Below are positions 1 through 64,000 of a DNA stretch of 64,000 nucleotides, one piece after another. Source of the DNA: Candidatus Azambacteria bacterium (lineage in GTDB: Bacteria; Patescibacteriota; Minisyncoccia; UBA10092). The stretch lies in assembly GCA_003455995.1 (NCBI GenBank), contig DMPO01000001.1, positions 14,945 through 78,944 on the forward strand. The letters are read 5' to 3'. The notes under the pieces are model-generated. The model had not been told where the DNA came from, did no database searches, and was given only the letters and a program-made list of their open reading frames with translations. Positions within the stretch are counted from its first letter, which is position 1, and every line of letters begins with the position of its first letter. The position numbers and the translations under genes were made by a program.

Positions 1-519
1 TTTGTTTATTTTTTCCAGCAATTTTCCGATTTCTTTAATCGGCTGTATCGTTCCGATTTCGTTGTTGGCGTAAATAACACTAATTAAAATCGTGTTATCT
101 TTTATCGCTTTTTCCAGATCGGCAATTTTTATTAATCCCGTTTTATCAACCGTCAAATAAGTTATCTCGTGTCCGCTTTTTTCCAATTCCTTCAATGGCT
201 CCAATACTGATTCATGTTCTATTTTTGTGGAAATAATATGAAATTTTTGGACATTCTTTACAATTCCCAGAATTGCAAGGTTATTCGCCTCTGTTGCCGA
301 GCCGGTAAAAATAATTTCCGAAAAATCACAATTAAAACATTGCGCGATTGTTTCTCGCGCCTTATCTACCGCCGCTATCGCTTCTTGGCCGAATGAATGA
401 GTGGAAGAAGCGTTGCCGAATTTTTCGCTAAAATACGGCATCATCACCTTTAGCACTTCCCTATCAACCGGCGTCGTTGCGGCAAAATCAAGATAAATCT
501 TGTTGTTTTTCTTAGACAT
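1..519 (-). CDS. Cysteine desulfurase (class V aminotransferase, IscS/NifS-like), N-terminal part; 3' end runs off window
   Basis: Reverse-strand translation from ATG at 517-519 gives MSKKNNKIYLDFAATTPVDREVLKVMMPYFSEKFGNASSTHSFGQEA...FTGSATEANNLAILG, typical of the IscS/NifS N-terminus. It is absent from the ORF track because no stop lies in the window. Confidence 0.75.
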   Translation of the reverse strand, partial: MSKKNNKIYLDFAATTPVDREVLKVMMPYFSEKFGNASSTHSFGQEAIAAVDKARETIAQCFNCDFSEIIFTGSATEANNLAILGIVKNVQKFHIISTKIEHESVLEPLKELEKSGHEITYLTVDKTGLIKIADLEKAIKDNTILISVIYANNEIGTIQPIKEIGKLLEKINK

Positions 520-1288
520 GTTCCAGAGTGGCGTTGCGTTCTTTGACTTCCTGTTCAGCTTTGGCGCGCCAGTCGCGGCCGGCGCACAATTCGTGATAGG
601 CGCAAAAATCACAGACAAAATTTACGGTCCATTTCCCCCGCTCTTTGTCAAAAACCACCGGATCCGACACTGGCGGAAGCTCGTCCATTTTCCAAGAATT
701 ATTCAAAATTTCCAACTGGTCAATGACGGGTTTGATGGCGCTTTCGGAATAATCTACGGGAATAATCAAGCGATTCAAATCGTCTCGGGAAACATAAATC
801 AGCCGACCCTGCAGATTGGAAAAATTTATTTCCGGACAATCCTGATGGCCGTAATTGCGCAACCGCCATAAGTAAAAAAGCGCTTGCAGTTTATGCTGGG
901 GCTGGGGTTGCTTATTCTTCATTTTATATTTGAAACTGAAGGAATTAGTCGATTTTATTTCGTAAAGAATCGGCTTGCCGCCCTCGTATAAAATTAAATC
1001 GACTTTCCCCGACGCTTCATATTCCGGCGCTTCGATTCTCAATTGTTCGGCAATCAAATGCCCCGATTGCTTTACTTTATTAACAATCCACTCTTCGACG
1101 ATCTTACCCACCTCCATGATACCCATTCTCCCCGGCGGGATGATTGATGTCGGAGGCAGTCCTTTGCGGCGATAAAAGGCGCCCCTCAAACAGGAATTCA
1201 GATCCGTCGCCCACCAGCTTTTCTTGGCGTAGGGCTCGCGGACAAAACTTTCGTTTATTATTTTGTCTAAAAAAGTGAAGGAGTCCAT
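512..1288 (-). CDS. Cas4/RecB-family PD-(D/E)xK nuclease with Fe-S cluster cysteines
   Basis: Carries an N-terminal Cys (NSCLRG), motif II D (DLILYEGG), motif III E-x-K (LYEIKST) and a QhxxY-like LQALFY. The C-terminus has Cx2Cx5C (CDFCAYHELC), the AddB/Cas4 4Fe-4S signature. Confidence 0.6.
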   Translation of the reverse strand: MDSFTFLDKIINESFVREPYAKKSWWATDLNSCLRGAFYRRKGLPPTSIIPPGRMGIMEVGKIVEEWIVNKVKQSGHLIAEQLRIEAPEYEASGKVDLILYEGGKPILYEIKSTNSFSFKYKMKNKQPQPQHKLQALFYLWRLRNYGHQDCPEINFSNLQGRLIYVSRDDLNRLIIPVDYSESAIKPVIDQLEILNNSWKMDELPPVSDPVVFDKERGKWTVNFVCDFCAYHELCAGRDWRAKAEQEVKERNATLEHV

Positions 1289-1887
1289 AATATTTTTGTT
1301 TTTCCGCCAGAGGCGGGTCCGCCTCTGGCGGAAAATCTTCGACTTGCGAAGTCAACTTTTAAAATTTTAATATACGGCAGATTGGCGTCGCGGGCAGTGA
1401 ATTTTATTTCTCCATTTTTCAATCCGTATTCATACAGATCGCGCGTCAGCCGCACATCATCGAGGCAGTATTTTTTTAGTTCGTCCATTCTCCCCTGCCG
1501 CCAATAATCGACGGCGATGAGGCCGTTGGCGCTTTTCTTTTTTCCCAAAGTGTTAACACAGAGATCGTCCAAGCTAACCCGATGCCCCATGGCATTGACG
1601 ATTTCAGTCATAATGTCCAAACTGGGAATTTTCATGATGTCCACCGATAGATATTTTTTTAAAACCGGCAAATCAAAACCGTCGGTGTTGAAGCCGATAA
1701 TCAATTCGGTTTTTCTCAACAAATCCTCAAACGCCGGCAATTCTTTTTCCGTGAAAGTCAGGAATTTTTTATCGGCGTAAGAATAAACGCCGGCCACCGA
1801 CAGCAGAAGCTTATGCAGATTTTCTTTTCCGCCGACATCGGAAAATAAATTTTGCGTTTCAATATCCAGAACAATATGATTAGCCAT
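1267..1887 (-). CDS. DnaQ-like 3'-5' exonuclease (DEDD family)
   Basis: The N-terminal LDIETQNLF is an Exo I motif, and the fold pattern is RNase T/DnaQ-like. It overlaps the downstream Cas4-like gene by 22 nt. The 3' tail reads through the GC-rich palindrome at 1303-1336. Confidence 0.6.
   Translation of the reverse strand: MANHIVLDIETQNLFSDVGGKENLHKLLLSVAGVYSYADKKFLTFTEKELPAFEDLLRKTELIIGFNTDGFDLPVLKKYLSVDIMKIPSLDIMTEIVNAMGHRVSLDDLCVNTLGKKKSANGLIAVDYWRQGRMDELKKYCLDDVRLTRDLYEYGLKNGEIKFTARDANLPYIKILKVDFASRRFSARGGPASGGKTKILWTPSLF
1303..1336. repeat. GC-rich palindromic element TTCCGCCAGAGGCGG-GT-CCGCCTCTGGCGGAA (copy 1 of 3)
   Basis: A perfect 15-bp inverted repeat. The 15-mer CCGCCTCTGGCGGAA recurs exactly at 32468-32482 and with 1 mismatch at 15218-15232. 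Confidence 0.6.
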
Positions 1888-1893
1888 AAGATT

Positions 1894-2967
1894 TTATTCT
1901 TCTTCCTCGATTGCCGGTCCTTCGATTTGCAGGGGCTCGATTTCCCCCGCTTTTCCCGTAATTTTTATCACATCTTTGTCGACCTTGCCGAATTCCTTGG
2001 AAGCGCGATTATAGGCATTAACCGTCGTGCCCAAATTATTGCCCAATTTTTTCATATATTCGTCATAGCTCAAAAGATGTTTTTGCAGCATTTCCACATA
2101 TTTGCGGATTTCTTTCGCCGATTCTTCAATTTGCAGCGCCCGCAGACCCTGCATAACGGTTTGCAGATAAGCGAAAAATGATGTCGGCGAAACGATAATG
2201 ACATGCTTTTCCTTAAAAGCGTATTCAATCAAATCGCGCGTGTTAACCTTAATCGCTCCGACCTGGTTAACCAATAAATCGTAATAAATTCCCTCGGCGG
2301 GAATGAACATAAACGCGAAATCCATAGTATTTTCATTCGGTTTGATATATTTAGCCGTTTCGTCAATACGGTTTTTTAAATCGGCTTTAAATTGTTTTTC
2401 CAGTTCTTCTTTCCTATCTTGGTCTTTTTCATTCAAAATCCGGTTGTAATTTTCAAGCGAGAATTTGGAATCGATGGGAATAATTTTATCTTTGACAAAA
2501 ACCACCGCGTCGACAATGTCGCCATTCTTAAATTCGTACTGCATTTGGTAATTTTTCGGCGGCAGAACATTTTTTAAAACATTTTCCAAAAAATATTCAC
2601 CAAGAACGCCGCGATGTTTGGGATTTTTCAAAACATCTTCCAGACCCTGCAATTGGTCGGCGACATTCATCACTTGCTTGTTGGTTTCGTCCAGTTTCGT
2701 CAGCCGTTCGGTAACATCGCGGACAATTTTGGCGCTTTGCGCGAATTGCTGTTGGAACATCTTGGCCGAATCCCCCATTTTATTTTCCACCTGCGAACCG
2801 AAATTCTGCAGGGTTTGGCGCATTTCTTTCAACTGATCCTGAATCATTAAAATCGCTTGATTGTCCTGCGGTTTTTCTCCGGACTTTTTTCGCAACAAAA
2901 AATAAACCAGCATGGCGATTACCCCTGCCATCAAAATTAAAATAGTTAATAAAATTCCCTGATCCAT
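1894..2967 (-). CDS. rmuC: DNA recombination protein RmuC
   Basis: An N-terminal TM helix is followed by a long coiled coil and an RmuC-like C-terminal domain (FMFIPAEGIYYDL...VSPTSFFAYL). ATG at 2965-2967 is preferred; the ORF-track start at 3126 is a non-ATG extension. Confidence 0.8.
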   Translation of the reverse strand: MDQGILLTILILMAGVIAMLVYFLLRKKSGEKPQDNQAILMIQDQLKEMRQTLQNFGSQVENKMGDSAKMFQQQFAQSAKIVRDVTERLTKLDETNKQVMNVADQLQGLEDVLKNPKHRGVLGEYFLENVLKNVLPPKNYQMQYEFKNGDIVDAVVFVKDKIIPIDSKFSLENYNRILNEKDQDRKEELEKQFKADLKNRIDETAKYIKPNENTMDFAFMFIPAEGIYYDLLVNQVGAIKVNTRDLIEYAFKEKHVIIVSPTSFFAYLQTVMQGLRALQIEESAKEIRKYVEMLQKHLLSYDEYMKKLGNNLGTTVNAYNRASKEFGKVDKDVIKITGKAGEIEPLQIEGPAIEEEE

Positions 2968-3029
2968 TAAAATGATTTTATCATGCTTTTTGGATATTTC
3001 ACAATTTGGTGTAAAATAAAACCAAATAC

Positions 3030-3509
3030 ATGTTGCTTGATTCCAAAAGACCGTTTTATTTAATATCCGGAATATTGATTTTGGGTTTGTTGGGTATTGT
3101 TTTTTATTTTCAATATCAAAAAACAATTGATAAAAACTCCATTACTGTTATCACCGGCGATAAGCCCATAAAAATTCAAGTTGAGTTTGTCAAAACTTCT
3201 GAAGAATTGACTCGGGGATTGATGAATCGCGTTTCATTGGACGAAAATTCCGGAATGTTTTTTGTTTTTTCCGACGAAGCAACGCGAAGTTTCTGGATGA
3301 AAAATACTTTAATCCCGCTTGATATAATTTTTATTTCTTCAAATGGCCATATAAACGAAATAACAACTATGAATCCTTGCCAAGAAAATAATATCTGTCA
3401 GCCATATGAATCAAAATTGCCGGCGCAATTCGTTTTGGAAATCAATGCCGACCAAGCCGAAAAACGGAACATATCCCCCGGCGACATCATCCAACTCCCT
3501 CAAAAATAA
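3030..3509 (+). CDS. DUF192-domain protein
   Basis: N-terminal TM anchor; GMFFVF...LDIIFI pattern characteristic of DUF192 (COG1430). Confidence 0.55.
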   Translation: MLLDSKRPFYLISGILILGLLGIVFYFQYQKTIDKNSITVITGDKPIKIQVEFVKTSEELTRGLMNRVSLDENSGMFFVFSDEATRSFWMKNTLIPLDIIFISSNGHINEITTMNPCQENNICQPYESKLPAQFVLEINADQAEKRNISPGDIIQLPQK

Positions 3510-3510
3510 T

Positions 3511-4281
3511 TTACTTTATCAAATAAGTCAGGGTGACGCTTATGGCGATGTCCTGACTGCCGGGTTCGATTTGCGGAGATGATTTTGCTATCGCGCCTCC
3601 CATGCCCATCGCTTCATAAAACATCGGCGGTTCTCCGGCTGAATTTTCGCTAAAACCAATGATGCGGCCAAGACGGAAACCTGCCGTTTTGCCGGTGATT
3701 TTAGCTTTTTCTTTCGCCTGCTTGACCGCTTCCTCGCGCGCTTTATTTCTTAATTCTTCCGGCCTGTCCACCAGCATCGATATGGAATTGATTTGATTGG
3801 CGCCATTGGAAACCGCGCCGTCCAAAATGTCGCCAACTTTGGCAATATCGCGAATCGTAACGGAAAGCGACTGATTCAAAATATAGCCGGCTAGCGTTGA
3901 CTTGCCTTTATTGTAATCGTATTTCGGAGACAGATTATAGTTGTTGGTTTTGATGTCCTCATCTTTTATTCCCTGATTTTTCAGAAATTTAATCACCGAG
4001 TTCATCTTGGAAGAATTCTCGTTCTGGACCGAAATTGAATCTTTGCCCTCAGTCGATAATCCAATCTCAACTTTGGCGGTATCCGGCGCGGCTTTTACCT
4101 TGCCTTCTCCGGAAAAACTGACCGTTTGATAGGCATTCACCGCTCCGCCGTTGCGATAACTGTTTACCGCGCCAACCAATTGATTGAAACCGGCAAAAAC
4201 CAAAAATAGCGTCAAAATGATAAGACCGACGCACACAACTCTTCGTTCGCATTCCGGCAATTTATTATAATCAAAAGCCAT
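3511..4281 (-). CDS. SIMPL/DUF541 (BP26/OMP28-like) periplasmic protein
   Basis: The signal/TM segment and the ...RAKAREEAVKQAKEKA... segment are typical of the SIMPL domain. ATG at 4279-4281 is used; the ORF-track start at 4308 is non-ATG. Confidence 0.55.
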   Translation of the reverse strand: MAFDYNKLPECERRVVCVGLIILTLFLVFAGFNQLVGAVNSYRNGGAVNAYQTVSFSGEGKVKAAPDTAKVEIGLSTEGKDSISVQNENSSKMNSVIKFLKNQGIKDEDIKTNNYNLSPKYDYNKGKSTLAGYILNQSLSVTIRDIAKVGDILDGAVSNGANQINSISMLVDRPEELRNKAREEAVKQAKEKAKITGKTAGFRLGRIIGFSENSAGEPPMFYEAMGMGGAIAKSSPQIEPGSQDIAISVTLTYLIK

Positions 4282-4286
4282 ATTTT

Positions 4287-4655
4287 TTATTTTAATGGTA
4301 ATTGACAACCGCTTTCTTGCGATAATTTTTCAATGCCCTGTTCCCCAACTAATTTCTTCCCATCCGGAAAAATCCATGTCGGATAACCGGTAACGCCTTT
4401 TTCCAGACACGCTTGCGGATTTTTGGGACATTCGACATAGGATACGAATTGAAACGAACTGCCGAACGCCCTTTTTTCATTCTGGCAATGGGAACACCAG
4501 TCGGCGCCGTACATAGCAACTTTCTTTTCCGCCAAACATTTGGCAAAATCATCATATTGGGAAATGGCCGGCGGCGCCGATTTGTAAAAATACCACGCGA
4601 CAATAACAAGTGCCAAAATAATCAAACCGATTATGTATAATAATTTTTTATTCAT
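4287..4655 (-). CDS. Membrane-anchored thioredoxin-like protein (WCSHC active site)
   Basis: N-terminal TM followed by a CxxC motif (DWCSHC) in a thioredoxin-fold context. Alternative ATG at 4673 overlaps the upstream gene stop (ATGA). Confidence 0.6.
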   Translation of the reverse strand: MNKKLLYIIGLIILALVIVAWYFYKSAPPAISQYDDFAKCLAEKKVAMYGADWCSHCQNEKRAFGSSFQFVSYVECPKNPQACLEKGVTGYPTWIFPDGKKLVGEQGIEKLSQESGCQLPLK

Positions 4656-4669
4656 AAAAATTATGCACA

Positions 4670-5188
4670 TCATTCATCGCAGCAATCGACTAATTTATTC
4701 ATAATGTCCGTCAGCGTCCACGGTTTTTCTTCAGACGCGATTTTCTTCAATTCGGTGGTGTCAATCAATTTAAGGCGCAACGCCCAAAACAGGGAGTAAA
4801 TTTCATTGGCTTTGCCGTAAATTTCCTTGGCTTCCTCTTTTTTGCCGTCGGACTGTAATTTGGTACCCACTTCAATTAACCGCATGGTCGTCCCCAAAAG
4901 ATGCTTGGAAATGCACCAGGTCTCGCCTTCGTGCTTGTCAATTAATTTTTTCAGCAGCGATTTTCTTATTTCCCGCGCTTCCAAAAGAAGATCCAAATAA
5001 CCGTCTTTACCGGTCTTGGCGTTGGTAAAAAAGAAGTGTTCCTCCAAAGAAACCAAATTCATCACCGCGATGCTTAAATCCTCTTCGGTCGATAAATCAA
5101 CCTCACCGGATTTTTTCATCCGTTCTATTTTCTTCATCAATTCAGAAAATTTGTCGTTTTCTTCATTCATATTTCTATTATAATACAA
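4670..5188 (-). CDS. Hypothetical protein
   Basis: A 172-aa ORF that overlaps its neighbours in an operon-like way; no recognisable motif. Confidence 0.4.
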   Translation of the reverse strand: MYYNRNMNEENDKFSELMKKIERMKKSGEVDLSTEEDLSIAVMNLVSLEEHFFFTNAKTGKDGYLDLLLEAREIRKSLLKKLIDKHEGETWCISKHLLGTTMRLIEVGTKLQSDGKKEEAKEIYGKANEIYSLFWALRLKLIDTTELKKIASEEKPWTLTDIMNKLVDCCDE

Positions 5189-5840
5189 AAATCGCGATTC
5201 CCAAAATTATCATGGCGATTCCGCTCCACAATTTGATTCTGATATTTCCATCCTCTTTCCACGACTGCATTTTGGCAAGAAGAGTTTTATTGCTTGCGAT
5301 TAATAACGCAATGACGAGAGGCGAAACAAAAACCAGGTTATAGTATATCAAATACACCAGACCCTTCGCAAAAGTGGCCTGATCATGCAGAAGCCCCAAA
5401 ATCATCAGATACGGACCTCCGGTGCAGGGAAATTCATAAAGGCCGACCAAAACGCCGAGAAAAAACGCCGCCGGAATCGAGCCCTTTTCAATCAATGTCG
5501 CCATTTTTGGCTTGATAAAAGCGGGAATTTTAAGTTTTATCGGAAAGGCGGGAAAAAATTCATTCAATATACTGATCGCTCCCGCCAAAATCAAAATTGC
5601 CGCGCCGATCTTGCCCATAAAATGAGGCACATTAAAAAAATTGAGCGCCCTCATGATGCCGAGCCCGATTGATACATATATTAAAAATATGCCTGCAATA
5701 TACACCCCGCCGATTTTTATAATATTGGTTCGCGTCTTGCCGGCGTTAAAAAGAAAAGCAATTGTCAAGATTAAAACCGAAAAAGCGCAAAAATTTACGC
5801 TGTCGATAACAGCGGCGATTGTTACCAGAGAAATACTCAT
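5178..5840 (-). CDS. ccdA: Cytochrome c-type biogenesis protein CcdA / DsbD-family thiol-disulfide transporter
   Basis: Multi-TM protein with two Cys sites (VNFCAF and FPCTGGP); the FPCTGGP motif is typical of the CcdA/DsbD_2 family. Confidence 0.7.
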   Translation of the reverse strand: MSISLVTIAAVIDSVNFCAFSVLILTIAFLFNAGKTRTNIIKIGGVYIAGIFLIYVSIGLGIMRALNFFNVPHFMGKIGAAILILAGAISILNEFFPAFPIKLKIPAFIKPKMATLIEKGSIPAAFFLGVLVGLYEFPCTGGPYLMILGLLHDQATFAKGLVYLIYYNLVFVSPLVIALLIASNKTLLAKMQSWKEDGNIRIKLWSGIAMIILGIAIFVL

Positions 5841-5894
5841 ATTTCCTCTTCTTCGTCGTCGCTTAATGGTTTAGGCAAGATTGAGAATTTCATT

Positions 5895-6386
5895 TTAGGT
5901 CCGTTTAGCGAAGTATACTCCATCGTTAAAAATTTTCCAAGTCGCGCCGATAATCAAAAATCCCAACAGCCAGCCGGCGATAACATCCGATGTCCAATGA
6001 ACGCCGAGATATATCCTTGAAAATCCGATAAGAAAAATGAACGCGCCGGCCGCGATTGAAATTATTATTTTCTGCCATTTTTTACGACATAATTTGTAAA
6101 TAAAATAACCGATTATTCCGTAAAAAATAATCGCCATCATCGCGTGGCCGCTGGGAAATGAATAACCGCTTTCCTGTATCAATGCCAAACTCGCATCAGG
6201 TCGCGGACGGCGAACAATAAATTTCAAAATTTCTTTGATAATTTCGCCGCTTATTAAAGCGGCGACAAGAAAAACGGTCTCTTGTTTTTTTCTCAATAAC
6301 GCCAATATCGCAACCGCGACAACGCCAAAGCCGACAATAACTTGCCAATTTCCGAGATAAGTAACAAAAACCATAATTTGAAACAT
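5895..6386 (-). CDS. PAP2-family phosphatase (undecaprenyl-diphosphatase-like)
   Basis: PAP2 motifs KxxxxxxRP (KFIVRRPRP), PSGH and SRxxxxxHxxxD (SRIYLGVHWTSD). Confidence 0.75.
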   Translation of the reverse strand: MFQIMVFVTYLGNWQVIVGFGVVAVAILALLRKKQETVFLVAALISGEIIKEILKFIVRRPRPDASLALIQESGYSFPSGHAMMAIIFYGIIGYFIYKLCRKKWQKIIISIAAGAFIFLIGFSRIYLGVHWTSDVIAGWLLGFLIIGATWKIFNDGVYFAKRT

Positions 6387-6445
6387 TATTTTTATTATAT
6401 AACTTATTTAAACAAATAAAAACCCCGTCTTAGCGGGGTATTTAA

Positions 6446-7537
6446 TTACCTACCGTGTCTTATTTCGGAAATGTGTTTTACACCGTCCCTGATCATCAAA
6501 TCTTTCAACCCTTCATTGATCTGATGGACGATGGCGGGGCCCTTATATACAAGGGCGGAATAAATTTGGATCAGATCGGCGTATTTTAACATTTCATACG
6601 CCCGCGCCGCGTTGGAAATCCCGCCGACCGCAATAATTGGAATTTTTTTATTAATTTTAATGCTCAAATATACAATCGTGGTAAGCGCTTTTTTCCAAAG
6701 CGGTCTGCCGCTTAATCCCCCTTCCTCGGTTGTCGGCACAGTTAGTCCGTCGCGAGTGACAGTGGTATTTACGGCAATCAAGCCGTCAACGCCACAATCA
6801 AAACAAACCTCTAACACATCATCAATCTCGTCCAATCCTAAATCGGGCGAAATTTTTACCAAAATTTTTTTGGGCTTTTGTTTAGTTAATTCCGCAAGCG
6901 CCTTATTCTCTTTTTTCAAGAATGAAATTATATCTTTCAAATGCGCTTTTTCTTGCAGCTTTCTCAATCCGGGCGTATTCGGCGAGCTGACATTTATTAC
7001 GAAATAGTCGCCACAAAGATACAGTTGCCTGAATGAATAACAGTAATCCATAGCCGCCATTTCAAGCGGTGTATTTTTCGATTTTCCCAAACTGATTCCC
7101 AGCGGAATATCCGATCCGGCAGTTCTTCTTAAATGCCAAGATACGGTGTCGGCGCCGGCGCTTGGAAACCCCATGCGATTGATAATTGCTTCATCTTCCG
7201 GAAAGCGAAAAATGCGCGGCTGTGGATTTCCCGGCTGTTCGAATCTTGTCACCGTTCCCATTTCCAAAAAACCGAACCCCAGCGATTGGAACCCTCTTAA
7301 AACGACTCCATTTTTGTCGAATCCGGCGGCCAGTCCGACAGGATTGCGAAATTTCAACCCAAATATTTCCCGCTCCAAAGCAGGGTCTTCAAAAGTCGCG
7401 CATTGCGCTACCAACTTTGCCAACCATCTTTGATTTCCGACAAAACTTAACAGGGCCAAAACCGCTTCATGAGCATCTTCCGGGTCTTTCCTAAACAACT
7501 TAAACAAAATCGGCCTCACCATCCATCTGTAGATCAT
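6446..7537 (-). CDS. pyrD: Dihydroorotate dehydrogenase (quinone), class 2
   Basis: FGLKFRNPVGLAAGFDKNG ... IGVGGI motifs; an N-terminal membrane-association helix is typical of class 2 PyrD. Confidence 0.9.
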   Translation of the reverse strand: MIYRWMVRPILFKLFRKDPEDAHEAVLALLSFVGNQRWLAKLVAQCATFEDPALEREIFGLKFRNPVGLAAGFDKNGVVLRGFQSLGFGFLEMGTVTRFEQPGNPQPRIFRFPEDEAIINRMGFPSAGADTVSWHLRRTAGSDIPLGISLGKSKNTPLEMAAMDYCYSFRQLYLCGDYFVINVSSPNTPGLRKLQEKAHLKDIISFLKKENKALAELTKQKPKKILVKISPDLGLDEIDDVLEVCFDCGVDGLIAVNTTVTRDGLTVPTTEEGGLSGRPLWKKALTTIVYLSIKINKKIPIIAVGGISNAARAYEMLKYADLIQIYSALVYKGPAIVHQINEGLKDLMIRDGVKHISEIRHGR

Positions 7538-7589
7538 CTTCTCCGCCCTCCTTTCTTTTTATACTTTTTTAAACAACTTGGTGACACTA

Positions 7590-7614
7590 AAATAACACGC
7601 AATGCGTGTTATTT
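7590..7614 (-). terminator. Hairpin AATAACACGCA-ATG-CGTGTTATT downstream of tRNA-Gln
   Basis: A perfect 10-bp stem lies immediately 3' of the tRNA on the minus strand, followed by a TTTTA run. Confidence 0.45.
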
Positions 7615-7623
7615 GTCAATAAC

Positions 7624-7693
7624 TGCGGGACAGGGAGTCGAACCCCAATTTCATGGTTCAGAGCCATGCGTGCTACCATTACACCATCCCGCA
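7624..7693 (-). tRNA. tRNA-Gln (anticodon CUG)
   Basis: Cloverleaf on the reverse complement: acceptor TGCGGGA/TCCCGCA, anticodon stem CATGG/CCATG, loop CTCTGAA, T-loop TTCGACT. Confidence 0.7.
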
Positions 7694-7705
7694 ATATATC
7701 AGTTT

Positions 7706-8614
7706 TCAAACTTTCAAATATTTTCGCACTGCCACCCAACTGGAAAAGACGCCCAATATTATGCCACCCAAGGTTTGAAAAAGCAATAATGGCCAAAAAT
7801 TATCGCCGATGTAACTTACAAGATTTATGTTAGGAAGAAAATCAAAAAGTTTCGGCCCTAAGAAACCGATGCCCGGAATAACAATCATGAAAGAAATTAT
7901 GGACGCGACAACACCATGCAAAACGCCTTCGACAATAAAGGGCCCCCTCACGAACCAATTGGAAGCGCCGACTAGTTTCATCACCGTTATTTCTTCCCGC
8001 GCGGAATAAATCGCCAGCCGCACCGTGTTGAAAGCCACCAGAAAAGCGATAAAAGCCAAAATTAAACTCGCCGCAACCCCGCTCTCGCGCAACACTTTGA
8101 TAATATTACTTAACCGATCAATGGCGTCTTTATTTTCCGTATAGGTAATATTGGTAATGATGCCCTTATATTGATCTTGATTCAAAAAAGCGGTGATAGC
8201 GGGATATTGCGATAAATTCTTAGCCAAAATATTTAAACTTGCTTCCAGCGGGTTGATTCCAATTTCTTGAAGCGACTTAATAAAGATATCGTTATCGGCA
8301 TGCCGTTTTTTAAAAATTGGCAGGGCCTGTTCCGCGGAAATATATTCGACGCTATTCACTTCTCCCATCCCTTCTAATTTTGACTTTAACGCCAAAATAT
8401 CCATTTCTTTGGCGCCCAAATTGAAATAGACGCTGATATCAACCTTTTCTACCAACACATCCAAAACCGAAGTTAACACCACATTTAAAAGAAAAATACT
8501 GGTCCAAACGACAAGAGTAACCGTCATTATCAAAACCGTGGCGGTCGATAGCCAGCCATTGCGCCAAAAATTTAACATTCCCGCTTTTATTATTCTATGG
8601 AGCGTTGTAAACAT
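7706..8614 (-). CDS. ftsX: Cell division permease FtsX
   Basis: Four-TM FtsX architecture with a periplasmic loop; lies directly downstream of ftsE. Confidence 0.85.
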   Translation of the reverse strand: MFTTLHRIIKAGMLNFWRNGWLSTATVLIMTVTLVVWTSIFLLNVVLTSVLDVLVEKVDISVYFNLGAKEMDILALKSKLEGMGEVNSVEYISAEQALPIFKKRHADNDIFIKSLQEIGINPLEASLNILAKNLSQYPAITAFLNQDQYKGIITNITYTENKDAIDRLSNIIKVLRESGVAASLILAFIAFLVAFNTVRLAIYSAREEITVMKLVGASNWFVRGPFIVEGVLHGVVASIISFMIVIPGIGFLGPKLFDFLPNINLVSYIGDNFWPLLLFQTLGGIILGVFSSWVAVRKYLKV

Positions 8615-8619
8615 AATAA

Positions 8620-9303
8620 TTATGAAAGAATGTAGCGACCGGGGTTTTCGTCTCTCGAAACCACGCCATTTTCCAAACTGACCACGCGCCGTTCGAGCGC
8701 GTTGATAATTTCTTTGTCATGCGTCGCCAAAATGACCGTAGTGCCCAGTTCATTAATTTTAATGAGAAGCCGGATAATATCCCAAGTATTAATGGGGTCA
8801 AGATTGCCCGTCGGTTCGTCGGCGACAATAACGCTCGGCCGGTGAACCATGGCGCGAGCAATGGCGACTCTCTGTTTTTCACCGCCGGAAAGTTCTCGGG
8901 GAAAATTGTCCTTTTTATTTTTCAGGCCTACCAAATCCAAAACCCTGCCGACATCATTTTGAATTTCCGCTTCGCTTTTACCGGCTACTTCCATCGCAAA
9001 AGCCACATTTTCATAGGCGGTTTTGTTGGGCAATAATTTAAAATCCTGAAAAACCGCCCCTATTTGGCGGCGCAAAAAAGGCAACTCTTTGGCCGGCATT
9101 TTCAGAATGTTTTGTTTGTTAAAAAAAATTCTGCCGCCGGTTGGTTTCTCTTCCGCGATTAAAAGTTTTAAAAGCGTCGACTTCCCCGCCCCGGAACGGC
9201 CTACGACCGACACAAATTCTTGGGGCTTAACCTCAAACGAAACGCTTTTCAAAGCCACGGAATGGCTGTTGTAAATTTTGCTGACATGTTCAAATCGTAT
9301 CAT
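8620..9303 (-). CDS. ftsE: Cell division ATP-binding protein FtsE (ABC ATPase)
   Basis: Walker A GRSGAGKST, ABC signature LSGGEKQR and Walker B VIVADEPT. ATG at 9301-9303 (MIRFEHVSKIY) is preferred over the upstream extension. Confidence 0.9.
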   Translation of the reverse strand: MIRFEHVSKIYNSHSVALKSVSFEVKPQEFVSVVGRSGAGKSTLLKLLIAEEKPTGGRIFFNKQNILKMPAKELPFLRRQIGAVFQDFKLLPNKTAYENVAFAMEVAGKSEAEIQNDVGRVLDLVGLKNKKDNFPRELSGGEKQRVAIARAMVHRPSVIVADEPTGNLDPINTWDIIRLLIKINELGTTVILATHDKEIINALERRVVSLENGVVSRDENPGRYILS

Positions 9304-9368
9304 CGCCGTGTATGTCGGTATTTTACCAAAATAAAAATCCCCAGGCAAATCTGAGGATGGTAACCGAC

Positions 9369-9572
9369 TCAAAAAAAGACAATACACGCCGCCCGCGCTT
9401 TTGATTTAGCCCGCGCAATTCTGTATGTATCCGCCTCTTTCGAGACCTTTCGAGCAACTTCCGCCCAGAAATTTGGCATATCAACGCTTTTCCACATCTT
9501 TTCGAGCTCGTCCGCTCTTTTGACAATCAATTTTTTATGTTGTTTTTGAATATTCATTCTTTTCTTAGCCAT
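9369..9572 (-). CDS. Small basic hypothetical protein
   Basis: A 67-aa ORF preceded by a strong SD (AAAAGGAGGGATT-ATG). Confidence 0.45.
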   Translation of the reverse strand: MAKKRMNIQKQHKKLIVKRADELEKMWKSVDMPNFWAEVARKVSKEADTYRIARAKSKARAACIVFF

Positions 9573-9663
9573 AATCCCTCCTTTTATTGTTAAAAAACCG
9601 TTTATGCGCTCAGAAGAATTCTGAGCCTGCGTCCAGGGTTGTTTATTTCACATAATTCCAAAC

Positions 9664-9736
9664 TGCGCCCAGCAGGATTCGAACCTGCGACCGTCTCCTT
9701 AAAAGGGAGCTGCTCTACCGACTGAGCTATGGGCGC
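9664..9736 (-). tRNA. tRNA-Lys (anticodon UUU)
   Basis: Reverse complement GCGCCCATAGCTCAGTCGGTAGAGCAGCTCCCTTTTAAGGAGACGGTCGCAGGTTCGAATCCTGCTGGGCGCA; anticodon loop CTTTTAA. Confidence 0.8.
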
Positions 9737-9829
9737 AGTTTGAAATTATATTTTTATATGAACAACCCGTTAAAAGTAATAACATTACTTTTAACCCATC
9801 TCCAAAAAGGGAGCCATTTCACTACTAAT

Positions 9830-10186
9830 CTATGGGCGCGAATAACTTAATATAATATAAACCCAAAAACCGGCGCATAACAAACTCAAAAATATAATCT
9901 GCCATGTTTTTTTGTTCAATTCTTTTCTTGAAAAACCGGATTTTACCAAAATCCAAAAGATAAACAATGTAAATACAAAAAAAGAAAACGATTTCAAAAA
10001 CACCCCTTGCGAGAAATTAAGACGGGATAAAAATCGCGCTTGATACGGAATATATTCATTTATCAAAGTAGCCGGATATGACGCCAACAATAACACGATT
10101 ATCCTGTTTCGTCCAACGATAAGCCCATACAAAAAGACCGCGGTAAAGAGAAATAAAAGCAATAAAATTTCGTTATTTAAGCTCAT
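9830..10186 (-). CDS. Hypothetical membrane protein
   Basis: Three or four predicted TM helices; overlaps the downstream dnaJ-like gene by 14 nt. Confidence 0.4.
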
Positions 10187-10787
10187 CGCGCAATTTTTCC
10201 AACAATTCCCGCGCTTTGCCGGATAAATTCTTGGGCATTTTTATATTCACCACAAAAATTATATCACTATTCTTGCCGTGATGCACCAAGGCCTCGCCGT
10301 TTTGGACCCCGGCGGGGATCTTTAATTTTATTCGTTCCCCTCTTACCAATACCTCAATATCGCCGCCGAGCGCCGCGGTTGCAAAATCCAAATTCAAAGT
10401 TGTTTGGACGGTTGATCTGGCTCGGCTGAAACCGCCGAAAAAATCATTAAACCCGCTGCGTCCGCGACTGCCTCTAGCGGAGAACCCGAATAATTCTTCC
10501 AGAATATCGGAAAATCCGCCGATATCTTCGAAACCGCCAAAATTTTCCCAACCCGGCGGCGCTCCGCCGGGAGCGCCGGAAAATGTTTGCCCGAATCGAT
10601 CGTATTGCTGTCTTTTATCTTTATGACCCAAAACCTGATACGCTTCGTTTATTTCTTTGAATTTTTTGTCTTCCCCGCCGCTTTTGTCGGGGTGATGCTG
10701 ATGCGCCAATTTTCTATAGGCCCGCTTGATTTCATCATCGGACGCGCCTTTGTTTACGCTTAAAATTTCGTAATAATCTTTCGGCAT
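10173..10787 (-). CDS. J-domain protein (short DnaJ-like co-chaperone lacking the Zn-finger domain)
   Basis: N-terminal J domain (DYYEILSV ... HPDK) followed by a G/F-rich region; no CxxCxGxG repeats. Confidence 0.8.
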
Positions 10788-10791
10788 TTAA

Positions 10792-12687
10792 TTATTTTTT
10801 CTCTTCTTCAGGTTTTGTATTTTGGTTTTGGTCATTGGGATTTGTTTCGGATTTAGGATTTTGGTCATTAGAGTTTTCCGCCGCTGGTGGATTATACATT
10901 GCCTCGCCGATTTTTTGAATTTCTGTTGATAATTCCTGCGACGCTTTTTTAATTGCTTCTATATCATTATTATCTTTTGTTTTTTTCAGTAATTCTATTT
11001 TTTCTTCAATCAATTTTTTGTTTTCCGGTTTTATTTTATCGCCCGCATCTTTAATCGCTTTCTCCGACATATAAATAAGCGACTCGGCGGAATTTTTGAT
11101 TTCAATCTCCTCTTTTTTCTTGGAATCCTCTTGCGCGTGAATTTCCGCTTCTTTTTTCATTTTTTCCACTTCCTCCTTTGACAGGCCGGTCGAGGCGGTA
11201 ATGGTTATTGCTTGCTTTTTGCCGGAGGCCTTATCAACAGCCGAAACATTCAAAATGCCGTTGGCGTCAATGTCAAAGGTGACTTCAATCTGGGGCACGC
11301 CCCGCGGCGCCGGCGGAATGCCGTCCAAAATGAATTTGCCGAGCGTTTTGTTGTTGGCGGACATCGGCCGCTCTCCCTGAAGAACATGAATTTCCACCTG
11401 TGGCTGGTTGTCGGCCGCCGTTGAAAAGACCTGCGTTTTGGCGGTCGGAATCGTTGTGTTTTTGGCAATCATCGGCGTGGCGACATTGCCCATTGTTTCA
11501 ATGCCCAAAGTAAGCGGGGTAACATCCAAAAGCAAAATATCCTTCACATCCCCCTGAAGCACGCCCGCCTGAATCGCGGCGCCGAGCGCCACCACCTCGT
11601 CGGGGTTAATGCCCTTGTGCGGCTCTTTTCCGAATAAATTCTTTACCGCGTCGGCAACCGCCGGCATTCTGGTCTGACCGCCGACCAAAACAATCTCGTC
11701 AATATCCGAAAGGGCAAAATTTGCTTCTTTTACGGCCTGCTTGGTGAGTTCAATAGAAGTGGCAATAAAATCATGGACCAATTCTTCCAGTTTCGCTCGC
11801 GTCAGTTTAATAATAAAATGCTTCGGCCCGGAAGCGTCGGAAGTGATGAATGGCAGATTAATTTCCGTTTCCATAACCGTTGAAAGTTCGTGCTTGGCTT
11901 TTTCCGCCGCTTCCTTAAGCCGCGACAGGGCCATCGAATCCTTTGATAAATCAATCCCCTGTTCTTTTTTATGCGCGTCAACCAGATAATTGGTGATTCT
12001 TTGGTCTAAATCGTCGCCGCCCAGATGGGTGTCGCCGCCGGTCGCCTTTACTTCTATGGTGTCGTCGCCGATTTCCAGAACCGAAACATCGAAAGTGCCG
12101 CCGCCGAAATCGTAAACCACAATTTGTTCCGATTTTTTCTTGTCCAGCCCATACGCCAAGGCCGCGGCCGTCGGTTCGTTGATGATTCTCAAGACCTTCA
12201 ACCCGGCGATTTCTCCGGCGTTCTTGGTCGCCTGTCGTTGAGAATCGTCAAAATAGGCCGGCACGGTAATGATGGCCTCGGTGATTTTCTCGCCCAATTT
12301 TTCTTCCGCGTCCTGTTTCAATTTTTGCAGAACCATTGCCGAAATTTCTTCCGGCCGATACCACTTGCCGGATATATTTATTTCCACGCCGCCCGAACTT
12401 GATTGCTGAATTTTATAGGGCAGCCATTTTTGGTCGCGCGCAATTTCCGGGTCGTTCCATCTGCGGCCGATAAGCCGCTTCATCGAGAAAATGGTGTTTT
12501 CCGGATTGACCACCGCCTGCCGTTTCGCTAAAAGCCCGACTAACCGTTCGCCGTTTTTGGCCGTCGCCGCCATCGAAGGCGTCGTTCTGTTGCCTTCCTT
12601 ATTTTCAATTATCTTCGGTTCACCGCCCTCAACAATCGCCATCGCCGAGTTTGTCGTTCCTAAATCTATACCAAGTATCTTGCTCAT
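10792..12687 (-). CDS. dnaK: Chaperone DnaK (Hsp70)
   Basis: Hsp70 signatures [16 protein letters not shown] and [11 protein letters not shown]; 631 aa. Confidence 0.97.
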
Positions 12688-12857
12688 AGTTTTTTATTAA
12701 TTATTTTAATTATTAATTGTTTAATTAAATTTCGACGCTTAATTTTCAATTTCTAATTTTCAATTTTCAATCAATGCTTCAATTTTCTAATGTTTTAATT
12801 TTGAAAATTAATTCATTGGAAATTCACTGGAAATTGAGAATTGAAAATTGGTAATTT

Positions 12858-13328
12858 TTATTTGTATACTTTCACCTTCGCCGGCCTCAAAACCTCGCCT
12901 TTCATTAAATATCCTTTTTGTTTTTCTTCCGCCACTACGCCCGATTCATCTCCATCAACCGATTCCATCGCCTCATGTTTCAACGGATCAAACTTCTCTC
13001 CAGCTACTTTCATTGCTTCTACCCCATTCGCTTTTAAATAGTCTTCCAGCTGTTTTTTGATGCTCTCGATGCCCGCGTCCAAAGTTCCCGCCCTGTCAAA
13101 ATTATCCATAATTTCCAAAAGGGGCAAAATAAACATTTTCGACATCCACTCTTTTATTTCTCTTCCCTGTTGCTCCATATCCTTCTTCAAGTTGAGGTAA
13201 TCGGCCTTGGCGCGCTTCCATCCGTTCAGATACTCCTCGGATTGTTTTTTGCATTGTTCCAGCTCGCTTAATTTAGTTGTTTCACCCTGCGGGTGACCAC
13301 CCGAAGGGTGGTTATTTTCTTCGTTCAT
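12858..13328 (-). CDS. grpE: Nucleotide exchange factor GrpE
   Basis: Coiled-coil N-terminus plus GrpE-like C-terminal fold; positioned between hrcA and dnaK as in dnaK operons. Confidence 0.8.
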   Translation of the reverse strand: MNEENNHPSGGHPQGETTKLSELEQCKKQSEEYLNGWKRAKADYLNLKKDMEQQGREIKEWMSKMFILPLLEIMDNFDRAGTLDAGIESIKKQLEDYLKANGVEAMKVAGEKFDPLKHEAMESVDGDESGVVAEEKQKGYLMKGEVLRPAKVKVYK

Positions 13329-13731
13329 AATTGTTAAATATTTTATCTATTAAAAATTTTCTTAAAAACTCTTCGGACATTTCAGGAAAAATTTTTGAAG
13401 CGCATTCTCTGACCTGCAATGACGCGCTGATTAAATTGGAAACGGAATTTTCAAATTTTAACGCTTCCGCTTCTTTTATAGAAGATGGTTCCCAAACCTC
13501 TTCCATAAAATAATGCCAGCCGTCGGCCGTGGGCACCCGGCCTCCGGAAGTGTGCGGTTTGGTCAAAAATCCCAACTCCTCCAAAAAAGCCAAATCGTTT
13601 CTTATTGTGGCCGAACTGACATCCAAATCATAATTTTCGGCTAAAAATTCGGAACCGATCGGCTTCGCCGTCTTGATAAATTCCCCCACAACGATCACAA
13701 ATATTTCTTTGGGCCTGCCTTCTAAGTTCAT
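13312..13731 (-). CDS. hrcA: HrcA-like heat-shock repressor, N-terminal winged-helix domain only (139 aa)
   Basis: SSATIRNDLAFLEELGFLTKPHTSGGRVPT matches the HrcA DNA-binding N-terminus; full-length HrcA is about 340 aa, so the C-terminal domain is absent here. Confidence 0.65.
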   Translation of the reverse strand: MNLEGRPKEIFVIVVGEFIKTAKPIGSEFLAENYDLDVSSATIRNDLAFLEELGFLTKPHTSGGRVPTADGWHYFMEEVWEPSSIKEAEALKFENSVSNLISASLQVRECASKIFPEMSEEFLRKFLIDKIFNNYERRK

Positions 13732-13736
13732 GATAT

Positions 13737-13789
13737 TTAGAACTCTATCAGAGTTGGCAATGTTTCGTCAAGAGTGCCAACATTGCCAA
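13737..13789. promoter_or_regulatory. CIRCE-like operator remnants overlapping the hrcA promoter
   Basis: TTAGAACTC (8/9 match to the CIRCE left half) at 13737-13745 and GAGTGCCAA (8/9 to the right half) at 13772-13780 are separated by 26 nt instead of 9. The inverted repeat TTGGCAATGTT-N14-AACATTGCCAA (13754-13789) overlaps a TTGACG -35 on the minus strand. Confidence 0.4.
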
Positions 13790-13867
13790 TTTGTTGCCGA
13801 GGAGGAGGATATGTTAAAATAATTTGTATTATTAATGAATTTCATAAATATCTAACAAAAAAATAAA

Positions 13868-14761
13868 ATGAAAACTATAACCGAAAATGGATTAACTTGG
13901 ACCGATATTGAAAAGCCGACTAAAAAAGACCTTGATTGGCTGAAAAACAGTTTTAATATTCATACCATTGTTTTGGACGAGTTAATCCCCGCATCCCAAA
14001 GGGAGAAGGTTGAATATTTTGACAACTATATGTTTTTGGCGATGCATGTGCCGGTTTTCCATCAGACGAAAAAAACTACCAAGCCGATTGAACTGGATTT
14101 TTTGATCGCCGAAAATCATTTGATAACAATTCATAACGAACCGATTGAACCGCTCAAGGATTTCCTCAAAAAATGCGAAAACAAGCCCGAATTGAAATCC
14201 AAGTATTTCAATTCCACAACCGGACATTTGTTTTACTTTATCAGCGAAGAACTGCTTAATTTCGCTGAAAGGCAATTAGTACATATCGGTAAAAATATCA
14301 ACCAAGTCGAAGACGATATGTTCAAGGGCGCGGAACGGGAACTCATCAGAGACATCTCGGTCATCAAGAGAGATGTTTTGGATTTCCGAGTCGCCATCAG
14401 ACCGCTTTGCAGGATATTTCATTCCTTGGCGAATCGGGGAATAAATTTTTGGCCGGAAAAAAGCGAAGATTTGAAAATTTATTTCAACGACCTCATCGAC
14501 GATTACGAAAGAGTGTGGAATGAAATAGCCAACTACACCGACACCATCAACGCTCTGGAAGACACGCACACTAATCTGTTGAGCCACAAAACCAGTACCA
14601 TTATCAGAACCTTCACCATCCTATCTTTCATCACTTTTCCGGCGATGCTGGTCGTCGCCGTTACCCAAATGAATCCGGCCGATTTTTGGATTGTGGCCAT
14701 AACCATTCTCTTTACAACGACATTTATGTGGGTGTATTTTAAGACCAAAAAATGGCTTTGA
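13868..14761 (+). CDS. corA: CorA-family magnesium/cobalt transporter
   Basis: Cytoplasmic domain followed by two C-terminal TM helices, with a GMN-like motif (TQMNP) at the first TM end. Confidence 0.65.
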   Translation: MKTITENGLTWTDIEKPTKKDLDWLKNSFNIHTIVLDELIPASQREKVEYFDNYMFLAMHVPVFHQTKKTTKPIELDFLIAENHLITIHNEPIEPLKDFLKKCENKPELKSKYFNSTTGHLFYFISEELLNFAERQLVHIGKNINQVEDDMFKGAERELIRDISVIKRDVLDFRVAIRPLCRIFHSLANRGINFWPEKSEDLKIYFNDLIDDYERVWNEIANYTDTINALEDTHTNLLSHKTSTIIRTFTILSFITFPAMLVVAVTQMNPADFWIVAITILFTTTFMWVYFKTKKWL

Positions 14762-16149
14762 AATTCTACAATTTTCTTACCCGTAAAAAAGAAAACTTTA
14801 AGTCCTTGCGCCCCAAGCAAGTTGGTTTTTACGCTTGCGGGCCGACGGTTTACGACTACGCGCACATCGGCAATCTGCGGACTTATATTTTTGAAGACAT
14901 TCTGAAACGAACACTGGAATATAACGGCTATAAAGTTAATCACATAGTAAACATCACCGATGTGGAAGATAAGATTATCCGCGAGTCGCAAAAAACCGGT
15001 AAATCCATCGCCGATTTCGTCAAGCCCTATGAAAAAGCGTTTTTTGAGGACTTGAAAAAATTGAACATAGAAAAAGCGCAAAAATATCCGAAAGCGACGC
15101 GGCATATTAAAGAAATGATAAAAATTATCGAGGCGCTTCTCAAAAAAGGATTGGCTTATGAATCCGACGGTTCAATTTATTTTGATATTTCCAAATTCTC
15201 CGCCAAAGGCGGATCCGCCTCTGTCGGAAAGTACGGAAAATTGAGCGGTCTGAAGAGCCGGGAGCTAAAGGCGGGCGCGCGAGTTGATGTCGATGAATAC
15301 GACAAGGCAAGCGCCGAGGATTTTGTTTTGTGGAAAGCCCCAAAGGAGAGCAATCTCCCTACTTGGAGCGCGTCTTTCGGCGCCGGCCGCCCCGGTTGGC
15401 ACATAGAATGTTCGGCGATGTCCATGAAATATCTGGGCGAAACATTCGATATTCACGCCGGCGCCGTTGATTTGCTGTTCCCCCACCATGAAAATGAAAT
15501 CGCCCAGTCCGAAGGAGCGACCGGCAAACCGTTTGTAAAATATTTTATTGAAGGCGAACATTTGTCGGTTAACGGCGAGAAAATGTCCAAATCCTTGGGC
15601 AATATATTCAATCTCCACGATTTGGAAGCGAAAAAATTCGATCCCCTCGCCCTTCGTTATTTGGCGCTTACCGCCCACTATCGTTCAAAACTGAATTTCA
15701 CTTGGGAGTCGCTCCAATCCGCCCAAAACGCGCTATCTAATTTAAGAGACTTAATTGTTAATCTGAAAAACCAACCGCGTAGCGATGTATTAATACATGA
15801 TAACCAAAAAATCGTTAACCGATTTAAGAAAAAATTCTTGGGCCGCATCAACAACGATATGGAAATGCCGGCCGTCGTGGCGCTTTTATGGGAAGTGGTA
15901 AAATCCGAAAAATTAAGCCCCAAAACAAAATACGATTTGATAATTGATTTTGATAAAGTTTTTGGGTTGAATCTCGGCAAAATAGAAGTTAAAAAAATTC
16001 CGGTGAAAGTTTTGCAATTGGCAAAAGAACGCGAAAAATATCGTCAAGCAAAAAACTTTGCCAAATCCGATATCCTCCGCAAAAAAATAGAATCCCTCGG
16101 CTGGCTCATTGACGACTCCTCCTCCGGCCCGAAAATAAAAAAGAAATAA
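14752..16149 (+). CDS. cysS: Cysteine--tRNA ligase
   Basis: HIGN motif (HIGNLRTY), KMSKS motif and the zinc-binding Cys/His pattern. The GC-rich palindromic element sits in-frame at 15203-15234. Confidence 0.93.
   Translation: MALKFYNFLTRKKENFKSLRPKQVGFYACGPTVYDYAHIGNLRTYIFEDILKRTLEYNGYKVNHIVNITDVEDKIIRESQKTGKSIADFVKPYEKAFFEDLKKLNIEKAQKYPKATRHIKEMIKIIEALLKKGLAYESDGSIYFDISKFSAKGGSASVGKYGKLSGLKSRELKAGARVDVDEYDKASAEDFVLWKAPKESNLPTWSASFGAGRPGWHIECSAMSMKYLGETFDIHAGAVDLLFPHHENEIAQSEGATGKPFVKYFIEGEHLSVNGEKMSKSLGNIFNLHDLEAKKFDPLALRYLALTAHYRSKLNFTWESLQSAQNALSNLRDLIVNLKNQPRSDVLIHDNQKIVNRFKKKFLGRINNDMEMPAVVALLWEVVKSEKLSPKTKYDLIIDFDKVFGLNLGKIEVKKIPVKVLQLAKEREKYRQAKNFAKSDILRKKIESLGWLIDDSSSGPKIKKK
15203..15234. 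repeat. GC-rich palindromic element (copy 2 of 3), in-frame within cysS
   Basis: CTCCGCCAAAGGCGG-AT-CCGCCTCTGTCGGAAA encodes ...SAKGGSASVGK... in cysS; compare ...SARGGPASGGK... at copy 1 in the exonuclease tail. Confidence 0.55.
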
Positions 16150-16151
16150 AA

Positions 16152-16177
16152 AAATCAGCATGCGCTGATTTTTTTGT
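16152..16177 (+). terminator. Intrinsic terminator after cysS
   Basis: AAAAAATCAGCATGCGCTGATTTTTTTG: a 6-bp stem followed by a T7 tract. Confidence 0.6.
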
Positions 16178-16531
16178 CTAAAAACCATTTCTACCGAAAA
16201 TTAATTTAACTCCATTAAATAAACACATCAAATGCGAATGATTAATGCTCGAGCCGCAATAGTGTATGGGATTTTTAATTAAAGCACCTCTGATTCTGTC
16301 ATTAAAAATTACAACGTCATTTCGATTTCCAACCACATCGATGTCGTGAACTGTCCAACCTCTCTTGTTAAGGCCGCCAACTATTTCTATGTTCAAATCT
16401 TTAATATGCCATCCCAAATCTTTTTTATAAAGTTTCTCCCATTTTCTATTTAGTAAAAACATAAAAATTCTTTTTCCCAGCAAGTGAGATATCATTTCGC
16501 AAAAGATACATCTTCCTCTCTTTTGTGCCAT
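16178..16531 (-). CDS. Minimal nucleotidyltransferase-like protein (Pol beta superfamily), hypothetical
   Basis: GGLNKRGWTVHDIDVV fits the G[GS]-x(9-13)-DxD nucleotidyltransferase motif. A strong SD (AGGAGGTGTAAGG-ATG) precedes it. Confidence 0.35.
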   Translation of the reverse strand: MAQKRGRCIFCEMISHLLGKRIFMFLLNRKWEKLYKKDLGWHIKDLNIEIVGGLNKRGWTVHDIDVVGNRNDVVIFNDRIRGALIKNPIHYCGSSINHSHLMCLFNGVKLIFGRNGF

Positions 16532-16611
16532 CCTTACACCTCCTCTTAAGAACTACAGAAATAATAACGCAAATGCCTATTTAATGTCAAAATAATTTGA
16601 TTTTTGAATTT

Positions 16612-16641
16612 AACCTATTTCAACGATCGTTGAAATAGGTT
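16612..16641. repeat. Perfect 30-bp palindrome AACCTATTTCAACGATCGTTGAAATAGGTT (ACGATCG-centred family, copy 1)
   Basis: Lies immediately 3' of the 16653..17198 gene. Related palindromes occur at 17238-17267 and 40723-40758. Confidence 0.6.
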
Positions 16642-16652
16642 AATAGATGATT

Positions 16653-17198
16653 TTATAATAAATCAAATTTCGATTTGAGCCGGTCATCGTCCGCGATGGT
16701 TTTCGCTTCAATAAAATTTATATATGGCCCAATTTGAAAAATTTCTTCAATAAACTGAATTTCGTTTAAACAAGGGTATGGATGAACGAAAACGCTTTTG
16801 TGCAATTGGCAAAATCCCAATTCTTTCAATTTATCGCGCAATGCGTTGCGGGCCAATTTTTTCTTTTCCGGAATATCAAAAGTCACAATTCGCCAAATAC
16901 CGTCCCATCTCTTGGGTTTTTTAATTTCCAAGTTATCAAGCTCATATATTAGTAGTTTTTTCTTCCCTTTTTCGGTAATGGTAATTTTAGAAATGTTCCC
17001 ATCTTCCCTAAAATCAATCAACCTATCTCGTTTTAGAATTTTTAATGACTTTGTAAAACTATGTTTTTTGGTTTTAAACTTTTTAATCAACGGACTAAAC
17101 ATTATGGCCGAGCCAGGCAATATCATCGCGGTAGTTATAATAAAACCAGCGGCCAAAGCCAACAAAATTTGTTTTCCCACCTCGCCTTTTTTGTTCAT
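16653..17198 (-). CDS. Membrane-anchored wHTH protein with C-terminal Cas2/VapD-fold-like domain (PaaX-like?)
   Basis: N-terminal TM helix, then a winged-helix-like segment (LKILKRDRLIDF...ITEKGKKKL). The C-terminus WRIVTFDIPEKKKLARNALRDKLKELGFCQLHKSVFVHP matches the Cas2 pattern (beta1 h-V-x-[YF]-D-I; helix; Q/HxSVF). Confidence 0.35.
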   Translation of the reverse strand: MNKKGEVGKQILLALAAGFIITTAMILPGSAIMFSPLIKKFKTKKHSFTKSLKILKRDRLIDFREDGNISKITITEKGKKKLLIYELDNLEIKKPKRWDGIWRIVTFDIPEKKKLARNALRDKLKELGFCQLHKSVFVHPYPCLNEIQFIEEIFQIGPYINFIEAKTIADDDRLKSKFDLL

Positions 17199-17237
17199 AG
17201 TGATTTTTTATTACTTGTTATTCACACTGCTCCCATT

Positions 17238-17267
17238 ACACTATTCCAACGATCGTTCAAATAGTGT
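17238..17267. repeat. Near-palindrome ACACTATTCCAACGATCGTTCAAATAGTGT (ACGATCG-centred family, copy 2)
   Basis: Lies between the Nudix gene 3' end and the wHTH/Cas2-like gene 5' end. Confidence 0.5.
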
Positions 17268-17279
17268 AAATATTTATTT

Positions 17280-17753
17280 TTAATCTTGTTTAATTAAGTG
17301 GTCTTTAATTAAATCATTGACCATTTTAATTTCGTCGGAGATGCCTTCAATAAGATCATAGTTTTTCAGTTCTTCAAAAGTTGCCCAAGCGTAGTTTATG
17401 CTTTCGTTGTCTAGTTTTATTTCTCCATTTTGATATGGGGCGTAAAAACTTAAAACAATAACCGGAACACCATCCGGTCTGATAAAAGTGATGTCGCAAC
17501 AATAACTCATTTTTCCGACTTCGATACCGGCCTCTTCTTTGATTTCGCGCCTTAAAGAATTTTCCAAAGCGTAATACCAATGATCGGATGTCGTTTTGGG
17601 AGTATTGATGTAATCGTCGGTAGACAGTCCCCCGCCCGGCACCGTCCATTTTCCCGGAAATGCCTTCTTGTTAAAACTACGCTGAAGCAAGAGAAATTTA
17701 CCATCTTTATGAATGATGCAAGTTGATGTTATCCTATGAAGTTCTTTGTCCAT
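17280..17753 (-). CDS. NUDIX hydrolase
   Basis: Nudix box GGGLSTDDY...LRREIKEEAGIEV. Confidence 0.85.
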   Translation of the reverse strand: MDKELHRITSTCIIHKDGKFLLLQRSFNKKAFPGKWTVPGGGLSTDDYINTPKTTSDHWYYALENSLRREIKEEAGIEVGKMSYCCDITFIRPDGVPVIVLSFYAPYQNGEIKLDNESINYAWATFEELKNYDLIEGISDEIKMVNDLIKDHLIKQD

Positions 17754-17879
17754 TTTATTTATCCGTTGGATCTTTTTTCATATTGCTTTAATACTACATC
17801 GACTTGCCACTATATACAATTCACAGGTTTTCAACTTTTTTATTTGCGGGAATTTTATCAAGCAACTATACTACTTTCT

Positions 17880-17985
17880 GAGATAGGGAAATGAAATTTT
17901 AAAATTCTAGGTGGGGGCGAGCCATTCCGAGCGGGACAGCGAGGAATGGGGCTAAGGAATTTTACAAATTTTATTTCCCTATCTC
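17880..17985 (+). promoter_or_regulatory. Nested hairpin element immediately upstream of dnaB
   Basis: Outer 20-bp inverted repeat GAGATAGGGAAATGAAATTT / AAATTTTATTTCCCTATCTC (1 mismatch) encloses an inner GC stem GCCATTCC-N14-GGAATGGG. It ends 8 nt before the ATG at 17994. Confidence 0.4.
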
Positions 17986-17993
17986 AAATCACC

Positions 17994-19382
17994 ATGCCAA
18001 TAAAGACCTACAAAAAAGAAATAAAAAAATCCCTTCCGTTCAACCCCAATCAGTTGCCGCCGCAAGACATTGAAGCGGAACAATCGGTTTTGGGCGCTCT
18101 TCTCATAGACAAAGACGCGGTTATTAAAATCGCCGACATTATCACTGCCAAAGATTTTTATCGCCGAACGCATGAAATAATCTTCGAATCCATGATGGAG
18201 CTCTACGCCAAAAGCGAACCCATTGATCTTTTAACCGTCAGTAGCAAACTAAAAGAAAAAAAACAATTCAAAGACATCGGTGGCATGTCGTATTTGACGA
18301 CTCTCGTGAATTTTGTGCCGACCGCGTCCAATGTTGCACATTACGCAAAAATCGTTAATCAAAAAAGGGTCTTGAGAGATCTGATCAGCGCTTCCGGCGA
18401 GATCTCGGCTCTGGCGTGGAATGAAACCGGCAACATCGATGAGATTTTGGACGAAGCCGAAAAAAGAATTTTCGGGGTCTCACAAACATCGCTCATTCAG
18501 GAATTTCAGCATATCAAGCCGCATCTTACCGAAGCGTTCGAGAGATTTGACCGACTGCACAAAGGCGATGATGTCTGGCGCGGTATTCCGACCGGTTTTT
18601 TGGATTTGGACAAGCGGTTGGCCGGATTGCAAAAAGCCGATTTGATAATTCTGGCGGCGCGTCCGTCTTTGGGCAAAACATCGTTGGCGCTTGACATCGC
18701 CCGCCACGCGGCCGTTAATGAAAAAATGGCCGTCGGCGTTTTCAGTTTGGAAATGTCCAAACAGCAACTGATAGAACGGCTCATCGCCGCCGAAGCCAAT
18801 GTCGATCTGTGGCGGTTGAGAACCGGGCAATTGTCAGACGAGGGCAAAGATAATGATTTTGATCGAATAGGCCAAGCTCTCAACAGTCTGTCTTCGGCGC
18901 CGATTTACATAGACGACGCCGCCTCGCCGAATGTTCTGCAAATCAGGACCATGGCTCGGCGGCTGCAGGCGGAAAAAGGCCTCGATCTTTTGATCATCGA
19001 TTATTTGCAACTGATGCAGGGAACTGGGCGAATAGAAAACCGAACGCAGGAAGTCAGCGAAATTTCAAGATCCCTAAAAAATCTGGCGAGAGAATTGAAT
19101 ATTCCGGTGATGGCCCTGTCGCAACTTTCACGCGCGCCGGAGGCGCGCGTCGATCAGGTCCCGAAACTGTCGGATTTAAGAGAATCTGGCGCCATTGAAC
19201 AGGACGCCGATGTCGTGATGTTCATCTACCGCGAAGATAAGGCCAAGCCCAACAACGAGACCGATCGGAAAAATATCGCCGAAATTCATGTCGCCAAGCA
19301 TCGCAACGGCCCGACCGGAAAAACAGAATTGTATTTTAATGAAAATTATGTCAGTTTTAAAAACTTAGACAAATTACACTAA
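17994..19382 (+). CDS. dnaB: Replicative DNA helicase DnaB
   Basis: N-terminal domain PPQDIEAEQSVLGALL, Walker A GARPSLGKTS and the RecA-like C-terminal domain. ATG 17994 is preferred; the ORF-track start 17946 lies inside the upstream hairpin. Confidence 0.9.
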   Translation: MPIKTYKKEIKKSLPFNPNQLPPQDIEAEQSVLGALLIDKDAVIKIADIITAKDFYRRTHEIIFESMMELYAKSEPIDLLTVSSKLKEKKQFKDIGGMSYLTTLVNFVPTASNVAHYAKIVNQKRVLRDLISASGEISALAWNETGNIDEILDEAEKRIFGVSQTSLIQEFQHIKPHLTEAFERFDRLHKGDDVWRGIPTGFLDLDKRLAGLQKADLIILAARPSLGKTSLALDIARHAAVNEKMAVGVFSLEMSKQQLIERLIAAEANVDLWRLRTGQLSDEGKDNDFDRIGQALNSLSSAPIYIDDAASPNVLQIRTMARRLQAEKGLDLLIIDYLQLMQGTGRIENRTQEVSEISRSLKNLARELNIPVMALSQLSRAPEARVDQVPKLSDLRESGAIEQDADVVMFIYREDKAKPNNETDRKNIAEIHVAKHRNGPTGKTELYFNENYVSFKNLDKLH

Positions 19383-19383
19383 T

Positions 19384-20010
19384 ATGTATCCGAAACCGAT
19401 AAAAGAATTTATAGACAATTTTTCCAAGTTGCCGGGAATCGGGCCGCGCCAGGCGGCGCGGCTGGCTTTTTGGATTTTAAACGGAGAAAAAAAAGTCCGA
19501 GATAATTTAAAAAAGGCGCTGGAAGGATTGGAGCATGATATAGATATTTGTTCTGTTTGTTTTTTTACCATGGAACATTCTCGGCACGGGGAAGATAAAT
19601 GTCATTTCTGCGACAACCCCGCCAGAGATCATAAAATGATTTGCGTTACTGAAAAAGAAACTGATTTGGCGACTATCGAAAAATCGGGAAATTACAAAGG
19701 ACTCTATCATGTTTTGGGCGGTTTGTTTTCCGCGCTGGATACGGCCATCCCCAAAAACCTGAAAATGCCGGAACTGATAAATCGGATAGAGAGCAAAAAA
19801 AACGGAGGTAAAAAAATTGAAGAAGTTATCTTGGCGCTTTCCTCCACTCACGAAGGCGATTTGACGGCGCATTATTTGGAGAGATTGTTGAAGCCGTTGA
19901 AAGTAAAAATTACCAGATTGGGGCGAGGATTGCCGTACGGCGCCGATGTGGAATTCGCCGACGCCAAAACGCTGTCCGGAGCGCTGGACGGCAGAAAAGA
20001 AACTAAATAG
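19384..20010 (+). CDS. recR: Recombination protein RecR
   Basis: HhH motif (LPGIGPRQAARLAF), a C4 zinc finger (CSVC...CHFC) and a Toprim domain. Confidence 0.92.
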   Translation: MYPKPIKEFIDNFSKLPGIGPRQAARLAFWILNGEKKVRDNLKKALEGLEHDIDICSVCFFTMEHSRHGEDKCHFCDNPARDHKMICVTEKETDLATIEKSGNYKGLYHVLGGLFSALDTAIPKNLKMPELINRIESKKNGGKKIEEVILALSSTHEGDLTAHYLERLLKPLKVKITRLGRGLPYGADVEFADAKTLSGALDGRKETK

Positions 20011-20308
20011 AAATAATTTCGACTTCCGTGAAATGTTGGCGATGGCCGGCTTTTTTCTTGTAGCGGGTCTTGTTGTGATAATGAAAAACAATGATTTTTC
20101 TGGAACGCCCCTGTTTTAAAACCTTAGCCGAGACACTTCCCCCTTCAATTAGCGGCGCCCCGATTTTCGTTTCTTTGTCGGCCACCAACAACACTTCATC
20201 AAAACTGAACTCACCGCCTTCCGCAGTATCGATTTTGCTGATTTTCAGCTTATCTCCCTCTTTAACCAGATATTGCTTGCCCCCGGTTTTAATTATCGCG
20301 AATTTCAT
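20003..20308 (-). CDS. rplU: 50S ribosomal protein L21
   Basis: MKFAIIKTGGKQYLVKEGDKL... matches the L21 N-terminus; 101 aa. Confidence 0.85.
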   Translation of the reverse strand: MKFAIIKTGGKQYLVKEGDKLKISKIDTAEGGEFSFDEVLLVADKETKIGAPLIEGGSVSAKVLKQGRSRKIIVFHYHNKTRYKKKAGHRQHFTEVEIISI

Positions 20309-20357
20309 ATTATTTCGTTTAGGTAAGATACAATGATTGCCGACCGGCCGTCAAGAA

Positions 20358-20699
20358 TCACTTGTTTATCATATACAAGGCGATGCCGCCGATCACAAGA
20401 AAACACTGGACTATGAGCGTTACCGCCGTTAAAAAATATGATAAAAAACGATTTTTTTTCCAAATTTTAAGCGCCAGAAATCCGTTGACCGCCATGATAA
20501 TCACGCCGACCAGAGGCAGAATGAAAATGCTTTTTACTTCTCCTAGATAATCGACGCCCCAGTCCACATTATAGTGGAGTACGATGGGAATATTGTTTTG
20601 TTTTATGAAAAAATAAAAAAACAAAAACAGCCAGATTATGATGATGGAACTTGCGCCGAGCAATATTCGATTGATGGCGTCTCTCAAAAATTCTTTCAT
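20358..20699 (-). CDS. Hypothetical membrane protein
   Basis: Three predicted TM helices in 113 aa. Confidence 0.35.
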   Translation of the reverse strand: MKEFLRDAINRILLGASSIIIIWLFLFFYFFIKQNNIPIVLHYNVDWGVDYLGEVKSIFILPLVGVIIMAVNGFLALKIWKKNRFLSYFLTAVTLIVQCFLVIGGIALYMINK

Positions 20700-20709
20700 G
20701 ATATTTTTA

Positions 20710-20784
20710 TACCGCCACCGGGATTCGAACCCGGGTTACCTGGATGAGAACCAGGCGTCCTGGACCGGACTAGACGATAGCGGC
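20710..20784 (-). tRNA. tRNA-Glu (anticodon CUC)
   Basis: Reverse complement GCCGCTATCGTCTAGTCCGGTCCAGGACGCCTGGTTCTCATCCAGGTAACCCGGGTTCGAATCCCGGTGGCGGTA. D-arm TCGTCTAG...CAGGAC is typical of tRNA-Glu; anticodon loop TTCTCAT. Confidence 0.75.
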
Positions 20785-20808
20785 ACTCTTGATACTATAG
20801 ACCAAATC

Positions 20809-21534
20809 ATGTCATTATTCAACATTATGGATTCGCAAAAAACGATTATTTTTCTTCACGGCTGGGGCATGTCTTCCAAAATATTTCGGCCATTTTATCA
20901 TTATTTCAAAAATGATTTTATCGTCTATTTTTTGGATTTACCAGGTTTCGGCGATACCCCCATTGAGAGGCCAATGGTTTTGAATGACTATGCCGAATTC
21001 GTTTATAAATTTATTCAAGATAACAATATTGTAGATCCTATAATTGTCGGTCATTCTTTTGGCGGCGCGGTTGCCACAAAATTGGCGATTATTCACCCAG
21101 AAATTTTATCAAAATTAATTTTGGTCGATGCCAGTGCCATTCGACAACCGCACCACATCATTAAACTGGCAAAAAAATTGGCAGATTTATTAAAACCTCT
21201 CATGCCATTTGGATTGAGAAAGTGGATTTTGAAATTATTAAATCTTGATAAGACCGACTATGCGCAAATTGAAAGTGACGAACTTAGGACAACATTCAAA
21301 AAGGTCATACATGAAGACCTGTCCCAATATTTGCCATCAATAAAATCGCCAACACTTGTTATCTGGGGCGAAAATGATACCGCGACACCACTTAGTGAAG
21401 GAAGACTTATCGCCAATTTAATTCCAAATGCTAAACTTTCAGTTATAAAACACACCGGCCATTTTTTATTTTTGGAAAAACCATTAGAATTTGTAAATGA
21501 AATTAAAAAATTTATTGTATCTCCTACAGCTTGA
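20809..21534 (+). CDS. Alpha/beta-fold hydrolase
   Basis: HGWGMSS (oxyanion/HG motif), GHSFGG nucleophile elbow and a C-terminal His (HTGHF). The ORF-track start 20638 overlaps tRNA-Glu and is rejected. Confidence 0.7.
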   Translation: MSLFNIMDSQKTIIFLHGWGMSSKIFRPFYHYFKNDFIVYFLDLPGFGDTPIERPMVLNDYAEFVYKFIQDNNIVDPIIVGHSFGGAVATKLAIIHPEILSKLILVDASAIRQPHHIIKLAKKLADLLKPLMPFGLRKWILKLLNLDKTDYAQIESDELRTTFKKVIHEDLSQYLPSIKSPTLVIWGENDTATPLSEGRLIANLIPNAKLSVIKHTGHFLFLEKPLEFVNEIKKFIVSPTA

Positions 21535-22678
21535 AGAATACGATTTGGAACGTTTTGACGAATGGTTGAAACGCAATCCGGGGCGAGTTGTTTTGGAAAA
21601 AAAGAATCATATAAATTGGACTCCCAAAGCCCGCGCGATTTTTATATTGGCTAAAATATTCGGCATAAAAAACGCCGTTTATATTTTGTCGCCAATCGAT
21701 TCGTTATTGAAAAAACTGGTTGTTTCCAGGGCGCGCGCGAAAATAAAAAAGATGGCTGATTTGACGATAATCGGCGTTACCGGTTCCTACGGCAAGACAA
21801 CAACCAAAGACGCCATTTCGCATGTATTAATACATAAATACAACTTATTAAAAACCGAAGGAAACCGCAATACCCTTTTGGGCATAGCCAAGACCATTGT
21901 TAATGATTTGAAACCGGAACATAAAATTTTTGTTTGCGAAATGGCCGCGTATCGGCCGGGCGATATAAAAGAAATCTCCAAATTGATTAAGCCAAAAATC
22001 GGCATCGTTACCGCCATCGGTCCGATGCATTATGAAAGATTCGGTTCGATGGAAAATATTTTGAAAACAAAATTGGAACTGATTGAATCATTGCCAGATA
22101 ACGGTATTGGTTTTTTGCCGAAAGAAATTGAGCCGCAAATAAAACAAAAAAAAATTGGCGCTAAAACAGAATTTTTTTCTTCAAAAGAAGCATTATTGGT
22201 GAAAATCGGAAAACTATTTGAATTGTCCGAAAATGAAATTTTGGGACGCTTGAAAACCATGCCTCCGATATCGCGCCGCCAAGAAATGATAAAGACCTCC
22301 GGCGATATCACCATCATTGACGACTCATATAATTCCAATCCTATGGGATTTTTATCGGCCTTGGCAGCATTGAAAAATATGGCCGTTCAAAGGAGAATTT
22401 TGGTTACCCCGGGAATGATTGAACTCGGCGAAAAGCAATTTGAGTTGAATAAAAACGCCGCCATTGCGGCGGCGCAGGTCGCCGACTATGTAATCATAGT
22501 CGGCGAAATCAATAAATCCGCTTTGGAAGATGGTTTGAAAGAAGAATGGAAAGATAATTTCGACAAAAAGGTCTTTTGGGCGCCAGATCTGGATTCGGCC
22601 AAGAAAAAACTATCCGAAATCACCATCCCCCATTCCGCGATTCTTCTGGAAAACGACCTCCCCGATCATTATTTTTAA
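21497..22678 (+). CDS. murF: UDP-MurNAc-tripeptide--D-Ala-D-Ala ligase MurF (Mur ligase family)
   Basis: Mur ligase P-loop GVTGSYGKTTTK and a DDSYNSNP-like motif; adjacent to ddl. Confidence 0.8.
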   Translation: MKLKNLLYLLQLEEYDLERFDEWLKRNPGRVVLEKKNHINWTPKARAIFILAKIFGIKNAVYILSPIDSLLKKLVVSRARAKIKKMADLTIIGVTGSYGKTTTKDAISHVLIHKYNLLKTEGNRNTLLGIAKTIVNDLKPEHKIFVCEMAAYRPGDIKEISKLIKPKIGIVTAIGPMHYERFGSMENILKTKLELIESLPDNGIGFLPKEIEPQIKQKKIGAKTEFFSSKEALLVKIGKLFELSENEILGRLKTMPPISRRQEMIKTSGDITIIDDSYNSNPMGFLSALAALKNMAVQRRILVTPGMIELGEKQFELNKNAAIAAAQVADYVIIVGEINKSALEDGLKEEWKDNFDKKVFWAPDLDSAKKKLSEITIPHSAILLENDLPDHYF

Positions 22679-22681
22679 CTC

Positions 22682-22709
22682 TTGACAAATTCTATGAATT
22701 TGGTAAAAT
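22682..22709 (+). promoter_or_regulatory. Sigma70-type promoter TTGACA-16-TAAAAT
   Basis: TTGACA at 22682-22687 and TAAAAT at 22704-22709, with a 16-nt spacer. Drives the sRNA candidate. Confidence 0.6.
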
Positions 22710-22715
22710 AGTCAC

Positions 22716-22852
22716 ATAAATGGCTCCTGTGGACACAGATGAGTGCAATGGATAGCAGAACGGTTCGAAAGAACCGGAGACCCCCGTCCGATTCGGGGTC
22801 TGTGTCCCTTGAGCCAAATATAACCTCCCAAAGCATTGGGAGTTTTATTTTT
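22716..22852 (+). ncRNA. Candidate small RNA (~137 nt) with its own promoter and intrinsic terminator; class unknown
   Basis: Predicted long-range helix GGCUCCUGUGGACACAG / CUGUGUCCCUUGAGCC. Internal hairpins ACGGUUC-GAAA-GAACCGG and AGACCCCG-N7-CGGGGUCU. Terminator CTCCCAA-AGCA-TTGGGAG plus TTTTATTTTT (22825-22852). No ORF; the downstream gene is convergent. Confidence 0.5.
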
Positions 22853-24014
22853 ACTTTTCACTTTCTTTACTGGCTTCAGAAATCAAATCAGAATCGTAAC
22901 TAAATATCAGTTTTTTCCGTTCTTTATGGCGTTCAAAGCCAAGATTTATCAGCCGATCAATTAATTCATCTATATCCAATCCGCTTTTTTCCCAAAGATA
23001 GAAAGACAAGGAGCCAGGCAAAGTGTTTATTTCATTTATCCAAACATCACCGCTTTGCTCGCTGACTATAAAATCAATTCTGGCAACACCGGAAGCGTCA
23101 ACTGATCTAAAGGCGGTTTTTGCCATTTCTTGAATTCTCCTGGCTAATTTTTCACTGATGGGCGCCGGCACCAAGCGTGAAAGTCCGGCCATACCTTTCA
23201 TTTTCCCACCCTTCATATACTTGTCTTCATAGGAAAGCATTTGTTCACTACCTAATGGCTGTTCGCAAACCGACGCGATCAATTCGCTATTCCCTAAAAC
23301 GGAACAATTAATTTCGATAATATTCTCTTTTCCTTCTTCAATGATAATCCGCCGATCAAACTGGGAAGCGATATTAATTGCCCCTTCTAATTCTTTAACG
23401 CCACTAGCCTTGTTAATGGCGACACTGCTTCCCAGGTTCGCTGGCTTAACAAATACTGGATAACTTAATTCTTTTTCTATATTTTTAATAATATCAATTT
23501 TATTATCTTCCCATTCGCTTTTTAAAAACCAAACATATTTTACAGTTGGCAATCCGACCTCTTTAAACACAGATTTTTGAATAATTTTATCCATCCCCAC
23601 GGCCGAGCCCGTAACACCGCTTCCCGTGTAAGCAGCATCAGCCATTTCAAAAAGACCTTGCAAAGTTCCGTCTTCTCCAAAAGTGCCATGAATCGCCGTA
23701 AAATATATGTCGGCTGAAATTTTATTCAGAAATTTAAACGCAGATTTCGGCGCCAGCGCTTTAACACTCGGCGAGACATTAAAAATATATTCCGGCGCTT
23801 TAATGTCAGTAAGTTTTAAATTCTTATAGCTTTCCAATTTTTCCAATTTCTTATCAACAAACCATCTGCCGGTTTTATCTATATAAATCGGAATAACTTC
23901 GTATTTGTCGCGATCGATATTTTTGAAAACCTGCATTGCCGTCATAATGGAGACCTCATGCTCCACCGAACGGCTTCCAAAAACCACCGCTACTTTTGTT
24001 TTATCGTTTCTCAT
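22851..24014 (-). CDS. ddl: D-alanine--D-alanine ligase
   Basis: ATP-grasp fold; VAVVFGSRSVEHEVS N-terminus and an EINTLPG-type C-terminal motif. Confidence 0.9.
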   Translation of the reverse strand: MRNDKTKVAVVFGSRSVEHEVSIMTAMQVFKNIDRDKYEVIPIYIDKTGRWFVDKKLEKLESYKNLKLTDIKAPEYIFNVSPSVKALAPKSAFKFLNKISADIYFTAIHGTFGEDGTLQGLFEMADAAYTGSGVTGSAVGMDKIIQKSVFKEVGLPTVKYVWFLKSEWEDNKIDIIKNIEKELSYPVFVKPANLGSSVAINKASGVKELEGAINIASQFDRRIIIEEGKENIIEINCSVLGNSELIASVCEQPLGSEQMLSYEDKYMKGGKMKGMAGLSRLVPAPISEKLARRIQEMAKTAFRSVDASGVARIDFIVSEQSGDVWINEINTLPGSLSFYLWEKSGLDIDELIDRLINLGFERHKERKKLIFSYDSDLISEASKESEK

Positions 24015-24016
24015 GC

Positions 24017-25657
24017 TTAAAGAGTAGGTTTATCCGGAGGAATTTGCAAATAATTGAATAAAAAATGAAACAGGTCCTTAGCCGCCGGCACCACCGTGCT
24101 TTCGGCGAATCTTATTCCTTGAGGACGATCCAATTTAATCAGGGCGATGAATTTTGGATTATAAGCCGGAGCGAAAGCCACAAAGGTGTGAATATATTCA
24201 TCAAGATAACCGCCGTTTTTTAAATCCGGTATTTGGGCCGTGCCGGTTTTCCCGGCAATGGTATACCCGGATACTTGCGCCCGCCGTCCGCTGCCATTTT
24301 CCACGACCTTAATGAGCATATCGATCAATTTTACCGATGTTTCAGAGGAGATGACTTGTTTTGATTGTTTGTTTTTCATTTCGCCGGTCTCGTTGCCATG
24401 GGAAATTATTTTGGCAACCAAACGCGGCTGAATTAATTTGCCTCCATTGGCTATTACCGACAAGGAACGAATTAATTCCATAGGCGTTACGGCAACCCCT
24501 TGGCCAAACGCAGCGGTGGCATAATTAACATCGCGGCCGCTCAAAAGCTGTGAAAGATCTCCGCTCATTTCCGGAATATCAATGCCGGTTTTGCTGTCAA
24601 CGCCAAAATTTTTCAGATATTTCAAAAATATATCCTTGGGCACTTTTTGCTGGACGAAAACCGCTCCGGTGTTTAAAGATTGCTCCAGAACCGTGGTCAT
24701 GGTCTGCCAGCCCAAAATTTTATCCGATAACGCGTTAGAAATGGTTCTATCGGCGACCTGAACGCTACCAGTGTTATAGTATTTGGTTTCCGGCGTCACG
24801 GCGCCCGTCTCAATGCCAATAGCCATAGTGATTGGCTTGAAAACCGATCCCGGTTCATAGCGCTTCAGGGTTGCCGGATTAATAAACAAATTTTTGTCAG
24901 AAACGGCGGAATAATTATTGGCATCAAAACTTGGCGAAGAAGCCATTGCCAAAATATTGCCGTTTTTTGGATCCATTACGATAATGGAACCCTCGCTTGC
25001 CCGCCATGTTTCAACCGCCTTGGAAATCAACGATCCGGCTTGCGCCTGAATCGCCGAATCAATGGTTAGAACCAAGTCCGAACTGGAAATAAAACCGGAA
25101 AGATTGTCGTTATAATATTCTTCCAACCCATATTGGCCGGTTTGCCCGTTTTTATCGAACCCCAAAAACCCAATAACCTGTGAAAGATGCAGCCCCTCAG
25201 GATAATATCTTAGGGTCTCGCTACCCACCTCAATACCGGGTTCATTCAGCGCTTTTATCGCGTCAACGATTTCGTCGGAAACTTTCTTCTTCAAAATCTC
25301 ATGCGGATCGTTCGGTTTTGATAATTTTTTCATCAGAGAGGCCTCGTCAAGTTCTAAAATAGGCGCTAATTTTTTGGCCAAGGTCATTGGATCGGTGATT
25401 TTTTGAGGGATGGCATAGATTAAAGAAAATTCCTTATTTAAAGCCGCCGCGTAGGGCGCATTGTCTTTATCCGTTAAAAAAATACTGCCACGAGGAACCG
25501 CGCTATTATTGTTATCGCTTATATTTTTAGCCCTGGCCAAATAATAATCGTGGCGAAAAATTGATAAATAAAAAAAACGCCCCCAAACCAGAAGAGTTAA
25601 TAAAATAAAAAAGAATATCAAAAATAAAATTCTATTTTCAGAATTGTATTTCGGCAT
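24017..25657 (-). CDS. ftsI: Peptidoglycan D,D-transpeptidase (PBP2/FtsI class B PBP)
   Basis: N-terminal TM, dimerisation domain and transpeptidase motifs SVFK (SxxK), SNA-like and KTGT. Confidence 0.88.
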   Translation of the reverse strand: MPKYNSENRILFLIFFFILLTLLVWGRFFYLSIFRHDYYLARAKNISDNNNSAVPRGSIFLTDKDNAPYAAALNKEFSLIYAIPQKITDPMTLAKKLAPILELDEASLMKKLSKPNDPHEILKKKVSDEIVDAIKALNEPGIEVGSETLRYYPEGLHLSQVIGFLGFDKNGQTGQYGLEEYYNDNLSGFISSSDLVLTIDSAIQAQAGSLISKAVETWRASEGSIIVMDPKNGNILAMASSPSFDANNYSAVSDKNLFINPATLKRYEPGSVFKPITMAIGIETGAVTPETKYYNTGSVQVADRTISNALSDKILGWQTMTTVLEQSLNTGAVFVQQKVPKDIFLKYLKNFGVDSKTGIDIPEMSGDLSQLLSGRDVNYATAAFGQGVAVTPMELIRSLSVIANGGKLIQPRLVAKIISHGNETGEMKNKQSKQVISSETSVKLIDMLIKVVENGSGRRAQVSGYTIAGKTGTAQIPDLKNGGYLDEYIHTFVAFAPAYNPKFIALIKLDRPQGIRFAESTVVPAAKDLFHFLFNYLQIPPDKPTL

Positions 25658-25659
25658 AT

Positions 25660-25980
25660 TTATTGATTCTTGGCGACCGAACCGGATATTTTGATATATT
25701 GAACTTGATCATTGGGAACAAGATTTAAATCTTGAATCGCCTGCTGGAGAAAGCCGATGCTGCGCTTGCCGGAAAGTTCCAAATTGAGAGTTCTTATTTC
25801 AATTTTTAAATTTTCAATATTTTTGTGCAATATATTTTTTCTATAATTCGCCATAATCACGCTGTTCACAATAAACAAGTAGGCGATTGTCAACCCGACA
25901 ACGGCGAAAATAAAAACTGTGTTTAAAGTTTCTATTTTGATGGTTTTTAACATATCTATTTTTATTGCGATACTTGTCAT
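25660..25980 (-). CDS. ftsL: Cell division protein FtsL-like
   Basis: Small bitopic protein with a TM helix and coiled coil, positioned between rsmH and ftsI. Confidence 0.6.
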   Translation of the reverse strand: MTSIAIKIDMLKTIKIETLNTVFIFAVVGLTIAYLFIVNSVIMANYRKNILHKNIENLKIEIRTLNLELSGKRSIGFLQQAIQDLNLVPNDQVQYIKISGSVAKNQ

Positions 25981-26852
25981 ATTTTTTCTATTACTCTTAA
26001 TTTCGCGCTTCGACTTTTAGGATTAATATTAATTTCTTCATCAAAAGCCATGATTGGTTTTTTATTTAAAATTTTGATGATGTTTTTCCGATGCAAATCT
26101 CGCGACCAATTTTTTATTAAACGATCTTCCAGCGAGTGAAAAGAAATGAAGGCGGCTTTTCCTCCTTTTGCCAAAACTTTCAAAATGTCGGCTAATGTTC
26201 TTTCTATTTCCGCCAACTCCTGATTGACTTCAATTCTTAAGGCCTGGAAAATAAGAGTGGCAGGATGCAGTTTGCCATGACGTCTGGATACTTTTTCTAT
26301 TATCTCCACCAGTTCTTTCGTTGTTTTTATTCTTTTCATTCTTCTGGCGGCCGCTATGGTCTTGGCGATTTTCTTGGCCTTTGTTTCTTCTCCGTACTTT
26401 TTAAAAATGTCTGCCAGCCGCGTTTCGGAATAATCATTCACGACATCTTCGGCCGTTAGCGGATTGTTGGAATCAAAACGCATATCAAGAATTTCATCTT
26501 TTTGAAATGAAAATCCCCTTCCGGAATTTTCCAGCTGGCTGGTGGACATCCCGAAATCAAAAAGAATTCCGCCAATATTGTTAATTCCGTTTTCTTCCGC
26601 AATCTTTAAAATATTTCCGAAAGAATCGTTTGTAAAAAGAACTCTATTCCCGAAATCCCTCAAATTACTCTTGGCTCGAATTATTGATTCAATATCTCTG
26701 TCAATCGCGATTAATTTTCCATTAGGCGCCGTTTTTTCCAATATCGCCTTGGCGTGACCGCCATCGCCTACCGTGGCGTCAATGAAATTCTGATTCGGCT
26801 GCGGATTAAAATACTCCAACACCGCATTTAAAAGAACTGGAATATGCGCCAT
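25977..26852 (-). CDS. rsmH: 16S rRNA (cytosine1402-N4)-methyltransferase RsmH (MraW)
   Basis: HIPVLL N-terminus and the SAM-binding motif DATVGDGGHA. Confidence 0.92.
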   Translation of the reverse strand: MAHIPVLLNAVLEYFNPQPNQNFIDATVGDGGHAKAILEKTAPNGKLIAIDRDIESIIRAKSNLRDFGNRVLFTNDSFGNILKIAEENGINNIGGILFDFGMSTSQLENSGRGFSFQKDEILDMRFDSNNPLTAEDVVNDYSETRLADIFKKYGEETKAKKIAKTIAAARRMKRIKTTKELVEIIEKVSRRHGKLHPATLIFQALRIEVNQELAEIERTLADILKVLAKGGKAAFISFHSLEDRLIKNWSRDLHRKNIIKILNKKPIMAFDEEININPKSRSAKLRVIEKI

Positions 26853-26854
26853 AT

Positions 26855-27286
26855 TTATATGCCAAACTCGCTTAGCCCTTCCGCGATATCACCGGATAAT
26901 TTTTCCGATTCGGCAATATATTTGTTCCAGACATTCTCGCCCCAAACTTCAATGCGATCCTGAACGCCGATAATCACGATTGATTTTTCAAGCTTGGCGT
27001 ATTTTTTAAGAGAATCGGAAATTAAAATGCGCCCCACTTCGTCAATTTCAATTTCAATCGCACCAGAAAGCATAAATCTCTTGAAGTCCCTGGCTTTTTT
27101 ATAACCCAGCGGTAAATTATTCATTTTTTCCGAAAAGAGCTGCCAATCACGGTTTGGATAGACGAACAAACAGCCGTCTAATCCCCTTGTCAAAACCGGC
27201 TTTTCGCCCAATTCCATTCTTAACTTAGCCGGAATCGTCAGTCGGTTTTTGGAATCCAGATTGTGTTTAAATTCGCCTAATAGCAT
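26855..27286 (-). CDS. mraZ: Transcriptional regulator MraZ
   Basis: Duplicated SpoVT/AbrB-like DxxxR motifs (LDSKNRLTIPAKLR ... IDEVGRILI). Confidence 0.9.
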   Translation of the reverse strand: MLLGEFKHNLDSKNRLTIPAKLRMELGEKPVLTRGLDGCLFVYPNRDWQLFSEKMNNLPLGYKKARDFKRFMLSGAIEIEIDEVGRILISDSLKKYAKLEKSIVIIGVQDRIEVWGENVWNKYIAESEKLSGDIAEGLSEFGI

Positions 27287-27313
27287 ATGGTTATCCCCTG
27301 TTTAGCATACTTA

Positions 27314-27340
27314 TCCACAAAGTTACCCACAATCTCCCAC
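27314..27340 (-). promoter_or_regulatory. MraZ operator: three direct GTGG[G/A] repeats
   Basis: On the minus strand GTGGG-AGATT-GTGGG-TAACTTT-GTGGA, upstream of mraZ. This resembles the known MraZ-box direct-repeat architecture. Confidence 0.5.
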
Positions 27341-27407
27341 CGACAGATTTATATTAATACAAATTAAAAAGGCCTGCAATAGGCTTCGTTGTGGATAAGT
27401 CAGGTTT

Positions 27408-27479
27408 TGGGCATTGCTGGAATCGGACCAGCGGCCTTTCCGATGTGAACGGAACGCTCTGCCACTGAGCTAAATGCCC
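27408..27479 (-). tRNA. tRNA-Val (anticodon CAC)
   Basis: Reverse complement GGGCATTTAGCTCAGTGGCAGAGCGTTCCGTTCACATCGGAAAGGCCGCTGGTCCGATTCCAGCAATGCCCA; anticodon stem TTCCG/CGGAA, loop TTCACAT. Confidence 0.7.
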
Positions 27480-28066
27480 TATATTTTCAATTTATCTACG
27501 AGTTTTTCGTGTTTGAAATCCAAAAGATCGCGAAGGAAGCGATCGTACATGCCGTAGCGATAGTAAAATTCTTTGGTTGTCATCAGCGCGTATTTTATTT
27601 CCTTGCCAACCTCCGCTTCCAAATCCTTGATAAAATTATTGAACTTGGCCGGTTTTACATTATCGCCGACAATCAGAAGGTCGGCGCGAGAAGTGTCGGA
27701 ATTTATGAACACCCCCGCCAGCAATGCCAGTTTGATTCTCCCCAAACTTTTAATGCGGTTCAGCATTTTATTTTTTGAAGCCGGACTGGTCTTTGCCAGT
27801 AATTCTTTGAGTTCTTCGTAAAATTCAAATCCCCTGTTGGCTCTAAAGGTTTTTTTGCCCTTTGAACCTTTTCGGATTAAAAATCCGATGTTCGCCAAAT
27901 CGTCGAGATTTCTATTAACTTGAACTAATTTGAAATCAATTTTTTTTGAAATGTCCTGCGGTCCAAAACTTTCGTCCGGATTGTACAAAAACAGTTTCAA
28001 AATCCGCACTCGCACGGGCGAATCGAATAGCGCATCTAAAGTTGATTCGGATAATATCTTGGCCAT
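27479..28066 (-). CDS. Hypothetical protein with probable winged-helix domain
   Basis: A 195-aa ORF. The N-terminal segment RVRILKLFLYNPDESFGPQDISKKI...VQVNRNLDDLANIGFL is wHTH-like. Its stop abuts the tRNA-Val 5' end. Confidence 0.45.
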   Translation of the reverse strand: MAKILSESTLDALFDSPVRVRILKLFLYNPDESFGPQDISKKIDFKLVQVNRNLDDLANIGFLIRKGSKGKKTFRANRGFEFYEELKELLAKTSPASKNKMLNRIKSLGRIKLALLAGVFINSDTSRADLLIVGDNVKPAKFNNFIKDLEAEVGKEIKYALMTTKEFYYRYGMYDRFLRDLLDFKHEKLVDKLKI

Positions 28067-28086
28067 CGGGCGTTTTGATTAGTTTT

Positions 28087-28467
28087 CTATTTCAATTCCA
28101 CCGCGGCGCCCGCTCCTTCCAATTTCTTCTTGAGTTCTTCGGCCTCGGCTTTGTTAACCCCGCTCTTGATAACTTGCGGAGCGGAATCAACAAGCTGTTT
28201 TGCCTCTTGAAGACCCTTATCGGTCGCTTCGCGAACTATCTTGATGACCGCGATCTTCTGGTCGCCGGCGCCGGCTAAAACGACATCAAAGGCCGATTTT
28301 TCTTCCACCGCCGCCACGAGCTCGCCCGCTCCGGCCGCCGGCATCGCCATCATCGGCGCCGATGCCGAAACCCCAAATTTTTCTTCCAGCGCCTTTACCA
28401 GTTCGGAAAGTTCCAGCGCCGTCAATTTTTCTATTTCTTCTATGATCTTGTTAAATTTATCACTCAT
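28087..28467 (-). CDS. rplL: 50S ribosomal protein L7/L12
   Basis: Ala-rich hinge and the conserved C-terminal domain ...[24 protein letters not shown]... Confidence 0.95.
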
Positions 28468-28494
28468 ATTTTTATTTTTTTATTTATTATTTTA

Positions 28495-29016
28495 TTATTT
28501 TTTCGACCTTATATTATTTAGTATGCCAACTAAATTGCGCATATTGCCCGATAACACGGTAACCAAACCGGAAAGCGGAGCGGCAATGGTTCCGACCACT
28601 TGCCCCAAAAGAATTTCGCGAGAAGGAAGTTTTGCCAAAGCGATAATTCCATCTTTGCCCTGCCAAGTTAATCCGAGAAAGCCGCCTAAAATTTTAAGCG
28701 CATCATTGATCTTGGAAAATTTCCAAATGGAATTCGCCACGGGCGCCGGATCGTCATAACCGAATACCACCCCGACCTGTGTCTTAAAATCATCAATTTT
28801 GGCGTCTTCAAACTTTCCGAATCTTAAAACGCGGTTAATCAGGGTTTTCTTGGCGACTTTATATTCGGCGTTCATCGCTTTCAGGGCTCGCCTTAATTCC
28901 ATCGCCTTGCTGACCGGCAATTTGTTGAAATCCACCAAAAACGCCGCTTTGGCCCGGCTGAATTTATCGGTTAAATCGTTTAAAATATTTGATTTTTGCT
29001 CTCGCGTTAATGGCAT
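28495..29016 (-). CDS. rplJ: 50S ribosomal protein L10
   Basis: L10 fold; positioned upstream of rplL. Confidence 0.88.
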   Translation of the reverse strand: MPLTREQKSNILNDLTDKFSRAKAAFLVDFNKLPVSKAMELRRALKAMNAEYKVAKKTLINRVLRFGKFEDAKIDDFKTQVGVVFGYDDPAPVANSIWKFSKINDALKILGGFLGLTWQGKDGIIALAKLPSREILLGQVVGTIAAPLSGLVTVLSGNMRNLVGILNNIRSKK

Positions 29017-29129
29017 ATATTTAAAATTTTCAATTATTAATTTTCAATTTTCAATAAATGTTTCAATTTTTGAACATTAATACATTAAAAAATTCATTAT
29101 AAATTAGAAATTTGAAATTTGAAATTAAA

Positions 29130-29262
29130 AATTGCGAACTAATGTTCGCAAACAACAGAGCTAAAAGCTTTTGTTCTCGGAGAGACTTACCGCGCCCTTC
29201 GTAGCTTTAGCGAAGAAGGGTATCTTGCTCTCTGTCTGCGAACATTCTCACTCTATCAAAAA
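29130..29262 (-). promoter_or_regulatory. Possible L10 (rplJ) leader structure
   Basis: The long 5' UTR upstream of rplJ has complementary segments (GCGAACTAATGTTCGC; CGAACATTCTCAC...). Its position matches the L10 autoregulatory leader, but the structure is not verified. Confidence 0.25.
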
Positions 29263-29295
29263 TAAAAAGGGGCGTCAAGCCCCTGTTTATTTTTG
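29258..29295. terminator. Bidirectional intrinsic terminator after trmD
   Basis: AAAAATAAAAA-GGGGC-GTCAA-GCCCC-TGTTTATTTTT, symmetric with A/T tracts on both sides. Confidence 0.65.
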
Positions 29296-29997
29296 ATGTT
29301 TTTTGCGCCACTCTTCTATTTTTTTGTGGTTGCCGGAAAGAAGAACTTTAGGAACTGGATATTTTTTATTTTTATATTTAATGACTTCCGGACGGGTATA
29401 TGTCGGAACGCCGACGCCGTATCTTTTTTCTTCAAGCGATTCGTCTTTGCCTAAAACGCCCGAAATGTGGCGCGACACCGCGTCAACGACGATCATTGCC
29501 GGTAACTCTCCTCCCGTTAAAACATAAGGACCGATAGATAATTCGCTAATTTTTAATTTCAAATTTCTAATTATTTTTTTAATTCGTTCGTCTATCCCTT
29601 CGTAGTGACCGGCAATCATTACAATATGTTTATATTTTTTTGCGAAGTCGCTCGCCATTTTAGAATTAAATTGTTTGCCCGAAGCGGAAAAAAGAATTAC
29701 AAGGGGGTTTTTCAACCCCTCTTTTTTTCTCCCCTTATCAGGGGAGAATTTATTGAGCGCTTTTGCAAGCGGTTCGATTTTGAACACCATCCCCGCTCCT
29801 CCGCCGTATGGTTTATCGTCAACCCGCCCGAATGACCATTCGGTCGGGCGGGCTTTCTTATGTTTGTCGTTAGTAAAATCGCGGAGATTGACTATATTTA
29901 TTTTTATTTTCCCGCTTTTCCGCGCGCGTTTAATAATACTCTCGTTTAGATAGGAATCGAAAATTTTCGGAAAAATTGTAATTATGTCGAATTGCAT
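29287..29997 (-). CDS. trmD: tRNA (guanine37-N1)-methyltransferase TrmD
   Basis: SPOUT fold; conserved ...GHYEGIDERI... and GGELPAM motifs. Contains a ~30-aa insertion (KFSPDKGRKKEGLKNP...) relative to typical TrmD. Confidence 0.9.
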   Translation of the reverse strand: MQFDIITIFPKIFDSYLNESIIKRARKSGKIKINIVNLRDFTNDKHKKARPTEWSFGRVDDKPYGGGAGMVFKIEPLAKALNKFSPDKGRKKEGLKNPLVILFSASGKQFNSKMASDFAKKYKHIVMIAGHYEGIDERIKKIIRNLKLKISELSIGPYVLTGGELPAMIVVDAVSRHISGVLGKDESLEEKRYGVGVPTYTRPEVIKYKNKKYPVPKVLLSGNHKKIEEWRKKHQK

Positions 29998-30008
29998 ATT
30001 GCTTAACC

Positions 30009-30038
30009 AAAACCCCTCCGCAACTGCGGAGGGGTTTT
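30009..30038. terminator. Perfect palindromic terminator AAAACCCCTCCGCA-ACT-GCGGAGGGGTTTT downstream of the KH gene
   Basis: A 12-bp GC-rich stem flanked by A4 and T4 runs. Confidence 0.65.
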
Positions 30039-30046
30039 GGAATAGA

Positions 30047-30367
30047 TTATAGTTGTCTTAAATCGTCAACAACTTGATCCATATCTCTTGTCGGTCTTTC
30101 TCTCACGGGACGAGTCGAACCCTCCGGCTCTTCTATCTTCAAATTGACGCGCGCGTTGTGACGGGCACCAATTATGCGAAGCAGAGTTCGAATGGCTTTC
30201 GCGGTGGATCCCTGTCGGCCGATAAGCATTCCCATATCTTCTTGGTTTACTTTAAGGTCTAAAAGGACTCCCATCTCGTCCACCTTGCGGTCAATTTTGA
30301 CATCATCCGGATGATCAACAATCGACTTCACAAGGTACTCAAGAAATTCCTGATCAACATTAGCCAT
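30047..30367 (-). CDS. KH-domain RNA-binding protein (KhpA-like, UPF0109)
   Basis: KH GxxG loop (IGRQGSTAKAIR); lies between rpsP and trmD as in conserved operons. ATG 30365-30367 is used. Confidence 0.75.
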   Translation of the reverse strand: MANVDQEFLEYLVKSIVDHPDDVKIDRKVDEMGVLLDLKVNQEDMGMLIGRQGSTAKAIRTLLRIIGARHNARVNLKIEEPEGSTRPVRERPTRDMDQVVDDLRQL

Positions 30368-30458
30368 TTCTTTGAACAATCTTTTTAAAGTTTTAGTAGG
30401 TCGACCTCCCCAAAGGGGTAGCTACTAATTGTCCGCAATATATCAAAAATTGATATGC

Positions 30459-30487
30459 TTGTCAAACGATTTTTTAATACTTACCAT
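30459..30487 (+). promoter_or_regulatory. Promoter-like TTGTCA-17-TACCAT immediately upstream of repeat copy 1
   Basis: -35 TTGTCA (30459-30464), 17-nt spacer, -10 TACCAT (30482-30487). Confidence 0.35.
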
Positions 30488-30536
30488 GGAGCCAAGAGCC
30501 GGCAAACCGGATGGACGAACCGAGAAACGGTGTTTA
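30484..30536 (+). repeat. 53-bp direct repeat, copy 1 (CCATGGAGCCAAGAGCCGGCAAACCGGATGGACGAACCGAGAAACGGTGTTTA)
   Basis: Matches 52 of 53 nt with 31513-31565. The flanks diverge completely on both sides. Confidence 0.85.
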
Positions 30537-30667
30537 TTGATTTTCCCAGCCCTGTGGACAACTGTTTGCAACTGTCAACGCATTGTGCTAATATAAGAAC
30601 GATCGAAAGATCGAGATTTCTAAAGCTTGGAGGCCTCGCAAGAGGTCTCCTTTGCGTTTTTATTTTG
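30494..30667 (+). ncRNA. Candidate sRNA (~170 nt) whose 5' module is repeat copy 1
   Basis: Predicted TSS is ~7 nt after the -10. Internal CGATC-GAAA-GATCG hairpin. Intrinsic terminator GGAGGCCTC-GCAA-GAGGTCTCC plus TTTGCGTTTTTATTTT (30629-30667), overlapping the 3' end of the convergent NYN gene. Confidence 0.4.
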
Positions 30668-31403
30668 TTATTTCTTTTTTCCAACAAATGAAATCCTTTA
30701 TTTTCTGTATATCAAATATGAATAACCCGCCCTCGACTAATTCGCTTAATTCACTGGAAACCCTTCTCGCAGTGGCAAATAATGTAACTCTTTTATCGTC
30801 TTTTAACAATTGTCTAACGGGATCGGCGAAATCACTATCCCCGCTCCATAAAATAAAATTATCAATATTATTTTTATCATAATCAATTAACATATCCCTT
30901 CCGATTTCAACATCAAAATTACATTTTAAATCTTCAACCGATTTGACGCCTTGATTGTTAAGTTGCTTTAACTGATTGTTTAAAAATTCTATCGTTTCAA
31001 TTGTTAATTTTTGTAATAAAGGTTTTCTAATAAATTCTTTTAAAATATTCGGCGAATTCGGGGGGACACTGGAAACATCTATAGAAAGCCGCATTATTTT
31101 TACAGGTTTTGTCTTAACATCGTATCCGAATCTGCCGATATCTTTTACAAACCGTTCTGATTCAGCGTCTCCTATTAAAGTGCCATTGTAAAATTTGACG
31201 GCGTTGATAGTGTCAAAAGAATCTAAAAATTGTTTTAATCTTTTGGGCTCAATATGCCAACCCAGTTTAACCGACCATGGCTTAACATTCGCATAGTCAA
31301 TATAAATATTTGTTTTTCCGCCAAAAATAATTTCTAATTCTTTAATCCTGTCGGGGTGCTGGTTGGATAATTCTTTTAATCTCGGAGTTTTAGGATTGAA
31401 CAT
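30660..31403 (-). CDS. NYN/LabA-like (DUF88, PIN-like) predicted RNase
   Basis: N-terminal NIYIDYANV and central ILWSGDSDFADPVRQLLKDDKRVTLFA match NYN-domain catalytic motifs. Flanked by the 53-bp direct repeats. Confidence 0.6.
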   Translation of the reverse strand: MFNPKTPRLKELSNQHPDRIKELEIIFGGKTNIYIDYANVKPWSVKLGWHIEPKRLKQFLDSFDTINAVKFYNGTLIGDAESERFVKDIGRFGYDVKTKPVKIMRLSIDVSSVPPNSPNILKEFIRKPLLQKLTIETIEFLNNQLKQLNNQGVKSVEDLKCNFDVEIGRDMLIDYDKNNIDNFILWSGDSDFADPVRQLLKDDKRVTLFATARRVSSELSELVEGGLFIFDIQKIKDFICWKKEITK

Positions 31404-31512
31404 TCATTTTTTAATTAGTTTTATTCGTGGATTATTATAAGATAATCTCAAATTTATGTAAATAAAAAAATCGCTTCACAATCGTGAAATGATTTTTTTT
31501 GCGCGATACTCG

Positions 31513-31565
31513 CCATGGAGCCAAGAGCCGGCAAACCGAATGGACGAACCGAGAAACGGTGTTTA
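31513..31565 (+). repeat. 53-bp direct repeat, copy 2
   Basis: CCATGGAGCCAAGAGCCGGCAAACCGAATGGACGAACCGAGAAACGGTGTTTA, one G/A difference from copy 1. Confidence 0.85.
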
Positions 31566-31929
31566 GAGGAGAGAGATTTATACCCTCTCCGAATAAACGG
31601 GTCGGGCATTTCTAACTCGCACTGTCACCCGATCCGATTCCGTTTACCGACTCGTTGGCTCGATAGCGATTATCTTTTCTGTTTCGTCCTCCGCAACTTG
31701 GAACCATTCCAAGCGCCGGACTTAACAAGAGGATTTATCCTCTTCTGAAACTTCCACTGAATAAGTGAAAATCTCGGAATAAGAGGGAGAGTTGCGTATC
31801 TCCCATGGCTTGCCGAAACCACTCGGCTGCCATACGGCGGGGAACCCTCCCCGCAAACTTCTTGATGGATCGAGTCTAGTCCCATTTTGGGAATCCCTCG
31901 TCAAGCCGTCCATCAACGGCAACGGCAAC
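31566..31929. other. GC-rich, ORF-poor structured non-coding region (strand and class unknown)
   Basis: About 360 nt with many local and long-range complementarities (GAGGAGAGAGATTTATACCCTCTCC; AAACGG...CCGTTT; GGGAATCCC; a GGCAAC x3 run). GC is well above the window average. Only short overlapping ORFs are present, none with a start context. Confidence 0.4.
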
Positions 31930-32235
31930 CTATGAGAGCGCTGCCCCTATAACTTCTATCGCGGCCTTGCGGCCTGCCTCCATCCCCCGGCCATGCGCAA
32001 ACCTGGCCGCATTCTGGCCCTGCCCGGACGGGTCTCTCTTAGACTCTCCGGACTCATCTGCCCACCTGGTATACTCTACATATGCCAGGTAGCACTCCTT
32101 TTTATAGGCCGCATTAGCGGCCTTTTCTGCCACTGCCTTTACAGCAGCGGCCTTTTCTGCCACTGCCTTTACAGCAGCGGCCTTTGCGGCTTCAGTGCCA
32201 AAAATTCGGCACAAAAAATTTACTAATTTTTTCAT
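31930..32235 (-). CDS. Small Ala/Lys-rich protein with internal 10-aa tandem repeat; GC-rich gene
   Basis: Strong SD (GAAGGAGGAAAAA-ATG) at ATG 32233-32235. An exact 30-nt tandem duplication at 32121-32180 encodes AAVKAVAEKA x2. Gene GC is ~55-60% versus ~38% for the window. Confidence 0.5.
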   Translation of the reverse strand: MKKLVNFLCRIFGTEAAKAAAVKAVAEKAAAVKAVAEKAANAAYKKECYLAYVEYTRWADESGESKRDPSGQGQNAARFAHGRGMEAGRKAAIEVIGAALS

Positions 32236-32454
32236 TTTTTCCTCCTTCGCCCCGCCTCCCTTTCGGTGAGGGCTTATGGGCACTCCATACTCTAACCGCT
32301 AGTAAGAAGGTTTCTGGAGACCAGACGGGTTTAGGTTTGCTCTCCAGCTTATCTCATTACTAAAAAAGGCGATTGAGAGCTCTTTACTTACTATACTTAA
32401 TATAGAGAAGAGAGTTTACAATCGCCTTTTTACAAGATTTACGGCTCTTATACG

Positions 32455-32482
32455 CCGCCTGTCCGCCTCTGGCGGAACCCTC
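32455..32482. repeat. GC-rich palindromic element (copy 3 of 3, partial), in the 5' region of the small protein gene
   Basis: CGCCTGTCCGCCTCTGGCGGAACC contains the exact 15-mer CCGCCTCTGGCGGAA. Confidence 0.5.
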
Positions 32483-32559
32483 TCCTCTAAAGAAAGTATT
32501 TAATATTAAAATGTTAATATTCAGCCAACTTTCACCTTACCTTTATAGTATAGCGTATC

Positions 32560-32605
32560 TAACAAACCCTGTCAAGTTTTTTGACGGGTTTTGGCGGGTT
32601 TTGGC
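32560..32605 (-). terminator. Hairpin plus T-tract downstream of rpsP
   Basis: On the minus strand AAAACCCGTCAA-AAAAAC-TTGACAGGG-TTTGTT. Confidence 0.45.
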
Positions 32606-32887
32606 TTAAATAAGCGGTTTTTTGGATGCTTTATGAACCGGTTTTTTGGCGCCGGAAATTATGCCCTGCGAAATAAGCAAATTATGAATTGAATCCGACG
32701 GTTGGGCGCCCTTGCCAATCCAATATAGGATCCTGTCTTTATTCAAACTGACTTTCTTTGTTTTGCGGTCAATGTTGCCGAGCAACTCCAAATACTTCCG
32801 GCGCGGGCCGGCGGTTTTTTGAGTCGCCACGACTCTGAAAGTCGCGGTATGTTTTTTTCCTACTTTCTGCAATTTAATGGTGAGCAT
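32606..32887 (-). CDS. rpsP: 30S ribosomal protein S16
   Basis: MLTIKLQKVGKKHTATFRVV... matches the S16 N-terminus. Confidence 0.9.
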   Translation of the reverse strand: MLTIKLQKVGKKHTATFRVVATQKTAGPRRKYLELLGNIDRKTKKVSLNKDRILYWIGKGAQPSDSIHNLLISQGIISGAKKPVHKASKKPLI

Positions 32888-32899
32888 ATTATTTAAAAC

Positions 32900-34534
32900 T
32901 TACATTTCCGGCATCCCCGACATTCCGCCGCCCATTGGCGGGTTATTTTTTTCCGGCAGATCGGCCACAAATGTTTCGCTGGTCAACAGCATCGAAGCCA
33001 CCGAGACGGCATTCTGCAGGGCGGTTCGGGTAACTTTCAACGGATCTATGATGCCGTCCTTAATCATATCGGCGTATTCTCCCGTGACGGCATTAAAACC
33101 GATTCCTTTTTCTTTGCTCCCCACAACTTGAATCACCTCATTGTCGTCTTTGTTGGAATTTTTGGCAATGGCGCGCATCGGCGCTTCCAGCGCGTTGACA
33201 ACTAAATTGACGCCCTTGGCTTCGTCGCCGAATTCGGTTTCGCCGACCAATTTGGCATTCTTGATTTCCTTAGCCGCTTCAAACAGCGCCACTCCGCCTC
33301 CGGAAACAATCCCCTCCTCAATGGCCGCTTTGGTCGCCGAGACGGCGTCCTCAATCCTGAATTTCTTTTCCTTCATTTCAATTTCGGTGGCCGCGCCGAC
33401 TTTAATGACGGCCACGCCGCCGGCCAGTTTCGCCAGCCGTTCCTGCAGTTTTTCTTTGTCAAAACCGGATTCGGTCTTTTCCATCTGCGACTTGATTTGC
33501 TTGATTCTTTTCTCTATTTCCGCCTTTGAACCGGAACCGCCGACAATGGTGGTATTGTCTTTGGTGGCGACCACTCTTTTGGCGCTGCCCAAGATATCCA
33601 AATCGGCGCTTTCCAATTTCATTCCCTTATCTTCGGAAATAACTTCGCCGCCGACAATGGCCGCGATATCTTCCAACATCTCTTTCCGCCGATCGCCAAA
33701 CCCCGGGGCTTTAATCGCCAGAACATGAAAAACGCCTCTCAATTTATTGACCACCAGAGTCGCCAGCGCTTCGCCTTCAATATCATCGGCGATAATGACC
33801 AGATTTTTATTTCCCGATTTCACCACTTTTTCGAGCAATGGCATTATTTCGGCCAGCGAGGAGATTTTCTTGTCGGTTATTAAAATAGAGGGTTTTTCCA
33901 AAACCGATTCCATCCGCTCGGTGTCGGTTACCATATAAGCGCTGACATAGCCGCGATCAAACTGGAGCCCTTCAACCAATTCATAATCCACGCCCAGAGT
34001 TTGCGCCTCTTCAACGGTTACCACGCCTTCTTTGCCGACTTTATTGATCACCTCGGCAATCAGCGAGCCCATTTCTTCGTCGTTGGCGGAAATGACGGCA
34101 ACATCTTTTATCTTTTCTTTGGTTACCGGTTTGGCATTCTTCTTTAATATATCAGAGACCTTGGACATCGCTTTGTCCATCCCCTTTTTCAAAACCATCG
34201 AGTTGGCGCCTGAATTGATTAAATTGATGCCTTCGGCGATCATCGCCTGCGCCAAAACCACCGCCGTGGTGGTGCCATCGCCGGCGACATCGTTGGTTTT
34301 TGAGGCCGCCTCTTTCACCAGCGAAGCGCCGATATTTTCAAACTTGTCTTTCAATTCAATGTCTTTGGCGATGGTGACACCGTCGTTGGTGATGGTCGGC
34401 GCGCCGTAGCCCTTGTCCAAAACGACATTGCGGCCGCGAGGACCGAGAGTAATTTTTACGGCATTGGCCAATTGGTCAACGCCCCTCTTGATAGCTTCTC
34501 TGGCGGCAACGCCGCTGATTATTTGTTTTGCCAT
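32900..34534 (-). CDS. groL: Chaperonin GroEL
   Basis: AAKQI... N-terminus, ATP-binding GDGTTTA and a C-terminal GGM-like tail ([10 protein letters not shown]). Confidence 0.97.
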
Positions 34535-34538
34535 AAAT

Positions 34539-34856
34539 TTATTCTAAAATCGCCAAAATTTCGTCCTCTTTCAATATCTTATATTCCACGCCGTCCATTT
34601 TAAATTCCGTGCCGGCGTATTTTTCAAATACAATCGTATCGCCTTTTTTGACGCCGGATTTTTTTATCTTGTCGCCCGCGCCCATAGCCACCACTTTGCC
34701 CTGCGCCGGTTTTTCTTTGTCGGCCGTTTCCGGCAGAATAATTCCCGATTTGGTTTTTTCCGATTCTTTTGCCGGCGCGACCACCACCCTGTCGCCCAAG
34801 GGTTTGATTGCCAACCCGAAATTTTGTTTTATTTGTTTGATTTTCTTCTTTGCCAT
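34539..34856 (-). CDS. groS: Co-chaperonin GroES
   Basis: [10 protein letters not shown]...GIILP... mobile-loop pattern; 105 aa. Confidence 0.95.
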
Positions 34857-34865
34857 ATGCGTTAT

Positions 34866-34893
34866 ATTGTATCCAAATCCCCTGTCTTGTCAA
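34866..34893 (-). promoter_or_regulatory. Sigma70-like promoter TTGACA-16-TACAAT for groES, giving a near-leaderless transcript
   Basis: On the minus strand TTGACA (34888-34893) and TACAAT (34866-34871). The -10 ends only ~9 nt upstream of the groES ATG (34856), so the leader would be 2-3 nt. Confidence 0.4.
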
Positions 34894-34921
34894 GATTTTT
34901 GCAACGGCATATACTTCAATT

Positions 34922-35278
34922 ATGATTTTCAGATTCTTGCTTCGCGTCATTGCCAACGCGCTGGCGGTTTTGGTGGCGGCGCGGTTTGCGCCGGGAGTCA
35001 CTTATAATTTTGAGCCATTCACTCTGGCAAAAATAGCGTTAATTCTCGCACTGGCCAACGCTCTTTTGAAACCGCTATTGAAATTAATCATGGGTCCTAT
35101 TATACTGATGACGCTCGGACTTTTCACGATTGCCATAAATATCTTTCTTATTTGGCTGACAGCCTATCTCGTCCCCGCGCTTCATATCAATGATTTCAGC
35201 GCTTATTTTTTCACCATGATAATAGTCGGTTTATTTAATTTCGCAATCTCGACCATAGCAAAAAAAGACGACGACTAA
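34922..35278 (+). CDS. DUF360 / phage-holin-4-like small membrane protein
   Basis: Four TM segments; the LKPLLKLIMGPIILMTLGLF...INIFLIWL pattern is typical of this family. ATG 34922 is preferred. Confidence 0.45.
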   Translation: MIFRFLLRVIANALAVLVAARFAPGVTYNFEPFTLAKIALILALANALLKPLLKLIMGPIILMTLGLFTIAINIFLIWLTAYLVPALHINDFSAYFFTMIIVGLFNFAISTIAKKDDD

Positions 35279-35285
35279 ATCAAAT

Positions 35286-35501
35286 ATGTCGCAATTTTTA
35301 CCAATAATTCAAATAGTAATCGCAACGCTCTTGATCGGAGCAATTCTTTTACAGTCGCGCGGCACCGGCTTGTCTTCCGTTTTCGGCGGCGAGTCGTCTT
35401 TTTACCATACGCGCCGAGGCATTGAAAGAATTATTTTTTGGGCGACAATCGTCCTGGCGACATTGTTTGTCATCACTAGCATCATATCGTTTTTGATCTA
35501 A
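35286..35501 (+). CDS. secG: Preprotein translocase subunit SecG
   Basis: LLIGAILLQSRGTGLSSVFGG motif; two TM helices; 71 aa. Confidence 0.85.
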   Translation: MSQFLPIIQIVIATLLIGAILLQSRGTGLSSVFGGESSFYHTRRGIERIIFWATIVLATLFVITSIISFLI

Positions 35502-35544
35502 TACCAACATTCGTAAATTCATAAAAGTTAAAAACTGGATAAGA

Positions 35545-37209
35545 GTGTGGAAAAAATTCAGCGCTTATGAAAAACTTTGGGCTGTTGCGTTTTGCGTTGC
35601 CGCGATTCTATCGCTGATGCTTTTGTTCAATAATTTCTACCGCGGCCGCACCAGCGAAGTCCCCACTTCGGAAGGCGCTTTCGTCGAAGCGGCGCCGGAG
35701 TCGCCCCATAACTTAAATCCCCTTTTATCGGTTAATGATTCCGACCGGGACTTGTCGCGTTTAATTTTTTCTTCGCTCCTAAAATACAACGAAAAAAATG
35801 AATTAACGCCCGATTTGGCGGAAAGTTATGAAATTTCCAAAGATGGCAAGACTTATACAATAAAATTGAGAAATAACATTTTTTGGCATGATGGAGAGCA
35901 ATTCAGCGCCAGTGATGTGGTATTTACTGTTAACGCCGCTCAAAATCCCGAATATAACAGCCCCTTGAGAACCGGTTGGCAAAGCGTCAAAGCCGAGGCA
36001 ACCGACGCAAATACGGTAGTATTAACTTTAAAAACCCCATATAGCGCCTTTGCCGAAAATTTAGCACTTTTGGGAATTTTGCCAAAACATATTTGGGAAA
36101 AAGTTGTGCCTCAAAATTTTCCGCTGGCCAATTTCAATTTCAAACCCGTTGGCACCGGTCCGTATCGCTTCGTAAAATTGCAAAAAGACGCGCTGGGCAG
36201 AATTATATCGGTCACTTTAATCGCCAACTCAAATTATTTCTCTTCGGTTCCATTCATAAAAAATTTTATTTTCAAATTTTATTTATCCGAAGAAGAAGCG
36301 GTTTCGGCTTTTAACAGAAAGGAGGCCGACGGACTATTGCTCCAGACGGCGCAAAACAAGAATCAATTGCGCGGTTTGCAAAATTCTTCCGTTTTTTCCC
36401 TGCCTTCTTTAAGGGTCTATGGTTTGTTTCTCAATACCAACGACCCATTGCTGGGAGCGAGGTATATTAGAGAAGCCATTAGTTATGCTGTTGACCGTAA
36501 AGAAATTTTAAGTAAATTATTTTCCGACGAGGGTAAAATAGCCGCGGGCCCCATTCCTCCGGCGGCGCTCGGCTCCAGCCCGGATATTGCGGGTTATTCT
36601 TATGACCCCAAAAAAACCGCGAAAATCTTAGAAAAAAACAAGTGGATAAAAAATGAAGAAGGAGTTTACGAAAAAAAGATAGGCAAAAATAAAGAGGCCT
36701 CACCATTGAAGTTTACTATCATTACCGCCAAATCAATGGAACTGCCGGCAACGCTAATCCGCGATTATTTGAAAAATGTCGGTATAGAAGCGGACTTGAA
36801 AATTCTTGGATTGAGAGAAATTCAACAGGACTATCTCCGAACTAAAAATTACAACGCTATTTTAATCGGCGAGTCCTACACCGATTCTGTCGATCCTTAT
36901 GTATTCTGGCACGGAACGGCCATAAAAGAACCCGGGCTCAATTTATCTTTATATGCCAACAAAAGCGTGAATAAAATTTTGGAGGACGCACGCCAAATAA
37001 CCGATTCCGTAAAGCGCGCGAAGAAACTTGAAGAATTTCAAAAACTAATTTTGAAGGACGCGCCGGCGGTTTTTCTTTATTCGCCCAATTATATTTATGT
37101 TGTCAATAATGCGGTTAGAAATATAAAACTGGATAGTTTGGTCATCCCGTCATATCGCTTTTCAAAAGTTAACGAATGGTATGTGGAAACGAAAAGAATA
37201 TGGAAATGA
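35545..37209 (+). CDS. ABC transporter substrate-binding protein, family 5 (oligopeptide/nickel type)
   Basis: N-terminal TM/signal segment, SBP_bac_5-like pattern (...LTPDLAESYEIS.DGKTYTIKLR...); 554 aa. Confidence 0.75.
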   Translation: MWKKFSAYEKLWAVAFCVAAILSLMLLFNNFYRGRTSEVPTSEGAFVEAAPESPHNLNPLLSVNDSDRDLSRLIFSSLLKYNEKNELTPDLAESYEISKDGKTYTIKLRNNIFWHDGEQFSASDVVFTVNAAQNPEYNSPLRTGWQSVKAEATDANTVVLTLKTPYSAFAENLALLGILPKHIWEKVVPQNFPLANFNFKPVGTGPYRFVKLQKDALGRIISVTLIANSNYFSSVPFIKNFIFKFYLSEEEAVSAFNRKEADGLLLQTAQNKNQLRGLQNSSVFSLPSLRVYGLFLNTNDPLLGARYIREAISYAVDRKEILSKLFSDEGKIAAGPIPPAALGSSPDIAGYSYDPKKTAKILEKNKWIKNEEGVYEKKIGKNKEASPLKFTIITAKSMELPATLIRDYLKNVGIEADLKILGLREIQQDYLRTKNYNAILIGESYTDSVDPYVFWHGTAIKEPGLNLSLYANKSVNKILEDARQITDSVKRAKKLEEFQKLILKDAPAVFLYSPNYIYVVNNAVRNIKLDSLVIPSYRFSKVNEWYVETKRIWK

Positions 37210-37922
37210 TGAATCTTCAGGAAATATTGGGATTGCCGATTTTGTTGGATAAACAAAAATTGGATTTAATTTTTGACGGCGATTTCGCGCCTATGAAAAA
37301 ATTTGAGCGAGAGTTGAATGAATTAAATCCTTTTCTCCGAGATTCCGACTCTCAAAGTGGCCCCGATCCAGTTTATTATGTTTGGCGCGGCGTTTATTTA
37401 AAAAACGATAAAGAAAAAATGAAAAATTCCGGCTTGCGTTTGGATTTAACGCTCATGCCGCCGGGCAAGATCGGCAATGAGTTTGTAAAAACCGCCGGCC
37501 ATTATCATTTGCAATATCCGGAAATGTATTTTATTTTATGCGGCCGAGCGCATATTTTAACGCAGTTGTATAAAAAAAATCCAAAAATTATAGAAATTGT
37601 TCATTTAACAGAAGCAAGCGCCGGAGAGCAGGTTTTTATTCCTCGAGGATTCGGCCATAATACCATTAATGTTTTTGACAAACCGCTTGTGTTCGCGACT
37701 TTAGCGGATGAAAAATTGGAAGACGATTACGAATCATATAAAAACAATCGCGGCGCTTCTTATTATTTTTTGACTAAAAATGGCCAAGTTGATATTGTTA
37801 AAAATCCGAATTATGATTCGATTCCGGAGTTAAAGAAAACCCCCGCCGAAAAAGCAAGCGCGGGCGCGTGGCGGAACTGGAATACGCGTACGCTTCAGGA
37901 GCGTATGGACGAAAGTCATTGA
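37200..37922 (+). CDS. Cupin-type glucose-6-phosphate isomerase-like protein
   Basis: PPGKIGNEFVKTAGHYH and ...EQVFIPRGFGHNTIN... resemble archaeal-type cupin PGI metal-binding motifs. The last ~60 nt of the ORF overlap tRNA-Leu, so the C-terminal extent is doubtful. Confidence 0.45.
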   Translation: MEMMNLQEILGLPILLDKQKLDLIFDGDFAPMKKFERELNELNPFLRDSDSQSGPDPVYYVWRGVYLKNDKEKMKNSGLRLDLTLMPPGKIGNEFVKTAGHYHLQYPEMYFILCGRAHILTQLYKKNPKIIEIVHLTEASAGEQVFIPRGFGHNTINVFDKPLVFATLADEKLEDDYESYKNNRGASYYFLTKNGQVDIVKNPNYDSIPELKKTPAEKASAGAWRNWNTRTLQERMDESH

Positions 37923-37945
37923 GGGTTCGACTCCCTCCGCGCCCA
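37862..37945 (+). tRNA. tRNA-Leu (anticodon CAG), long variable arm
   Basis: GGGCGCGTGGCGGAACTGGAATACGCGTACGCTTCAGGAGCGTATGGACGAAAGTCATTGAGGGTTCGACTCCCTCCGCGCCCA. D-arm TGGCGGAA.TGG.A.ACGC is typical of tRNA-Leu; anticodon loop TTCAGGA. Confidence 0.8.
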
Positions 37946-37974
37946 TAAAATTAGGCATAAAAAATAAAAAACAA

Positions 37975-39705
37975 ATGTTAAAACAAAGAATTGCGCCGCC
38001 CGCAGTGGCGGCGCCGACAAAACCCCATGCTAATAAAGAAAAATTAAGGATTATTCCTCTGGGAGGACAGGAAGAAGTGGGCCGCAATATGACCGTTTTT
38101 GAGTATGGAGAGAATATTGTGATTCTTGATATGGGGCTCCAATTTCCGGAAGAAGACATGCCCGGAATCGACTACATTATTCCCGACACTCATTATCTAA
38201 AAGGAAAAGAGAAAAATATTAAGGCGGTAATTTTAAGCCACGGCCACCTTGATCATATTGGCGCCGCCCCCCATATTTTACCGCTTCTCAATTGGCCTCC
38301 GGTCTTTGCAGGCAAACTTACGTTGAATCTTTTAAAAAGACGACTGGAAGAATCTAATTTGCTTAAATATTTAAAGGCAAAAGAAATTCAATCGACCGAC
38401 GAAACATTAATTTTCGGACAAATGAAGATCGGATTTTTTGAGGTCACTCATAGTATAATGGATGCCTTGGGCATTATTATCCAAACTCCTGTCGCCAATG
38501 TTTTAGATCTTGGCGACTGGCGATATGATCTTGATCCGGTAAGCGGATCTAAAACGGATTTTTCCCATCTTGCCAAATGGAATACCGAAACCATCCCCTC
38601 TATTCTTATGATGGAAAGTTTAGGCGCTACAAAAGAGGGCTCTCAACTTTCAGAACGGGAAGTCTTAAACAATATGCGCAATATTATCGTCAAAGCTCCG
38701 GGCCGCATAATCGTGGGCACTTTTTCATCTATGATTGAAAGAGTGGGGCAACTTATCAGCATTGCCGAGGAACTCGGAAAAAAGGTGGCGCTCGACGGTT
38801 ATTCAATGAAAACTAATATGGAAATAGCCAAAGAAATCGGCTATCTTAAATTTAACCCTTCCACTCTTATTGATGTTAAAAATATCCATGACTATCCAAA
38901 ACAAAAAATTATGGTTATATGTACCGGCGCGCAGGGCGAAGATCGCGCAGTATTGATGCGGATCGCCAATGGCGAACACAAATCGGTAAAAATTGAAAAA
39001 TCCGATACGATTATTTTCGATTCTTCTATTATTCCGGGCAACGAGCGCACCATTCAACGGCTTAAAGATACGCTCTATCGCCAAGGCGCCGATGTAATTC
39101 ATAAAGAAATCATGGAAGTGCATAGCGGAGGTCATGCGTTTATTGAAGATATCAAACTTCTAATCAATCAGGTGAAACCCCGCTATTTATTGCCGATTTA
39201 TGCCAATCATTATTTACTGCGAGAAGCGGCTAAAGTAGCCGAGACAATTAGCTTTCCTAAAGAAAATATTTTTGTTCTTGATAATGGCAATGTCGCGGAA
39301 TTGGACGGACAAAATTTAAAAGTACTAAAGGAAAAAATTCCAATTGATTATGTTTTTGTTGACGGTTTGGGCGTGGGTGACATCGGAGAAGTGGTTTTGC
39401 GCGACCGGCAATTAATGTCAGCCGATGGGATGTTTGTTATTATCGCCGTTGTTGACAGCCAGACCGGAAAAGTTAAAGGCGAACCGGATGTTATTTCGCG
39501 CGGATTCATCTATATGAAAGAGTCCAAGGACTTATTGCGGCAAACCCGCAAAAAAATAAAAGAAACTATCGCCAAAAGCGCCATTCCCAACTCCGAGATC
39601 AATTGGGTTTATATCAGAAATAACCTGCGGGATAATATCGGCAAGTTTTTGTACACAAAAACTCGCCGCCGCCCGATGATATTGCCTGTTATCGTAGAAA
39701 TATAA
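37975..39705 (+). CDS. rnj: Ribonuclease J (beta-CASP metallo-beta-lactamase)
   Basis: HGHLDHIGA motif, beta-CASP and C-terminal domains; 576 aa. Confidence 0.9.
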   Translation: MLKQRIAPPAVAAPTKPHANKEKLRIIPLGGQEEVGRNMTVFEYGENIVILDMGLQFPEEDMPGIDYIIPDTHYLKGKEKNIKAVILSHGHLDHIGAAPHILPLLNWPPVFAGKLTLNLLKRRLEESNLLKYLKAKEIQSTDETLIFGQMKIGFFEVTHSIMDALGIIIQTPVANVLDLGDWRYDLDPVSGSKTDFSHLAKWNTETIPSILMMESLGATKEGSQLSEREVLNNMRNIIVKAPGRIIVGTFSSMIERVGQLISIAEELGKKVALDGYSMKTNMEIAKEIGYLKFNPSTLIDVKNIHDYPKQKIMVICTGAQGEDRAVLMRIANGEHKSVKIEKSDTIIFDSSIIPGNERTIQRLKDTLYRQGADVIHKEIMEVHSGGHAFIEDIKLLINQVKPRYLLPIYANHYLLREAAKVAETISFPKENIFVLDNGNVAELDGQNLKVLKEKIPIDYVFVDGLGVGDIGEVVLRDRQLMSADGMFVIIAVVDSQTGKVKGEPDVISRGFIYMKESKDLLRQTRKKIKETIAKSAIPNSEINWVYIRNNLRDNIGKFLYTKTRRRPMILPVIVEI

Positions 39706-39717
39706 TAAAATAAAATC

Positions 39718-40704
39718 ATGAGAATACTATCCGGGATACAGCCATCGGGAGAACTCCATATAGGCAACTATTTGGGAGCGATAAAAAATTGGATCAAACT
39801 GCAAAACGAAAAAAATGAGTGTTGGTTTTTTGTTGCCGATTACCACTCTCTGACCGAGAACTACAACCCCAAAGAGAAATCGAAGGAAATTTTAAATTTG
39901 GCAACCGATTTATTGGCGCTGGGTTTAGACCCCAAAAAATCCACAATTTTTCAGCAATCGCAAATTGAAAGCCACGCGAATTTGGCCTGGATTTTTAATA
40001 CATTGGTCAGAATGTCCGAACTGGAACGAATGACCCAATATAAAGACAAGGCGTCAATTCAAAAAGAAAATGTCAACATCGGGCTTTTCGGCTATCCGAT
40101 TTTGATGGCGGCGGATATTTTGATTTACAAAGCCGACGCCGTGCCCGTTGGCGAAGACCAAATCCAGCATTTGGAATTGACCCGCGATATCGCCCATCGT
40201 TTCAACGAAAAATTCGGCCAGACATTTCCCGAACCGAAATCGCTTTTGACCGAAACGCCGCGAATTATGAGTTTGCTGGATCCGACCAAAAAAATGTCTA
40301 AATCGGGCGGAGAAAAATCGTATATCGCGCTTACCGATTTTCCGGAAATTATTCAAGAAAAAATAAAATCCGCGGTCAGCGATACCGGAGGCGGCAAAGA
40401 TAAAAGAGGCGGAGAGAATTTGTTGGAAATTTTTAACGCCTTCGCGGAAACAAAAAACGGGCAATCGGAATATTCAAACTATAAAAGATACCATGAAGAA
40501 GGAACGCTGAAATACGCCGAATTCAAGCCGGCGCTCGCCGAACTAATCTCTAATTATTTCGCCGACTATCGCGCCAAACGCGCCGAACTTTTAGAAAATC
40601 CCGACTTTGTCAAAAATGTCTTAACCGAAGGCAATAAAAAGACCTCTGCCATAGCGGAGGCAACCCTTCAAGAAGTTAAGCAAAAACTCGGCTTGATTAT
40701 TTAG
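39718..40704 (+). CDS. trpS: Tryptophan--tRNA ligase
   Basis: SGIQPSGELHIGNYLGA (HIGH motif) and KMSKS. Confidence 0.93.
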   Translation: MRILSGIQPSGELHIGNYLGAIKNWIKLQNEKNECWFFVADYHSLTENYNPKEKSKEILNLATDLLALGLDPKKSTIFQQSQIESHANLAWIFNTLVRMSELERMTQYKDKASIQKENVNIGLFGYPILMAADILIYKADAVPVGEDQIQHLELTRDIAHRFNEKFGQTFPEPKSLLTETPRIMSLLDPTKKMSKSGGEKSYIALTDFPEIIQEKIKSAVSDTGGGKDKRGGENLLEIFNAFAETKNGQSEYSNYKRYHEEGTLKYAEFKPALAELISNYFADYRAKRAELLENPDFVKNVLTEGNKKTSAIAEATLQEVKQKLGLII

Positions 40705-40722
40705 TGTTTAAATATTTTTTTA

Positions 40723-40758
40723 TTTACACTATCCCAACGATCGCATTTATAGTATAAA
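40723..40758. terminator. ACGATCG-centred palindrome between convergent trpS and the phosphohexomutase gene (family copy 3)
   Basis: TTTACACTATCCCAACGATCGCATTTATAGTATAAA: an imperfect palindrome centred on CGATCG with flanking A/T runs. Confidence 0.45.
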
Positions 40759-40760
40759 TT

Positions 40761-42011
40761 TTATTTATTTTTTATCAGATTAACTAAATTATCTTTTACT
40801 CGGTTCAAAACCATTTCATTGGTGGCCTCTATATTGAGGCGGAGCAATGGTTCGGTGTTTGAAGAACGCAGGTTCAGCCAGAAATCCGGAGTTTTAACGG
40901 TTAATCCATCCAACCAATCAATATCATAGCCCTCAAAATTTTTAGCGACTTTTTTTATCACTTCTTCCGGATTATCAACGGGGAAATTCATCTCCGGAAT
41001 GGAAATATATTTATTAAATTCCGATGTCAAAACCGATAAATTTTTATTTTCGTTACTTAAGATATCAAGCATTGTTAGAAAGCTAATAATTCCCGAATCG
41101 GCGTAAAAGTTTTTTTTGAAATAATAATGACCCGAGGCCTCAATGCCAAAAAGCCCGCCCACTTCTTTCAGTCGCCTTTCAATGAAGGAATGCCCCGCCC
41201 TTTCACGGATTCCTTCGCCGCCGCAGGCGGCGATGGTGTCGGAAACAATTTTACCCGTCGTCGCGCTGTAAATAATTTTTCCGTTATGATTTTTCTTTAA
41301 AAAATATTTTGCCATCAGCGCGCCAATAATTGATGGATTTATTGCCACCCCCCTTTCGTCCGTAAAATTGATTCGATCGCCGTCGCTGTCAAAAGCGCAG
41401 CCAAAAGCATAATTTTCGGCGTTTATTTCCACCGGCAGTTTTTCAAGAACCGATTTGAAAATTTTTCCGACGGCATCCGATTTCATATCAACAGCAATTT
41501 TCATCGGTCTTATTTTTTCCATATCAACGGCTCCCAAAACATGTTTGACATATTCATCCTTTATATCTTCCACGATGATTTTTCCTTTTTCTCGCGAAAC
41601 GCCCGACTTTTCTTCATTGATTATTATTTCCAGATCTTTGGCGGGAAAAAAATCAACGGCGCTTTTCATTAATTTGAAACCGTTCCACTCATTTGAATTG
41701 TGAGAGGCCGTAATCATAACGGCGGGAAGATTAAAATGCCCCGAAGCGAAATAAACCATATCAACCGTGGCAAGGCCGATGTCCAAAATATTAATTCCCT
41801 CGCTTACCGCCCCTTCTATAAACGATTCTTTTAAAATTGGCGAAGAAGCTCGTGAATCGTGTCCGACAACCATTTTTGAAGACGCGATATTATTTTCTTT
41901 CAAATACACGGCAAAAGCGCGCCCGATTTCATGGGCAGTTTCTTCATTTAGATCGCTCGGATAAATCCCGCGAATATCGTAAGCCCTAAAAATTGACGGA
42001 TTGATAAACAT
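40761..42011 (-). CDS. Phosphohexomutase (phosphomannomutase / phosphoglucomutase / phosphoglucosamine mutase family)
   Basis: Active-site TASHNSNEWNGFK (catalytic Ser) and the metal-binding FDSDGDR-type loop (AFDSDGDR). Confidence 0.88.
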   Translation of the reverse strand: MFINPSIFRAYDIRGIYPSDLNEETAHEIGRAFAVYLKENNIASSKMVVGHDSRASSPILKESFIEGAVSEGINILDIGLATVDMVYFASGHFNLPAVMITASHNSNEWNGFKLMKSAVDFFPAKDLEIIINEEKSGVSREKGKIIVEDIKDEYVKHVLGAVDMEKIRPMKIAVDMKSDAVGKIFKSVLEKLPVEINAENYAFGCAFDSDGDRINFTDERGVAINPSIIGALMAKYFLKKNHNGKIIYSATTGKIVSDTIAACGGEGIRERAGHSFIERRLKEVGGLFGIEASGHYYFKKNFYADSGIISFLTMLDILSNENKNLSVLTSEFNKYISIPEMNFPVDNPEEVIKKVAKNFEGYDIDWLDGLTVKTPDFWLNLRSSNTEPLLRLNIEATNEMVLNRVKDNLVNLIKNK

Positions 42012-42237
42012 GAACTTACTATTAAGTATAACACATTTTCATGTCTCTTAAGATAGGTATAGTTGGGATACAATCAGACATGATACCAGTGGCTCAAGCG
42101 TTAAATTAATACCTTTTGTTTTCATTATAAAACTACCGCCCCCGATGCAGAGAGGAGTAGATTATGGCTTTAGACCGGCTAAAATGGCCCCTACAAGCCC
42201 GCTTCAAGCTTCTGCCTGATGAATGACATTAGAATAA

Positions 42238-42702
42238 ATGCGTTATAATATTTTTATGCGCACACCAGAAGAAATTGATTATGAACTATTAGATAAGTGC
42301 CTCATTTCCGAGGATGCGAGAGCCCCCTTATCAAGGGCTTTGTCTTATTTGCCAAATGTTGTCATTGATTTTGTGATTGAAAATTGTGTTTTTATTTCTC
42401 CGGGTAAGGATGACAGAGGAATATATATAGCAACTGGTGATTTTCGTCTTAAACAAAAACAGTGCTTAATTATCTTGCCTAACATGCTTTGGTCCAAAAA
42501 CAGAAAAACCATAGCATTTGTTGTTGCCCATGAGGTCGCACACGCATATAAAAAACATGGATTTAAAAGCTTCGAAGACTCGGATCTTGTTCTTAATGGC
42601 AAAAGGGAAAGGGACGCCGACAAGCAGGCCATTCTATGGTTGCGCCCTCATTTTACGGGGTCATTCAAAGAATGTATGTATAAGAGTTGGCAACTATCGT
42701 AG
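42238..42702 (+). CDS. Putative zinc metallopeptidase (HExxH motif), hypothetical
   Basis: The sole recognisable motif is VAHEVAHAYKKHG; 154 aa. Confidence 0.35.
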   Translation: MRYNIFMRTPEEIDYELLDKCLISEDARAPLSRALSYLPNVVIDFVIENCVFISPGKDDRGIYIATGDFRLKQKQCLIILPNMLWSKNRKTIAFVVAHEVAHAYKKHGFKSFEDSDLVLNGKRERDADKQAILWLRPHFTGSFKECMYKSWQLS

Positions 42703-42720
42703 ACAAAGAAAAAATATTAT

Positions 42721-43362
42721 TTATTCAAGCGCAAACTCCTCCTTATCAGCATTCCACACATAATGATATATATGTGATGATTCCGAGCAATCCTTATCAC
42801 TCCCGTCTTTTGCGACGGAACAAATTTTCTCGGTGGTTTTAATATCCACCGCTGAATCATCCGGGTAACCCTCATTCATTATGTCTGTTCTCCCATATTC
42901 GTTTTTACCACTCTCACCGGGCACCCCAAGAGTTCGTGATTGATAAGACATTACCATTTTCATTTCTCCTGACCTTCCCAAGACATACCATTCGTCATTA
43001 TCAATTTGCATTCCAGTCCCCCAAGTTACCATTTTTGTAACAACAAGCCAGTCGTGTTTGCTACCCTTAATAATACGATAATCGGGTGTCCCACGAGCTG
43101 GATTTGTGATTGAAAGCGTAGTTACAATTTCGCCTGTTTTATTATCTAGAAAAATAAAATTCCTACTATTAAAGTATTCATTTGTAAGAATTTTTAGTTC
43201 CCATTCGTCAAAACTTGGCATCAGCCTCGCTATTTCGAACTCTTCTATTTCCAGTTTTACTGTTGTAGACGCCGGCATGGGTTGATGCGTAGAATACCAA
43301 AAATAAAAGAACCCCACGAAAAAGATGGCCATTATAGAGATGTAAAGTATTTTATTTTTCAT
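42721..43362 (-). CDS. Hypothetical secreted/membrane-anchored protein
   Basis: An N-terminal TM/signal segment is followed by a beta-rich region with no recognisable motif. Confidence 0.4.
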   Translation of the reverse strand: MKNKILYISIMAIFFVGFFYFWYSTHQPMPASTTVKLEIEEFEIARLMPSFDEWELKILTNEYFNSRNFIFLDNKTGEIVTTLSITNPARGTPDYRIIKGSKHDWLVVTKMVTWGTGMQIDNDEWYVLGRSGEMKMVMSYQSRTLGVPGESGKNEYGRTDIMNEGYPDDSAVDIKTTEKICSVAKDGSDKDCSESSHIYHYVWNADKEEFALE

Positions 43363-43399
43363 AGTTTAATTTACTTATCACAACTCTTTAATTTTTGTT

Positions 43400-44722
43400 T
43401 TATTGCAAAACTCCCCACCTTAATATTCTCCCTATACTCTCTATTTCACCTACCATAGAGGAGGTCGGTATACCAAAATAACAATCGCTTTTTGTAAGTA
43501 TCGCAGCTCCACCAGAATTACCGTGATCGATTTTTGCATCTGTAAGGTAATAATTCCCATCTATGCCCGAAATAATTCCTTTGGTAGCCGTAATGCTTCT
43601 CTGAGAGCCAATAGCGGGGTAACCTAAAACCAAGATATCATCTCCAATACCAACATCACTTAAGTCGCATATTTTAGGATTTTTAGGTGTGAATTTAGAA
43701 AAGAAGGGGTCTTCCGAAAGCAATGTAATCCACCCTATGTCTTGCGAATATTCTTTGGTAGCAAAATGTATATTTTCTCTCTCAACTATAAAGTCTTTTC
43801 CTGCAGAAAGAAACAAGATTCCACAATATGTGGGACGATATTCTTCTTCATCAGCCAAGACATGTTTATTTGTTAAAATGTTAAAACCGATTGTATCGAA
43901 ATTAAACAATGTTCCCGATCCCATGACCGTTCTGTAAAGTTGTCCTGTATCAGCATTTTTCCAAAAACATCTAACAAAAACTACTCTAGGGCTCCATTCT
44001 GCGATTATTTGAGCCGTTGTAGGGTCTTTTTTAATAGGTGGTGGGGTTTCCAAACTTTCTATCTGACTTTTAAAAGCATCTATTTCGTCTTGCTGATTAT
44101 TTTTTGATACTGGTGTTGGCGGAGAATCGCAATAAGCATCACTTTTACCATTTGTGGGGCATATAAGCGACTGCCCTGTTTCACACTTTTTCCAATAGTA
44201 GCCATTACAAAAAATATCGCTTAAATCTAAACCCGTACCTTTTGTTGCGAATTTTTGCGTAGTTGGCGTTGTTGGTGGAATATAATTCGGGACATTTATT
44301 ATAAAAGTGATTATCGAGGCAATTAAAAATGCAATTGCCCAAGTTATTTTTTGTTGTTTTTCACTCTTTTCCTTTCTGATTATTGAAAAGATATATGCGA
44401 CAAGCCTTGATATTGTTAATCCTCCTATTGCCATTCCTAATAAACCAAAAAATGGAATCTTGCTGGAGCCAAAAAACAAAATAATATAGATCAATAATCC
44501 TATGCCCATTAAAAACCAAAAAGTTTTTGAGCCATAACCTTTTTCTTTTTGCGTCTCTACAATTTTTTGCTTTAATGTTTCTAAATCTATGCGATAAAAA
44601 GTTTTCCTTATTATTGGCGGTACTGAAGTAGGCGTTGTCGAAAAAGCCACAATACTATGCCCACAGTTTTGACAAAATCCATCTCCTTCTTCTATTTTAC
44701 TTTCGCAATTTGAGCATTTCAT
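43400..44722 (-). CDS. Zinc-ribbon / TM / trypsin-like serine protease (S1 family) fusion protein
   Basis: N-terminal CxxC...CxxC zinc ribbon (CSNCESKIEEGDGFCQNCGH), two TM helices and a C-terminal trypsin-like domain with His (TNKHVLAD), Asp and Ser (DHGNSGGA). Confidence 0.55.
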   Translation of the reverse strand: MKCSNCESKIEEGDGFCQNCGHSIVAFSTTPTSVPPIIRKTFYRIDLETLKQKIVETQKEKGYGSKTFWFLMGIGLLIYIILFFGSSKIPFFGLLGMAIGGLTISRLVAYIFSIIRKEKSEKQQKITWAIAFLIASIITFIINVPNYIPPTTPTTQKFATKGTGLDLSDIFCNGYYWKKCETGQSLICPTNGKSDAYCDSPPTPVSKNNQQDEIDAFKSQIESLETPPPIKKDPTTAQIIAEWSPRVVFVRCFWKNADTGQLYRTVMGSGTLFNFDTIGFNILTNKHVLADEEEYRPTYCGILFLSAGKDFIVERENIHFATKEYSQDIGWITLLSEDPFFSKFTPKNPKICDLSDVGIGDDILVLGYPAIGSQRSITATKGIISGIDGNYYLTDAKIDHGNSGGAAILTKSDCYFGIPTSSMVGEIESIGRILRWGVLQ

Positions 44723-44734
44723 AGAATCGTATTC

Positions 44735-45250
44735 TTATTCAACTTCACGAAACGGTTTCCCACATGAGGAACAAAATTTTGTATCTTTCGTGTGCCTTAC
44801 CCCACAATGCCCGCAATATTTTATATTGTCATGCTGCATAGCCGTGTTTGTTGTCTTGTCTGGTTTAGCGGTAATTTTGATATTCTGATTATAAACACCC
44901 CCCACTCCCCCAACTTCCCTTGGATCAAGCCCATATTCGTTATTACCCCTAGTTCCGTCAGTGCAAGCCAGTATTAAGTTATAAATAGGGATAAGAAGGT
45001 ACCAACCGCTTTTATTAACATCGTGCATCCGGCGCACACCAACAGCAATAAGCGGAATCACAGTAGCTAACCAGTAGATGCCGTTTAAAAAATTCCAACC
45101 ATCTTCAGAATTGATATCGGCTATCTTTCCGATAATACTTAGCGCAAGAAGAATAAGGAAATTGAAAAGAAAAAACATCCAATATTCTTTTCTTCTCGCA
45201 CGCCCATCAAACACAGCATACTTTTTAAATACTTCAAAATAATAATTCAT
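44735..45250 (-). CDS. DUF805-family membrane protein with C-terminal zinc ribbon
   Basis: DUF805 hallmarks GRARRKEYW ... RRMHDVNKSGW, plus a C-terminal CGHCG...CSSCG. ATG 45248-45250 is preferred; the ORF-track start 45439 is GTG inside the upstream terminator hairpin. Confidence 0.55.
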   Translation of the reverse strand: MNYYFEVFKKYAVFDGRARRKEYWMFFLFNFLILLALSIIGKIADINSEDGWNFLNGIYWLATVIPLIAVGVRRMHDVNKSGWYLLIPIYNLILACTDGTRGNNEYGLDPREVGGVGGVYNQNIKITAKPDKTTNTAMQHDNIKYCGHCGVRHTKDTKFCSSCGKPFREVE

Positions 45251-45419
45251 TTTTTTAATTTGCCGTTCTTTAATTATAATTTTTTCCTCCTTAGTTTTAA
45301 TTTTTGTATCTATCGCATCAAGTAGACTGCCCTTACCAAGTAGTTGGTCACACAGTTTATCAAGCCAATCTTGTTTTTTATTTTCCATACTTTTTATTGA
45401 TAACCCCCCCAAATAAGTA

Positions 45420-45503
45420 AACAAAAAGCCCGTGTCCACTAGGTCTTGCGACCCAATATTTCTTTCGAAATATTGCCCATCGAAGAGTTGTAGAACACGG
45501 GTT
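45420..45503 (-). terminator. Long compound hairpin plus T-tract downstream of the 45672..46391 gene
   Basis: Outer stem ACCCGTGT/ACACGGGC encloses an inner AATATTTC-TTTC-GAAATATT hairpin, followed by TTTTTGTTT on the minus strand. Confidence 0.45.
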
Positions 45504-45671
45504 CTATATCTTCGATGGGTCTTTGTACCATGCCAGTATTGCTACTTGGTTTAGGCCACTTACTTATTAAATTTTATACTTATTACTATATTACAAATTT
45601 TTCTAAAAATCCAATAACAAATAAGCGGAGCTTGCTTCAGTTCTCAGTTAAGGTGTAGTGATTAAAAAAAC

Positions 45672-46391
45672 CTACGAGCCATATTTTTCTTTAATTTTCC
45701 GAATAATTTCTTTTTCATGCTCCTGGAGAGCACTTACCACCTCATCGACTGCCCGTGCCGGCTCCTTGTCGTAATTTGAATAAATAGTTGAAGAAAAATT
45801 AAGTTTTAAATAAAAGAGATCAATCGTACTTTGTATGATTTTAAACAATGTCCTGATTTGTATCCCAGTAATTTTAACATCATCTTTTTTTAAGTCATTG
45901 TGAACTAAATACTGATCTCTATATGTTTTTAAATCACTAATAAGTTCTTTGTTTCTTAGCAGTCGGTTGCGGATTCTTCTTATATCTTGAAGAGTAAATG
46001 GCTTATAACCCTCAAGAAGTGCTGGAATAAAGTTTTTTTCAATATGGTGTGCTAAAAACTCGTTTTTAGAAAATGAAGAAAAATTGTTTTCAACAAAATC
46101 TAACAATAACTCTATGGTTAATGATTGTTTTTTCTTATTTTTATCAAAAAACTTTGCTAACTCAACAAAGAAATAACAACGGGCGGCTTCTTGCAGCGGT
46201 GAAAAGAAATATGGGTACTTGCCGAATATTTTAACATTTGCATCTGCGTTCTTTTTCCCAACTACATTGGGTGCGGTAAGTTTTCTAAATCTCTCGTAAA
46301 TTCTAAGAGCAGCGAGAGTATTTAAGTATTGATCCCTCAAGTCCCCAGTCCATTTAAGCGCTTTTGCAAAGTTATTCTGATGAGAATACAT
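45672..46391 (-). CDS. Hypothetical protein with HEPN-like Rx4-6H motif
   Basis: YRDQYLVHND contains R-x5-H; lies immediately downstream of the DUF262/DUF1524 nuclease gene; 239 aa. Confidence 0.35.
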   Translation of the reverse strand: MYSHQNNFAKALKWTGDLRDQYLNTLAALRIYERFRKLTAPNVVGKKNADANVKIFGKYPYFFSPLQEAARCYFFVELAKFFDKNKKKQSLTIELLLDFVENNFSSFSKNEFLAHHIEKNFIPALLEGYKPFTLQDIRRIRNRLLRNKELISDLKTYRDQYLVHNDLKKDDVKITGIQIRTLFKIIQSTIDLFYLKLNFSSTIYSNYDKEPARAVDEVVSALQEHEKEIIRKIKEKYGS

Positions 46392-46459
46392 AGTTTAAAA
46401 ATTAAAGCTCCTCGAACTTTGATTCTATCTTAACTATATTCGCACCCACTTTAAGCCCG

Positions 46460-48112
46460 CTACTTTCCGGCTTGTAAATCATTGAAAATTTCTTTGAAAA
46501 TCAGGAATCGTTTGTGTAAAAAAGTATTAAATCTACTTCGTATCTTATTTAATTTCTTCTTCTTCTTTTTTCTTATTAGAAACGGACGGTCAAATTGTTC
46601 CAGGTTTTTCAAATCCTTGAAAGGCAGCAGTTCAGATTTTAAATAGTTGTTAATTTTTTCTATACTTATATTTCCATAAAATTCAATTTCAGATTTAAGC
46701 CATTTAGATGGAACTTCCTTACCTTTGCGGATATTTTGGTCCTTGTTAAGATAATGCAGATTTAATATATTATTTACCTCGCTACCAAGCACCCCCTTCT
46801 TATACAAATCAAATGGATAAAAATGGTCATCCTCCGGACTGTGTTGCTTTGTTTCTACATCTATTCGGTTGGTAGGATTGCCATCAATATAGACCGGATG
46901 CTGTTTCCATAAAGCTAATTTGACGATATTCCTTACAGAAGACCTTCCGGCTTTTATATCTGTTGTATCGAAAAATGATTTCACTATGTCAACTTTCTTT
47001 ATAGTAAGATTTGTTTCTTCTATTGCCAGTCGCTTCATTTCTATAGCATCCGGACCAATATTTCTATTATAACCAGAACCAATATATCTATTAGAAAGAG
47101 ATGCTCTCCAAAACCATTTTTTAAGTTCTGTTTGCTGTTTTGAGGTAGGCTTGTTATTAAAATAAAAGAATATACTTAACACAGTTAACAAAGTCTGAGA
47201 CGGTAGTTCACTTACTGAAATAATTCCATATTCTCCTTTTAGATACTGCATTGCATTAGATACGGCTTTGATACCATCATCGAATATCTTATTGTATTTT
47301 TTAGCATCCGCTTCCTCACGAACGGCTTGAGCAATTTTCTTCAGTGCTTTGATATCTATCTCTATAACACCTTTATCCTTTTTATTACCCATCTGCAACT
47401 GGCAAACAAGGGCGAAAACATGAATAAATGTTACCGTATTTATATCCCGAGTCAGGGATTCTCTGTTATGTCTTTTCCAAACTCTAAGCATTCTTTCAAA
47501 ATCAGTATGCTTGGTCCATGTTTCGGACAAGAAAATTGATTCCGTTGCTATCCTTGTCCCTGCTTGATTTATTCTTTCAAAAATCTCAATAGCATTTTTA
47601 TAATTATCTAAAGAAATAATAACCACCGGAAACATATAAGATCTCCCGATTAGATTAAGCAGTTTCTTAAATTTAATATCTCTAAAAACACGTTTATCAT
47701 AATCAAGAAAATATCCCTCCTCATTTTTATTAATGAAAAATTTATCAAAATCTATCAATTGGCTATAGCGAGTATCGCAAATATCATGAAAACTATCCCT
47801 AACTTGATGCTGTGAAAATACCTTTTGCCTTGCCAAATAATAAAGAGATAGAAGCCTTTGCTGACCATCTAATACAAGAAATCTTTTAGCCGGCACGTTA
47901 TCCCCATCAATGGTTCGAGCATCAATTTTTTGACCAGTTTCCCACAATACAAGGCTGCCAATAGGATATTTTTTTCTAAGACTATCGAATAGTTTCTTAA
48001 CTTGGGGAATTTTCCAAACATAACCTCGCTGAAATTCCGGAACGGCTACATGGTTTCTTTCAATAAATGAAATTAGCGTTTTTAGATTAAATTTATATAC
48101 TTTTGTAGACAT
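46460..48112 (-). CDS. DUF262/DUF1524 (GmrSD-like) nuclease
   Basis: N-terminal ParB/DUF262 motifs FQRGYVW and DGQQRL; C-terminal DUF1524/HNH-like region (DDHFYPF ... NILNLHYLNKDQNIRKGKEVPSKW). Confidence 0.65.
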   Translation of the reverse strand: MSTKVYKFNLKTLISFIERNHVAVPEFQRGYVWKIPQVKKLFDSLRKKYPIGSLVLWETGQKIDARTIDGDNVPAKRFLVLDGQQRLLSLYYLARQKVFSQHQVRDSFHDICDTRYSQLIDFDKFFINKNEEGYFLDYDKRVFRDIKFKKLLNLIGRSYMFPVVIISLDNYKNAIEIFERINQAGTRIATESIFLSETWTKHTDFERMLRVWKRHNRESLTRDINTVTFIHVFALVCQLQMGNKKDKGVIEIDIKALKKIAQAVREEADAKKYNKIFDDGIKAVSNAMQYLKGEYGIISVSELPSQTLLTVLSIFFYFNNKPTSKQQTELKKWFWRASLSNRYIGSGYNRNIGPDAIEMKRLAIEETNLTIKKVDIVKSFFDTTDIKAGRSSVRNIVKLALWKQHPVYIDGNPTNRIDVETKQHSPEDDHFYPFDLYKKGVLGSEVNNILNLHYLNKDQNIRKGKEVPSKWLKSEIEFYGNISIEKINNYLKSELLPFKDLKNLEQFDRPFLIRKKKKKKLNKIRSRFNTFLHKRFLIFKEIFNDLQAGK

Positions 48113-48131
48113 TTTTTATCAAGCAATGATA

Positions 48132-50930
48132 TTACCATTCAAACATCTCAACTATGTTTTCAATGGCGTTTTTAATGCGATCAATGATTCCCTGTCGTTC
48201 TTTGATTCGAGGCGCCTCCGGTAATAAATCGACAATATCTTGTCCGTTAGGCGGTTTTTGCGCGTACAGGTATTCACCGATCAGATGTTCAAACTTTTCA
48301 ATCGGGATATTTTCAGTTTGAGCGATAATCTTCAAACTCTCGGAACGTTCACTTGCCCAAAATTCACTAAACGCTTTTTCAACATCGTCTGACCTGCCAA
48401 TTTTGGGCAAATTTTCTTCAATGAATTTCTTGATTAAATCTTTCTTCTTACGAAGTTTGACATCCCTATCAAATAGACGCAAAATTTCTTCCGTTTTCTT
48501 TTTACGGACCACATCGGAGCTAATATTTTTAAGACCGGCAATGAGTTGGATAATATAGTCAAAGTTAATAATATCCCGAACGGTCAGTTCAATTTCAAAG
48601 TCAATTTGGTCCAAAATAGATTCAATTTCGCTATTATTATTTTTACGATCCTCATAAACATCCAAGTATTTGCTTTGATAATCATAAAATTCCTGCTCCG
48701 TTATTCCAATGTCATTAAAAGAAAATTCTGCGAATGTCTCGAGCGACGATTTGATACGAAGTAAATCACGAAATATCTTTACAAATTCCGCTTTTTCTTC
48801 TTCTCCTTGCAACCCATCGACACTAGAAACAGTCGGCACCTTTTCTCGTAATTCCGCCAGTTTATCTTCAAATTCTTTTTTCTGGACTTCATACGGTTTT
48901 TTAAACACAACATCTTTGGCGTTTTCATCACCAAAAAGCGCCAATGCTTTATCGGTTGCTTCTTTTAAGTTTCTAAATGAAACAATATTGCCGTGAGGTT
49001 TGTCAGAATTTAAAAGCCGATTTGTTCGTGAATATGCTTGAATCAATCCGTGATATCGCAAATTTTTATCCACATACAGCGTATTGAGCCGTGGACTATC
49101 AAACCCCGTCAAAAACATATTAACCACCAAAACGAGATCGACTTCCTTATTCTTTATTCTCTTCTGCAAATCCCGGTAATAATCATAGAAACGATCAGTT
49201 GAAAAGTTTGTTGAATATCGTTTGTTGTAATCCTTTATACAGTCCTCTAAGTAATCTCTTGAATGTTGATTGACAACTGCCCCCTCGTCGTCAAAGACAT
49301 CAACATCAAGTATGTCGGAGCTCTCGTCTTCGTTCGCTTTATAGGTAAAAATTGTCGCAATAGAAAAATCTTCCGCTTTCTTATCCTTGAGTAATTTATA
49401 ATACTTTTTTAATACCTCAATAGATGAAACGGCAAATAATGCATTAAACTTTCCCTGTTTTGTTTTTCGTTTCCAGTCCGCCAGTATATAATCCGTAATT
49501 TTATTCAACCGGTCGGCGCTTTCAAGCACTTCTTGGGTATTAATGCCTTCAATCATAACATCGGCAAAAATATCTGCGTCTAATGTATCCGGATCTTTTT
49601 GCGTGTATTTCCCAACATATTCAACAGCAAAACCAAGCACATTATTATCTGAAATCGCATCGGTAATAATATACTTATGCAAACATTCGCCAAAGACATC
49701 AACGGTCGTTACTCCTCCCACATTATTATCAGCAAAGATTGGCGTTCCGGTGAAGCCAAACAATTGAGCTTTTTTAAAGAATCCTTTTATCCGAGCATGT
49801 GTCTGCCCAAATTGACTTCTGTGACATTCATCAAAAATCACAACCACTTTTTCATTGGCTAAATATTCAAAATGCTTGAGATGAGATTCTCTCCCGATAG
49901 CGATATCAAGCTTTTGAATTGTAGTAACGATAAGTTTTCTATTTTTATCTTCAAGTTGCTTCACAAGACTATGCGTGTTATCAGTGCCATCCACCGCCCC
50001 TTCGGAAAAGGAGTTGAACTCTTTTGTTGTTTGAATATCCAAGTCCTTTCTATCCACCACAAAAAGCACCTTTTTAACTTCAGGCATTCGTGAAAGTACT
50101 TGACTTGTTTTGTATGAAGTTAATGTTTTGCCTGATCCTGTGGTGTGCCAAATATAGCCATTTTTATCAGATTCACGCACTCGGTCCTCAATCGCTCTTA
50201 CTGCATAATATTGATATGGGCGAAGGGTCATCGGGATTTGCGTTGCTTCAGCCAATACAATATATTCAGCAATCATTTCTGATAGAGCGCATTTTTCCAG
50301 AAATGCATCGGCAAACTCATCTATCTTGGTAATTTTTCTATTCTTCACATCCGTCCAGTAGAAAGTTTGTTCAAATGATTGTTTTGGATTATTTGAAAAA
50401 TATTTTGTATTTACTCCGTTTGAAATCACAAATATTTGGATATATTCAAACAGTGTTCCCGTAAATGAGTGTTTGTGATAGCGCTGGATTTGGTTAAAGG
50501 CCTCTTTGAGTTCCATACCTCGGCGCTTAAGTTCAATTTGCACCAATGGCAAGCCATTCACCAACAAAGTCACGTCATAGCGATTTTCATAGCGTCCGGC
50601 TTGAGTAATTTGCTGCGCAACTTGATATTCATTTTTGCACCACTGATCCATATTGAAAAACCGCACATAGAAAATGCTCTCATCATCACGAGTCAGGACA
50701 AGGCGATCACGCAAGGTCTTGGCTTTTTGAAAACGGTCGCTTTTGTTTATGTGATTCAATATGCGAATAAACTCATCATCAGAAAAAGTTGTTTGATTGA
50801 ATTTTTCAAGCTGTCCTCGCAGGTTCGCAACCATCGCAGCGGCGTCTTCCAAGACAACCGAAGAAAAACCCAACCGCCCAAGCTGTTCAATCAAGGTCTT
50901 TTCAAGTTGTTGCTCACTTTGGTGGGTCAT
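48132..50930 (-). CDS. hsdR: Type I restriction enzyme R subunit (HsdR)
   Basis: SF2 helicase motifs TGSGKT and DECHRS, an N-terminal PD-(D/E)xK nuclease region and the HsdR C-terminal domain; 932 aa. Confidence 0.9.
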
Positions 50931-50931
50931 A

Positions 50932-52800
50932 TTATTTTTTTATAAACGGTTGAATCGATCCATTAATAAAACTTTTCAACATAAGAGACCTTGGTGTTTT
51001 TTTGTTTTCAAACTTTTTTTCTATTTCTTTAATCCCACTTTTTAACCTTTTCTTTAATTTTTTGAGAAATGGGATTTCCTGCTCAATGCCATTTATTTGA
51101 GTCCTTAAATTTTCATACCTATCTTTAAAAGTTTTCTGTAATATATGTAACATAATTGGCCTACCTTTGATTAATATTTTTGCTATTTCTTCTACATCAA
51201 AATATTGAAAATAAGCATCTCCATTTCCTGTATTATGCAAAAAATTATAATTTATTAATAAATCTAAGCTCTGTTCAGTGTTTTTTTCTCCCTTTAAGAT
51301 AGGCATCAATTCGTTTTTAATCTTTTCTTTGATGAATATTTCTTTATGGCTCTTTATCTTTTCATTAATTAATTCAATCAATTTTCCCCACTCTTCATTT
51401 TCCATTCCAAAATATTCAAGCCCATAAGTACTTTTTCTCCAACTAAAACCCCACTCCTGTTCGCATAACTTTAAAGGAAATTTCTTTTCTTTAATTAATA
51501 ACTCGATGTATTCTTTGCCCTCTTTAAAAATATCTTTTTTGTCTTTCTTCAATAAACCTTCTTTAGAAAAATTCAAAAAAATTCCAAAAACATGTAACAC
51601 CACATAAAAATCATCATAGTCTCTATTTTCCCACTTTTTTTGTACATCTTTTAAGTTACTAAAAAAATCCTCATCGCTGTGATCATAGCGATGCCAAAGT
51701 TTTTGCCATGATTCTTTGTTTACACCAATAAGATTTTCAAAATTACCAACTAATTCTCCATTTTCTTTTTCTGATAAATTAATTCCTTGTAAAATTTTTC
51801 CTAATATATTCACATCAAAACAAGTGACCCAATGAGACAGTCCTTCGTCATATTTATCTAAAAAGTGGTCCTTATTTTTGTCATCTAATCCTTTAAAAAA
51901 TTGGGGATACTTTTTAAAAAAATCTTCACTTTTTATATTACCTCTCTTGTATTCAATAAAAATGACAACAAATTCATAGAACATTTTTTCAAACAATTCA
52001 ACATTTTCTTTTACCTTGCTTGAAAAACTTTTAAAGAAATACTCAAAGCTAGATAACGCTTGCTGTATTAATCTTAAATTATCATATTTAGACTGGGTAA
52101 AGATTTTTGAAAGTAATTTTTTTATATTTTCAGAATAATTTATTAAATCATCGCCCATCACCCCCTCGGTAAACAAAGTTATTGCCTCCTCCTGTGAAGG
52201 ATTAATGCAAAATTCTTTCCCAATCAATTTTTCTTTAATTTTTCTATATTTATCACCACTCTTAGACTCTAGAAGATCTTCTTCATTCGCAACTAAAATA
52301 ACCTTTTGATTTTTAAATTCAACGAAATTATTTATATACCCGAGTAATTTATCAATTTCAATATTACATCTTTCAAGATCATCAAAAACAAAAACACAGC
52401 CCTTACTTTTCTTTAAGAAAATATCCACCAACAACTCATCAGCGTCAGAAGGAACCCAGTCTCTAATTTTTGGTATTTTTTTAATGTTTCTGAGTATGCT
52501 ACTTGCAAAAATATTATATTTTTCTGGGACAAAAGGAATCAGTTCAATGATTATTTTTTCTTTTATCCCGTTAAAACTATCAACACCATACAAGCTAATA
52601 TGTAAAATCTTTTTTTCTTTTTTTATATCAATGTAGTTCTTAATAAAATAAGTTTTCCCGCAACCCCACTTTCCTTTTAATAAGACAGCAAATGGAAGAT
52701 TATTTTCGAAATCACAATAATAATCCAAATATTCTTCTATATGTTTGTTTATTATCATTGTATTTATACAAACAACCCCTGCATCAAGCCCCTTTTCCAT
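50932..52800 (-). CDS. KAP-family P-loop NTPase embedded in the hsd operon
   Basis: Walker [14 protein letters not shown] and Walker [11 protein letters not shown] fit the KAP pattern. Overlaps the hsdS 3' end by 37 nt (or starts at the alternative M15, 52758) and ends 2 nt before hsdR. Confidence 0.65.
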
Positions 52801-53984
52801 TGCTCGGCTTGGACGATTTGTTGTTGTTTTGATTCTATTATTTTATCTATTGAAGTTAAAAATCCCGCAATTTTTTGCTGTTCTAAGAATAAGGGGACCG
52901 GCACAAAAAAATTCTTTACAATTTTAGCATTCAAGTTTCCTTGCGTGCCGGTTTCAATGAAGCTATGCACTAACTTTTTATAAAAAAATAAATAATAATA
53001 TAAATATTCTAAATTAATAATTTTACTATTTGGTATTAAATTGATCATTGCCTGAGATGTTGCAAGAGGTATTTGGTTTATAGCAACAAACCCGACGCTT
53101 GCATACATTGAATATATGAGTGAACCCTTTGGCACAATCCATGCTGATGAATTTTTTAGACCCTCTTCACTTATACTTTTCTCAGTTTGCAATATATATT
53201 TTCCACTCTTTGTCATGTCGGCAATCGAAAGAAATGGGATACTGCCATCATAGTATTCTTTCTTTGTTGAGGTTGGCGTTCCTCCACTCTTTGCCTTATC
53301 ACAAATTTCCCCCAGTTTCTTCTCCTCCCACTTCGGGAACTCCTTTCCATCCTCATCCTTGAAACGGATTTCTTGTGCAAAGATTTTTTGCATCATTCCT
53401 TTTTTGTAAGATTCAAAAGATTCTTTTTGCGCCTGCAGATTTTCAATCCACGCATCCGTTGATCTTAAAAAATCAGAAATTTTTTGTTGCTCTGGAATGG
53501 ATGGAAAAATAACCGGGCATCTTAAAACTTCATCTTTTCTTAAGTTTGTTTGACTTACGCCATTATCAAATTTTAAAAAATATTTATTTCGATTTAATAT
53601 TCTAATCAAAAAGGGACTTACAATTTCTTTTGATTTAATTCCACCAATTCTTTGATTGAGTGTATAAGTATTATCCTCATTAACTAAAAAGCACTTACTT
53701 ATTGCCTTACCATTCGGAATATCACTCATAACAATAGCAATGTCGTCTTTTTTAAGTGAGGATATCTGTTTATCTGAATATTTTTTAACCTCGCCATTTT
53801 GTGAAATAAATTTTGAATTTACAACAATATATTTTCCATATTCTGAAATATCTTGCTCGTGAGCTTTTCCATTCCAAAATTTAGAAACCTCCCCCAACTT
53901 ATTCTCCTCCCACACACCAGAAAAACCTGGAAAGCGAAGTTTCGGTATTTTTTTAGTTTCTAATTGTACAGCTTTACTTGGCAT
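52764..53984 (-). CDS. hsdS: Type I restriction-modification specificity subunit (HsdS)
   Basis: Two target-recognition domains separated and followed by conserved coiled-coil repeats (...LPVPLFLEQQKIA ... IPEQQKISDFL...). Confidence 0.85.
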   Translation of the reverse strand: MPSKAVQLETKKIPKLRFPGFSGVWEENKLGEVSKFWNGKAHEQDISEYGKYIVVNSKFISQNGEVKKYSDKQISSLKKDDIAIVMSDIPNGKAISKCFLVNEDNTYTLNQRIGGIKSKEIVSPFLIRILNRNKYFLKFDNGVSQTNLRKDEVLRCPVIFPSIPEQQKISDFLRSTDAWIENLQAQKESFESYKKGMMQKIFAQEIRFKDEDGKEFPKWEEKKLGEICDKAKSGGTPTSTKKEYYDGSIPFLSIADMTKSGKYILQTEKSISEEGLKNSSAWIVPKGSLIYSMYASVGFVAINQIPLATSQAMINLIPNSKIINLEYLYYYLFFYKKLVHSFIETGTQGNLNAKIVKNFFVPVPLFLEQQKIAGFLTSIDKIIESKQQQIVQAEQWKRGLMQGLFV

Positions 53985-53986
53985 AA

Positions 53987-55564
53987 CTAAAATGGTTTAT
54001 TGATTTTCAATTCATTGCAAAATTTTTCAATCTTGTTTTTCAGACCGAGCTCGTTTGCGTGCAATTCTTTCAACCTCTTTGAAACCTCTTTAATATCCAC
54101 TGCTACTTCTTCCTCAACTGTGTCCACATAGCGTGGGATATTTAGATTGTATTCATTTTCTTTGATTTCTTTTATGCTTGCTCTGTGTGAATATTTTTCT
54201 ATTTCTTTGCGACTTTTATAGGTATTAAAAATCTTCTCAATATTTTCATTGGTGAGTTTGTTTTTATTACCAATCTTTTCAAAGCCTTTGGAGGCATCTA
54301 TAAACAGAATGTCTTCATCATCTTTGCGACATTTTTTAAAAATAAGAACTGTTGCTGGAATAGCTGCCCCATAAAAAAGATTCGAAGGAAGTCCAATGAC
54401 TGCATCAAGATAATTTTGCTTTTCTATGATGTATTTTCTAATATGGCCTTCGGCGCCGGACCGGAAAAGCGCCCCATGAGGCAATACAATAGCCATAGTG
54501 CCATTATCGCCGAGGTGATAGAGCATATGAGTTACAAAGGCATAATCAGCTTTATTTTTTGGAGCTAATCGCCCATATTGAGAAAATCGATCATCATGCG
54601 CTAGTTGTGGGTCGCTATTGCCTTTCCACTTTGAGGAAAAAGGTGGATTGGCGACGATTGCCTCCGCCTTAAGGTCTGCGTGCATATCCTCTCTAAGGGT
54701 ATCGCCTTGGCGTATTGAAAAACGATCAAAGCGCACTCCGTGCAAAATCATATTCATTCGGGCAAGGTTGTAGGTCGTCGGGTTGAGCTCTTGTCCATAA
54801 TATTTTACAACTTCGGTAAATTCGCCAAGACGAAGTAAAAGCGAACCAGAACCACAAGTTGCGTCATATGCTGATTTGATGCGTTTTTTATCTACAGAAA
54901 CAATTTGAGCAAGCAAGCGTGATACTTGAGCAGGAGTATAGAACTCACCACCTTTTTTACCAGCGCCGGCAGCAAATTCTCCAATCAAATATTCATAAGC
55001 ATCGCCAAGAAGATCGCTTTTGGCGTCTTCAAGCTTAAAATCAATACCATTAAGCAATGTGAGCACTTCAACAACAACTTCATTCTTTTCACTCTCACGA
55101 GAACCAAGTTTCGTGGAAGTCAGGTCCACATCATCAAACAGTCCTTTGAAGTCATCCTCACTTGCGGTTCCTGCCGAGGTTTTTTCAATAGCATTAAGAA
55201 TATTTTTAAGATCCTCCAGAATAAAAGTTTTTTGATCTTTTATTTCACCTTTTCCCTTTTTGACTAAATATGAAAAAAGCTGTGACGGTCTTAAGAAAAA
55301 ACCAAGTTCATCAATGCAAGCCTTTTCTATATGCTTCAAATAGTCCTTCCCCTCCTTTGTGTTTTCTTTTATTTCAGCAAAAGTGATTTTTTCACGAGCA
55401 AGAAGTTTTTCATTTACATATCGCTCAAGTTTTTCAGAAAGATATTTATAAAAAATAAAGCCAAGAATATAGTTTTTATATTCATCGGCATTCATTTTGC
55501 CTCGCAGCACATTAGCCACGCCCCATAACTGTCTCTCTAATATCCTTTTTTGTTCTTCTGACAT
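53987..55564 (-). CDS. hsdM: Type I restriction-modification DNA methyltransferase (HsdM, N6-adenine)
   Basis: HsdM N-terminal domain, an FxGxG-like SAM motif (DATCGSGSLL) and catalytic NPPF (VANPPFSSKW). Confidence 0.92.
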   Translation of the reverse strand: MSEEQKRILERQLWGVANVLRGKMNADEYKNYILGFIFYKYLSEKLERYVNEKLLAREKITFAEIKENTKEGKDYLKHIEKACIDELGFFLRPSQLFSYLVKKGKGEIKDQKTFILEDLKNILNAIEKTSAGTASEDDFKGLFDDVDLTSTKLGSRESEKNEVVVEVLTLLNGIDFKLEDAKSDLLGDAYEYLIGEFAAGAGKKGGEFYTPAQVSRLLAQIVSVDKKRIKSAYDATCGSGSLLLRLGEFTEVVKYYGQELNPTTYNLARMNMILHGVRFDRFSIRQGDTLREDMHADLKAEAIVANPPFSSKWKGNSDPQLAHDDRFSQYGRLAPKNKADYAFVTHMLYHLGDNGTMAIVLPHGALFRSGAEGHIRKYIIEKQNYLDAVIGLPSNLFYGAAIPATVLIFKKCRKDDEDILFIDASKGFEKIGNKNKLTNENIEKIFNTYKSRKEIEKYSHRASIKEIKENEYNLNIPRYVDTVEEEVAVDIKEVSKRLKELHANELGLKNKIEKFCNELKINKPF

Positions 55565-55568
55565 AAAA

Positions 55569-55751
55569 TTATTTTTGTTTGAGTAATTTTAATATATCAC
55601 CTCTTCTATACCGCCTGTCTTTCCTTGTACCATAGCGGATTGCCTTTAAAAACCCCGAATTATCCCATTTTCGCAGGGTATTTGGATGAAGAGCTAGAAT
55701 TGAGCAAGCTTCAGCCAGAGTTATAATTTGATCTTTTTTTGTGTCGGTCAT
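55569..55751 (-). CDS. Excisionase/MerR-type HTH (HTH_17-like) small DNA-binding protein
   Basis: LTLAEACSILALHPNTLRKWDNSGFLKAIRYG resembles the excisionase-family HTH; 60 aa. A paralogous gene lies at 58979-59155. Confidence 0.55.
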   Translation of the reverse strand: MTDTKKDQIITLAEACSILALHPNTLRKWDNSGFLKAIRYGTRKDRRYRRGDILKLLKQK

Positions 55752-55805
55752 ATATAAATCGCTTACTTACCATCACTTTACACCATCCAATAATTGAAAT
55801 CAATA

Positions 55806-55846
55806 AAAAACGGCGATCCCGTCTGTAGGACCGCCGTTTTTGTGCG
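55806..55846. terminator. Bidirectional terminator AAAAAACGGCG-N16-CGCCGTTTTT
   Basis: A perfect 7-bp GC stem flanked by A6 and T5. Confidence 0.5.
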
Positions 55847-55849
55847 ACA

Positions 55850-56407
55850 CTATCTTCTTAAGGATTGAATGGCTTCAGAGGCCTCACTTCTGGTGAGCCC
55901 ATCAACTTGTGATTCCCACCGGCTCTTTTCATCCTCGTCTGTAATATTCGTGTGTACAAGCTCAAGTAGATAGCTTTTCTGCCGGTCGGTTATAGAATCG
56001 TCTCGTTCAATCCCCGCCCCTTCATATACATTTTCAAGCCGCAAAATGTCTAAGCTCTTGCACGCTGAATTGGCTGCTGACATTAAAGCGCCGTTCAAAC
56101 AGGAGAAAATAATGCGCTCTATACCGCTATTGATTCTCGAGATAATCGATGAGCCGTGACCTATGCCCACAGGCCGGCCATCCTTGCTTAAGATGCATTG
56201 TACCGCAATAAGGCCAGGAGTCTTTAAGGTTGACAGGGTTCCAGTATCTTCGGAGAAAGTGGCGCTAAGATTATAGGTTCCACAAAGCTTTCTTACTTCC
56301 TGGCGGATTGGATGACTCTCGGACTGCGTGTCGAGCGTCTTCTCCATCGCCACCCTTACCGGATGTGGTTGAAAAGTAGCTATCGCCTGACTTTTGTAAT
56401 TGTTCAT
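55850..56407 (-). CDS. Hypothetical protein
   Basis: A 185-aa ORF with no recognisable motif; co-directional with the downstream small genes. Confidence 0.4.
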   Translation of the reverse strand: MNNYKSQAIATFQPHPVRVAMEKTLDTQSESHPIRQEVRKLCGTYNLSATFSEDTGTLSTLKTPGLIAVQCILSKDGRPVGIGHGSSIISRINSGIERIIFSCLNGALMSAANSACKSLDILRLENVYEGAGIERDDSITDRQKSYLLELVHTNITDEDEKSRWESQVDGLTRSEASEAIQSLRR

Positions 56408-56412
56408 GGTTT

Positions 56413-56610
56413 TTAGATTTTGTTAATTGTGATGAAATTGTCCGAATATTCGACCTCAACTTTACTGCCGACGGTAAACCCGGATTCGAGAAGGAACCTA
56501 TTAGCAATTCTAAGCATCGGCTTTTGCTTATCATCGCCGGGAGCCTCTAATATGGTCATTTCTCTTTTCGGACCATAACTTAATCTCATGATTAATTTAG
56601 CTTCGTTCAT
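56413..56610 (-). CDS. SymE/AbrB-fold (SpoVT-AbrB swapped-hairpin) small protein, toxin- or DNA-binding-like
   Basis: PMLRIANRFLLESGFTVGSKVEVEYSDNFITI matches the SymE pattern (l-lkG-WLeeaGF--G--v-V-v--g-ivI); 65 aa. Confidence 0.4.
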   Translation of the reverse strand: MNEAKLIMRLSYGPKREMTILEAPGDDKQKPMLRIANRFLLESGFTVGSKVEVEYSDNFITINKI

Positions 56611-56951
56611 AATTTTCGTTTTTCTACTTGTTTACAATAGAAAAGGCAAACACCTCTTTTGATTTTCTTAATAATGTTTCCTACTGGGTCTTTTACCTCG
56701 ACGAAAGTAATTGACCGAATGGCTTTTTCTCCCTTTTTTACTCGATACCCAAGCTTCCACCATTGGGCGAAAGTAAGGGCATTATTATACGGGTCATACT
56801 TCTTCACTTCTTCATGACCCCAGCGCTTTTCTATCTGTTTGGCTACCAGGTCATAGGTAACCGAAGACCCTGTATAGGGAGATATACGGGGAGGAACACT
56901 CATAATTTCATTTACACTTTGCATATACGGCTTGATTATCACTAACGCCAA
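56607..56951 (-). CDS. Hypothetical protein
   Basis: A 114-aa ORF whose stop overlaps the SymE-like gene start (4-nt overlap). Confidence 0.4.
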   Translation of the reverse strand: MALVIIKPYMQSVNEIMSVPPRISPYTGSSVTYDLVAKQIEKRWGHEEVKKYDPYNNALTFAQWWKLGYRVKKGEKAIRSITFVEVKDPVGNIIKKIKRGVCLFYCKQVEKRKL

Positions 56952-57145
56952 AATACGCTCGACTAGGCATATTAATGAAGAATTTGGCTAATTAATTATT
57001 TTTCTTCATCAATAATCAAGTGGTGTGAATTAAGGTTTGGGGGGTGATTCGATAGTTTAAAATAGAGGCTATGGATGTTATAAAAGGGAACCCGGAGACG
57101 GTTTTTCTTGATGGGGGGGCATTTTTGGATTCTTTTTGGGCTTTA

Positions 57146-57335
57146 AAAATCAACTGGCCTAAAAATTTTTGCGCAGATTTTAGAAAAAAGAGGCACAGAT
57201 AAGCCAAAATAATATTTTCTCGCAGAGAAAATATTATTAAAGTCACGGCGTGACTTTATTGACTTTATTAATTTTAACTTTTTCTAATTTTTCAAACTTT
57301 CCTTAAAAATCACTTGGCCTAAAAAAATTTTGCGA
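57146..57335. repeat. ~30-bp imperfect direct repeats (AAAAATCAACTGGCCTAAAAATTTTTGCG / AAAAATCACTTGGCCTAAAAAAATTTTGCG) plus palindromes, in the non-coding region of the island
   Basis: Direct-repeat copies at 57146-57175 and 57305-57335. Perfect palindromes AATATTTTCTC-GCA-GAGAAAATATT (57218-57240) and AGTCACG-G-CGTGACT (57242-57258). Confidence 0.55.
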
Positions 57336-57479
57336 AAAATTGAGGTTAAAGGGTGGGCAAGATAAAAAACACGGCTATAAAAGTCGTGTTTTGGCTTATT
57401 TATGCCAAATTGGTTGACTTCCGTAGAAATTTTTGACCTTTAGTATAATTTAATAAGAATCAAAGTTGTAATTCGATTT

Positions 57480-57960
57480 TGGTTCCTAACTTTTAAAACA
57501 AATGGTGAGCGGCCGGAGATAATAAAGCCCGGTACGTTGCAAAGGCAGCAATGCCAATGCGGGGAGATACTGGCAGGGTGTGGGGGCGATCGTTAACCCG
57601 CCTGTTGGAGGCCATTAAAATAACGACTCTCTCTGATGCTCTCTAGACAGCATTCTAGAGTCCTTATGCGGACAGTGCCTGATACGAATCGGACATTGTC
57701 GACATGAGGTTCAGATAGGGATGCAAACGCCTACGTAGTCCAACAGGTGAGCGTGGGTATCGCATACCAAAGCGGCGGGGCCTGAGGCAAAACTAATTGG
57801 TTCGGTGGCTGTAATGCCATGCGGATGAGCTAGGGGTACCCTGTACGACAGTCTGCCTGACGTGTACACCGAGAGACAGCGGGATTATGTACACAGGACC
57901 AAATGACGTATCCAAATAGGACGGCATTCTCCCCCCTCTTGTCCAAATCGGTAGCAGGGT
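57480..57960. other. GC-rich (~55%) ORF-free structured region, candidate ncRNA of unknown class
   Basis: No ORF of 60 aa or more in ~760 nt. Numerous stems (CTCTAGA-N6-TCTAGAG; GTGTACA-N19-TGTACAC; CCGGAG...; GGGGCGATCG...). Sharp compositional contrast with the AT-rich flanks. Confidence 0.4.
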
Positions 57961-58007
57961 AATTCACAAATCAATAACTGAAGTTTTTAATAGTAATATT
58001 TAAATCA

Positions 58008-58553
58008 ATGAACAATCATTACATGATTGAAGAATGTTTTTTTATAACGCCGAGAAATGTCGGGGGAAGGTTTGGCCATGTTAGGAAGTTAGGAATCAAT
58101 GAGCTCGAAAACCGCAGTGATATTTCTTATTGGTTTGACGATATGTCTGAGCCAACATGCCTATTTGTCAGCGTAAATGGCAATGAGCCGCAGAAATTTG
58201 ATTGGGAGCCGGTTGATATTACTTTTGGAGAAACAGCCTATATTCGCTGTCATTGCGGTTATAGAGCAAGAAAACTGTATCTACCTCCTAATGGCAAAGA
58301 ATTTAAATGCCGGAAGTGTCATAAATTACAATATCAGCTCACCAAATTCAACCGCCACTCAATTGCGGGCAGGTCTCTATATAAAATGAATCGTCTTCAA
58401 AAACTCGCCGATAGCAGGGCGAATATAGGTAGAATTTTATACAATGGCAATTATACAAAAAAGTTCACACGATTTCTTGGATTGTGCGACCGGGCTGGCT
58501 TGGAAAGCATTGTGCGGGGTGCTAAAGATCTAAAAACACTAATGAATGGATAG
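58008..58553 (+). CDS. Hypothetical protein with Cys4 zinc-ribbon-like motif
   Basis: CHCGYRARKLY...FKCRKCH; 181 aa. Confidence 0.4.
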   Translation: MNNHYMIEECFFITPRNVGGRFGHVRKLGINELENRSDISYWFDDMSEPTCLFVSVNGNEPQKFDWEPVDITFGETAYIRCHCGYRARKLYLPPNGKEFKCRKCHKLQYQLTKFNRHSIAGRSLYKMNRLQKLADSRANIGRILYNGNYTKKFTRFLGLCDRAGLESIVRGAKDLKTLMNG

Positions 58554-58709
58554 GTTATTTTAACGAAGTCAGAATATCCCCTATGTCTGTTTTAAGACAA
58601 ATTGTTCGCTACTGCCGTGGCCCCGTTAGGATAGAAGCCGGTTATTGTCTTAAATTGTATTCCTAAAGATGCTCAATTTTACCTTTTGGTACTGTAGTAT
58701 ACTAAGAAT

Positions 58710-58955
58710 ATGACTACAAAAGAAAACAAAATAAAGCTGGCGAGTATCATTTCGGTGTTTGTGCATGACGATATTGGCATTTTGGAAGCGTACACTGCAA
58801 CATCATGTTCATTTGTCGTCATTGAGGGTATCAGTTTTGGTTATCAATTCATTGAATCTGAAAATAGTGAAACTAATTTAAACAGGGCTTTTGACATTCT
58901 TTTTGACGAAACACTCAAGCGTTTAAAATCAAAGGGCATCCATTTGTCACTATAG
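58710..58955 (+). CDS. Hypothetical small protein
   Basis: An 81-aa ORF with no recognisable motif. Confidence 0.3.
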   Translation: MTTKENKIKLASIISVFVHDDIGILEAYTATSCSFVVIEGISFGYQFIESENSETNLNRAFDILFDETLKRLKSKGIHLSL

Positions 58956-58978
58956 ACAATTAAGTATAAAATAAACAT

Positions 58979-59155
58979 ATGGAATTTTTTACAAGAAAAG
59001 AAGTCGCAGAATTTTTTAGAGTTAACCCTAGAACAGTGGAGCGTTGGTTGAGAAATGGAAAACTAAAGGGCTATAAACTTGGCGAAGGCAAGACAGCGCC
59101 ATGGCGCATCGATATGGTGGAAATAAAAAAGTTTTTAGCAAAGAATAAAGTATAA
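58979..59155 (+). CDS. Excisionase-type HTH (Xis/HTH_17-like) protein, 58 aa, below the ORF-track size cutoff
   Basis: Manual translation MEFFTRKEVAEFFRVNPRTVERWLRNGKLKGYKLGEGKTAPWRIDMVEIKKFLAKNKV. Ends 4 nt before the serine recombinase ATG. Confidence 0.55.
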   Translation: MEFFTRKEVAEFFRVNPRTVERWLRNGKLKGYKLGEGKTAPWRIDMVEIKKFLAKNKV

Positions 59156-59159
59156 ACAT

Positions 59160-60806
59160 ATGGCCGATATCAACAACACTGAAAAACATTGGCTAATCGC
59201 CTTTTATGGTAGGGTCTCAACATCGCTGCAGGAGGAACAAAAAACAATTGAGACTCAACTCATGGCAATGAATGATTTCGCCGATAAGAAATTCGGTAAA
59301 GGTAACTATACTGTAGTCAAAGAATATCTCGATGAAGGTTGGAGCGGAGACAATATTGTAAGACCTAGTCTTGACCAGCTTCGGGTTGATGCAAAGAAAA
59401 AGATTTGGGACGCAGTAATAATTTATGACCCGGACCGATTGGCTCGCAGATATTCATTGCAAGAGTTGGTAATGGACGAAATAAAAGATGTCGGGATTGA
59501 AGTTATTTTTGTTACCGTATCTACTCCCAAAAACATAGAGGATAAGATCCTTTATGGGGTACGGGGACTGTTCGCTGAATATGAGCGAGCAAAAATATCG
59601 GAACGTTTCCGCCTTGGGAAACTTCTTAAGGTTAGAAATGGCAATATTCTTACAACAGAGGCTCTTTATGGATATGATTACATTCGCAATGACAAGATAA
59701 ATAAAAAGCCCGGCTACTATGTGATAAATGAAGAAGAAGCAAGGGTTGTAAGAATGATATTTGCTTGGGTTGGCGAAGAAGGATTAACGCTCCGGCAAGT
59801 AGTGAGACGATTGCAAGAAATGGAGATAAAACCAAGAAAAAGTAAAAGGGGGGTTTGGAATACAAGCACTTTATCTACTCTACTAAGACACAAAGCGTAT
59901 ATAGGAATGGCTCATTGGGGTAGTTCCTATGCGGTAGTTCCAAAGAATCCTACAAATAAGGAAAAATATCGGCAAGTAAAAAAGAGTAGTCGAAAAATCA
60001 AACCGGAAACAGAATGGATTGCGTCGAACATCCCAGTGCCACCTATCATTGGGGAAGAACTATTTATGAAAGTGCGAGAACAATTAAAAACCAATTTTGC
60101 GCTGTGCCAACGGAATACCAAAAATGAATATCTACTTGGCGGTAAAATATTTTGTTCTTGCGGCACAAAGAGATGTGGCGAAGGTCCTCAACATGGCAAA
60201 CATCTTTACTATCGTTGCAGTAATAGAATCTATAACTTCCCTCTGTCCCCTACATGCAATGAGAAAGGAATTAATGCGAGAATCGCTGATAAATTAGTAT
60301 GGCAAAAAATCAAAGAGTTTATGACTTCTCCGAAATTATTATCACGACAAATCAATCGACGGAAAGATATCCGGAAAAATAAAACTCTACCATTAATTGA
60401 AAATATAGGAATAGCGGAAAAAGAACTTGCGAAACTGAAAGCGCAGGAAGACCGCTACATCAAGGCATATGGAAACGGCGCATTAACTATTGAACAATTA
60501 AAAGAGCAAGTAACATCAATAAAAAGTCATATGGCAACATTTGAATCGCAAATAAGAAAGGTCAATCAAGAAAAAAGCCGGATTGATACTGCTCCAACAC
60601 CAACTGAAAAAGAAATAAAAATATTTACAGATGAGGCAGCCAAAACTATTAATGACTTGAATTTTGAGACAAAACGGACAATCATTAGAAATACTGTAGG
60701 AAGAATTATTGGCACACAGCGACAGCTACAGGTGTCTGGCGAAATACCATTAACACTAAATTATGTCACATACAAAACTAACTATCGGTATAGTTGGCCT
60801 GCCTAA
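59160..60806 (+). CDS. Large serine recombinase (resolvase/invertase N-terminal domain + recombinase domain + zinc ribbon)
   Basis: Catalytic Ser context FYGRVSTSLQEEQ, resolvase-like N-terminus, recombinase domain, Cys cluster (CSCGTKRCGEG...YYRCSNR) and a coiled-coil C-terminus; 548 aa. Confidence 0.88.
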   Translation: MADINNTEKHWLIAFYGRVSTSLQEEQKTIETQLMAMNDFADKKFGKGNYTVVKEYLDEGWSGDNIVRPSLDQLRVDAKKKIWDAVIIYDPDRLARRYSLQELVMDEIKDVGIEVIFVTVSTPKNIEDKILYGVRGLFAEYERAKISERFRLGKLLKVRNGNILTTEALYGYDYIRNDKINKKPGYYVINEEEARVVRMIFAWVGEEGLTLRQVVRRLQEMEIKPRKSKRGVWNTSTLSTLLRHKAYIGMAHWGSSYAVVPKNPTNKEKYRQVKKSSRKIKPETEWIASNIPVPPIIGEELFMKVREQLKTNFALCQRNTKNEYLLGGKIFCSCGTKRCGEGPQHGKHLYYRCSNRIYNFPLSPTCNEKGINARIADKLVWQKIKEFMTSPKLLSRQINRRKDIRKNKTLPLIENIGIAEKELAKLKAQEDRYIKAYGNGALTIEQLKEQVTSIKSHMATFESQIRKVNQEKSRIDTAPTPTEKEIKIFTDEAAKTINDLNFETKRTIIRNTVGRIIGTQRQLQVSGEIPLTLNYVTYKTNYRYSWPA

Positions 60807-61794
60807 TGTGGGTAAATCCACTTTATTTAAAGCGCTGACCAGAGAAAAAGTTAATATCGCCAATTTTCCCTTCGCCACCATCGATCCCAATGTTGGGATT
60901 GTTAAAGTTCCCGATCAACGGCTTATCCGACTTGCTGAAATGTCGAAGTCAAAAAAAATCGTTCCGGCGGCAATAGAATTTGTCGATATTGCCGGCTTGG
61001 TCAAAGGCGCCCATGAAGGCGCGGGGCTTGGCAATCAATTTTTGGCGCGCATCAGAGAAGTGGATGTTATTGTTGAAGTGGTGAGGGATTTTGAAAACCC
61101 GGACATTATTCATGTTGAAGAAACCGTTAATCCGTCGCGGGATATTGAAACAATCCAACTGGAACTGGTCATGGCCGATCTGCAAACGCTGAATAAGCAT
61201 CTGGCCACGATTGAAAAAGATGTCAGAGCGGGCAAAAAATACGCCCAAGAAGAAAAGATAGTTTTGGAAAAAATAAAAACGGTTTTAGAGGCCGGAGAAG
61301 GAGCCACAAAAGCAAAACTTTCCGAATCAGAATTATTGTTGATAAAAAATTTACATTTTATGACTCTAAAGCCGTTTTTATTTGTTTATAATATTTCAAA
61401 AAATATCGATAATGGAAATCGACTGGCAATTAATTTGCGATTGGAGGCGGAAATAGCGGAAATGAGCGAAGAGGAAGCCAAAGAATTTGAAAATGAATCG
61501 CGTTTGCCGGAATTGATAAAAAAGGCCTATGATTTATTGGATTTAATTACCTATTTCACCACCGGAGAAGATGAGACCCGCGGCTGGACTATTAGAGCCG
61601 GATGGACGGCGCCGCAGGCCGGTTCGGCAATCCATAACGATTTTGAACAAAAATTTATCAAGGCCGAAGTTATAAATTGGCAAAAATTGCTGGAGTGCGG
61701 TTCTTGGGCCAATGCCCGTCAAAAGGGATTCTTACGAACGGAAGGAAAGGACTATGTGGTCGAAGACGGCGATGTCATAGAATTCAAAATTTAA
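60763..61794 (+). CDS. ychF: Ribosome-binding ATPase YchF (Obg-family GTPase)
   Basis: G1 GIVGLPNVGKSTLF, the TGS-like C-terminal domain, and ...GEDETRGWTIRAGWTAPQAAG.IH.DFE...; 343 aa. Confidence 0.92.
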   Translation: MSHTKLTIGIVGLPNVGKSTLFKALTREKVNIANFPFATIDPNVGIVKVPDQRLIRLAEMSKSKKIVPAAIEFVDIAGLVKGAHEGAGLGNQFLARIREVDVIVEVVRDFENPDIIHVEETVNPSRDIETIQLELVMADLQTLNKHLATIEKDVRAGKKYAQEEKIVLEKIKTVLEAGEGATKAKLSESELLLIKNLHFMTLKPFLFVYNISKNIDNGNRLAINLRLEAEIAEMSEEEAKEFENESRLPELIKKAYDLLDLITYFTTGEDETRGWTIRAGWTAPQAGSAIHNDFEQKFIKAEVINWQKLLECGSWANARQKGFLRTEGKDYVVEDGDVIEFKI

Positions 61795-61832
61795 ATTGAC
61801 AGGTTGCCGCGCTCTGTGATAAATTATCACCG

Positions 61833-62722
<890 letters not shown>

Positions 62723-62723
62723 T

Positions 62724-62957
62724 ATGTATAACAATCCCATCAATCTAAAAAATCAAAAAACCACCTGTTATTTCTGCGCTCAGAACTTGCAGGAAATTGA
62801 TTACAAAAGCGCGGAGCTTTTGCGTCGTTTTATTTCGGCGCAGGCAAAAATTATGCCCAGAAAACGCAGTCATCTATGCGCCAAACATCAGCGCCGTTTA
62901 GCCATGGCCATCAAACGCGCCCGTTTCATGGCGCTCCTCCCCTTCACCGCCAGATAA
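62724..62957 (+). CDS. rpsR: 30S ribosomal protein S18
   Basis: CYFCAQNLQEIDYK... KHQRRLAMAIKRARFMALLPF matches S18. Confidence 0.9.
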   Translation: MYNNPINLKNQKTTCYFCAQNLQEIDYKSAELLRRFISAQAKIMPRKRSHLCAKHQRRLAMAIKRARFMALLPFTAR

Positions 62958-63971
62958 TTATACTACCGAAGATTTTTTCACTTCTTGAGTCAGTTTTTTG
63001 GTTAGATCTTGGTTCTCTTTCAGATATTGGCGGGCGGATTCAAGGCCTTGGCCGAGTTTTTGGTCGGCGTAGTTTATCCAGGTGCCGGATTTCGATAAAA
63101 CGCCGGATTTCAAGCCGCAATTTATTATATCCCCTTCTTTTGATATCCCCTCATTATACATGATGTCAAATTCGGCAATTTTAAACGGCGCCGCCACTTT
63201 GTTTTTGACCACTTTAACCGTAACCCTGTTGCCGACTATATCTTCTCCTTTTTTAATTTGAGCGTTTCGCCGAACATCGAGCCGCACCGAAGAATAAAAT
63301 TTAAGCGCCATGCCGCCCGGCTGGGTTTCCGGATTGCCGAAAAACACGCCGATTTTCATTCTTAATTGATTTATAAAAATAATGGCCGTATTGCTTTTAG
63401 CGGCGATGGCGTTTAATTTTCTCAACGCCTGCGACATCAGCCGCGCCTGAAGCCCCATGTGCGAATCGCCCATTTCTCCTTCAATTTCGGCTCGGGGCGT
63501 CAAAGCGGCCACCGAATCGACAACAACGACATCGCAAGCGTTCGATCTTACCAAGCTCTCCACAATCTCCAACGCTTGCTCGCCATTATCCGGCTGGGAA
63601 ATTAAAAGATCTTCAATCTTAACGCCGATTTTCTTGGCATATTCAGGATCCAAGGCGTGTTCGGCATCCACAAAAGCGGTTTGCCCGCCTCTTTTTTGCG
63701 CTTCGGCGATAATGTGCAACGCCAGTGTGGTTTTTCCGGATGATTCCGGGCCGTAAATCTCGATAATTCTGCCTTTGGGTATGCCGCCAACGCCCAGCGC
63801 CATATCCAAAGAAAGCGACCCCGTTGGGATAGCGTCAACATTAACTTTGGCGACATCGCCGAGTTTCATTATGGAGCCCTCGCCGAATCTTTCTTTCAAT
63901 CCTTTAACGGCATCGTCTAAGGCCTTATTTTTAATATCGATATTTGCCTCTTTTTCTTTTTGTTTTACCAT
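62958..63971 (-). CDS. recA: Recombinase RecA
   Basis: Walker [14 protein letters not shown]1/L2 loops and ...[12 protein letters not shown]...; 337 aa. Confidence 0.97.
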
Positions 63972-64000
63972 ATATTTTTATTGATTTCTAAAGACCTGCC

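Follow-up and report, generated by a model that had tools for sequence, protein, structure and literature searches.

Why does one GC-rich 15-mer recur in 64 kb of DNA from an ultra-small Candidatus Azambacteria bacterium (the whole stretch analysed, hereafter the window), and how can it lie inside protein-coding genes, essential ones included? The preliminary description listed the motif at three loci, in DNA of about 38% GC. We located CCGCCTCTGGCGGAA exactly at 1319–1333 and 32463–32477 on the plus strand and at 1302–1316 on the minus strand, with one mismatch at 15215–15229 (plus) and with two mismatches at 15198–15212 (minus). The coordinates first reported, e.g. for the exact match at 1319–1333, were 1–5 nt too high, and the measured GC content is about 0.40 (range 0.31–0.48). 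Allowing up to two mismatches, the window contains six matches against 0.09 expected, and none of 100 shuffles reached six, which agrees with the earlier judgement that the recurrence is unlikely by chance. The repeat is real and non-random; its unit, however, is not the 15-mer but a 30-nt double hairpin, and only two of the three loci carry full copies.

The 30-nt element consists of T-CCGCC-NNN-GGCGG-A followed by a second T-CCGCC-NNN-GGCGG-A, each 15-mer being one arm. Each arm alone is a hairpin with a 6-bp stem and a 3-nt loop, giving two adjacent hairpins per element. The loops belong to mutually complementary classes, RRA in the first arm and TYY in the second, as in an inverted doublet. 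Since it is 30 nt long and free of stop codons in all six frames, the element never breaks a reading frame. A covariance model detected two full copies and one single arm in the window, a density of 2.5 copies per 64 kb, or about one per 25–30 kb. Copy 1, at 1303..1332 (T-CCGCC-AGA-GGCGG-G, T-CCGCC-TCT-GGCGG-A; 56–57 bits, E about 1e-13), is a full inverted repeat, TTCCGCCAGAGGCGG-GT-CCGCCTCTGGCGGAA, which the flanking TTT (1300–1302) and AAA (1333–1335) extend to a 36-nt near-perfect palindrome. Copy 2, at 15199..15228 (T-CCGCC-AAA-GGCGG-A, T-CCGCC-TCT-GTCGG-A; 42–47 bits), is CTCCGCCAAAGGCGG-AT-CCGCCTCTGTCGGAA, in which one G>T change disrupts one stem pair. The earlier description of copies 1 and 2 as full inverted repeats holds. 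Copy 3, at 32453..32476 in non-coding DNA, is a decayed element with one arm only (18 bits, E 0.003). It reads CGCCGCC-TG-TCCGCCTCTGGCGGA, with the intact arm T-CCGCC-TCT-GGCGG-A at 32462–32476, and the CGCCGCC-TG to its left is probably the remaining 5' half of a partner arm that has lost its 3' half. A structure-only scan, the result of which was then checked, revealed a second stem family of equal geometry at 13282..13311 (T-CACCC-TGC-GGGTG-A, C-CACCC-GAA-GGGTG-G). None of the three window sites matched a curated Rfam family at the gathering score, the matches below threshold being chance microRNA-like hairpins only, and we found no published description of the 30-nt element in open-access text.

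Two of the copies are read in frame within genes, as had been proposed. Copy 1 lies in a gene on the minus strand (1267..1887) for a 206-aa DnaQ/RNase H-like 3'-5' exonuclease (Pfam DNA_pol_A_exo1 and RNase_H_2), where it reads F-SARGGPASGG-K, 11 codons ahead of the stop. The end of this gene overlaps the start of a PD-(D/E)XK nuclease gene at 512..1288. Orthologues without copy 1 end in ...KYSGF/KIKTSWTPSLF (here and below, a slash within a site marks the junction), and at the F/K junction proteins of 196–197 aa are empty and those of 205–206 aa filled. The exonuclease cluster, judged by member lengths only, holds three proteins of 206 aa and one 73-aa fragment. Copy 2 lies in cysS (cysteine--tRNA ligase, 465 aa; 14752..16149, plus strand), between TTC (Phe) and AAG (Lys), and reads F-SAKGGSASVG-K. 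That this segment of about 10 aa is an insertion, as the preliminary description supposed, is borne out in three ways: most of 120 aligned CysRS orthologues are without it and read SKF-K-xYGKL; alignment to the solved CysRS structure PDB 8qhp opens a gap of 9 residues at this position; and empty and filled cysS genes differ by exactly 30 nt, AAA TTT/AAG at locus L134 against AAA TTT(30 nt)AAA AAA. Further filled cysS sites read TTA(30)AAA and CTC(30)AAG. The peptide SAxGG[SP]AxG[GW] occupies at least four different CysRS positions, by lineage, and in a Falkowbacteria cysS it lies at yet another. A check for strain polymorphism had also been suggested, and no presence/absence difference for copy 2 was seen among the aligned CysRS sequences of at least 97% identity. 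Both coding copies in the window are old and fixed in the lineage. The window's copy of the second stem family is coding as well; it lies in grpE (12858..13328, minus strand), in frame in the N-terminus, and reads HPSGGHPQG. This segment is missing from GrpE of L134, L136 and L137, and the CACCC/GGGTG stems recur in L096.

The element is not confined to the window. A genome scan yielded at least about 110 copies, numbers which, like the observed diversity, are lower bounds because the scan required the stem sequence. All matches listed were in MAGs or SAGs. With phylum labels taken from record titles only, the loci among the matches listed include about 49 from Patescibacteria, 13 from Omnitrophota and 13 from PVC phyla; Ignavibacteria copies lie on 1.6-Mb long-read contigs. 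Viral contigs are nearly devoid of the element (about 2–4 canonical copies per 2.9 million contigs), and the plasmids and E. coli genomes searched gave no match. One element in several phyla suggests that it spread horizontally between bacteria that occur together in groundwater and sediment. The consensus of these copies is TTYT-CCGCC-RRA-GGCGG-AT-CCGCC-TYY-GGCGG-ARAA, with T at −3 together with A at +30 in 76 of the 111 copies listed. The centre forms a BamHI site, GGATCC, and both loops and centre are variable. Within an arm, the closing pair changes from T-A to C-G by 23 double changes versus 3.8 ± 1.7 in shuffles (0 of 500 reached 23), which supports two local 6-bp hairpins; closing-pair covariation across arms was looked for and not seen. 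Compensatory stems (CCAGCC/GGCTGG, CCGCT/AGCGG and CCTCC/GGAGG) occur in partner arms.

Comparison of filled with empty sites indicates how the element enters DNA. In at least nine comparisons the difference was exactly 30 nt with no duplicated flank, among them five exact 30-nt insertions in tRNA-gene remnants relative to an intact tRNA copy at the same locus; entry is thus by exact 30-nt insertion without target-site duplication. The preferred site is where a T-rich triplet meets an A-rich one (TTT/AAA, TTC/AAA, TTG/AAG, GTT/GG), and several such sites fall in loop regions of tRNA-gene remnants. Locations are otherwise scattered: some copies lie within genes, some at gene ends, and others in intergenic DNA or in dead tRNA copies. 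Non-coding copies make up more than half of those listed. Of the 111 listed copies, 31 sit at least 80 codons deep in ORFs, and 28 of these (90%) are in the SAxGGSAxGG frame. TTTAAA in the window's genes occurs 27 times in this phase versus 41 in the other permitted phase. The survivors deep within genes are thus nearly all in frame for the flexible peptide SAxGG[S/P]AxGG, and this strong bias argues that the element is translated.

We therefore consider it probable that the 15-mer belongs to a tiny insertion element that is not autonomous, and of which it forms one arm. The two hairpins would be the structure that is recognised or propagated, and recognition of hairpins would suggest an intermediate of single-stranded DNA (or RNA). 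This might be a dumbbell of 30 nt, in which joining of the two ends would restore the central GGA/TCC junction. Mobilisation would presumably occur in trans, by a structure-specific enzyme encoded outside the element.

Such an element behaves like REPINs, Rickettsia palindromic elements (RPE) and mitochondrial double-hairpin elements (DHE), yet it is a member of none of these groups. REPs are extragenic by definition and lineage-specific; they have a conserved GTAG-type tetranucleotide on the 5' side and occur with a RAYT gene that has REPs to its left and right. The likeness is in a short GC-rich hairpin present as an inverted doublet that could form one long hairpin, non-autonomous, with conserved stems and variable loops. 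The present copies differ in lying inside genes and in several phyla and in having no GTAG, and a RAYT was not found with an approximate IS200-type query. As two window copies and 31 of the 111 listed copies are inside ORFs, membership of the REP/RAYT group is rejected. MITEs usually measure 50–500 bp, end in inverted repeats that match those of a parent IS, and mostly generate target-site duplications. Our element resembles MITEs and PATEs in being short, non-coding, dispersed and palindromic, with an enzyme probably supplied in trans, but the absence of duplication in the nine or more comparisons and of a parent IS near the roughly 110 listed loci rejects that assignment also. The earlier suggestion of a REP- or MITE-like element tolerated in frame is therefore right in its core, an insertion, and wrong as to class: the copies are not extragenic, leave no duplication and showed no linked transposase.

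RPE measure about 100–150 bp and are confined to Rickettsia. They share with our element a palindromic nature, in-frame insertion into genes (including essential ones) that adds a peptide, here presumably translated, and additional intergenic copies; ours differs in its 30-nt length, its two short hairpins, its occurrence in several phyla and its unrelated sequence. The byps of Magnusiomyces mitochondria are GC-rich inserts of 27–55 nt, derived from mobile hairpins, that lie in coding sequence; the ribosome passes over them, for which the take-off codon has to match the landing codon. A short GC-rich hairpin insert within coding sequence is common to both, whereas the present element is flanked by TTT and AAA, has a length divisible by three and shows a frame bias that argues for ordinary translation. 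The mobile unit of mitochondrial double-hairpin elements such as the Allomyces DHE likewise consists of two adjacent short GC-rich hairpins. Like these and the yeast mitochondrial GC clusters, the present element is a tiny GC-rich hairpin structure in AT-rich genomes, at coding and non-coding sites, with no known transposase; those are organellar and eukaryotic, and the bacterial host, Candidatus Azambacteria, sets it apart by description. Yeast GC42 has variable loops, and its stems change at a lower rate than synonymous sites do (PMC4478555), which matches what we see in the exonuclease orthologues (below); GC42, however, is 42 nt long and duplicates an AG target (PMC4478555), in contrast to 30 nt, no duplication and a TTT/AAA-type target.

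A case for another explanation comes from the stems. In six of seven exonuclease orthologues all eight stem codons are identical at third positions, while synonymous third positions elsewhere are only 0.50–0.64 identical to the window. The TTT and AAA flanks are equally invariant at synonymous sites, although the orthologues' other synonymous sites are near saturation. After insertion, then, the stems stay constant at synonymous sites across diverged orthologues, and the loops and centre drift. Long-term stem conservation at one locus is not expected of a purely selfish, decaying insertion. The sequence might instead be a nucleic-acid motif of benefit to the host, a protein binding site or an RNA or DNA structure serving mRNA stability, replication or recombination, which selection maintains and insertion only delivers. 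The identical sequence kept in several phyla and the geometry conserved in the second stem family fit this too. We nevertheless regard it as unlikely. Positions are scattered with no shared relation to promoters or gene ends, and one copy per 25–30 kb of the window is a low density. A role as intrinsic terminator is rejected: both strands read T-run, hairpin, A-run, no T-tract follows on either strand, and copies lie inside ORFs. An insertion mechanism would still be needed, so this explanation overlaps with the insertion element, as its domestication, and does not replace it. The protein recognition site proposed earlier may, given the stems conserved at synonymous sites, be an added property of the element.

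Clustering of neighbours around the roughly 110 listed loci revealed no recurrent transposase and no dedicated enzyme. Neither the DNA between the listed copies nor that next to them contained a parent element, and paired copies were seen to bracket ordinary genes. A tblastn search with an approximate IS200 TnpA query matched only L101, one of about 109 loci, where the end hairpins of the IS200-type TnpA are unrelated to the 30-nt element; the same query gave no match in the window. The only candidate mobiliser that the data, weakly, indicate is a small Slx1/YhbQ-like GIY-YIG nuclease cassette which itself invades tRNA genes, and an enzyme of the HUH/RAYT type would be a still hypothetical alternative. 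No GIY-YIG gene was found in the 64-kb window. Among 80 loci selected solely by the presence of a GIY-YIG gene, tRNA remnants contained 17 of the 21 arms in about 1.5% of the sequence, an enrichment of about 50-fold in the loops of remnants abutting GIY-YIG genes. In the listed genome-scan loci, four of nine GIY-YIG genes have an element within 200 nt, versus about 0.8 expected. These figures also suit a repair scar, in which breaks at TTT/AAA-like loop sites, made for instance by a tRNA-targeting GIY-YIG nuclease, would be sealed with templated hairpin filler of 15 or 30 nt, a by-product rather than a transposon; the absence of target duplication and the occurrence of single arms are in keeping with it. 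We find this distinctly improbable, since no source or template is known for identical filler in several phyla and most elements lie far from GIY-YIG genes, with nine such genes across about 110 listed loci. Only about 4–6 of 111 listed elements are in a tRNA-like context, 41 of 50 tRNA remnants adjoining GIY-YIG genes are without arms, and the remnants may be merely neutral, hairpin-rich landing sites.

Patescibacteria carry competence genes, and a DUS- or USS-like uptake signal accumulated through biased uptake would also be conserved as DNA inside coding regions where the frame tolerates it. Uptake sequences, however, accumulate through point mutation to about one per kb. With 2.5 copies in 64 kb, each full copy a discrete, exact 30-nt insertion, we reject this possibility as highly improbable; unrelated phyla would also need a common receptor, and the covariation favours a folded structure over a linear word. 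Effectively refuted are the ideas that the repeat arose by chance, that it is an artefact of assembly or adapters, and that it reflects convergent selection for a peptide: a central BamHI site recalls synthetic linkers and every carrier is a metagenome-derived assembly, but no shuffle reached the observed count, the assemblies with the element were produced in many laboratories and by many technologies, a single-cell genome and 0.7–1.6-Mb long-read contigs being among them, loops and centre vary, copies are inherited across orthologue clades, and peptide function cannot explain a family in which most listed copies are non-coding.

Returning to the insertion element, we tentatively suggest a broader reading, in which these sequences might form an undescribed class of bacterial mobile DNA: 30-nt dumbbell double hairpins of at least two stem families that would pass through a single-stranded intermediate into T/A loop sites and leave the target unduplicated, spread between phyla of uncultivated bacteria, both ultra-small ones and those that occur with them, be translated as 10-residue Gly/Ser linkers in essential proteins such as CysRS, GrpE, S5 and PheT, and be kept intact either through selection or through an enzyme of their own, possibly one linked to GIY-YIG. 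If confirmed, the element would rank with the smallest known bacterial insertion elements, and would be the first of the RPE or mitochondrial DHE kind common to Patescibacteria, Omnitrophota, PVC and Ignavibacteria genomes. It would account for a class of 10-residue indels in conserved candidate-phyla proteins, with consequences for alignments, phylogenies and structure models, and could serve to trace DNA exchange between uncultivated bacteria that occur together. It also raises a mechanistic question, namely what inserts an exact 30-nt double hairpin without target duplication and why the stems stay intact, for which the tRNA-gene remnants beside GIY-YIG cassettes offer a testable entry point.

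The GC-rich 15-mer CCGCCTCTGGCGGAA, which the preliminary description took as the unit, has exact matches at 1319-1333 (+), 1302-1316 (-) and 32463-32477 (+); a one-mismatch form lies at 15215-15229 (+) and a two-mismatch form at 15198-15212 (-). In total, the window holds six matches at two or fewer mismatches against 0.09 expected, a number that none of 100 dinucleotide shuffles attains. The 15-mer is thus found at the loci named earlier, with positions given there 1-5 nt too high; the GC content, put there at ~38%, is measured at ~0.40. Reading of the sequence gives as the unit two inverted arms, each with a 6-bp stem and a 3-nt loop, which make up a 30-nt element, T-CCGCC-NNN-GGCGG-A twice. 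Copy 1 (1303-1332) reads TTT T-CCGCC-AGA-GGCGG-G T-CCGCC-TCT-GGCGG-A AAA with its flanks (1300-1335), and copy 2 (15199-15228) reads TTC T-CCGCC-AAA-GGCGG-A T-CCGCC-TCT-GTCGG-A AAG (15196-15231). At the third, non-coding locus (copy 3, 32453-32476), a single intact arm at 32462-32476 adjoins CGCCGCC-TG, which looks like a truncated partner arm. Scans of the window with a position-weight matrix and a covariance model (filters off) agree on two complete copies (56-57 bits and 42-47 bits) and one lone arm (18 bits, E 0.003), and neither found further copies above noise. A fourth decayed copy, considered at 645-680, was rejected because its score is at noise level in both scans, and because the peptide LPPVSDPVVFD is native, being conserved in three orthologues with no indel.

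Copies 1 and 2 lie within genes and share one reading frame relative to the element. Copy 1 sits 11 codons ahead of the stop of a minus-strand gene (1267..1887) for a DnaQ/RNase H-like exonuclease, as F-SARGGPASGG-K, and copy 2 in cysS (14752..16149), where it reads F-SAKGGSASVG-K. The window comes from a Candidatus Azambacteria (Patescibacteria), and a 585,603-bp contig among the GW2011 Azambacteria MAGs encodes identical proteins. Exonuclease orthologues without the insert are 196-197 aa long and end ...KYSGF|KIKTSWTPSLF, whereas the insert-bearing clade, 76-100% identical to the window protein, has 205-206 aa and ends ...NRGF-SAKGGSASGG-KTKTTWTPSLF. Judged from these sequences, the clade descends from a single old event, an insertion between TTT and AAA. 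The genes for RmuC, the exonuclease and a PD-(D/E)XK (Cas4-like) nuclease form a conserved, syntenic group at 512-3126, with overlapping stop and start codons and an identical gene order at three comparison loci (L138, L140 and L141).

In CysRS, one gene family has been hit by multiple independent insertions. Most of the 120 aligned orthologues (P numbers) read SKF-K-xYGKL where the window reads SKF-SAKGGSASVGK-YGKL, and the solved CysRS 8qhp has a 9-residue gap where the window insert falls. Ten-residue peptides of the form SAxGG[SP]AxG[GW] occur elsewhere in the same CysRS region in other lineages. Inserts follow GL in P0006, P0009 and P0010, follow REL in P0022, P0038, P0043, P0044, P0050 and P0077, occupy the window's site in P0033 and P0099, and lie near the C-terminus in P0013; in one Falkowbacteria cysS the insert adjoins the KMSKS region. 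DNA comparison of four cysS loci shows an empty site, AAA TTT|AAG (L134), and filled sites AAA TTT[30 nt]AAA AAA (L135), GAA TTA[30 nt]AAA GTT (L136) and GGT CTC[30 nt]AAG (L137). The inserts all measure exactly 30 nt (T-CCGCC...GGCGG-A), and the flanks are not duplicated; beside the window copy one adjacent codon is missing, and one of its stems is altered by a G>T change. Insertion is exact, duplicates no target and takes place at T-rich|A-rich sites. The same CysRS region carries other short lineage-specific inserts, ALGRPAGL, ARARPTEGSFG and an expanded SAQGGPAQPKADQPWAGSGW (P0035, P0070, P0044, P0077), which could represent additional families of hairpin elements or insertions nested in one another.

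Beyond the window, the pattern CCGCC-N3-GGCGG-N2-CCGCC-N3-GGCGG was scanned over 185,579 species genomes and matched at least 120 loci. The preliminary finding is real and larger than proposed. About 110 of the matches listed share features that the pattern does not contain, in the centre, the loop bases and the flanks. Their centres are AT (83 matches), AC (15) or GT (11). Loop 1 ends in A in 103 of 109, and loop 2 begins with T in 105 of 109. The 5' flank is TTYT and the 3' flank ARAA, and 76 of 111 copies combine T at -3 with A at +30. The other dozen or so listed matches are chance hits in high-GC genomes. The true matches listed come without exception from MAGs or SAGs, and an artefact is excluded by the many laboratories and the short-read and long-read data represented. 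By record-title labels, the element is present in several phyla: Patescibacteria (at least about 49 loci, many classes), Omnitrophota (at least 13), Kiritimatiellae, Verrucomicrobia, Lentisphaerae and Planctomycetes (at least 13 jointly), Ignavibacteria and Bacteroidota (at least 5, two of them on 1.6-Mb long-read contigs), uncultured Gammaproteobacteria (at least about 11) and a few others. We infer that it spreads horizontally. A study of groundwater reports that Patescibacteria exchange genes with Omnitrophota or Bacteroidota (PMC12455944), which are phyla that also carry the element. Plasmid and E. coli genome collections gave no match by BLAST with the low-complexity filter on. In Kiritimatiellae and Verrucomicrobia MAGs the element lies within a longer conserved repeat, CATAGGAATTTT[element]ACAATCCGTCTT (L004:4485, L009:4588 and 6409, L043:676, L079:7326), which points to a repeat unit of greater length there.

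In an alignment of 109 of the listed matches, the closing pair covaries inside each arm (columns 6-20: UA 89, CG 10; columns 21-35: UA 93, CG 13). Cells with both sides changed number 23 against 3.8 +/- 1.7 after shuffling, and none of 500 shuffles reaches 23; these changes disrupt the pairing of a long palindrome. Variant partner arms keep their own complementarity, as in CCAGCC/GGCTGG (L136), CCGCT/AGCGG (L036), CCTCC/GGAGG (L081) and TGCC/GGCA (L114). The best fold of perfect copies is one long hairpin and that of variant copies is two. Covariation within arms, together with the variant stems, identifies the conserved object as a discrete 30-nt double hairpin, which in turn would imply a single-stranded state at some step. 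Palindromy extending into the flanks was rejected as a rule, since pairing beyond -4/+31 is at the random level (31-39%); a position at the tip of a pre-existing palindrome is seen in some copies only.

The stems are also conserved. Seven insert-bearing exonuclease orthologues match the window at 0.50-0.64 of synonymous third positions, yet all eight stem codons are third-position-identical in six of the seven, and the flanking TTT and AAA are kept too. The inserts vary in the loops (AGA or AAA, TCT or TCC) and in the centre (CCC or TCC), and one lineage has a decayed arm. As identity at eight of eight codons has a chance of less than 1% per deep pair at p ~0.55, the stems are either constrained or re-homogenised at the nucleotide level. 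Stems of the yeast mitochondrial GC42 element likewise change below the synonymous rate (PMC4478555).

A scan of 0.9 Mb by geometry only (two adjacent perfect hairpins of 5 bp and 3 nt, 2 nt apart) returned 123 canonical units and a few others, one of the latter in the window. This second family member (13282-13311, T-CACCC-TGC-GGGTG-A C-CACCC-GAA-GGGTG-G) lies in grpE (12858..13328, minus strand), in frame at the GrpE N-terminus as the peptide HPSGGHPQG, and three GrpE orthologues are without the segment. CACCC/GGGTG stems recur at L096:756, and L169 carries a CAGCC/GGCTG double hairpin.

None of the frames of the 30-nt unit contains a stop codon; the three read SAxGG[SP]AxGG, PPxA[DG]PPxA and RxRR[IVT]RxxR. 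About 70% of the copies among the matches listed are intergenic or close to gene ends; of the 31 located 80 or more codons inside an ORF, 28 use the SAxGG[SP]AxGG frame. The reading frame is thus biased. The target TTTAAA is barred from the xTT TAA phase of genes; in the window genes, the phase TTT AAA accounts for 27 occurrences and xxT TTA AAx for 41. Protein-level selection therefore best explains the excess of the Ser/Ala/Gly frame, and the insert would accordingly be translated. By reading of ORF translations only, canonical elements stand in frame at the extreme N-termini of ribosomal protein S5 (MDKGINKF-SARGGSAFGG-K), PheT and a C-terminal processing protease (loci L035, L027 and L087). 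Within 3.5 kb of a ribosomal protein operon (L035) there are three copies.

As to mobility, a small GIY-YIG gene (Pfam PF01541) directly adjoins the element at L040, L046 and L074 and lies ~200 nt off at L004. At the first three, the element sits in a partial tRNA-gene duplicate, in the anticodon loop (L040) or D-loop (L046, L074), with the intact tRNA across the GIY-YIG gene. An independent sample of 80 metagenomic relatives of this GIY-YIG gene (L142-L221) showed genes of ~75-90 aa (Slx1/YhbQ-like nuclease) that, in 70 of 80 loci, stand immediately upstream of a tRNA gene on the same strand, often tRNA-Arg, or overlap it; a partial copy of the adjoining tRNA lies across the ORF in 50. The family looks like a homing cassette targeting tRNA genes. 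In this sample 17 of 21 hairpin arms lie within tRNA remnants, in D-, anticodon- or T-loops, with exact 30-nt insertions relative to an intact tRNA copy at L168, L169 and L189. The remnants make up ~1.5% of the sampled sequence, so arms are ~50-fold enriched there. The association of GIY-YIG gene and element is real; that the former mobilises the latter does not follow. Of the 50 remnants, 41 are free of arms, tRNA-like context is seen for only ~4-6 of the 111 genome-scan elements among the matches listed, and the 64-kb window has no GIY-YIG gene. The remnants may be no more than neutral, loop-rich landing sites.

Clustering of all ORFs in the ~110 listed loci gave no recurrent transposase. 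Element pairs 0.8-1.8 kb apart (L009, L027, L035, L086, L087, L112) would fit a composite transposon, but they come without a transposase and flank or occupy ordinary genes, rpsE, pheT and one for a protease among them. A HUH/IS200 link was rejected, the single IS200-type TnpA match in ~1.1 Mb of loci having unrelated end hairpins, as was a phage origin, canonical copies being almost absent from viral contigs (~2-4 in 2.9 million). The element would be mobilised in trans, possibly through a single-stranded intermediate. Mechanism and present-day mobility are the main weaknesses of this account: 90%-identity clusters hold no empty allele, all aligned CysRS members carrying the insert, and the exonuclease cluster, judged by length only, comprising three proteins of 206 aa and one 73-aa fragment.

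In its working, the element resembles REPINs, Rickettsia RPEs and mitochondrial double-hairpin elements or GC clusters. It lacks the extragenic location and, as far as the IS200-type TnpA search of the loci shows, the RAYT partner of REPINs, the size and host of Rickettsia RPEs, and the organellar residence and AG duplication of the mitochondrial elements. No Rfam family matched, and the full-text literature, mostly open-access, gave no description of the element, its sequences or its peptides, though an earlier one may exist. As a kind, it belongs with the tiny palindromic insertion elements.

The ~1.1 kb around copy 3, downstream of rpsP (~31450-32600), shows no convincing gene and matches no Rfam family. 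Its features are a long hairpin, GGCGATTG...CAATCGCC, a minus-strand promoter of textbook form read by eye (TTGACA-17-TATACT, near 32575-32545), and a minus-strand ORF (31930..32283) that is GC-rich and Ala-rich and includes a 30-nt tandem duplication; copy 3 lies in the leader of this ORF. Restriction-site avoidance or attraction was considered and set aside, as nothing stands out (GGATCC 7 vs 5.2 expected, TTTAAA 85 vs 92). A LOOT RNA (Rfam RF03000) at 45441-45557 (minus strand) scores 75.4 bits, above the gathering score. GATC is rarer than expected in the window (155 vs 233 by the maximal-order Markov estimate), which may reflect a restriction-modification system.

What the first reader, a model, noticed from the sequence alone, without database searches (positions are those of the whole stretch)
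22682..22852. Stand-alone ~137-nt structured sRNA between murF and ddl with near-consensus promoter and intrinsic terminator
A TTGACA-16-TAAAAT promoter is followed ~7 nt later by a transcript. The transcript has a closing helix (GGCUCCUGUGGACACAG / CUGUGUCCCUUGAGCC), a GAAA-tetraloop hairpin, a GC hairpin and a three-way-junction-like core, and ends in a classic terminator. It contains no ORF and lies in the dcw cell-wall cluster. The core CAGAUGAG superficially recalls the hammerhead CUGAUGA but lacks the invariant U.
Basis: seen in the sequence. Interest (0 to 1): 0.6.

Follow-up and report, generated by a model that had tools for sequence, protein, structure and literature searches.

The report
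Orphan anticodon-less tRNA-like RNA gene
Between two cell-wall genes of an ultra-small groundwater bacterium (Candidatus Azambacteria) sits a small self-contained gene for an RNA that folds like a transfer RNA but has a four-base cap where the anticodon should be; only this one lineage has it, so it is a curiosity of unknown function.

Summary
A near-consensus promoter (TTGACA-16-TGnTAAAAT, 22682-22709) is followed by a very stable fold (z about -5 to -6) and an intrinsic terminator (22825-22852). All of this lies in the 172-bp gap between convergent Mur-ligase (murF-like) and ddl genes.

The fold is not a three-way junction and not a hammerhead. It is a tRNA cloverleaf. It has a 7-bp acceptor stem that continues into a leader-trailer helix, and a D arm whose sequence (AGUGCAAUGGAUAGCA) also occurs in genuine tRNA-Arg genes. 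It has a 5-nt variable region and a T arm with G53-C61 and loop UCCGAUU. The anticodon arm is replaced by a perfect 6-bp stem capped by GAAA.

A covariance model built only from genuine tRNAs ranks this RNA sixth in the window, after the five real tRNAs (25.5 bits; next best 11.4). ARAGORN finds no tRNA here and Rfam shows no match to any family.

The cassette is identical in 99.7-99.95 % strains. It is absent from all eight related contigs that cover the junction, down to 87 % nucleotide identity. No relatives were found in viral or metagenome contigs or in 5.8 billion predicted proteins. It is therefore a lineage-specific, non-decoding tRNA-derived RNA with no link to the dcw cluster. Its function is untested; a tRNA mimic or decoy and a young relic are about equally likely.

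The parts
22682..22709 (+). Sigma-70-type promoter. -35 TTGACA (22682-22687), 16-nt spacer, extended-10 TG (22701-22702), -10 TAAAAT (22704-22709). Inferred transcription start about 22716.
   Evidence: 11/12 match, TG present. (7 sites of this quality in the window vs 1.4 expected). The start site is inferred, not measured.
22721..22732 (+). 5' strand of the leader-trailer extension. UGGCUC (22721-22726) pairs with GAGCCA (22811-22816). An internal loop follows (22727-22730, with a possible G22729-C22808 pair). G22731 and G22732 pair with C22807 and C22806, extending the acceptor helix (positions -2 and -1).
   Evidence: MFE and centroid folds. Inverted repeats I3 and I4.
22733..22739 (+). 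Acceptor-stem 5' strand ACACAGA (tRNA positions 1-7). It pairs with UCUGUGU at 22799-22805.
   Evidence: Alignment to the tRNA covariance model R2. Fold.
22740..22758 (+). Junction U8-G-A (one nucleotide more than canonical), then the D arm. D stem is (G)UGC/GCA(G) and D loop is AAUGGAUA (A14, G18, G19, A21 present).
   Evidence: The 16-nt string AGUGCAAUGGAUAGCA also occurs in genuine phage tRNA-Arg(CCG) genes.
22761..22776 (+). Arm at the anticodon position. It is a perfect 6-bp stem CGGUUC/GAACCG capped by a GAAA tetraloop (22767-22770). There is no 7-nt anticodon loop and no U33.
   Evidence: The tRNA model had to skip this loop through a local end. ARAGORN calls no tRNA here.
22777..22781 (+). 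5-nt variable region GAGAC (positions 44-48). The span from position 26 to 48 is 23 nt, exactly as in class I tRNAs.
   Evidence: Read from the sequence. Alignment.
22782..22798 (+). T arm. 5-bp stem CCCCG/CGGGG with G53-C61. The 7-nt loop UCCGAUU has U54, C56 and A58 present, with C at position 55.
   Evidence: The window's own tRNA-Val (27408-27479) has the same loop sequence.
22799..22816 (+). Acceptor 3' strand UCUGUGU (66-72), C73, then the trailer strand CC-UU-GAGCCA, which pairs with the leader. No CCA is encoded, as is also true of the other tRNA genes in the window.
22825..22852 (+). Intrinsic terminator. 7-bp hairpin CTCCCAA-AGCA-TTGGGAG followed by TTTTATTTTT. The T run overlaps the ddl stop codon (22851-22853). 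The hairpin also scores as a weaker terminator for ddl on the minus strand.
   Evidence: both strands listed.
22679..22878 (.). Lineage-specific segment. Homology to every cassette-less relative stops at 22678-22685 and resumes at 22875-22879. Relatives have about 24 bp here. The segment covers the whole RNA cassette plus the last roughly 9 codons of ddl.
   Evidence: blastn and MAFFT comparisons.

Best explanation
Region 22682-22852 is an independent gene for a non-decoding, tRNA-derived small RNA (a tRNA mimic).

How it is made: transcription from its own strong promoter gives a primary transcript of about 135 nt that ends at an intrinsic terminator.

What its core looks like: the core (22733-22806) folds into a tRNA cloverleaf. 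It keeps the acceptor stem, the D arm, the 5-nt variable region and the T arm. It therefore probably keeps the D-loop/T-loop 'elbow' of the tRNA L-shape. The anticodon loop is replaced by a 6-bp stem with a GAAA tetraloop, so it cannot read a codon. Leader and trailer pair to extend the acceptor helix.

Inferred mechanism (not shown): the RNA is recognised by factors that read the tRNA elbow and acceptor stem, such as RNase P, 3' processing enzymes and the CCA-adding enzyme. It then acts, if it acts at all, as a decoy or scaffold for a tRNA-binding protein. This is the logic used by bacterial Y RNAs.

Origin: the cassette was gained recently in one Candidatus Azambacteria lineage and is unrelated to the function of the neighbouring cell-wall genes.

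What is shown and what is inferred: the cassette anatomy, the tRNA likeness, the lack of an anticodon loop, the lineage restriction and the absence of homologues are shown. Transcription, processing and any decoy or scaffold role are inferred.
For: Anatomy: promoter and terminator. The cloverleaf is the unconstrained MFE fold, z = -4.95 to -6.2.

tRNA likeness, tested in both directions:
- A model built from this RNA alone (R1), run without filters, finds the window's real tRNAs as its next-best plus-strand hits. tRNA-Lys scores 32.2 bits (E = 6e-6), and Gln, Val and Glu also appear. It aligns arm by arm to phage tRNA-Arg at 30-36 bits.
- A model built only from 18 genuine tRNAs (R2), run without filters, gives the five true tRNAs first. 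This RNA comes next at 25.5 bits (E = 4.5e-5), aligned full-length over 22733-22809. The next hit scores 11.4 bits.
- On 156 kb of other loci, R2 hit only ARAGORN-called tRNAs plus one truncated tRNA fragment.

Sequence detail: the D-arm sequence matches real tRNA-Arg genes. The T loop is identical to that of the window's tRNA-Val.

Stem integrity: the modelled pairs are all Watson-Crick with no G-U. The only mismatch is the outer G10-G25 position of the D stem.

Lineage restriction: the cassette is identical in strains at 99.74-99.95 % nt identity (L029-L031). It is absent in L032, L010, L011, L001-L003 and L026/L027.
Against: - There is no expression data.
- No homologue exists, so there is no covariation and no evidence of purifying selection. 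Strain diversity is too low to be informative: about 0.4 SNPs would be expected in the cassette and none is seen.
- The curated Rfam tRNA model gives no hit at E<=10. ARAGORN finds nothing at default settings and only strained folds at relaxed settings. The tRNA likeness therefore rests on my own models and on inspection.
- The Levitt pair would be A15-C48, which is non-canonical. There is also one extra nucleotide between the acceptor and D stems.
- No partner protein is identified. No TROVE/Ro60 gene is found among the 28 of 29 ORFs of at least 250 aa that were scanned.
- Both strands fold equally well. Strand assignment therefore rests on the promoter, the terminator, the loop motifs and the plus-strand-only R2 hit.
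Confidence: 0.5

Rival explanations
1. The RNA is a young tRNA-gene relic with no function of its own. A tRNA gene, with its promoter and terminator, landed between the convergent genes by illegitimate recombination and lost its anticodon loop. What is retained is at most the bidirectional terminator, which now separates convergent Mur-ligase and ddl transcription. In relatives these two genes overlap by 4 nt with no terminator.
For: - The cassette occurs in a single lineage. It is absent from relatives down to 87 % nt identity and has no homologues anywhere searched.
- It sits exactly at a homology breakpoint. Contigs L026/L027 are mosaic at this point.
- The hairpin at 22825-22842 also scores as a terminator on the minus strand, directly after the ddl stop.
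- The ddl C-terminal tail was remodelled together with the insertion.
Against: - A decaying pseudogene should accumulate mismatches. Here all modelled pairs are Watson-Crick apart from the outer G10-G25 position of the D stem. The anticodon arm is a clean 6-bp stem plus GNRA module rather than a damaged 5-bp stem plus 7-nt loop.
- The promoter is among the best seven in the window.
- No parent tRNA with a similar sequence is seen in the window.
Confidence: 0.33
2. The RNA is a bacterial Y RNA. Its long basal helix with an internal loop binds a Ro60 (Rsr, TROVE-domain) protein, and its tRNA-like module recruits an effector such as PNPase. This is how D. radiodurans Yrn1 and Salmonella YrlA work.
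For: - The architecture (a 5'/3' basal stem with an internal loop plus a tRNA-like module) matches the description of Y RNAs.
- The unpermuted arm order resembles Yrn1, which is said to have an 'anticodon arm' with a shortened 6-nt loop (PMC4201824).
Against: - The GNCGAA(N0-1)G motif near the 5' end, proposed for Rsr recognition, is absent (sequence; motif from PMC4201824).
- YrlA is circularly permuted (V-T-AS-D). This RNA is not.
- No Rfam family, of any kind, matches at E<=10.
- Y RNA genes lie next to rsr. No TROVE protein is found among 28 of the 29 ORFs of at least 250 aa in the 64-kb window.
Confidence: 0.05
3. The element acts in cis on the Mur-ligase mRNA. Read-through transcripts carry the tRNA-like structure, which defines or protects the mRNA 3' end. 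This could work through RNase P cleavage or as a block to exonucleases, as tRNA-like 't-elements' do in organelles.
For: The structure begins 43 nt after the Mur-ligase stop codon on the same strand. No terminator lies between them.
Against: - It has its own near-consensus promoter with an extended -10, placed between the stop codon and the structure. A pure 3'-UTR element would not need this.
- Relatives manage without any such element.
Confidence: 0.07
4. The region is a self-cleaving hammerhead-like ribozyme, or it encodes the small protein of the public annotation (antisense 53-aa 'hypothetical protein UV53_C0022G0015').
For: - CAGAUGA differs from the hammerhead CUGAUGA at one base, and a GAA follows the next hairpin.
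- An ATG-initiated 53-codon ORF exists on the minus strand and was called by gene finders on 42 contigs.
Against: Against the ribozyme:
- U4 is changed.
- The core spacing is inconsistent: either the 5' core has 8 nt or the GAA is out of register.
- The stem III closing pair is C-G, not A15.1-U16.1.
- A whole extra hairpin replaces H17.
- No hammerhead or other ribozyme model matches at E<=10.

Against the protein:
- It is a singleton in 5.8 billion proteins.
- It starts inside the terminator hairpin and has no Shine-Dalgarno-like sequence upstream.
- It lies entirely antisense to a tRNA-like fold.
- Its sequence is unremarkable.
Confidence: 0.02

Closest known systems
Canonical class I tRNA (Rfam RF00005)
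   Same: - Cloverleaf with a 7-bp acceptor stem.
- D arm with an 8-nt loop carrying A14, G18, G19 and A21.
- 5-nt variable region.
- 5-bp T stem with G53-C61 and a 7-nt T loop with U54, C56 and A58.
- Identical spacing from position 26 to 48.
- A stand-alone gene with a promoter close upstream and a terminator. CCA is not encoded, like the window's real tRNA genes.
   Different: - No anticodon loop. A 6-bp stem plus GAAA tetraloop takes its place, with C instead of U33.
- One extra nucleotide after U8.
- G10-G25 and A15-C48 are mismatched.
- The acceptor helix continues into a leader-trailer helix.
- It is below detection for ARAGORN and for the Rfam tRNA model.
Bacterial Y RNAs: D. radiodurans Yrn1 and the YrlA family (Chen et al. 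2014, PMC4201824)
   Same: - A small non-coding RNA combining a basal helix formed by the 5' and 3' ends with a tRNA-like module that lacks a functional anticodon.
- YrlA is a substrate of tRNA enzymes (TruB, DusA, RNase P, CCA-adding enzyme). This gives a precedent for how such a mimic can work.
   Different: - YrlA is permuted: its ends emerge at the anticodon side and its acceptor is a closed hairpin.
- YrlA carries GNCGAA(N)G near the 5' end.
- YrlA is encoded beside rsr.
- None of these three features holds here.
tRNA-like domain of tmRNA, and eukaryotic or viral tRNA mimics (mascRNA, plant-virus TLS)
   Same: Non-decoding RNAs that keep the acceptor/T-arm half or the whole L-shape so that tRNA enzymes handle them. 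This comparison rests on my own knowledge; it was not tested here.
   Different: - ARAGORN finds no tmRNA here.
- There is no tag ORF, no G3-U70 pair and no pseudoknots.
- This RNA keeps a full D arm and a capped anticodon-position arm.
Hammerhead ribozyme
   Same: It shares only a 6-of-7 match to the CUGAUGA box next to a hairpin followed by GAA.
   Different: - The invariant U4 is missing.
- The core spacing is wrong.
- The stem III closing pair is wrong.
- There is an extra helix at the cleavage site.
- No model matches.

Membership tests
tRNA (functional, decoding) | Cloverleaf with acceptor, D, anticodon and T arms of canonical size | tested here: met
   MFE fold. Full-length alignment to the tRNA model R2 at 25.5 bits, ranked just after the five true tRNAs.
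tRNA (functional, decoding) | 7-nt anticodon loop with U33 presenting a triplet | tested here: not met
   The arm is CGGUUC-GAAA-GAACCG. The canonical 27-43 register cannot pair. ARAGORN finds no tRNA, and R2 skips the loop.
tRNA (functional, decoding) | Reaches the curated Rfam RF00005 gathering score (29 bits) | tested here: not met
   No tRNA match is listed even at E<=10 on 85 or 351 nt.
tRNA (functional, decoding) | Conserved tertiary-interaction nucleotides (U8, A14, G18, G19, G53-C61, U54-A58, R15-Y48) | tested here: inconclusive
   All are present by inspection except the Levitt pair (A15-C48) and U55 (it is C, as in the window's tRNA-Val). There is one extra nucleotide after U8. The 3D fold was not tested.
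YrlA / bacterial Y RNA | GNCGAA(N0-1)G motif near the 5' end (proposed Rsr contact) | tested here: not met
   The motif is absent from 22716-22745 and from the whole RNA. Motif definition comes from PMC4201824.
YrlA / bacterial Y RNA | Permuted tRNA-like module (V-T-AS-D order) with the acceptor as a closed hairpin | tested here: not met
   The arm order here is acceptor-D-AC-V-T-acceptor, as in a tRNA.
YrlA / bacterial Y RNA | Gene adjacent to a Ro60/Rsr (TROVE) gene | tested here: not met
   No TROVE domain is found in 28 of the 29 ORFs of at least 250 aa in the window. The rest of the 585-kb genome could not be examined.
YrlA / bacterial Y RNA | Binding to Ro60 and tethering of an effector | not testable with these tools
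   This needs co-immunoprecipitation or in vitro binding.
Hammerhead ribozyme | Core C3-U4-G5-A6-N7-G8-A9 ... G12-A13-A14, A15.1-U16.1, H17, and three helices only | tested here: not met
   U4 is A. The spacing is inconsistent. 15.1-16.1 is C-G. There is a fourth helix. No hammerhead model matches at E<=10.
Any Rfam 15 family | Match at the family's gathering score | tested here: not met
   There is no hit at 22682-22852. Only noise of at most 16 bits appears at E<=10.

The most novel reading that the evidence does not exclude
This may be a newly born, functional tRNA mimic in a candidate-phyla-radiation bacterium. [quoted passage not shown] That molecule either titrates a tRNA-binding factor, in the manner of a Y RNA but without Ro60, or is aminoacylated without an anticodon. 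The second option is suggested by the G(-1):C73 pair at 22732/22806, which is the main HisRS identity element (from my own knowledge, not tested here). The charged RNA would then feed a non-ribosomal aminoacyl-transfer reaction. If true, it would be a rare snapshot of how a regulatory RNA originates from a tRNA gene.
Probability: 0.15. Interest if true: 0.7.

Novelty: new variant of a known kind. Interest (0 to 1): 0.38.

Why it matters
If the RNA is expressed and handled by tRNA enzymes, it would be an unpermuted, anticodon-less tRNA mimic in Patescibacteria with no Ro60 gene in the 64-kb window. Almost no regulatory RNAs are known in that group. Its lineage restriction would make it a natural example of very recent birth of an sRNA from a tRNA gene. 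On the practical side, the locus is annotated in public records as an antisense 53-aa hypothetical protein, which is probably a mis-call. If it is only a relic, it is an ordinary by-product of recombination at a gene junction.

Tried and rejected
Rfam:
- Rfam at gathering thresholds gave nothing here.
- Permissive Rfam thresholds gave only noise.

Synteny:
- A ddl-based scan of 185,579 species genomes gave three close Patescibacteria loci (L001-L003), none with the RNA.
- Mur-ligase homologues at 83 %, 76 % and about 90 % identity (L010, L011, L032) also lack it.

DNA pattern scans:
- A D-loop...T-loop pattern in viral contigs returned only real tRNA-Arg genes.
- An architecture pattern (D loop + CGAAAG + T loop) found 0 viral hits and 7 metagenome hits, all chance matches in coding DNA.
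- Two further viral patterns gave 0 hits and 1 chance hit.
- blastn against phages gave only a terminator-like chance hit.

Other searches:
- Searching the protein database with the spurious antisense ORF, as a proxy for nucleotide homology, found only itself.
- A single-sequence covariance model found no paralogue in the window or in relatives.
- ARAGORN at relaxed thresholds produced strained, contradictory folds, which I disregard.
- No target-site duplication or terminal inverted repeats flank the insertion. Only weak short repeats are present.
- Literature searches for tRNA-like RNAs in CPR/Patescibacteria found nothing.

Rejected readings and limits:
- SRP RNA, tmRNA, 5S and 6S readings were rejected on architecture (a four-way junction of tRNA dimensions) and the lack of Rfam hits.
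- The genome contigs and metagenome-contig scan quotas are exhausted.

Full report
**1. The observation**

- The consensus scan finds TTGACA-16-TAAAAT at 22682-22709 with an extended-10 TG, matching 11 of 12 positions.
- In the whole window only seven sites on both strands reach 11/12, against 1.4 expected from Markov-shuffled sequence. Promoters of this type are therefore used in this genome, and this is one of the best.
- An intrinsic terminator follows: hairpin 22825-22842 and then TTTTATTTTT.
- Between promoter and terminator the RNA folds far better than shuffles. For 22716-22850 the energy is -56.1 kcal/mol, z = -6.2. For the core 22721-22816 it is -45.2 kcal/mol, z = -4.95. In both cases 0 of 200 shuffles did as well.
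- The flanking genes are a MurF-type Mur ligase (21497-22678, +) and D-Ala-D-Ala ligase (22851-24014, -). They are convergent.
- No Rfam family matches, either at gathering scores or at E<=10.

**2. What the fold is**

The minimum-free-energy structure is a four-way junction, and its dimensions are those of a tRNA.
- Acceptor stem: a 9-bp helix GGACACAGA/UCUGUGUCC, whose inner 7 bp correspond to positions 1-7 and 66-72.
- D arm: the linker U-G-A, then (G)UGC-AAUGGAUA-GCA(G).
- Anticodon position: two A's, then a 6-bp stem CGGUUC/GAACCG closed by GAAA.
- Variable region and T arm: GAGAC, then CCCCG-UCCGAUU-CGGGG with G53-C61, U54 and A58.
- Acceptor 3' strand, then C73.
- The span from position 26 to position 48 is 23 nt, exactly the canonical value.
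- The leader (UGGCUC) and trailer (GAGCCA) pair beyond a small internal loop, which extends the acceptor helix.

I tested the tRNA likeness in both directions.
- Model R1 was built from this RNA alone. Run without filters over the window, it finds itself at 124.8 bits. Its next-best plus-strand matches are the window's real tRNAs: tRNA-Lys at 32.2 bits (E = 6e-6), then Gln, Val and Glu.
- R1 also aligns arm by arm to phage tRNA-Arg(CCG) genes at 30-36 bits. Those loci had been selected by a D-loop/T-loop pattern taken from this RNA. They show that the 16-nt string AGUGCAAUGGAUAGCA also occurs in genuine tRNA genes.
- Model R2 was built from 18 genuine tRNAs, none of them the pattern-selected ones. 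Run without filters over the window, it lists the five real tRNAs at 29-69 bits. This RNA comes next, over 22733-22809, at 25.5 bits (E = 4.5e-5) and full length. The next hit scores 11.4 bits.
- On 156 kb of unrelated loci, the same model hit only ARAGORN-confirmed tRNAs and one truncated tRNA fragment.
- The T loop UCCGAUU, with C at position 55, is the same as in the window's tRNA-Val.

There are honest caveats.
- ARAGORN calls nothing here at default settings. At relaxed settings it gives strained folds.
- The curated Rfam tRNA model does not list the RNA even at E<=10.
- The Levitt pair would be A15-C48.
- There is one extra nucleotide after U8.
- The RNA is therefore tRNA-like, not a tRNA. 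With a GAAA tetraloop in place of the 7-nt loop, it cannot decode.

**3. Hammerhead lead**

CAGAUGA differs from CUGAUGA at the invariant U4.
- If stem II is GUGC/GCAG, the following GAA is out of register. If stem II is UGC/GCA, the 5' core has one nucleotide too many.
- The stem III closing pair is C-G rather than A15.1-U16.1.
- A whole hairpin (the T arm) sits where H17 should be.
- No ribozyme model matches.
- I reject this reading.

**4. Distribution**

The organism is a Candidatus Azambacteria (Patescibacteria/CPR) population from Rifle groundwater. The source assembly is GCA_001774215.1, a 585-kb contig, and the same proteins occur on about 60 contigs.
- The cassette is base-for-base identical in strains that are 99.74-99.95 % identical over 4-6 kb (L029, L030, L031). 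That diversity is too low to show selection.
- It is absent from every other relative examined:
  - L032, at 87.5 % nt identity upstream and 82 % downstream;
  - L010, with 83 % aa identity in the Mur ligase;
  - L011, with 76 %;
  - the GTDB genomes L001-L003.
- In those relatives the two genes abut, or overlap by 4 nt in most.
- Homology ends at 22678-22685 and resumes at 22875-22879. The lineage-specific segment is therefore about 200 bp and includes a remodelled ddl C-terminal tail.
- Two short contigs from independent assemblies (L026, L027) are 98.4-98.9 % identical up to the Mur-ligase stop. After it they are 78 % identical and lack the cassette. The cassette therefore marks a recombination, or assembly, breakpoint.
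- No repeats typical of transposition flank the cassette.
- The link to the dcw cluster is thus accidental.

**5. Search for relatives**

All searches for relatives came back empty.
- An architecture pattern (D loop, CGAAAG, T loop, flexible spacing) gave 0 hits in IMG/VR. It gave 7 hits in 241 million metagenome records, all chance matches in coding DNA.
- Other viral patterns and blastn against phages were negative.
- R1 found no paralogue in the window or in related loci.
- Gene callers translate the antisense strand as a 53-aa 'hypothetical protein UV53_C0022G0015'. Searching that peptide in 5.8 billion proteins returned only itself.
- The RNA is therefore an orphan. No covariation test is possible.

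**6. How it most likely works**

Shown:
- a self-contained transcription unit, by sequence signals only;
- a tRNA-shaped, anticodon-less RNA;
- restriction to one lineage.

Inferred:
- The transcript is recognised by enzymes that read the tRNA elbow and acceptor stem (RNase P, 3' trimming, CCA addition).
- It cannot enter decoding.
- Any function would be as a mimic that titrates or scaffolds a tRNA-binding factor. The precedent is bacterial Y RNAs, whose tRNA-like modules are modified and processed by tRNA enzymes (PMC4201824).

Membership in that family fails on three points.
- The GNCGAA(N)G motif is absent.
- YrlA is circularly permuted, whereas this RNA is not.
- No TROVE/Ro60 gene is among the 28 of 29 ORFs of at least 250 aa in the window that were scanned. 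The rest of the genome could not be inspected.

The main rival is that this is a young, functionless derivative of a tRNA gene, whose terminator incidentally insulates two convergent genes.
- Against pure decay: every modelled pair is Watson-Crick, apart from the outer G10-G25 position of the D stem. The anticodon arm is a clean 6-bp plus GNRA module, and the promoter is near-consensus.
- For it: there is a complete lack of conservation evidence.
- I put the mimic reading at about 0.5, including the identity claim, which I hold at about 0.8. I put the relic at about 0.33.

A speculative point concerns G22732, which pairs with C73 (22806). G-1:C73 is the principal histidine identity element (my own knowledge), so anticodon-independent charging is conceivable. 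It is untested.

**7. Verdict**

It needs correction on three points. The fold is a tRNA-like cloverleaf, it is not hammerhead-like, and it is not tied to cell-wall genes.

It is a new variant of a known kind (tRNA-derived, tRNA-mimicking RNA). Interest is moderate to low, because it is confined to one lineage and lacks both expression and comparative evidence.

Noticed in passing
window 45441-45557 (-): There is a full-length match to the Rfam LOOT RNA family (RF03000) at 75.4 bits, against a gathering score of 46.4. It lies at the edge of a low-GC stretch (31-36 % GC).
   Followed up: no
window 46460-55564 (-): A low-GC defence island is present. It encodes GmrSD-type endonuclease (46460-48112), type I R-M HsdR (48132-50930), a KAP-family NTPase inserted between R and S (50932-52800), HsdS (52764-53984) and HsdM (53987-55564). 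A large serine recombinase lies at 59160-60806.
   Followed up: partly
window 9649-9751 (-), around tRNA-Lys 9661-9736: The tRNA-Lys gene is flanked by a perfect inverted repeat of about 15 bp. In RNA this would extend the acceptor stem to about 22 bp. The 5' arm of the repeat contains the gene's own -10 box (TATAAT, ending 8 nt before the mature 5' end). It is therefore unclear whether the helix ever forms in RNA. The other four tRNA genes have no such repeat.
   Followed up: partly
L026 and L027 versus window 21461-23045: Two short contigs from independent assemblies are 98.4-98.9 % identical to the window through the Mur-ligase gene. From the stop codon onwards they are only 78 % identical, and their ddl tail is like that of L032. 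This is either a real recombinant haplotype or a chimeric assembly at a strain-variable junction.
   Followed up: partly
window 27408-27479 (-), tRNA-Val(CAC): The T loop reads UCCGAUU, with C at position 55 instead of the near-universal U that becomes pseudouridine. The same loop occurs in the tRNA-like RNA.
   Followed up: no
window 22675-22836 (-): Public records annotate a 53-aa 'hypothetical protein UV53_C0022G0015' (Ca. Azambacteria GW2011_GWE1_42_9) antisense to the RNA. It is a singleton cluster seen on 42 contigs and is probably a gene-caller artefact.
   Followed up: yes
L021 12690-12751 (+): An unrelated metagenome contig carries a truncated tRNA fragment, the 5' two-thirds of a tRNA with a GGAUA D loop. 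It scores 27 bits with R2 and 17.3 bits with the Rfam tRNA model, and ARAGORN does not call it. I used it only to calibrate the tRNA model.
   Followed up: partly

Follow-up and report, generated by a model that had tools for sequence, protein, structure and literature searches.

An acquired island with a mobile NYN cassette and an orphan GC-rich RNA or small gene between rpsP and the KH-domain gene of a Parcubacteria bacterium

The genomes of CPR/Patescibacteria are small and are thought to be streamlined. Among the elements that bear on the locus described here, NYN / LabA-like nucleases belong to the PIN-like superfamily (Matelska et al. 2017, PMC5499597), and large GC-rich structured ncRNAs have been sought as GC-rich intergenic islands with the Breaker-lab GC-IGR approach (PMC8723152, PMC11109978). 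Here we analyse a 64-kb stretch of DNA (the window) from a candidate-phyla (Parcubacteria) bacterium, where an NYN gene and a GC-rich structured segment stand together between rpsP and the KH-domain gene. We conclude that the locus is an acquired island of an ordinary type that includes a single orphan, either an RNA or a small gene, so far uncharacterised, and that it gives a clean empty/filled-site example of accessory DNA entering the rpsP-KH-trmD cluster. Taken as a whole, the account that we consider probable is that accessory DNA occupies a lineage-specific hot spot as two independently transcribed modules, which likely arrived in two steps.

The rpsP-KH junction in the window and in relatives

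The conserved genes at the junction are the following.

32606..32887, minus strand: rpsP, encoding S16 (Pfam PF00886)
30393..30465, minus strand: native KH promoter and leader, with the promoter TTGACA-17-TATATT at 30437-30465 and the conserved KH leader hairpin at 30393-30429
30047..30367 (or to 30379), minus strand: KH-domain gene, KhpA-like (Pfam PF13083)
29287-29997, directly after the KH gene: trmD (Pfam PF01746)

An earlier sequence-only reading held that rpsP and the KH gene, normally contiguous, are here about 2.2 kb apart. The distance is confirmed, as both genes lie on the minus strand with a gap of 2,238 nt, and so is the normal arrangement: among 47 close relatives, defined as metagenomic loci with rpsP at least 74% identical, 41 have the genes effectively contiguous (no more than 420 nt apart), and the median gap is 135 nt. 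The nearest relative, L095 (GroEL 95%, KH 98%), is without the insert. In the relatives most of the short gap is the variable tail of S16, the stop codon of which (TGA) lies inside the KH -35 box. In the window the 3' end of rpsP is altered by the insert and the protein ends in KKPLI*; S16 of L095 and other relatives instead runs on into a Pro/Glu/Ala-rich tail. Similarity to the relatives resumes exactly at the KH -35 box, and therefore the native KH promoter, followed by a leader motif found in 28 sequence variants, forms the right boundary of the insert.

The insert thus delimited spans about 32611 to 30466 on the minus strand (2.15 kb), consists of two parts and is strain-specific. Assemblies from several samples carry the identical sequence, hence it is neither an assembly artefact nor a product of sequencing frameshifts. 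We looked for the same block as ordinary genes of relatives and for one long gene broken by sequencing frameshifts, and found neither; the latter is rejected by the identity of independent assemblies and by the null Pfam result in every frame.

Two other features had been taken as marks of acquisition. The absence of rimM is true of this locus, but practically every relative with both KH and trmD has no rimM between them (80 genome and about 50 metagenome loci, where the junction is readable), so this absence is a lineage trait unrelated to the insert. The GC content, said to be far above the rest of the window, is high (50-57%) at about 31550-32300 in the GC profile, within what we call module 1, but the NYN part is AT-rich (30-35%; window mean about 41%), and comparable values occur elsewhere in the window, in the L7/L12 gene (up to 57.7%) and in groEL (50-53%). 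Neither rimM absence nor elevated GC gives evidence for an insertion event.

At least eight different cargoes occupy the rpsP-KH junction in relatives, which makes the junction an insertion hot spot.

L098: Apyc1-like metallo-beta-lactamase-fold protein
L141: RHH protein and an unknown ORF
L139: IS30-type transposase
L134: weakly LysM-like protein
L170: unknown protein and an ORF judged by eye to be a truncated RT
L133: GC-rich small ORFs
L116 and L112: two more cargoes, cut by contig ends

In L191 the order is rpsP-KH-(MmeI-like R-M + NYN)-trmD. Beside the insert of the window no recombinase, transposase or integrase was found, and tblastn of one integrase and one IS30 transposase against the window gave no match.

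Could the block instead be ancestral to the clade, with the compact junction of the relatives produced by repeated deletion? The L133 insert and the window have the left promoter and the first transcribed bases in common, so part of the left end is older than the species. However, 41 relatives out of 47, among them the nearest, have the compact junction, in which the stop of S16 falls within the KH -35 box, and the junction cargoes are unrelated to one another. Moreover, the codon usage and GC of the ORF in module 1 are foreign, the NYN cassette is closer to its copy in another locus, L088, than the flanking genes are to their orthologues (88.5% against 77-78%), and present sampling indicates that the insert-bearing strains are a single derived tip. 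We consider an ancestral block highly unlikely.

Module 1, a GC-rich transcription unit

The left part of the insert, module 1, measures about 1.07 kb from promoter through terminator.

About 32575-31464, minus strand: module 1, with promoter, leader, 101-codon ORF, ORF-free RNA, 64-bp hairpin and terminator
32547..32575, minus strand: promoter TTGACA-17-TATACT, 11 of 12 consensus positions
32236..32540, minus strand: structured leader of about 300 nt
32462-32477, minus strand: hairpin TTCCGCCAGAGGCGGA in the leader
32363-32431, minus strand: terminator-like hairpin with 26-nt arms, then T6, an inverted repeat in the leader
31930..32235, minus strand: Ala-rich 101-codon ORF, with AAGGAGG at 32241-32247
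31500..31929, minus strand: ORF-free GC-rich structured RNA, about seven short hairpins and then the long hairpin
31505..31674, minus strand: long hairpin of 64 base pairs
31464..31499, minus strand: intrinsic terminator, a hairpin with 16-nt arms, then T7

The promoter and the first transcribed bases, TAAGGTGAA, are common only to the otherwise unrelated insert of L133. The structured 5' region with a palindrome, proposed from the sequence, is borne out by the fold of the leader (z = -3.95), and the palindrome TTCCGCCAGAGGCGGA recurs at dispersed sites, 6 times in the window where 0.02 copies would be expected.

The predicted structure is strongest downstream of the ORF. The ORF-free segment (430 nt), already described as GC-rich and structured, folds with z = -7.5 over 31500-31935, the minus strand being 20 kcal/mol more stable than the plus strand. 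The 300 nt at 31501-31800 (z = -7.93) are the most extreme of 213 windows in the 64 kb, and all four 300-nt windows of module 1 rank within the top 13. For the long hairpin together with the terminator z = -8.5, and the MFE structure makes up 17% of the ensemble. The hairpin contains eight G-U pairs versus one A.C mismatch and is more stable on the minus strand (-83.8 versus -68.0 kcal/mol); the single SNP observed in the population, at position 31627, maps to a predicted bulge. Folding below shuffles (z -7.5 to -8.5) combined with strand asymmetry is the generic signature of a structured RNA.

The covariance-model search that had been proposed for the region (Rfam 15 on 30000-33000, with families including RNase P, 6S, tmRNA, ROOL, GOLLD, OLE, HEARO, group I/II introns and riboswitches) matched no known family: there was no gathering-level match, the best scores being 12-25 bits against thresholds of 33-90, with only sub-threshold matches in the leader and no family at E <= 10 in the ORF-free segment. 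Homologues of module 1 were found in none of the 191 related loci, viral contigs, phages and plasmids, and therefore covariation lends the structure no support and any function can only be guessed at. The whole stretch had been described as an acquired or RNA-centred module; synteny supports the acquisition, and folding thermodynamics is what supports the RNA-centred character.

The small gene proposed on the basis of a perfect SD and an exact 30-nt tandem duplication has both features. AAGGAGG lies 5 nt ahead of the ATG at 32235, the start reads ATG-AAA-AAA, and the copies at 32116-32145 and 32146-32175 lie inside the ORF, which has a periodicity of 15 nt (5 aa). The copy number is polymorphic, with one copy in the otherwise identical L081-L085 (independent assemblies); this in-frame change is the sole indel seen in the population. 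The AF2 model of the product is a helical hairpin (pLDDT 78.7). A homology search of the 101-aa protein, suggested earlier, retrieved only the protein itself from sets of 5.8 billion and 1.84 billion proteins, and Pfam, NCBIfam, PADLOC and PHROG gave no match. The codon score is -0.09 versus 0.094 +/- 0.03 in host genes (about 6 SD off), ORFs of at least 101 codons occur in 5.9% of composition-preserving shuffles (p = 0.059), and the RNA over the ORF itself folds with z = -5.4. An SD-like sequence is absent ahead of 49 of the 53 long host ORFs, and AAGGAGG may therefore not serve as a start signal here. Of the usual marks of a coding sequence, the ORF thus displays a start signal, an in-frame polymorphism and a foldable product, and lacks homologues, host-like codon usage and a length beyond chance.

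We estimate roughly even odds that the ORF is translated, and module 1 would therefore be either a non-coding RNA or a small-protein mRNA whose 3' domain is large and structured. That it is a large structured ncRNA, comprising the 0.45-kb 3' domain or the whole 1.07 kb, in which the ORF is fortuitous, is a serious possibility, though we put it somewhat short of even. The ranking of its four windows, the fold of the ORF, its chance-compatible length and deviant codon usage, the absence of homologues in 1.84 billion proteins and the rarity of SD sequences among host ORFs point in this direction, and the excess of G-U over A.C favours selection on the minus-strand RNA. On the other hand, AAGGAGG-5 nt-ATG-AAA-AAA is a textbook start, the sole indel is in frame, the 5-residue periodicity goes with a confident helical hairpin model, and the L133 insert, with the same promoter, has two small ORFs, both preceded by a suitably spaced GGAGG; nor does an Rfam family or covariation speak for the ncRNA. 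In our reading the RNA of module 1, which is exceptionally structured throughout, is a stable transcript with a mobile or foreign origin. More tentatively, it might be a new large structured RNA of mobile origin, either a 0.45-kb RNA with the 64-bp hairpin or a 1.07-kb dual-function RNA encoding the 101-aa helical peptide, which was carried to the CPR hot spot and the 3' arm of which later became the landing site of the NYN cassette.

The mobile NYN cassette and the direct repeats

The right part of the insert, module 2, contains the NYN gene and is bracketed by direct repeats.

30558..31468, minus strand: NYN cassette (module 2), with promoter, NYN ORF and 3' hairpins
31434-31462, minus strand: NYN promoter TTTACA-17-TATAAT
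30660-31403, minus strand: NYN ORF (PF01936, E = 6e-15)
30629-30650 and 30600-30613, minus strand: hairpins 1 and 2 of the conserved NYN 3' element, joined by a linker
31506..31565, minus strand: DR-A, identical with the 3' arm of the module 1 long hairpin
30477..30536, minus strand: DR-B, a copy of only that 3' arm, abutting the native KH promoter

The NYN protein matches PF01936 with 56.5 bits (cut-off 24.2), profile positions 53-134 of 145 being aligned. Residues D36, N39, D164, E166, D170, D189 and D191 are invariant in 15 homologues (51-91% identity), and, going by the family in general, we take these acidic and polar residues, including the SGDSDF motif, to be the active site. The 3' hairpin displays compensatory changes at 6 of its 12 pairs. 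More than 2000 homologues with 65-91% identity are present in Patescibacteria, in hosts with GC from 34% to 52%.

The cassette is mobile. Over exactly 30558-31468 it shares 88.5% identity with L087/L088. L088 is also syntenic with positions 1-3473 of the window at 77-78% nucleotide identity, and there the cassette sits between two genes that overlap in the window; the site is thus filled in the relative and empty here. The neighbours of the cassette vary among loci and include type I, NgoPII and MmeI-like R-M genes, PemK-like genes and an integrase, as well as ordinary genes. One highly conserved cassette with a covarying 3' RNA element therefore moves across the phylum, often beside R-M genes, which makes this NYN subfamily a reasonable candidate for CPR defence or addiction. 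Since the cassette often adjoins restriction-modification, toxin and integrase genes, and judging from this neighbourhood, the protein is most likely a defence or addiction-type nuclease rather than a factor of ribosome biogenesis, although some copies adjoin ordinary genes. In PADLOC-DB 2.0 it has partial matches only, to NYN (7e-12, residues 129-234) and HEC-09 (3e-8).

The NYN gene is indeed bracketed by direct repeats of 53 nt, as had been noticed from the sequence: DR-A and DR-B agree over 53 nt at 98% or over 60 nt at 95% (E = 1e-24), and the similarity reaches about 77 nt with one 6-nt gap. The three mismatches are T/C, C/T and G/A. No further copy was found in the 64-kb window or in the 191 related loci. 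The cassettes at L091 and L183 are flanked by repeats as well, of 29 nt and 19 nt; such repeats are target-derived and differ from locus to locus. As they are present at only 3 of the 8 independent NYN loci examined, duplication is not an obligatory signature of cassette movement.

The hairpin and DR-B together amount to three copies of an approximately 60-nt unit within 1.2 kb, one inverted and two direct, with the cassette standing between the inverted copy (the 5' arm) and DR-B. These could be remnants of a MITE or of transposon TIRs, and the composite a decayed transposon with NYN cargo. We find this quite improbable, as the unit has no other copy in the window or the 191 related loci, no transposase was found beside the insert, nor in the window by tblastn with one IS30 transposase, the cassette copy of L088 has no such repeats, and the arms differ mainly by changes that keep G-U pairs, which is unexpected for neutral decay of a palindrome.

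Another explanation joins module 1 and the NYN gene into one system, in which the former would act, for example, as an RNA antitoxin or regulator and the 5' arm of the hairpin would pair in trans with DR-B of an NYN-KH read-through transcript. DR-B repeats the 3' arm and is therefore complementary to the 5' arm; on the sense strand the NYN 3' hairpin lacks a U-tract, which makes it plausible that transcription runs on into DR-B; RNA, terminator and nuclease gene stand in this order; and in L088 too the inserted DNA comprises an orphan promoter-to-terminator unit and the cassette. However, the L088 unit is unlike module 1 (its alignment score is at shuffle level), an RNA-like unit is absent upstream of NYN at most of the distinct loci examined, and at several loci NYN comes 1-130 nt after its neighbour. 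Pairing in trans would lose out to the intramolecular hairpin, tandem RNA repeats as in ToxI are absent, and comparative data suggest that NYN cassettes are stably kept and non-toxic without an adjacent RNA. A single system is, in our opinion, unlikely, and we prefer two independently transcribed modules.

Proposed sequence of events and comparison with known systems

Step 1: The hot spot is proposed to lie where the stop codon of S16 and the KH promoter come together. The foreign GC-rich module 1 (about 1.07 kb, promoter to terminator) would arrive here first and, judging from its predicted promoter and terminator, could be expressed on its own.

Step 2: The self-contained NYN cassette, encoding a LabA-like protein of the PIN-like superfamily, would then land right after the module 1 terminator. 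The recombination would duplicate about 60-77 bp of target, from the 3' arm of the hairpin through the KH -35 region, and this target duplication would account for the direct repeats flanking the cassette. The same cassette, with a promoter of its own, moves among sites and hosts across Patescibacteria. We infer this order of the two events; acquisition of the whole composite in one step is less likely.

The type of event, accessory DNA at an insertion hot spot, is ordinary; the RNA matches nothing known. As the most structured sequence of the window, without a known match, the orphan transcript could represent a new RNA class if relatives are found; at present it is a curiosity of a single population.

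Several known systems do not fit. Type III toxin-antitoxin systems (ToxIN-like) have the same order of RNA, terminator and endonuclease-family gene, but the nuclease here is from another family, the sole tandem repeat lies in the ORF and not as repeats of the RNA, and most NYN homologues have no adjacent RNA. An integron gene cassette is rejected, since the NYN gene has its own promoter and no array, and tblastn with one tyrosine recombinase was null in the window. A diversity-generating retroelement or retron is likewise rejected: the insert has no RT ORF and the DR mismatches are not adenine-specific. As in islands at the 3' end of tRNA/tmRNA genes (Campbell-type), the repeats that flank an acquired gene are copied from the 3' portion of a structured RNA; however, a single 0.9-kb gene is involved here, the RNA is neither tRNA nor tmRNA, the repeat extends beyond the RNA and into the promoter next to it, and with no integrase and no tRNA/tmRNA in the region an integrase island in the 3' end of an RNA gene is rejected.

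Module 1 resembles ROOL, GOLLD, OLE and raiA in being GC-rich and ORF-poor within an AT-rich genome, in its extreme folding z-score, in having its own promoter and terminator and in its tie to mobile DNA. Unlike these, it matches none of them in Rfam 15, comes from one population only and contains a plausible translated ORF.

The NYN protein shares with NYN/LabA-like nucleases the above-threshold Pfam match, the invariant D/N/D/E/D/D/D residues including SGDSDF, the single domain and the R-M/toxin neighbours, and nuclease activity is predicted from the sequence. It differs in forming a tight Patescibacteria-specific subfamily (65-91% identical over hosts of 34-52% GC), in having some 60 conserved residues inserted in the domain, in aligning to the Pfam and PADLOC profiles by its C-terminal half only, and in the covarying 3' RNA element by which the gene is accompanied.

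The locus can also be compared with islands of accessory or defence genes at hot spots between core genes. It departs from these in that the hot spot is within the rpsP-KH-trmD cluster, in a reduced CPR genome, and that the inserts are very small (0.8-3 kb), with neither an integrase nor a tRNA gene to mark the site. In other respects the locus is like them: the flanks are conserved, the site is mostly empty, the composition is atypical, and the cargo is unrelated among strains and includes a transposase, Apyc1-like and RHH proteins and, beside trmD, an R-M enzyme.

The junction between rpsP and the KH gene

The host of the window is a Parcubacteria/Patescibacteria genome (GC ~41%), and the species representative nearest to it is a MAG of Candidatus Azambacteria (TrmD 73%, KH 93%). 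The genes of the locus are arranged as follows.

groES: minus strand, first in gene order, before groEL
34534-32900, minus strand: groEL
32887-32606, minus strand: rpsP
between 32606 and 30367: rpsP-KH interval, 2.24 kb
30367-30047, minus strand: KH gene (KhpA-like)
29997-29287, minus strand: trmD, after the KH gene and followed by rplJ-rplL

In relatives the same junction is compact. The S16 scan of metagenome contigs gave 47 counted loci with the KH gene present and rpsP at least 74% identical; the rpsP-KH distance has a median of 135 nt and is at most 420 nt in 41 of them. The bulk of this distance is taken up by the variable C-terminus of S16, a tail rich in Pro, Glu and Ala (up to ~130 nt), and in many relatives (rpsP 3' ends of L092-L171) the TGA stop of the tail lies within the -35 box of the KH promoter (GCTTGACG). 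The S16 of the window has no such tail (32606-32620). In the closest relative, L095 (GroEL 95%, KH 98%, S16 91%), rpsP runs directly into the KH promoter. Similarity between the window and relatives ends past AAAAAACCGC in rpsP, at ~32611, and returns at the KH -35 box, at ~30466; therefore, the insert is ~2.15 kb long. It also displaced the final few rpsP codons. The compactness of the junction in relatives and the lack of the insert in L095 support the acquired module proposed by the sequence-only reading.

Two other parts of that reading stand only partly. The GC content, described as far above the rest of the window, is 50-57% at ~31550-32300 only, while rplL is equally high and the NYN nuclease gene of the insert is AT-rich (30-35%). 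The gene rimM, noted as missing, is indeed absent between KH and trmD; however, it is also absent in essentially every relative examined, and this is thus a lineage trait, separate from the insertion event. The same sequence is found in assemblies of several independent samples, differing by one copy of a 30-nt unit and two SNPs, which excludes an assembly or sequencing artefact. Source samples are JGI 3300009285 and ENA ERZ27254726 with its siblings. The identity of these assemblies also contradicts a single long gene broken by frameshifts; this alternative is rejected, as no ORF fragment on either strand gave a Pfam match at E <= 1.

Downstream of the insert, the KH gene has a 5' leader conserved between promoter and start codon (30393-30429, minus strand; same position in L092-L171). 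It follows the pattern AWTAGTAG, a variable self-complementary hairpin of 0-46 nt, and AGGTCGACCTACTAA, with 28 distinct sequence variants. The hairpin sequence varies with the pairing kept, e.g. CCCC/GGGG, CCAATG/CATTGG and CCCCG/CGGGG. The leader has no match in Rfam. It could act in cis as a regulatory RNA for the KhpA-like gene.

The NYN cassette and its direct repeats

The insert holds a GC-rich promoter-to-terminator unit (module 1) and an NYN nuclease cassette (module 2). The NYN gene, already recognized from the sequence alone, lies at 30660-31403 and matches PF01936 (6e-15). Its protein has more than 2000 homologues (65-91% identity), which come almost exclusively from metagenomes of Patescibacteria; D36, N39, D164, E166, D170, D189 and D191 are invariant, the SGDSDF motif among them. 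It is a PF01936 member of a tight CPR-specific subfamily.

The comparison with the L087/L088 contig is decisive for the cassette. This contig shares synteny with window 1-3473 (77-78% nucleotide identity) and carries, between its PDDEXK and aminotransferase genes, a counterpart of window 31468-30558 with 88.5% identity. In the window these two genes overlap at ~498-523 (ATGTCTAA), so the L088 cassette site (near 510) is empty here. The shared block thus defines the cassette as a 0.9-kb unit of promoter (31462-31434), ORF and ~100-nt 3' element. Compensatory changes occur in the first hairpin of this 3' element, whose internal A.C mismatch is kept in most homologues. The whole insert at L088 is 1.3 kb (7600-8915) and combines the NYN cassette with an orphan promoter-to-terminator unit of 336 nt that lies upstream of NYN; the TGA of the upstream gene lies within the TTGACA box of the insert, matching the arrangement of the native rpsP/KH junction. 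Viral contigs gave one distant NYN match (51% identity), with a recognisable form of the 3' hairpin, at 3001-3738 of L172, a viral-classified contig (IMG/VR IMGVR_UViG_3300025924_000908).

The direct repeats noticed earlier are present at 31565-31506 (DR-A) and 30536-30477 (DR-B), with 53 nt at 98% or 60 nt at 95% identity, and reach ~77 nt when one gap is allowed. The NYN cassette is placed exactly between them. L091 (29 nt) and L183/L186 (19 nt) likewise have flanking repeats of locus-specific sequence, and five other loci have none. A search for a recombinase near the insert found none. Duplicative or Campbell-type recombination would be the simplest reading of the cassette arrival.

NYN genes at other loci have neighbours that vary with the locus, as listed here.

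L173-L182: hsdM and hsdS of type I R-M systems, with NYN between
L091: NgoPII R-M system with Vsr
L183: PemK-like genes
L090: integrase, second NYN gene, T4SS pilins
L189: CYTH and DUF559 genes
L187: DUF192

These neighbourhoods, together with partial PADLOC matches, only suggest a defence role of the NYN protein.

Fold, translation and identity of the GC-rich unit

Module 1 consists of the following elements.

32575-32547, minus strand: consensus promoter
leader of ~300 nt (z = -3.95), with a terminator-like hairpin of 26-nt arms and a T6 tract
ORF of 101 codons, predicted peptide including MKKLVNFLCRIFG...
3' domain of ~430 nt, without ORF
31674-31505: 64-bp hairpin at the module end, its 3' arm being DR-A
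31499-31464: intrinsic terminator

The predicted module 1 transcript would run from near 32540 to near 31464, possibly with an attenuated end near 32360, and NYN would have a transcript of its own from near 31427. The ORF-free segment 31935-31500, proposed to be structured, has a far more stable predicted fold than its shuffles (z = -7.5); the long hairpin with the terminator folds at z = -8.5, its MFE structure accounting for 17% of the ensemble. In a scan of 213 non-overlapping 300-nt segments of the minus strand (background z = -0.73 +/- 1.43), 31501-31800 is the most extreme (z = -7.93), above the segments of tRNA-Lys and LOOT RNA, and all four module 1 segments are within the top 13. The minus-strand fold is 16-20 kcal/mol better than that of the plus strand, and in the long hairpin 8 G-U pairs stand against one A.C mismatch. 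This stability and G-U excess argue for selection acting on the minus-strand RNA and against a neutrally decaying DNA palindrome.

Other strong minus-strand folds lie at 29101-29400 (trmD-rplJ, -4.8), 16501-16800 (-4.4) and 9601-9900 (-6.5); the last holds tRNA-Lys (9663-9737) and may contain more. The sole non-tRNA Rfam match in the window is LOOT RNA (RF03000; 45441-45557, minus strand), scoring 75.4 bits where the gathering threshold is 46.4. The palindrome seen in the module 1 leader is the hairpin TTCCGCCAGAGGCGGA at 32477-32462. It has 6 copies in the window (at most 2 mismatches; 0.02 expected), at 1302-1333, 15198-15229, 663-678 and 32462-32477, and at two sites back-to-back inverted pairs form a 32-nt palindrome. 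Its 14-nt core is sporadic in relatives, where some positions lie inside a rplJ match, so the signal may be partly coding.

Evidence on translation of the 101-codon ORF is contradictory, and we consider the odds about even. Its Shine-Dalgarno sequence is as described earlier (AAGGAGG, 5 nt before the ATG at 32235), and so is the exact 30-nt tandem duplication (32116-32175). The 30-nt polymorphism is in frame, the product has a 5-residue repeat periodicity, and single-sequence modelling gives a confident helical hairpin (pLDDT 79). The small ORFs of an analogous insert, L133, are also SD-led. However, the homology check against sets of 5.8 billion clustered and 1.84 billion representative proteins found no homologue, and four profile libraries gave no match. 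The codon usage is ~6 SD away from host genes, the ORF length is equalled in 5.9% of shuffles, and the RNA fold over the ORF itself has z = -5.4. Of 53 long host ORFs (at least 150 aa from the first ATG, whole window), 49 lack an SD-like sequence in the stretch from -20 to -4, which makes AAGGAGG here and GGAGG of the L133 ORFs atypical for the host; rpsP, KH and NYN are visibly without one.

Rfam was searched with the whole window at gathering level and with stretches of 3 kb, 0.49 kb and 0.66 kb at E <= 10, and no match fell in the region; module 1 belongs to no Rfam family. RNase P RNA was considered from a by-eye likeness of AAGUCCGGC (~31715) and GCCGGCUCUU (DR-A) to P4 strands and is ruled out: its models do not match even weakly, the motif spacing is wrong, and the long hairpin holds the 3' motif in firm pairing. 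6S RNA and tmRNA are rejected, as Rfam and ARAGORN gave no match and the hairpin has no central bubble. DGR, retron, integron and type III TA readings are rejected as well. DNA comparisons by blastn and nhmmer with related loci, searches of phage and plasmid collections, and three exact-pattern scans of viral contigs gave low-complexity Ala-repeat matches at most. Internal duplication or antisense pairing between leader and 3' domain scored at shuffle level. Modules 1 and 2 do not appear to be a functional pair, because an RNA-like unit upstream is lacking at most NYN loci and the orphan unit at L088 has no homology to module 1.

Variable cargo between core genes

In other relatives the rpsP/KH junction carries unrelated cargo.

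L098, 594-1430: Apyc1-like metallo-beta-lactamase-fold protein (anti-Pycsar family PF23023, 1.4e-36); plus a small ORF
L141-143: RHH/CopG protein and an unknown ORF
L139: IS30-type transposase
L134: weakly LysM-like protein
L170: unknown protein of 193 aa
L170, 1400-1702: 100-aa ORF, no match in a Pfam search
L133: two small GC-rich ORFs, a strong SD on each
L116, L112: additional cargo, interrupted by contig ends

By eye, the 100-aa ORF of L170 resembled a DGR-type reverse transcriptase with an internal truncation. L133 and the window have only the promoter on the left and the initial transcribed bases (TAAGGTGAA) in common. The KH-trmD junction is variable too, with 1-3.6 kb of extra genes in L121, L123, L131, L132, L137, L145, L149 and L191. 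At L191 (1003-4464) these are an MmeI-like R-M enzyme and a homologue of the window NYN gene; the others, judged from N-terminal sequences, look like polysaccharide-deacetylase-like and PBP-like proteins.

Overall, each element noted from the sequence alone was found where it had been placed, and the reading as an acquired module is supported. The novelty is modest; the island includes one uncharacterised, highly structured, putative orphan transcript. Module 1 is similar to the large GC-rich ncRNAs of AT-rich genomes in general properties only. Taken together, the event belongs to a known kind, the small accessory island at a hot spot between core genes.
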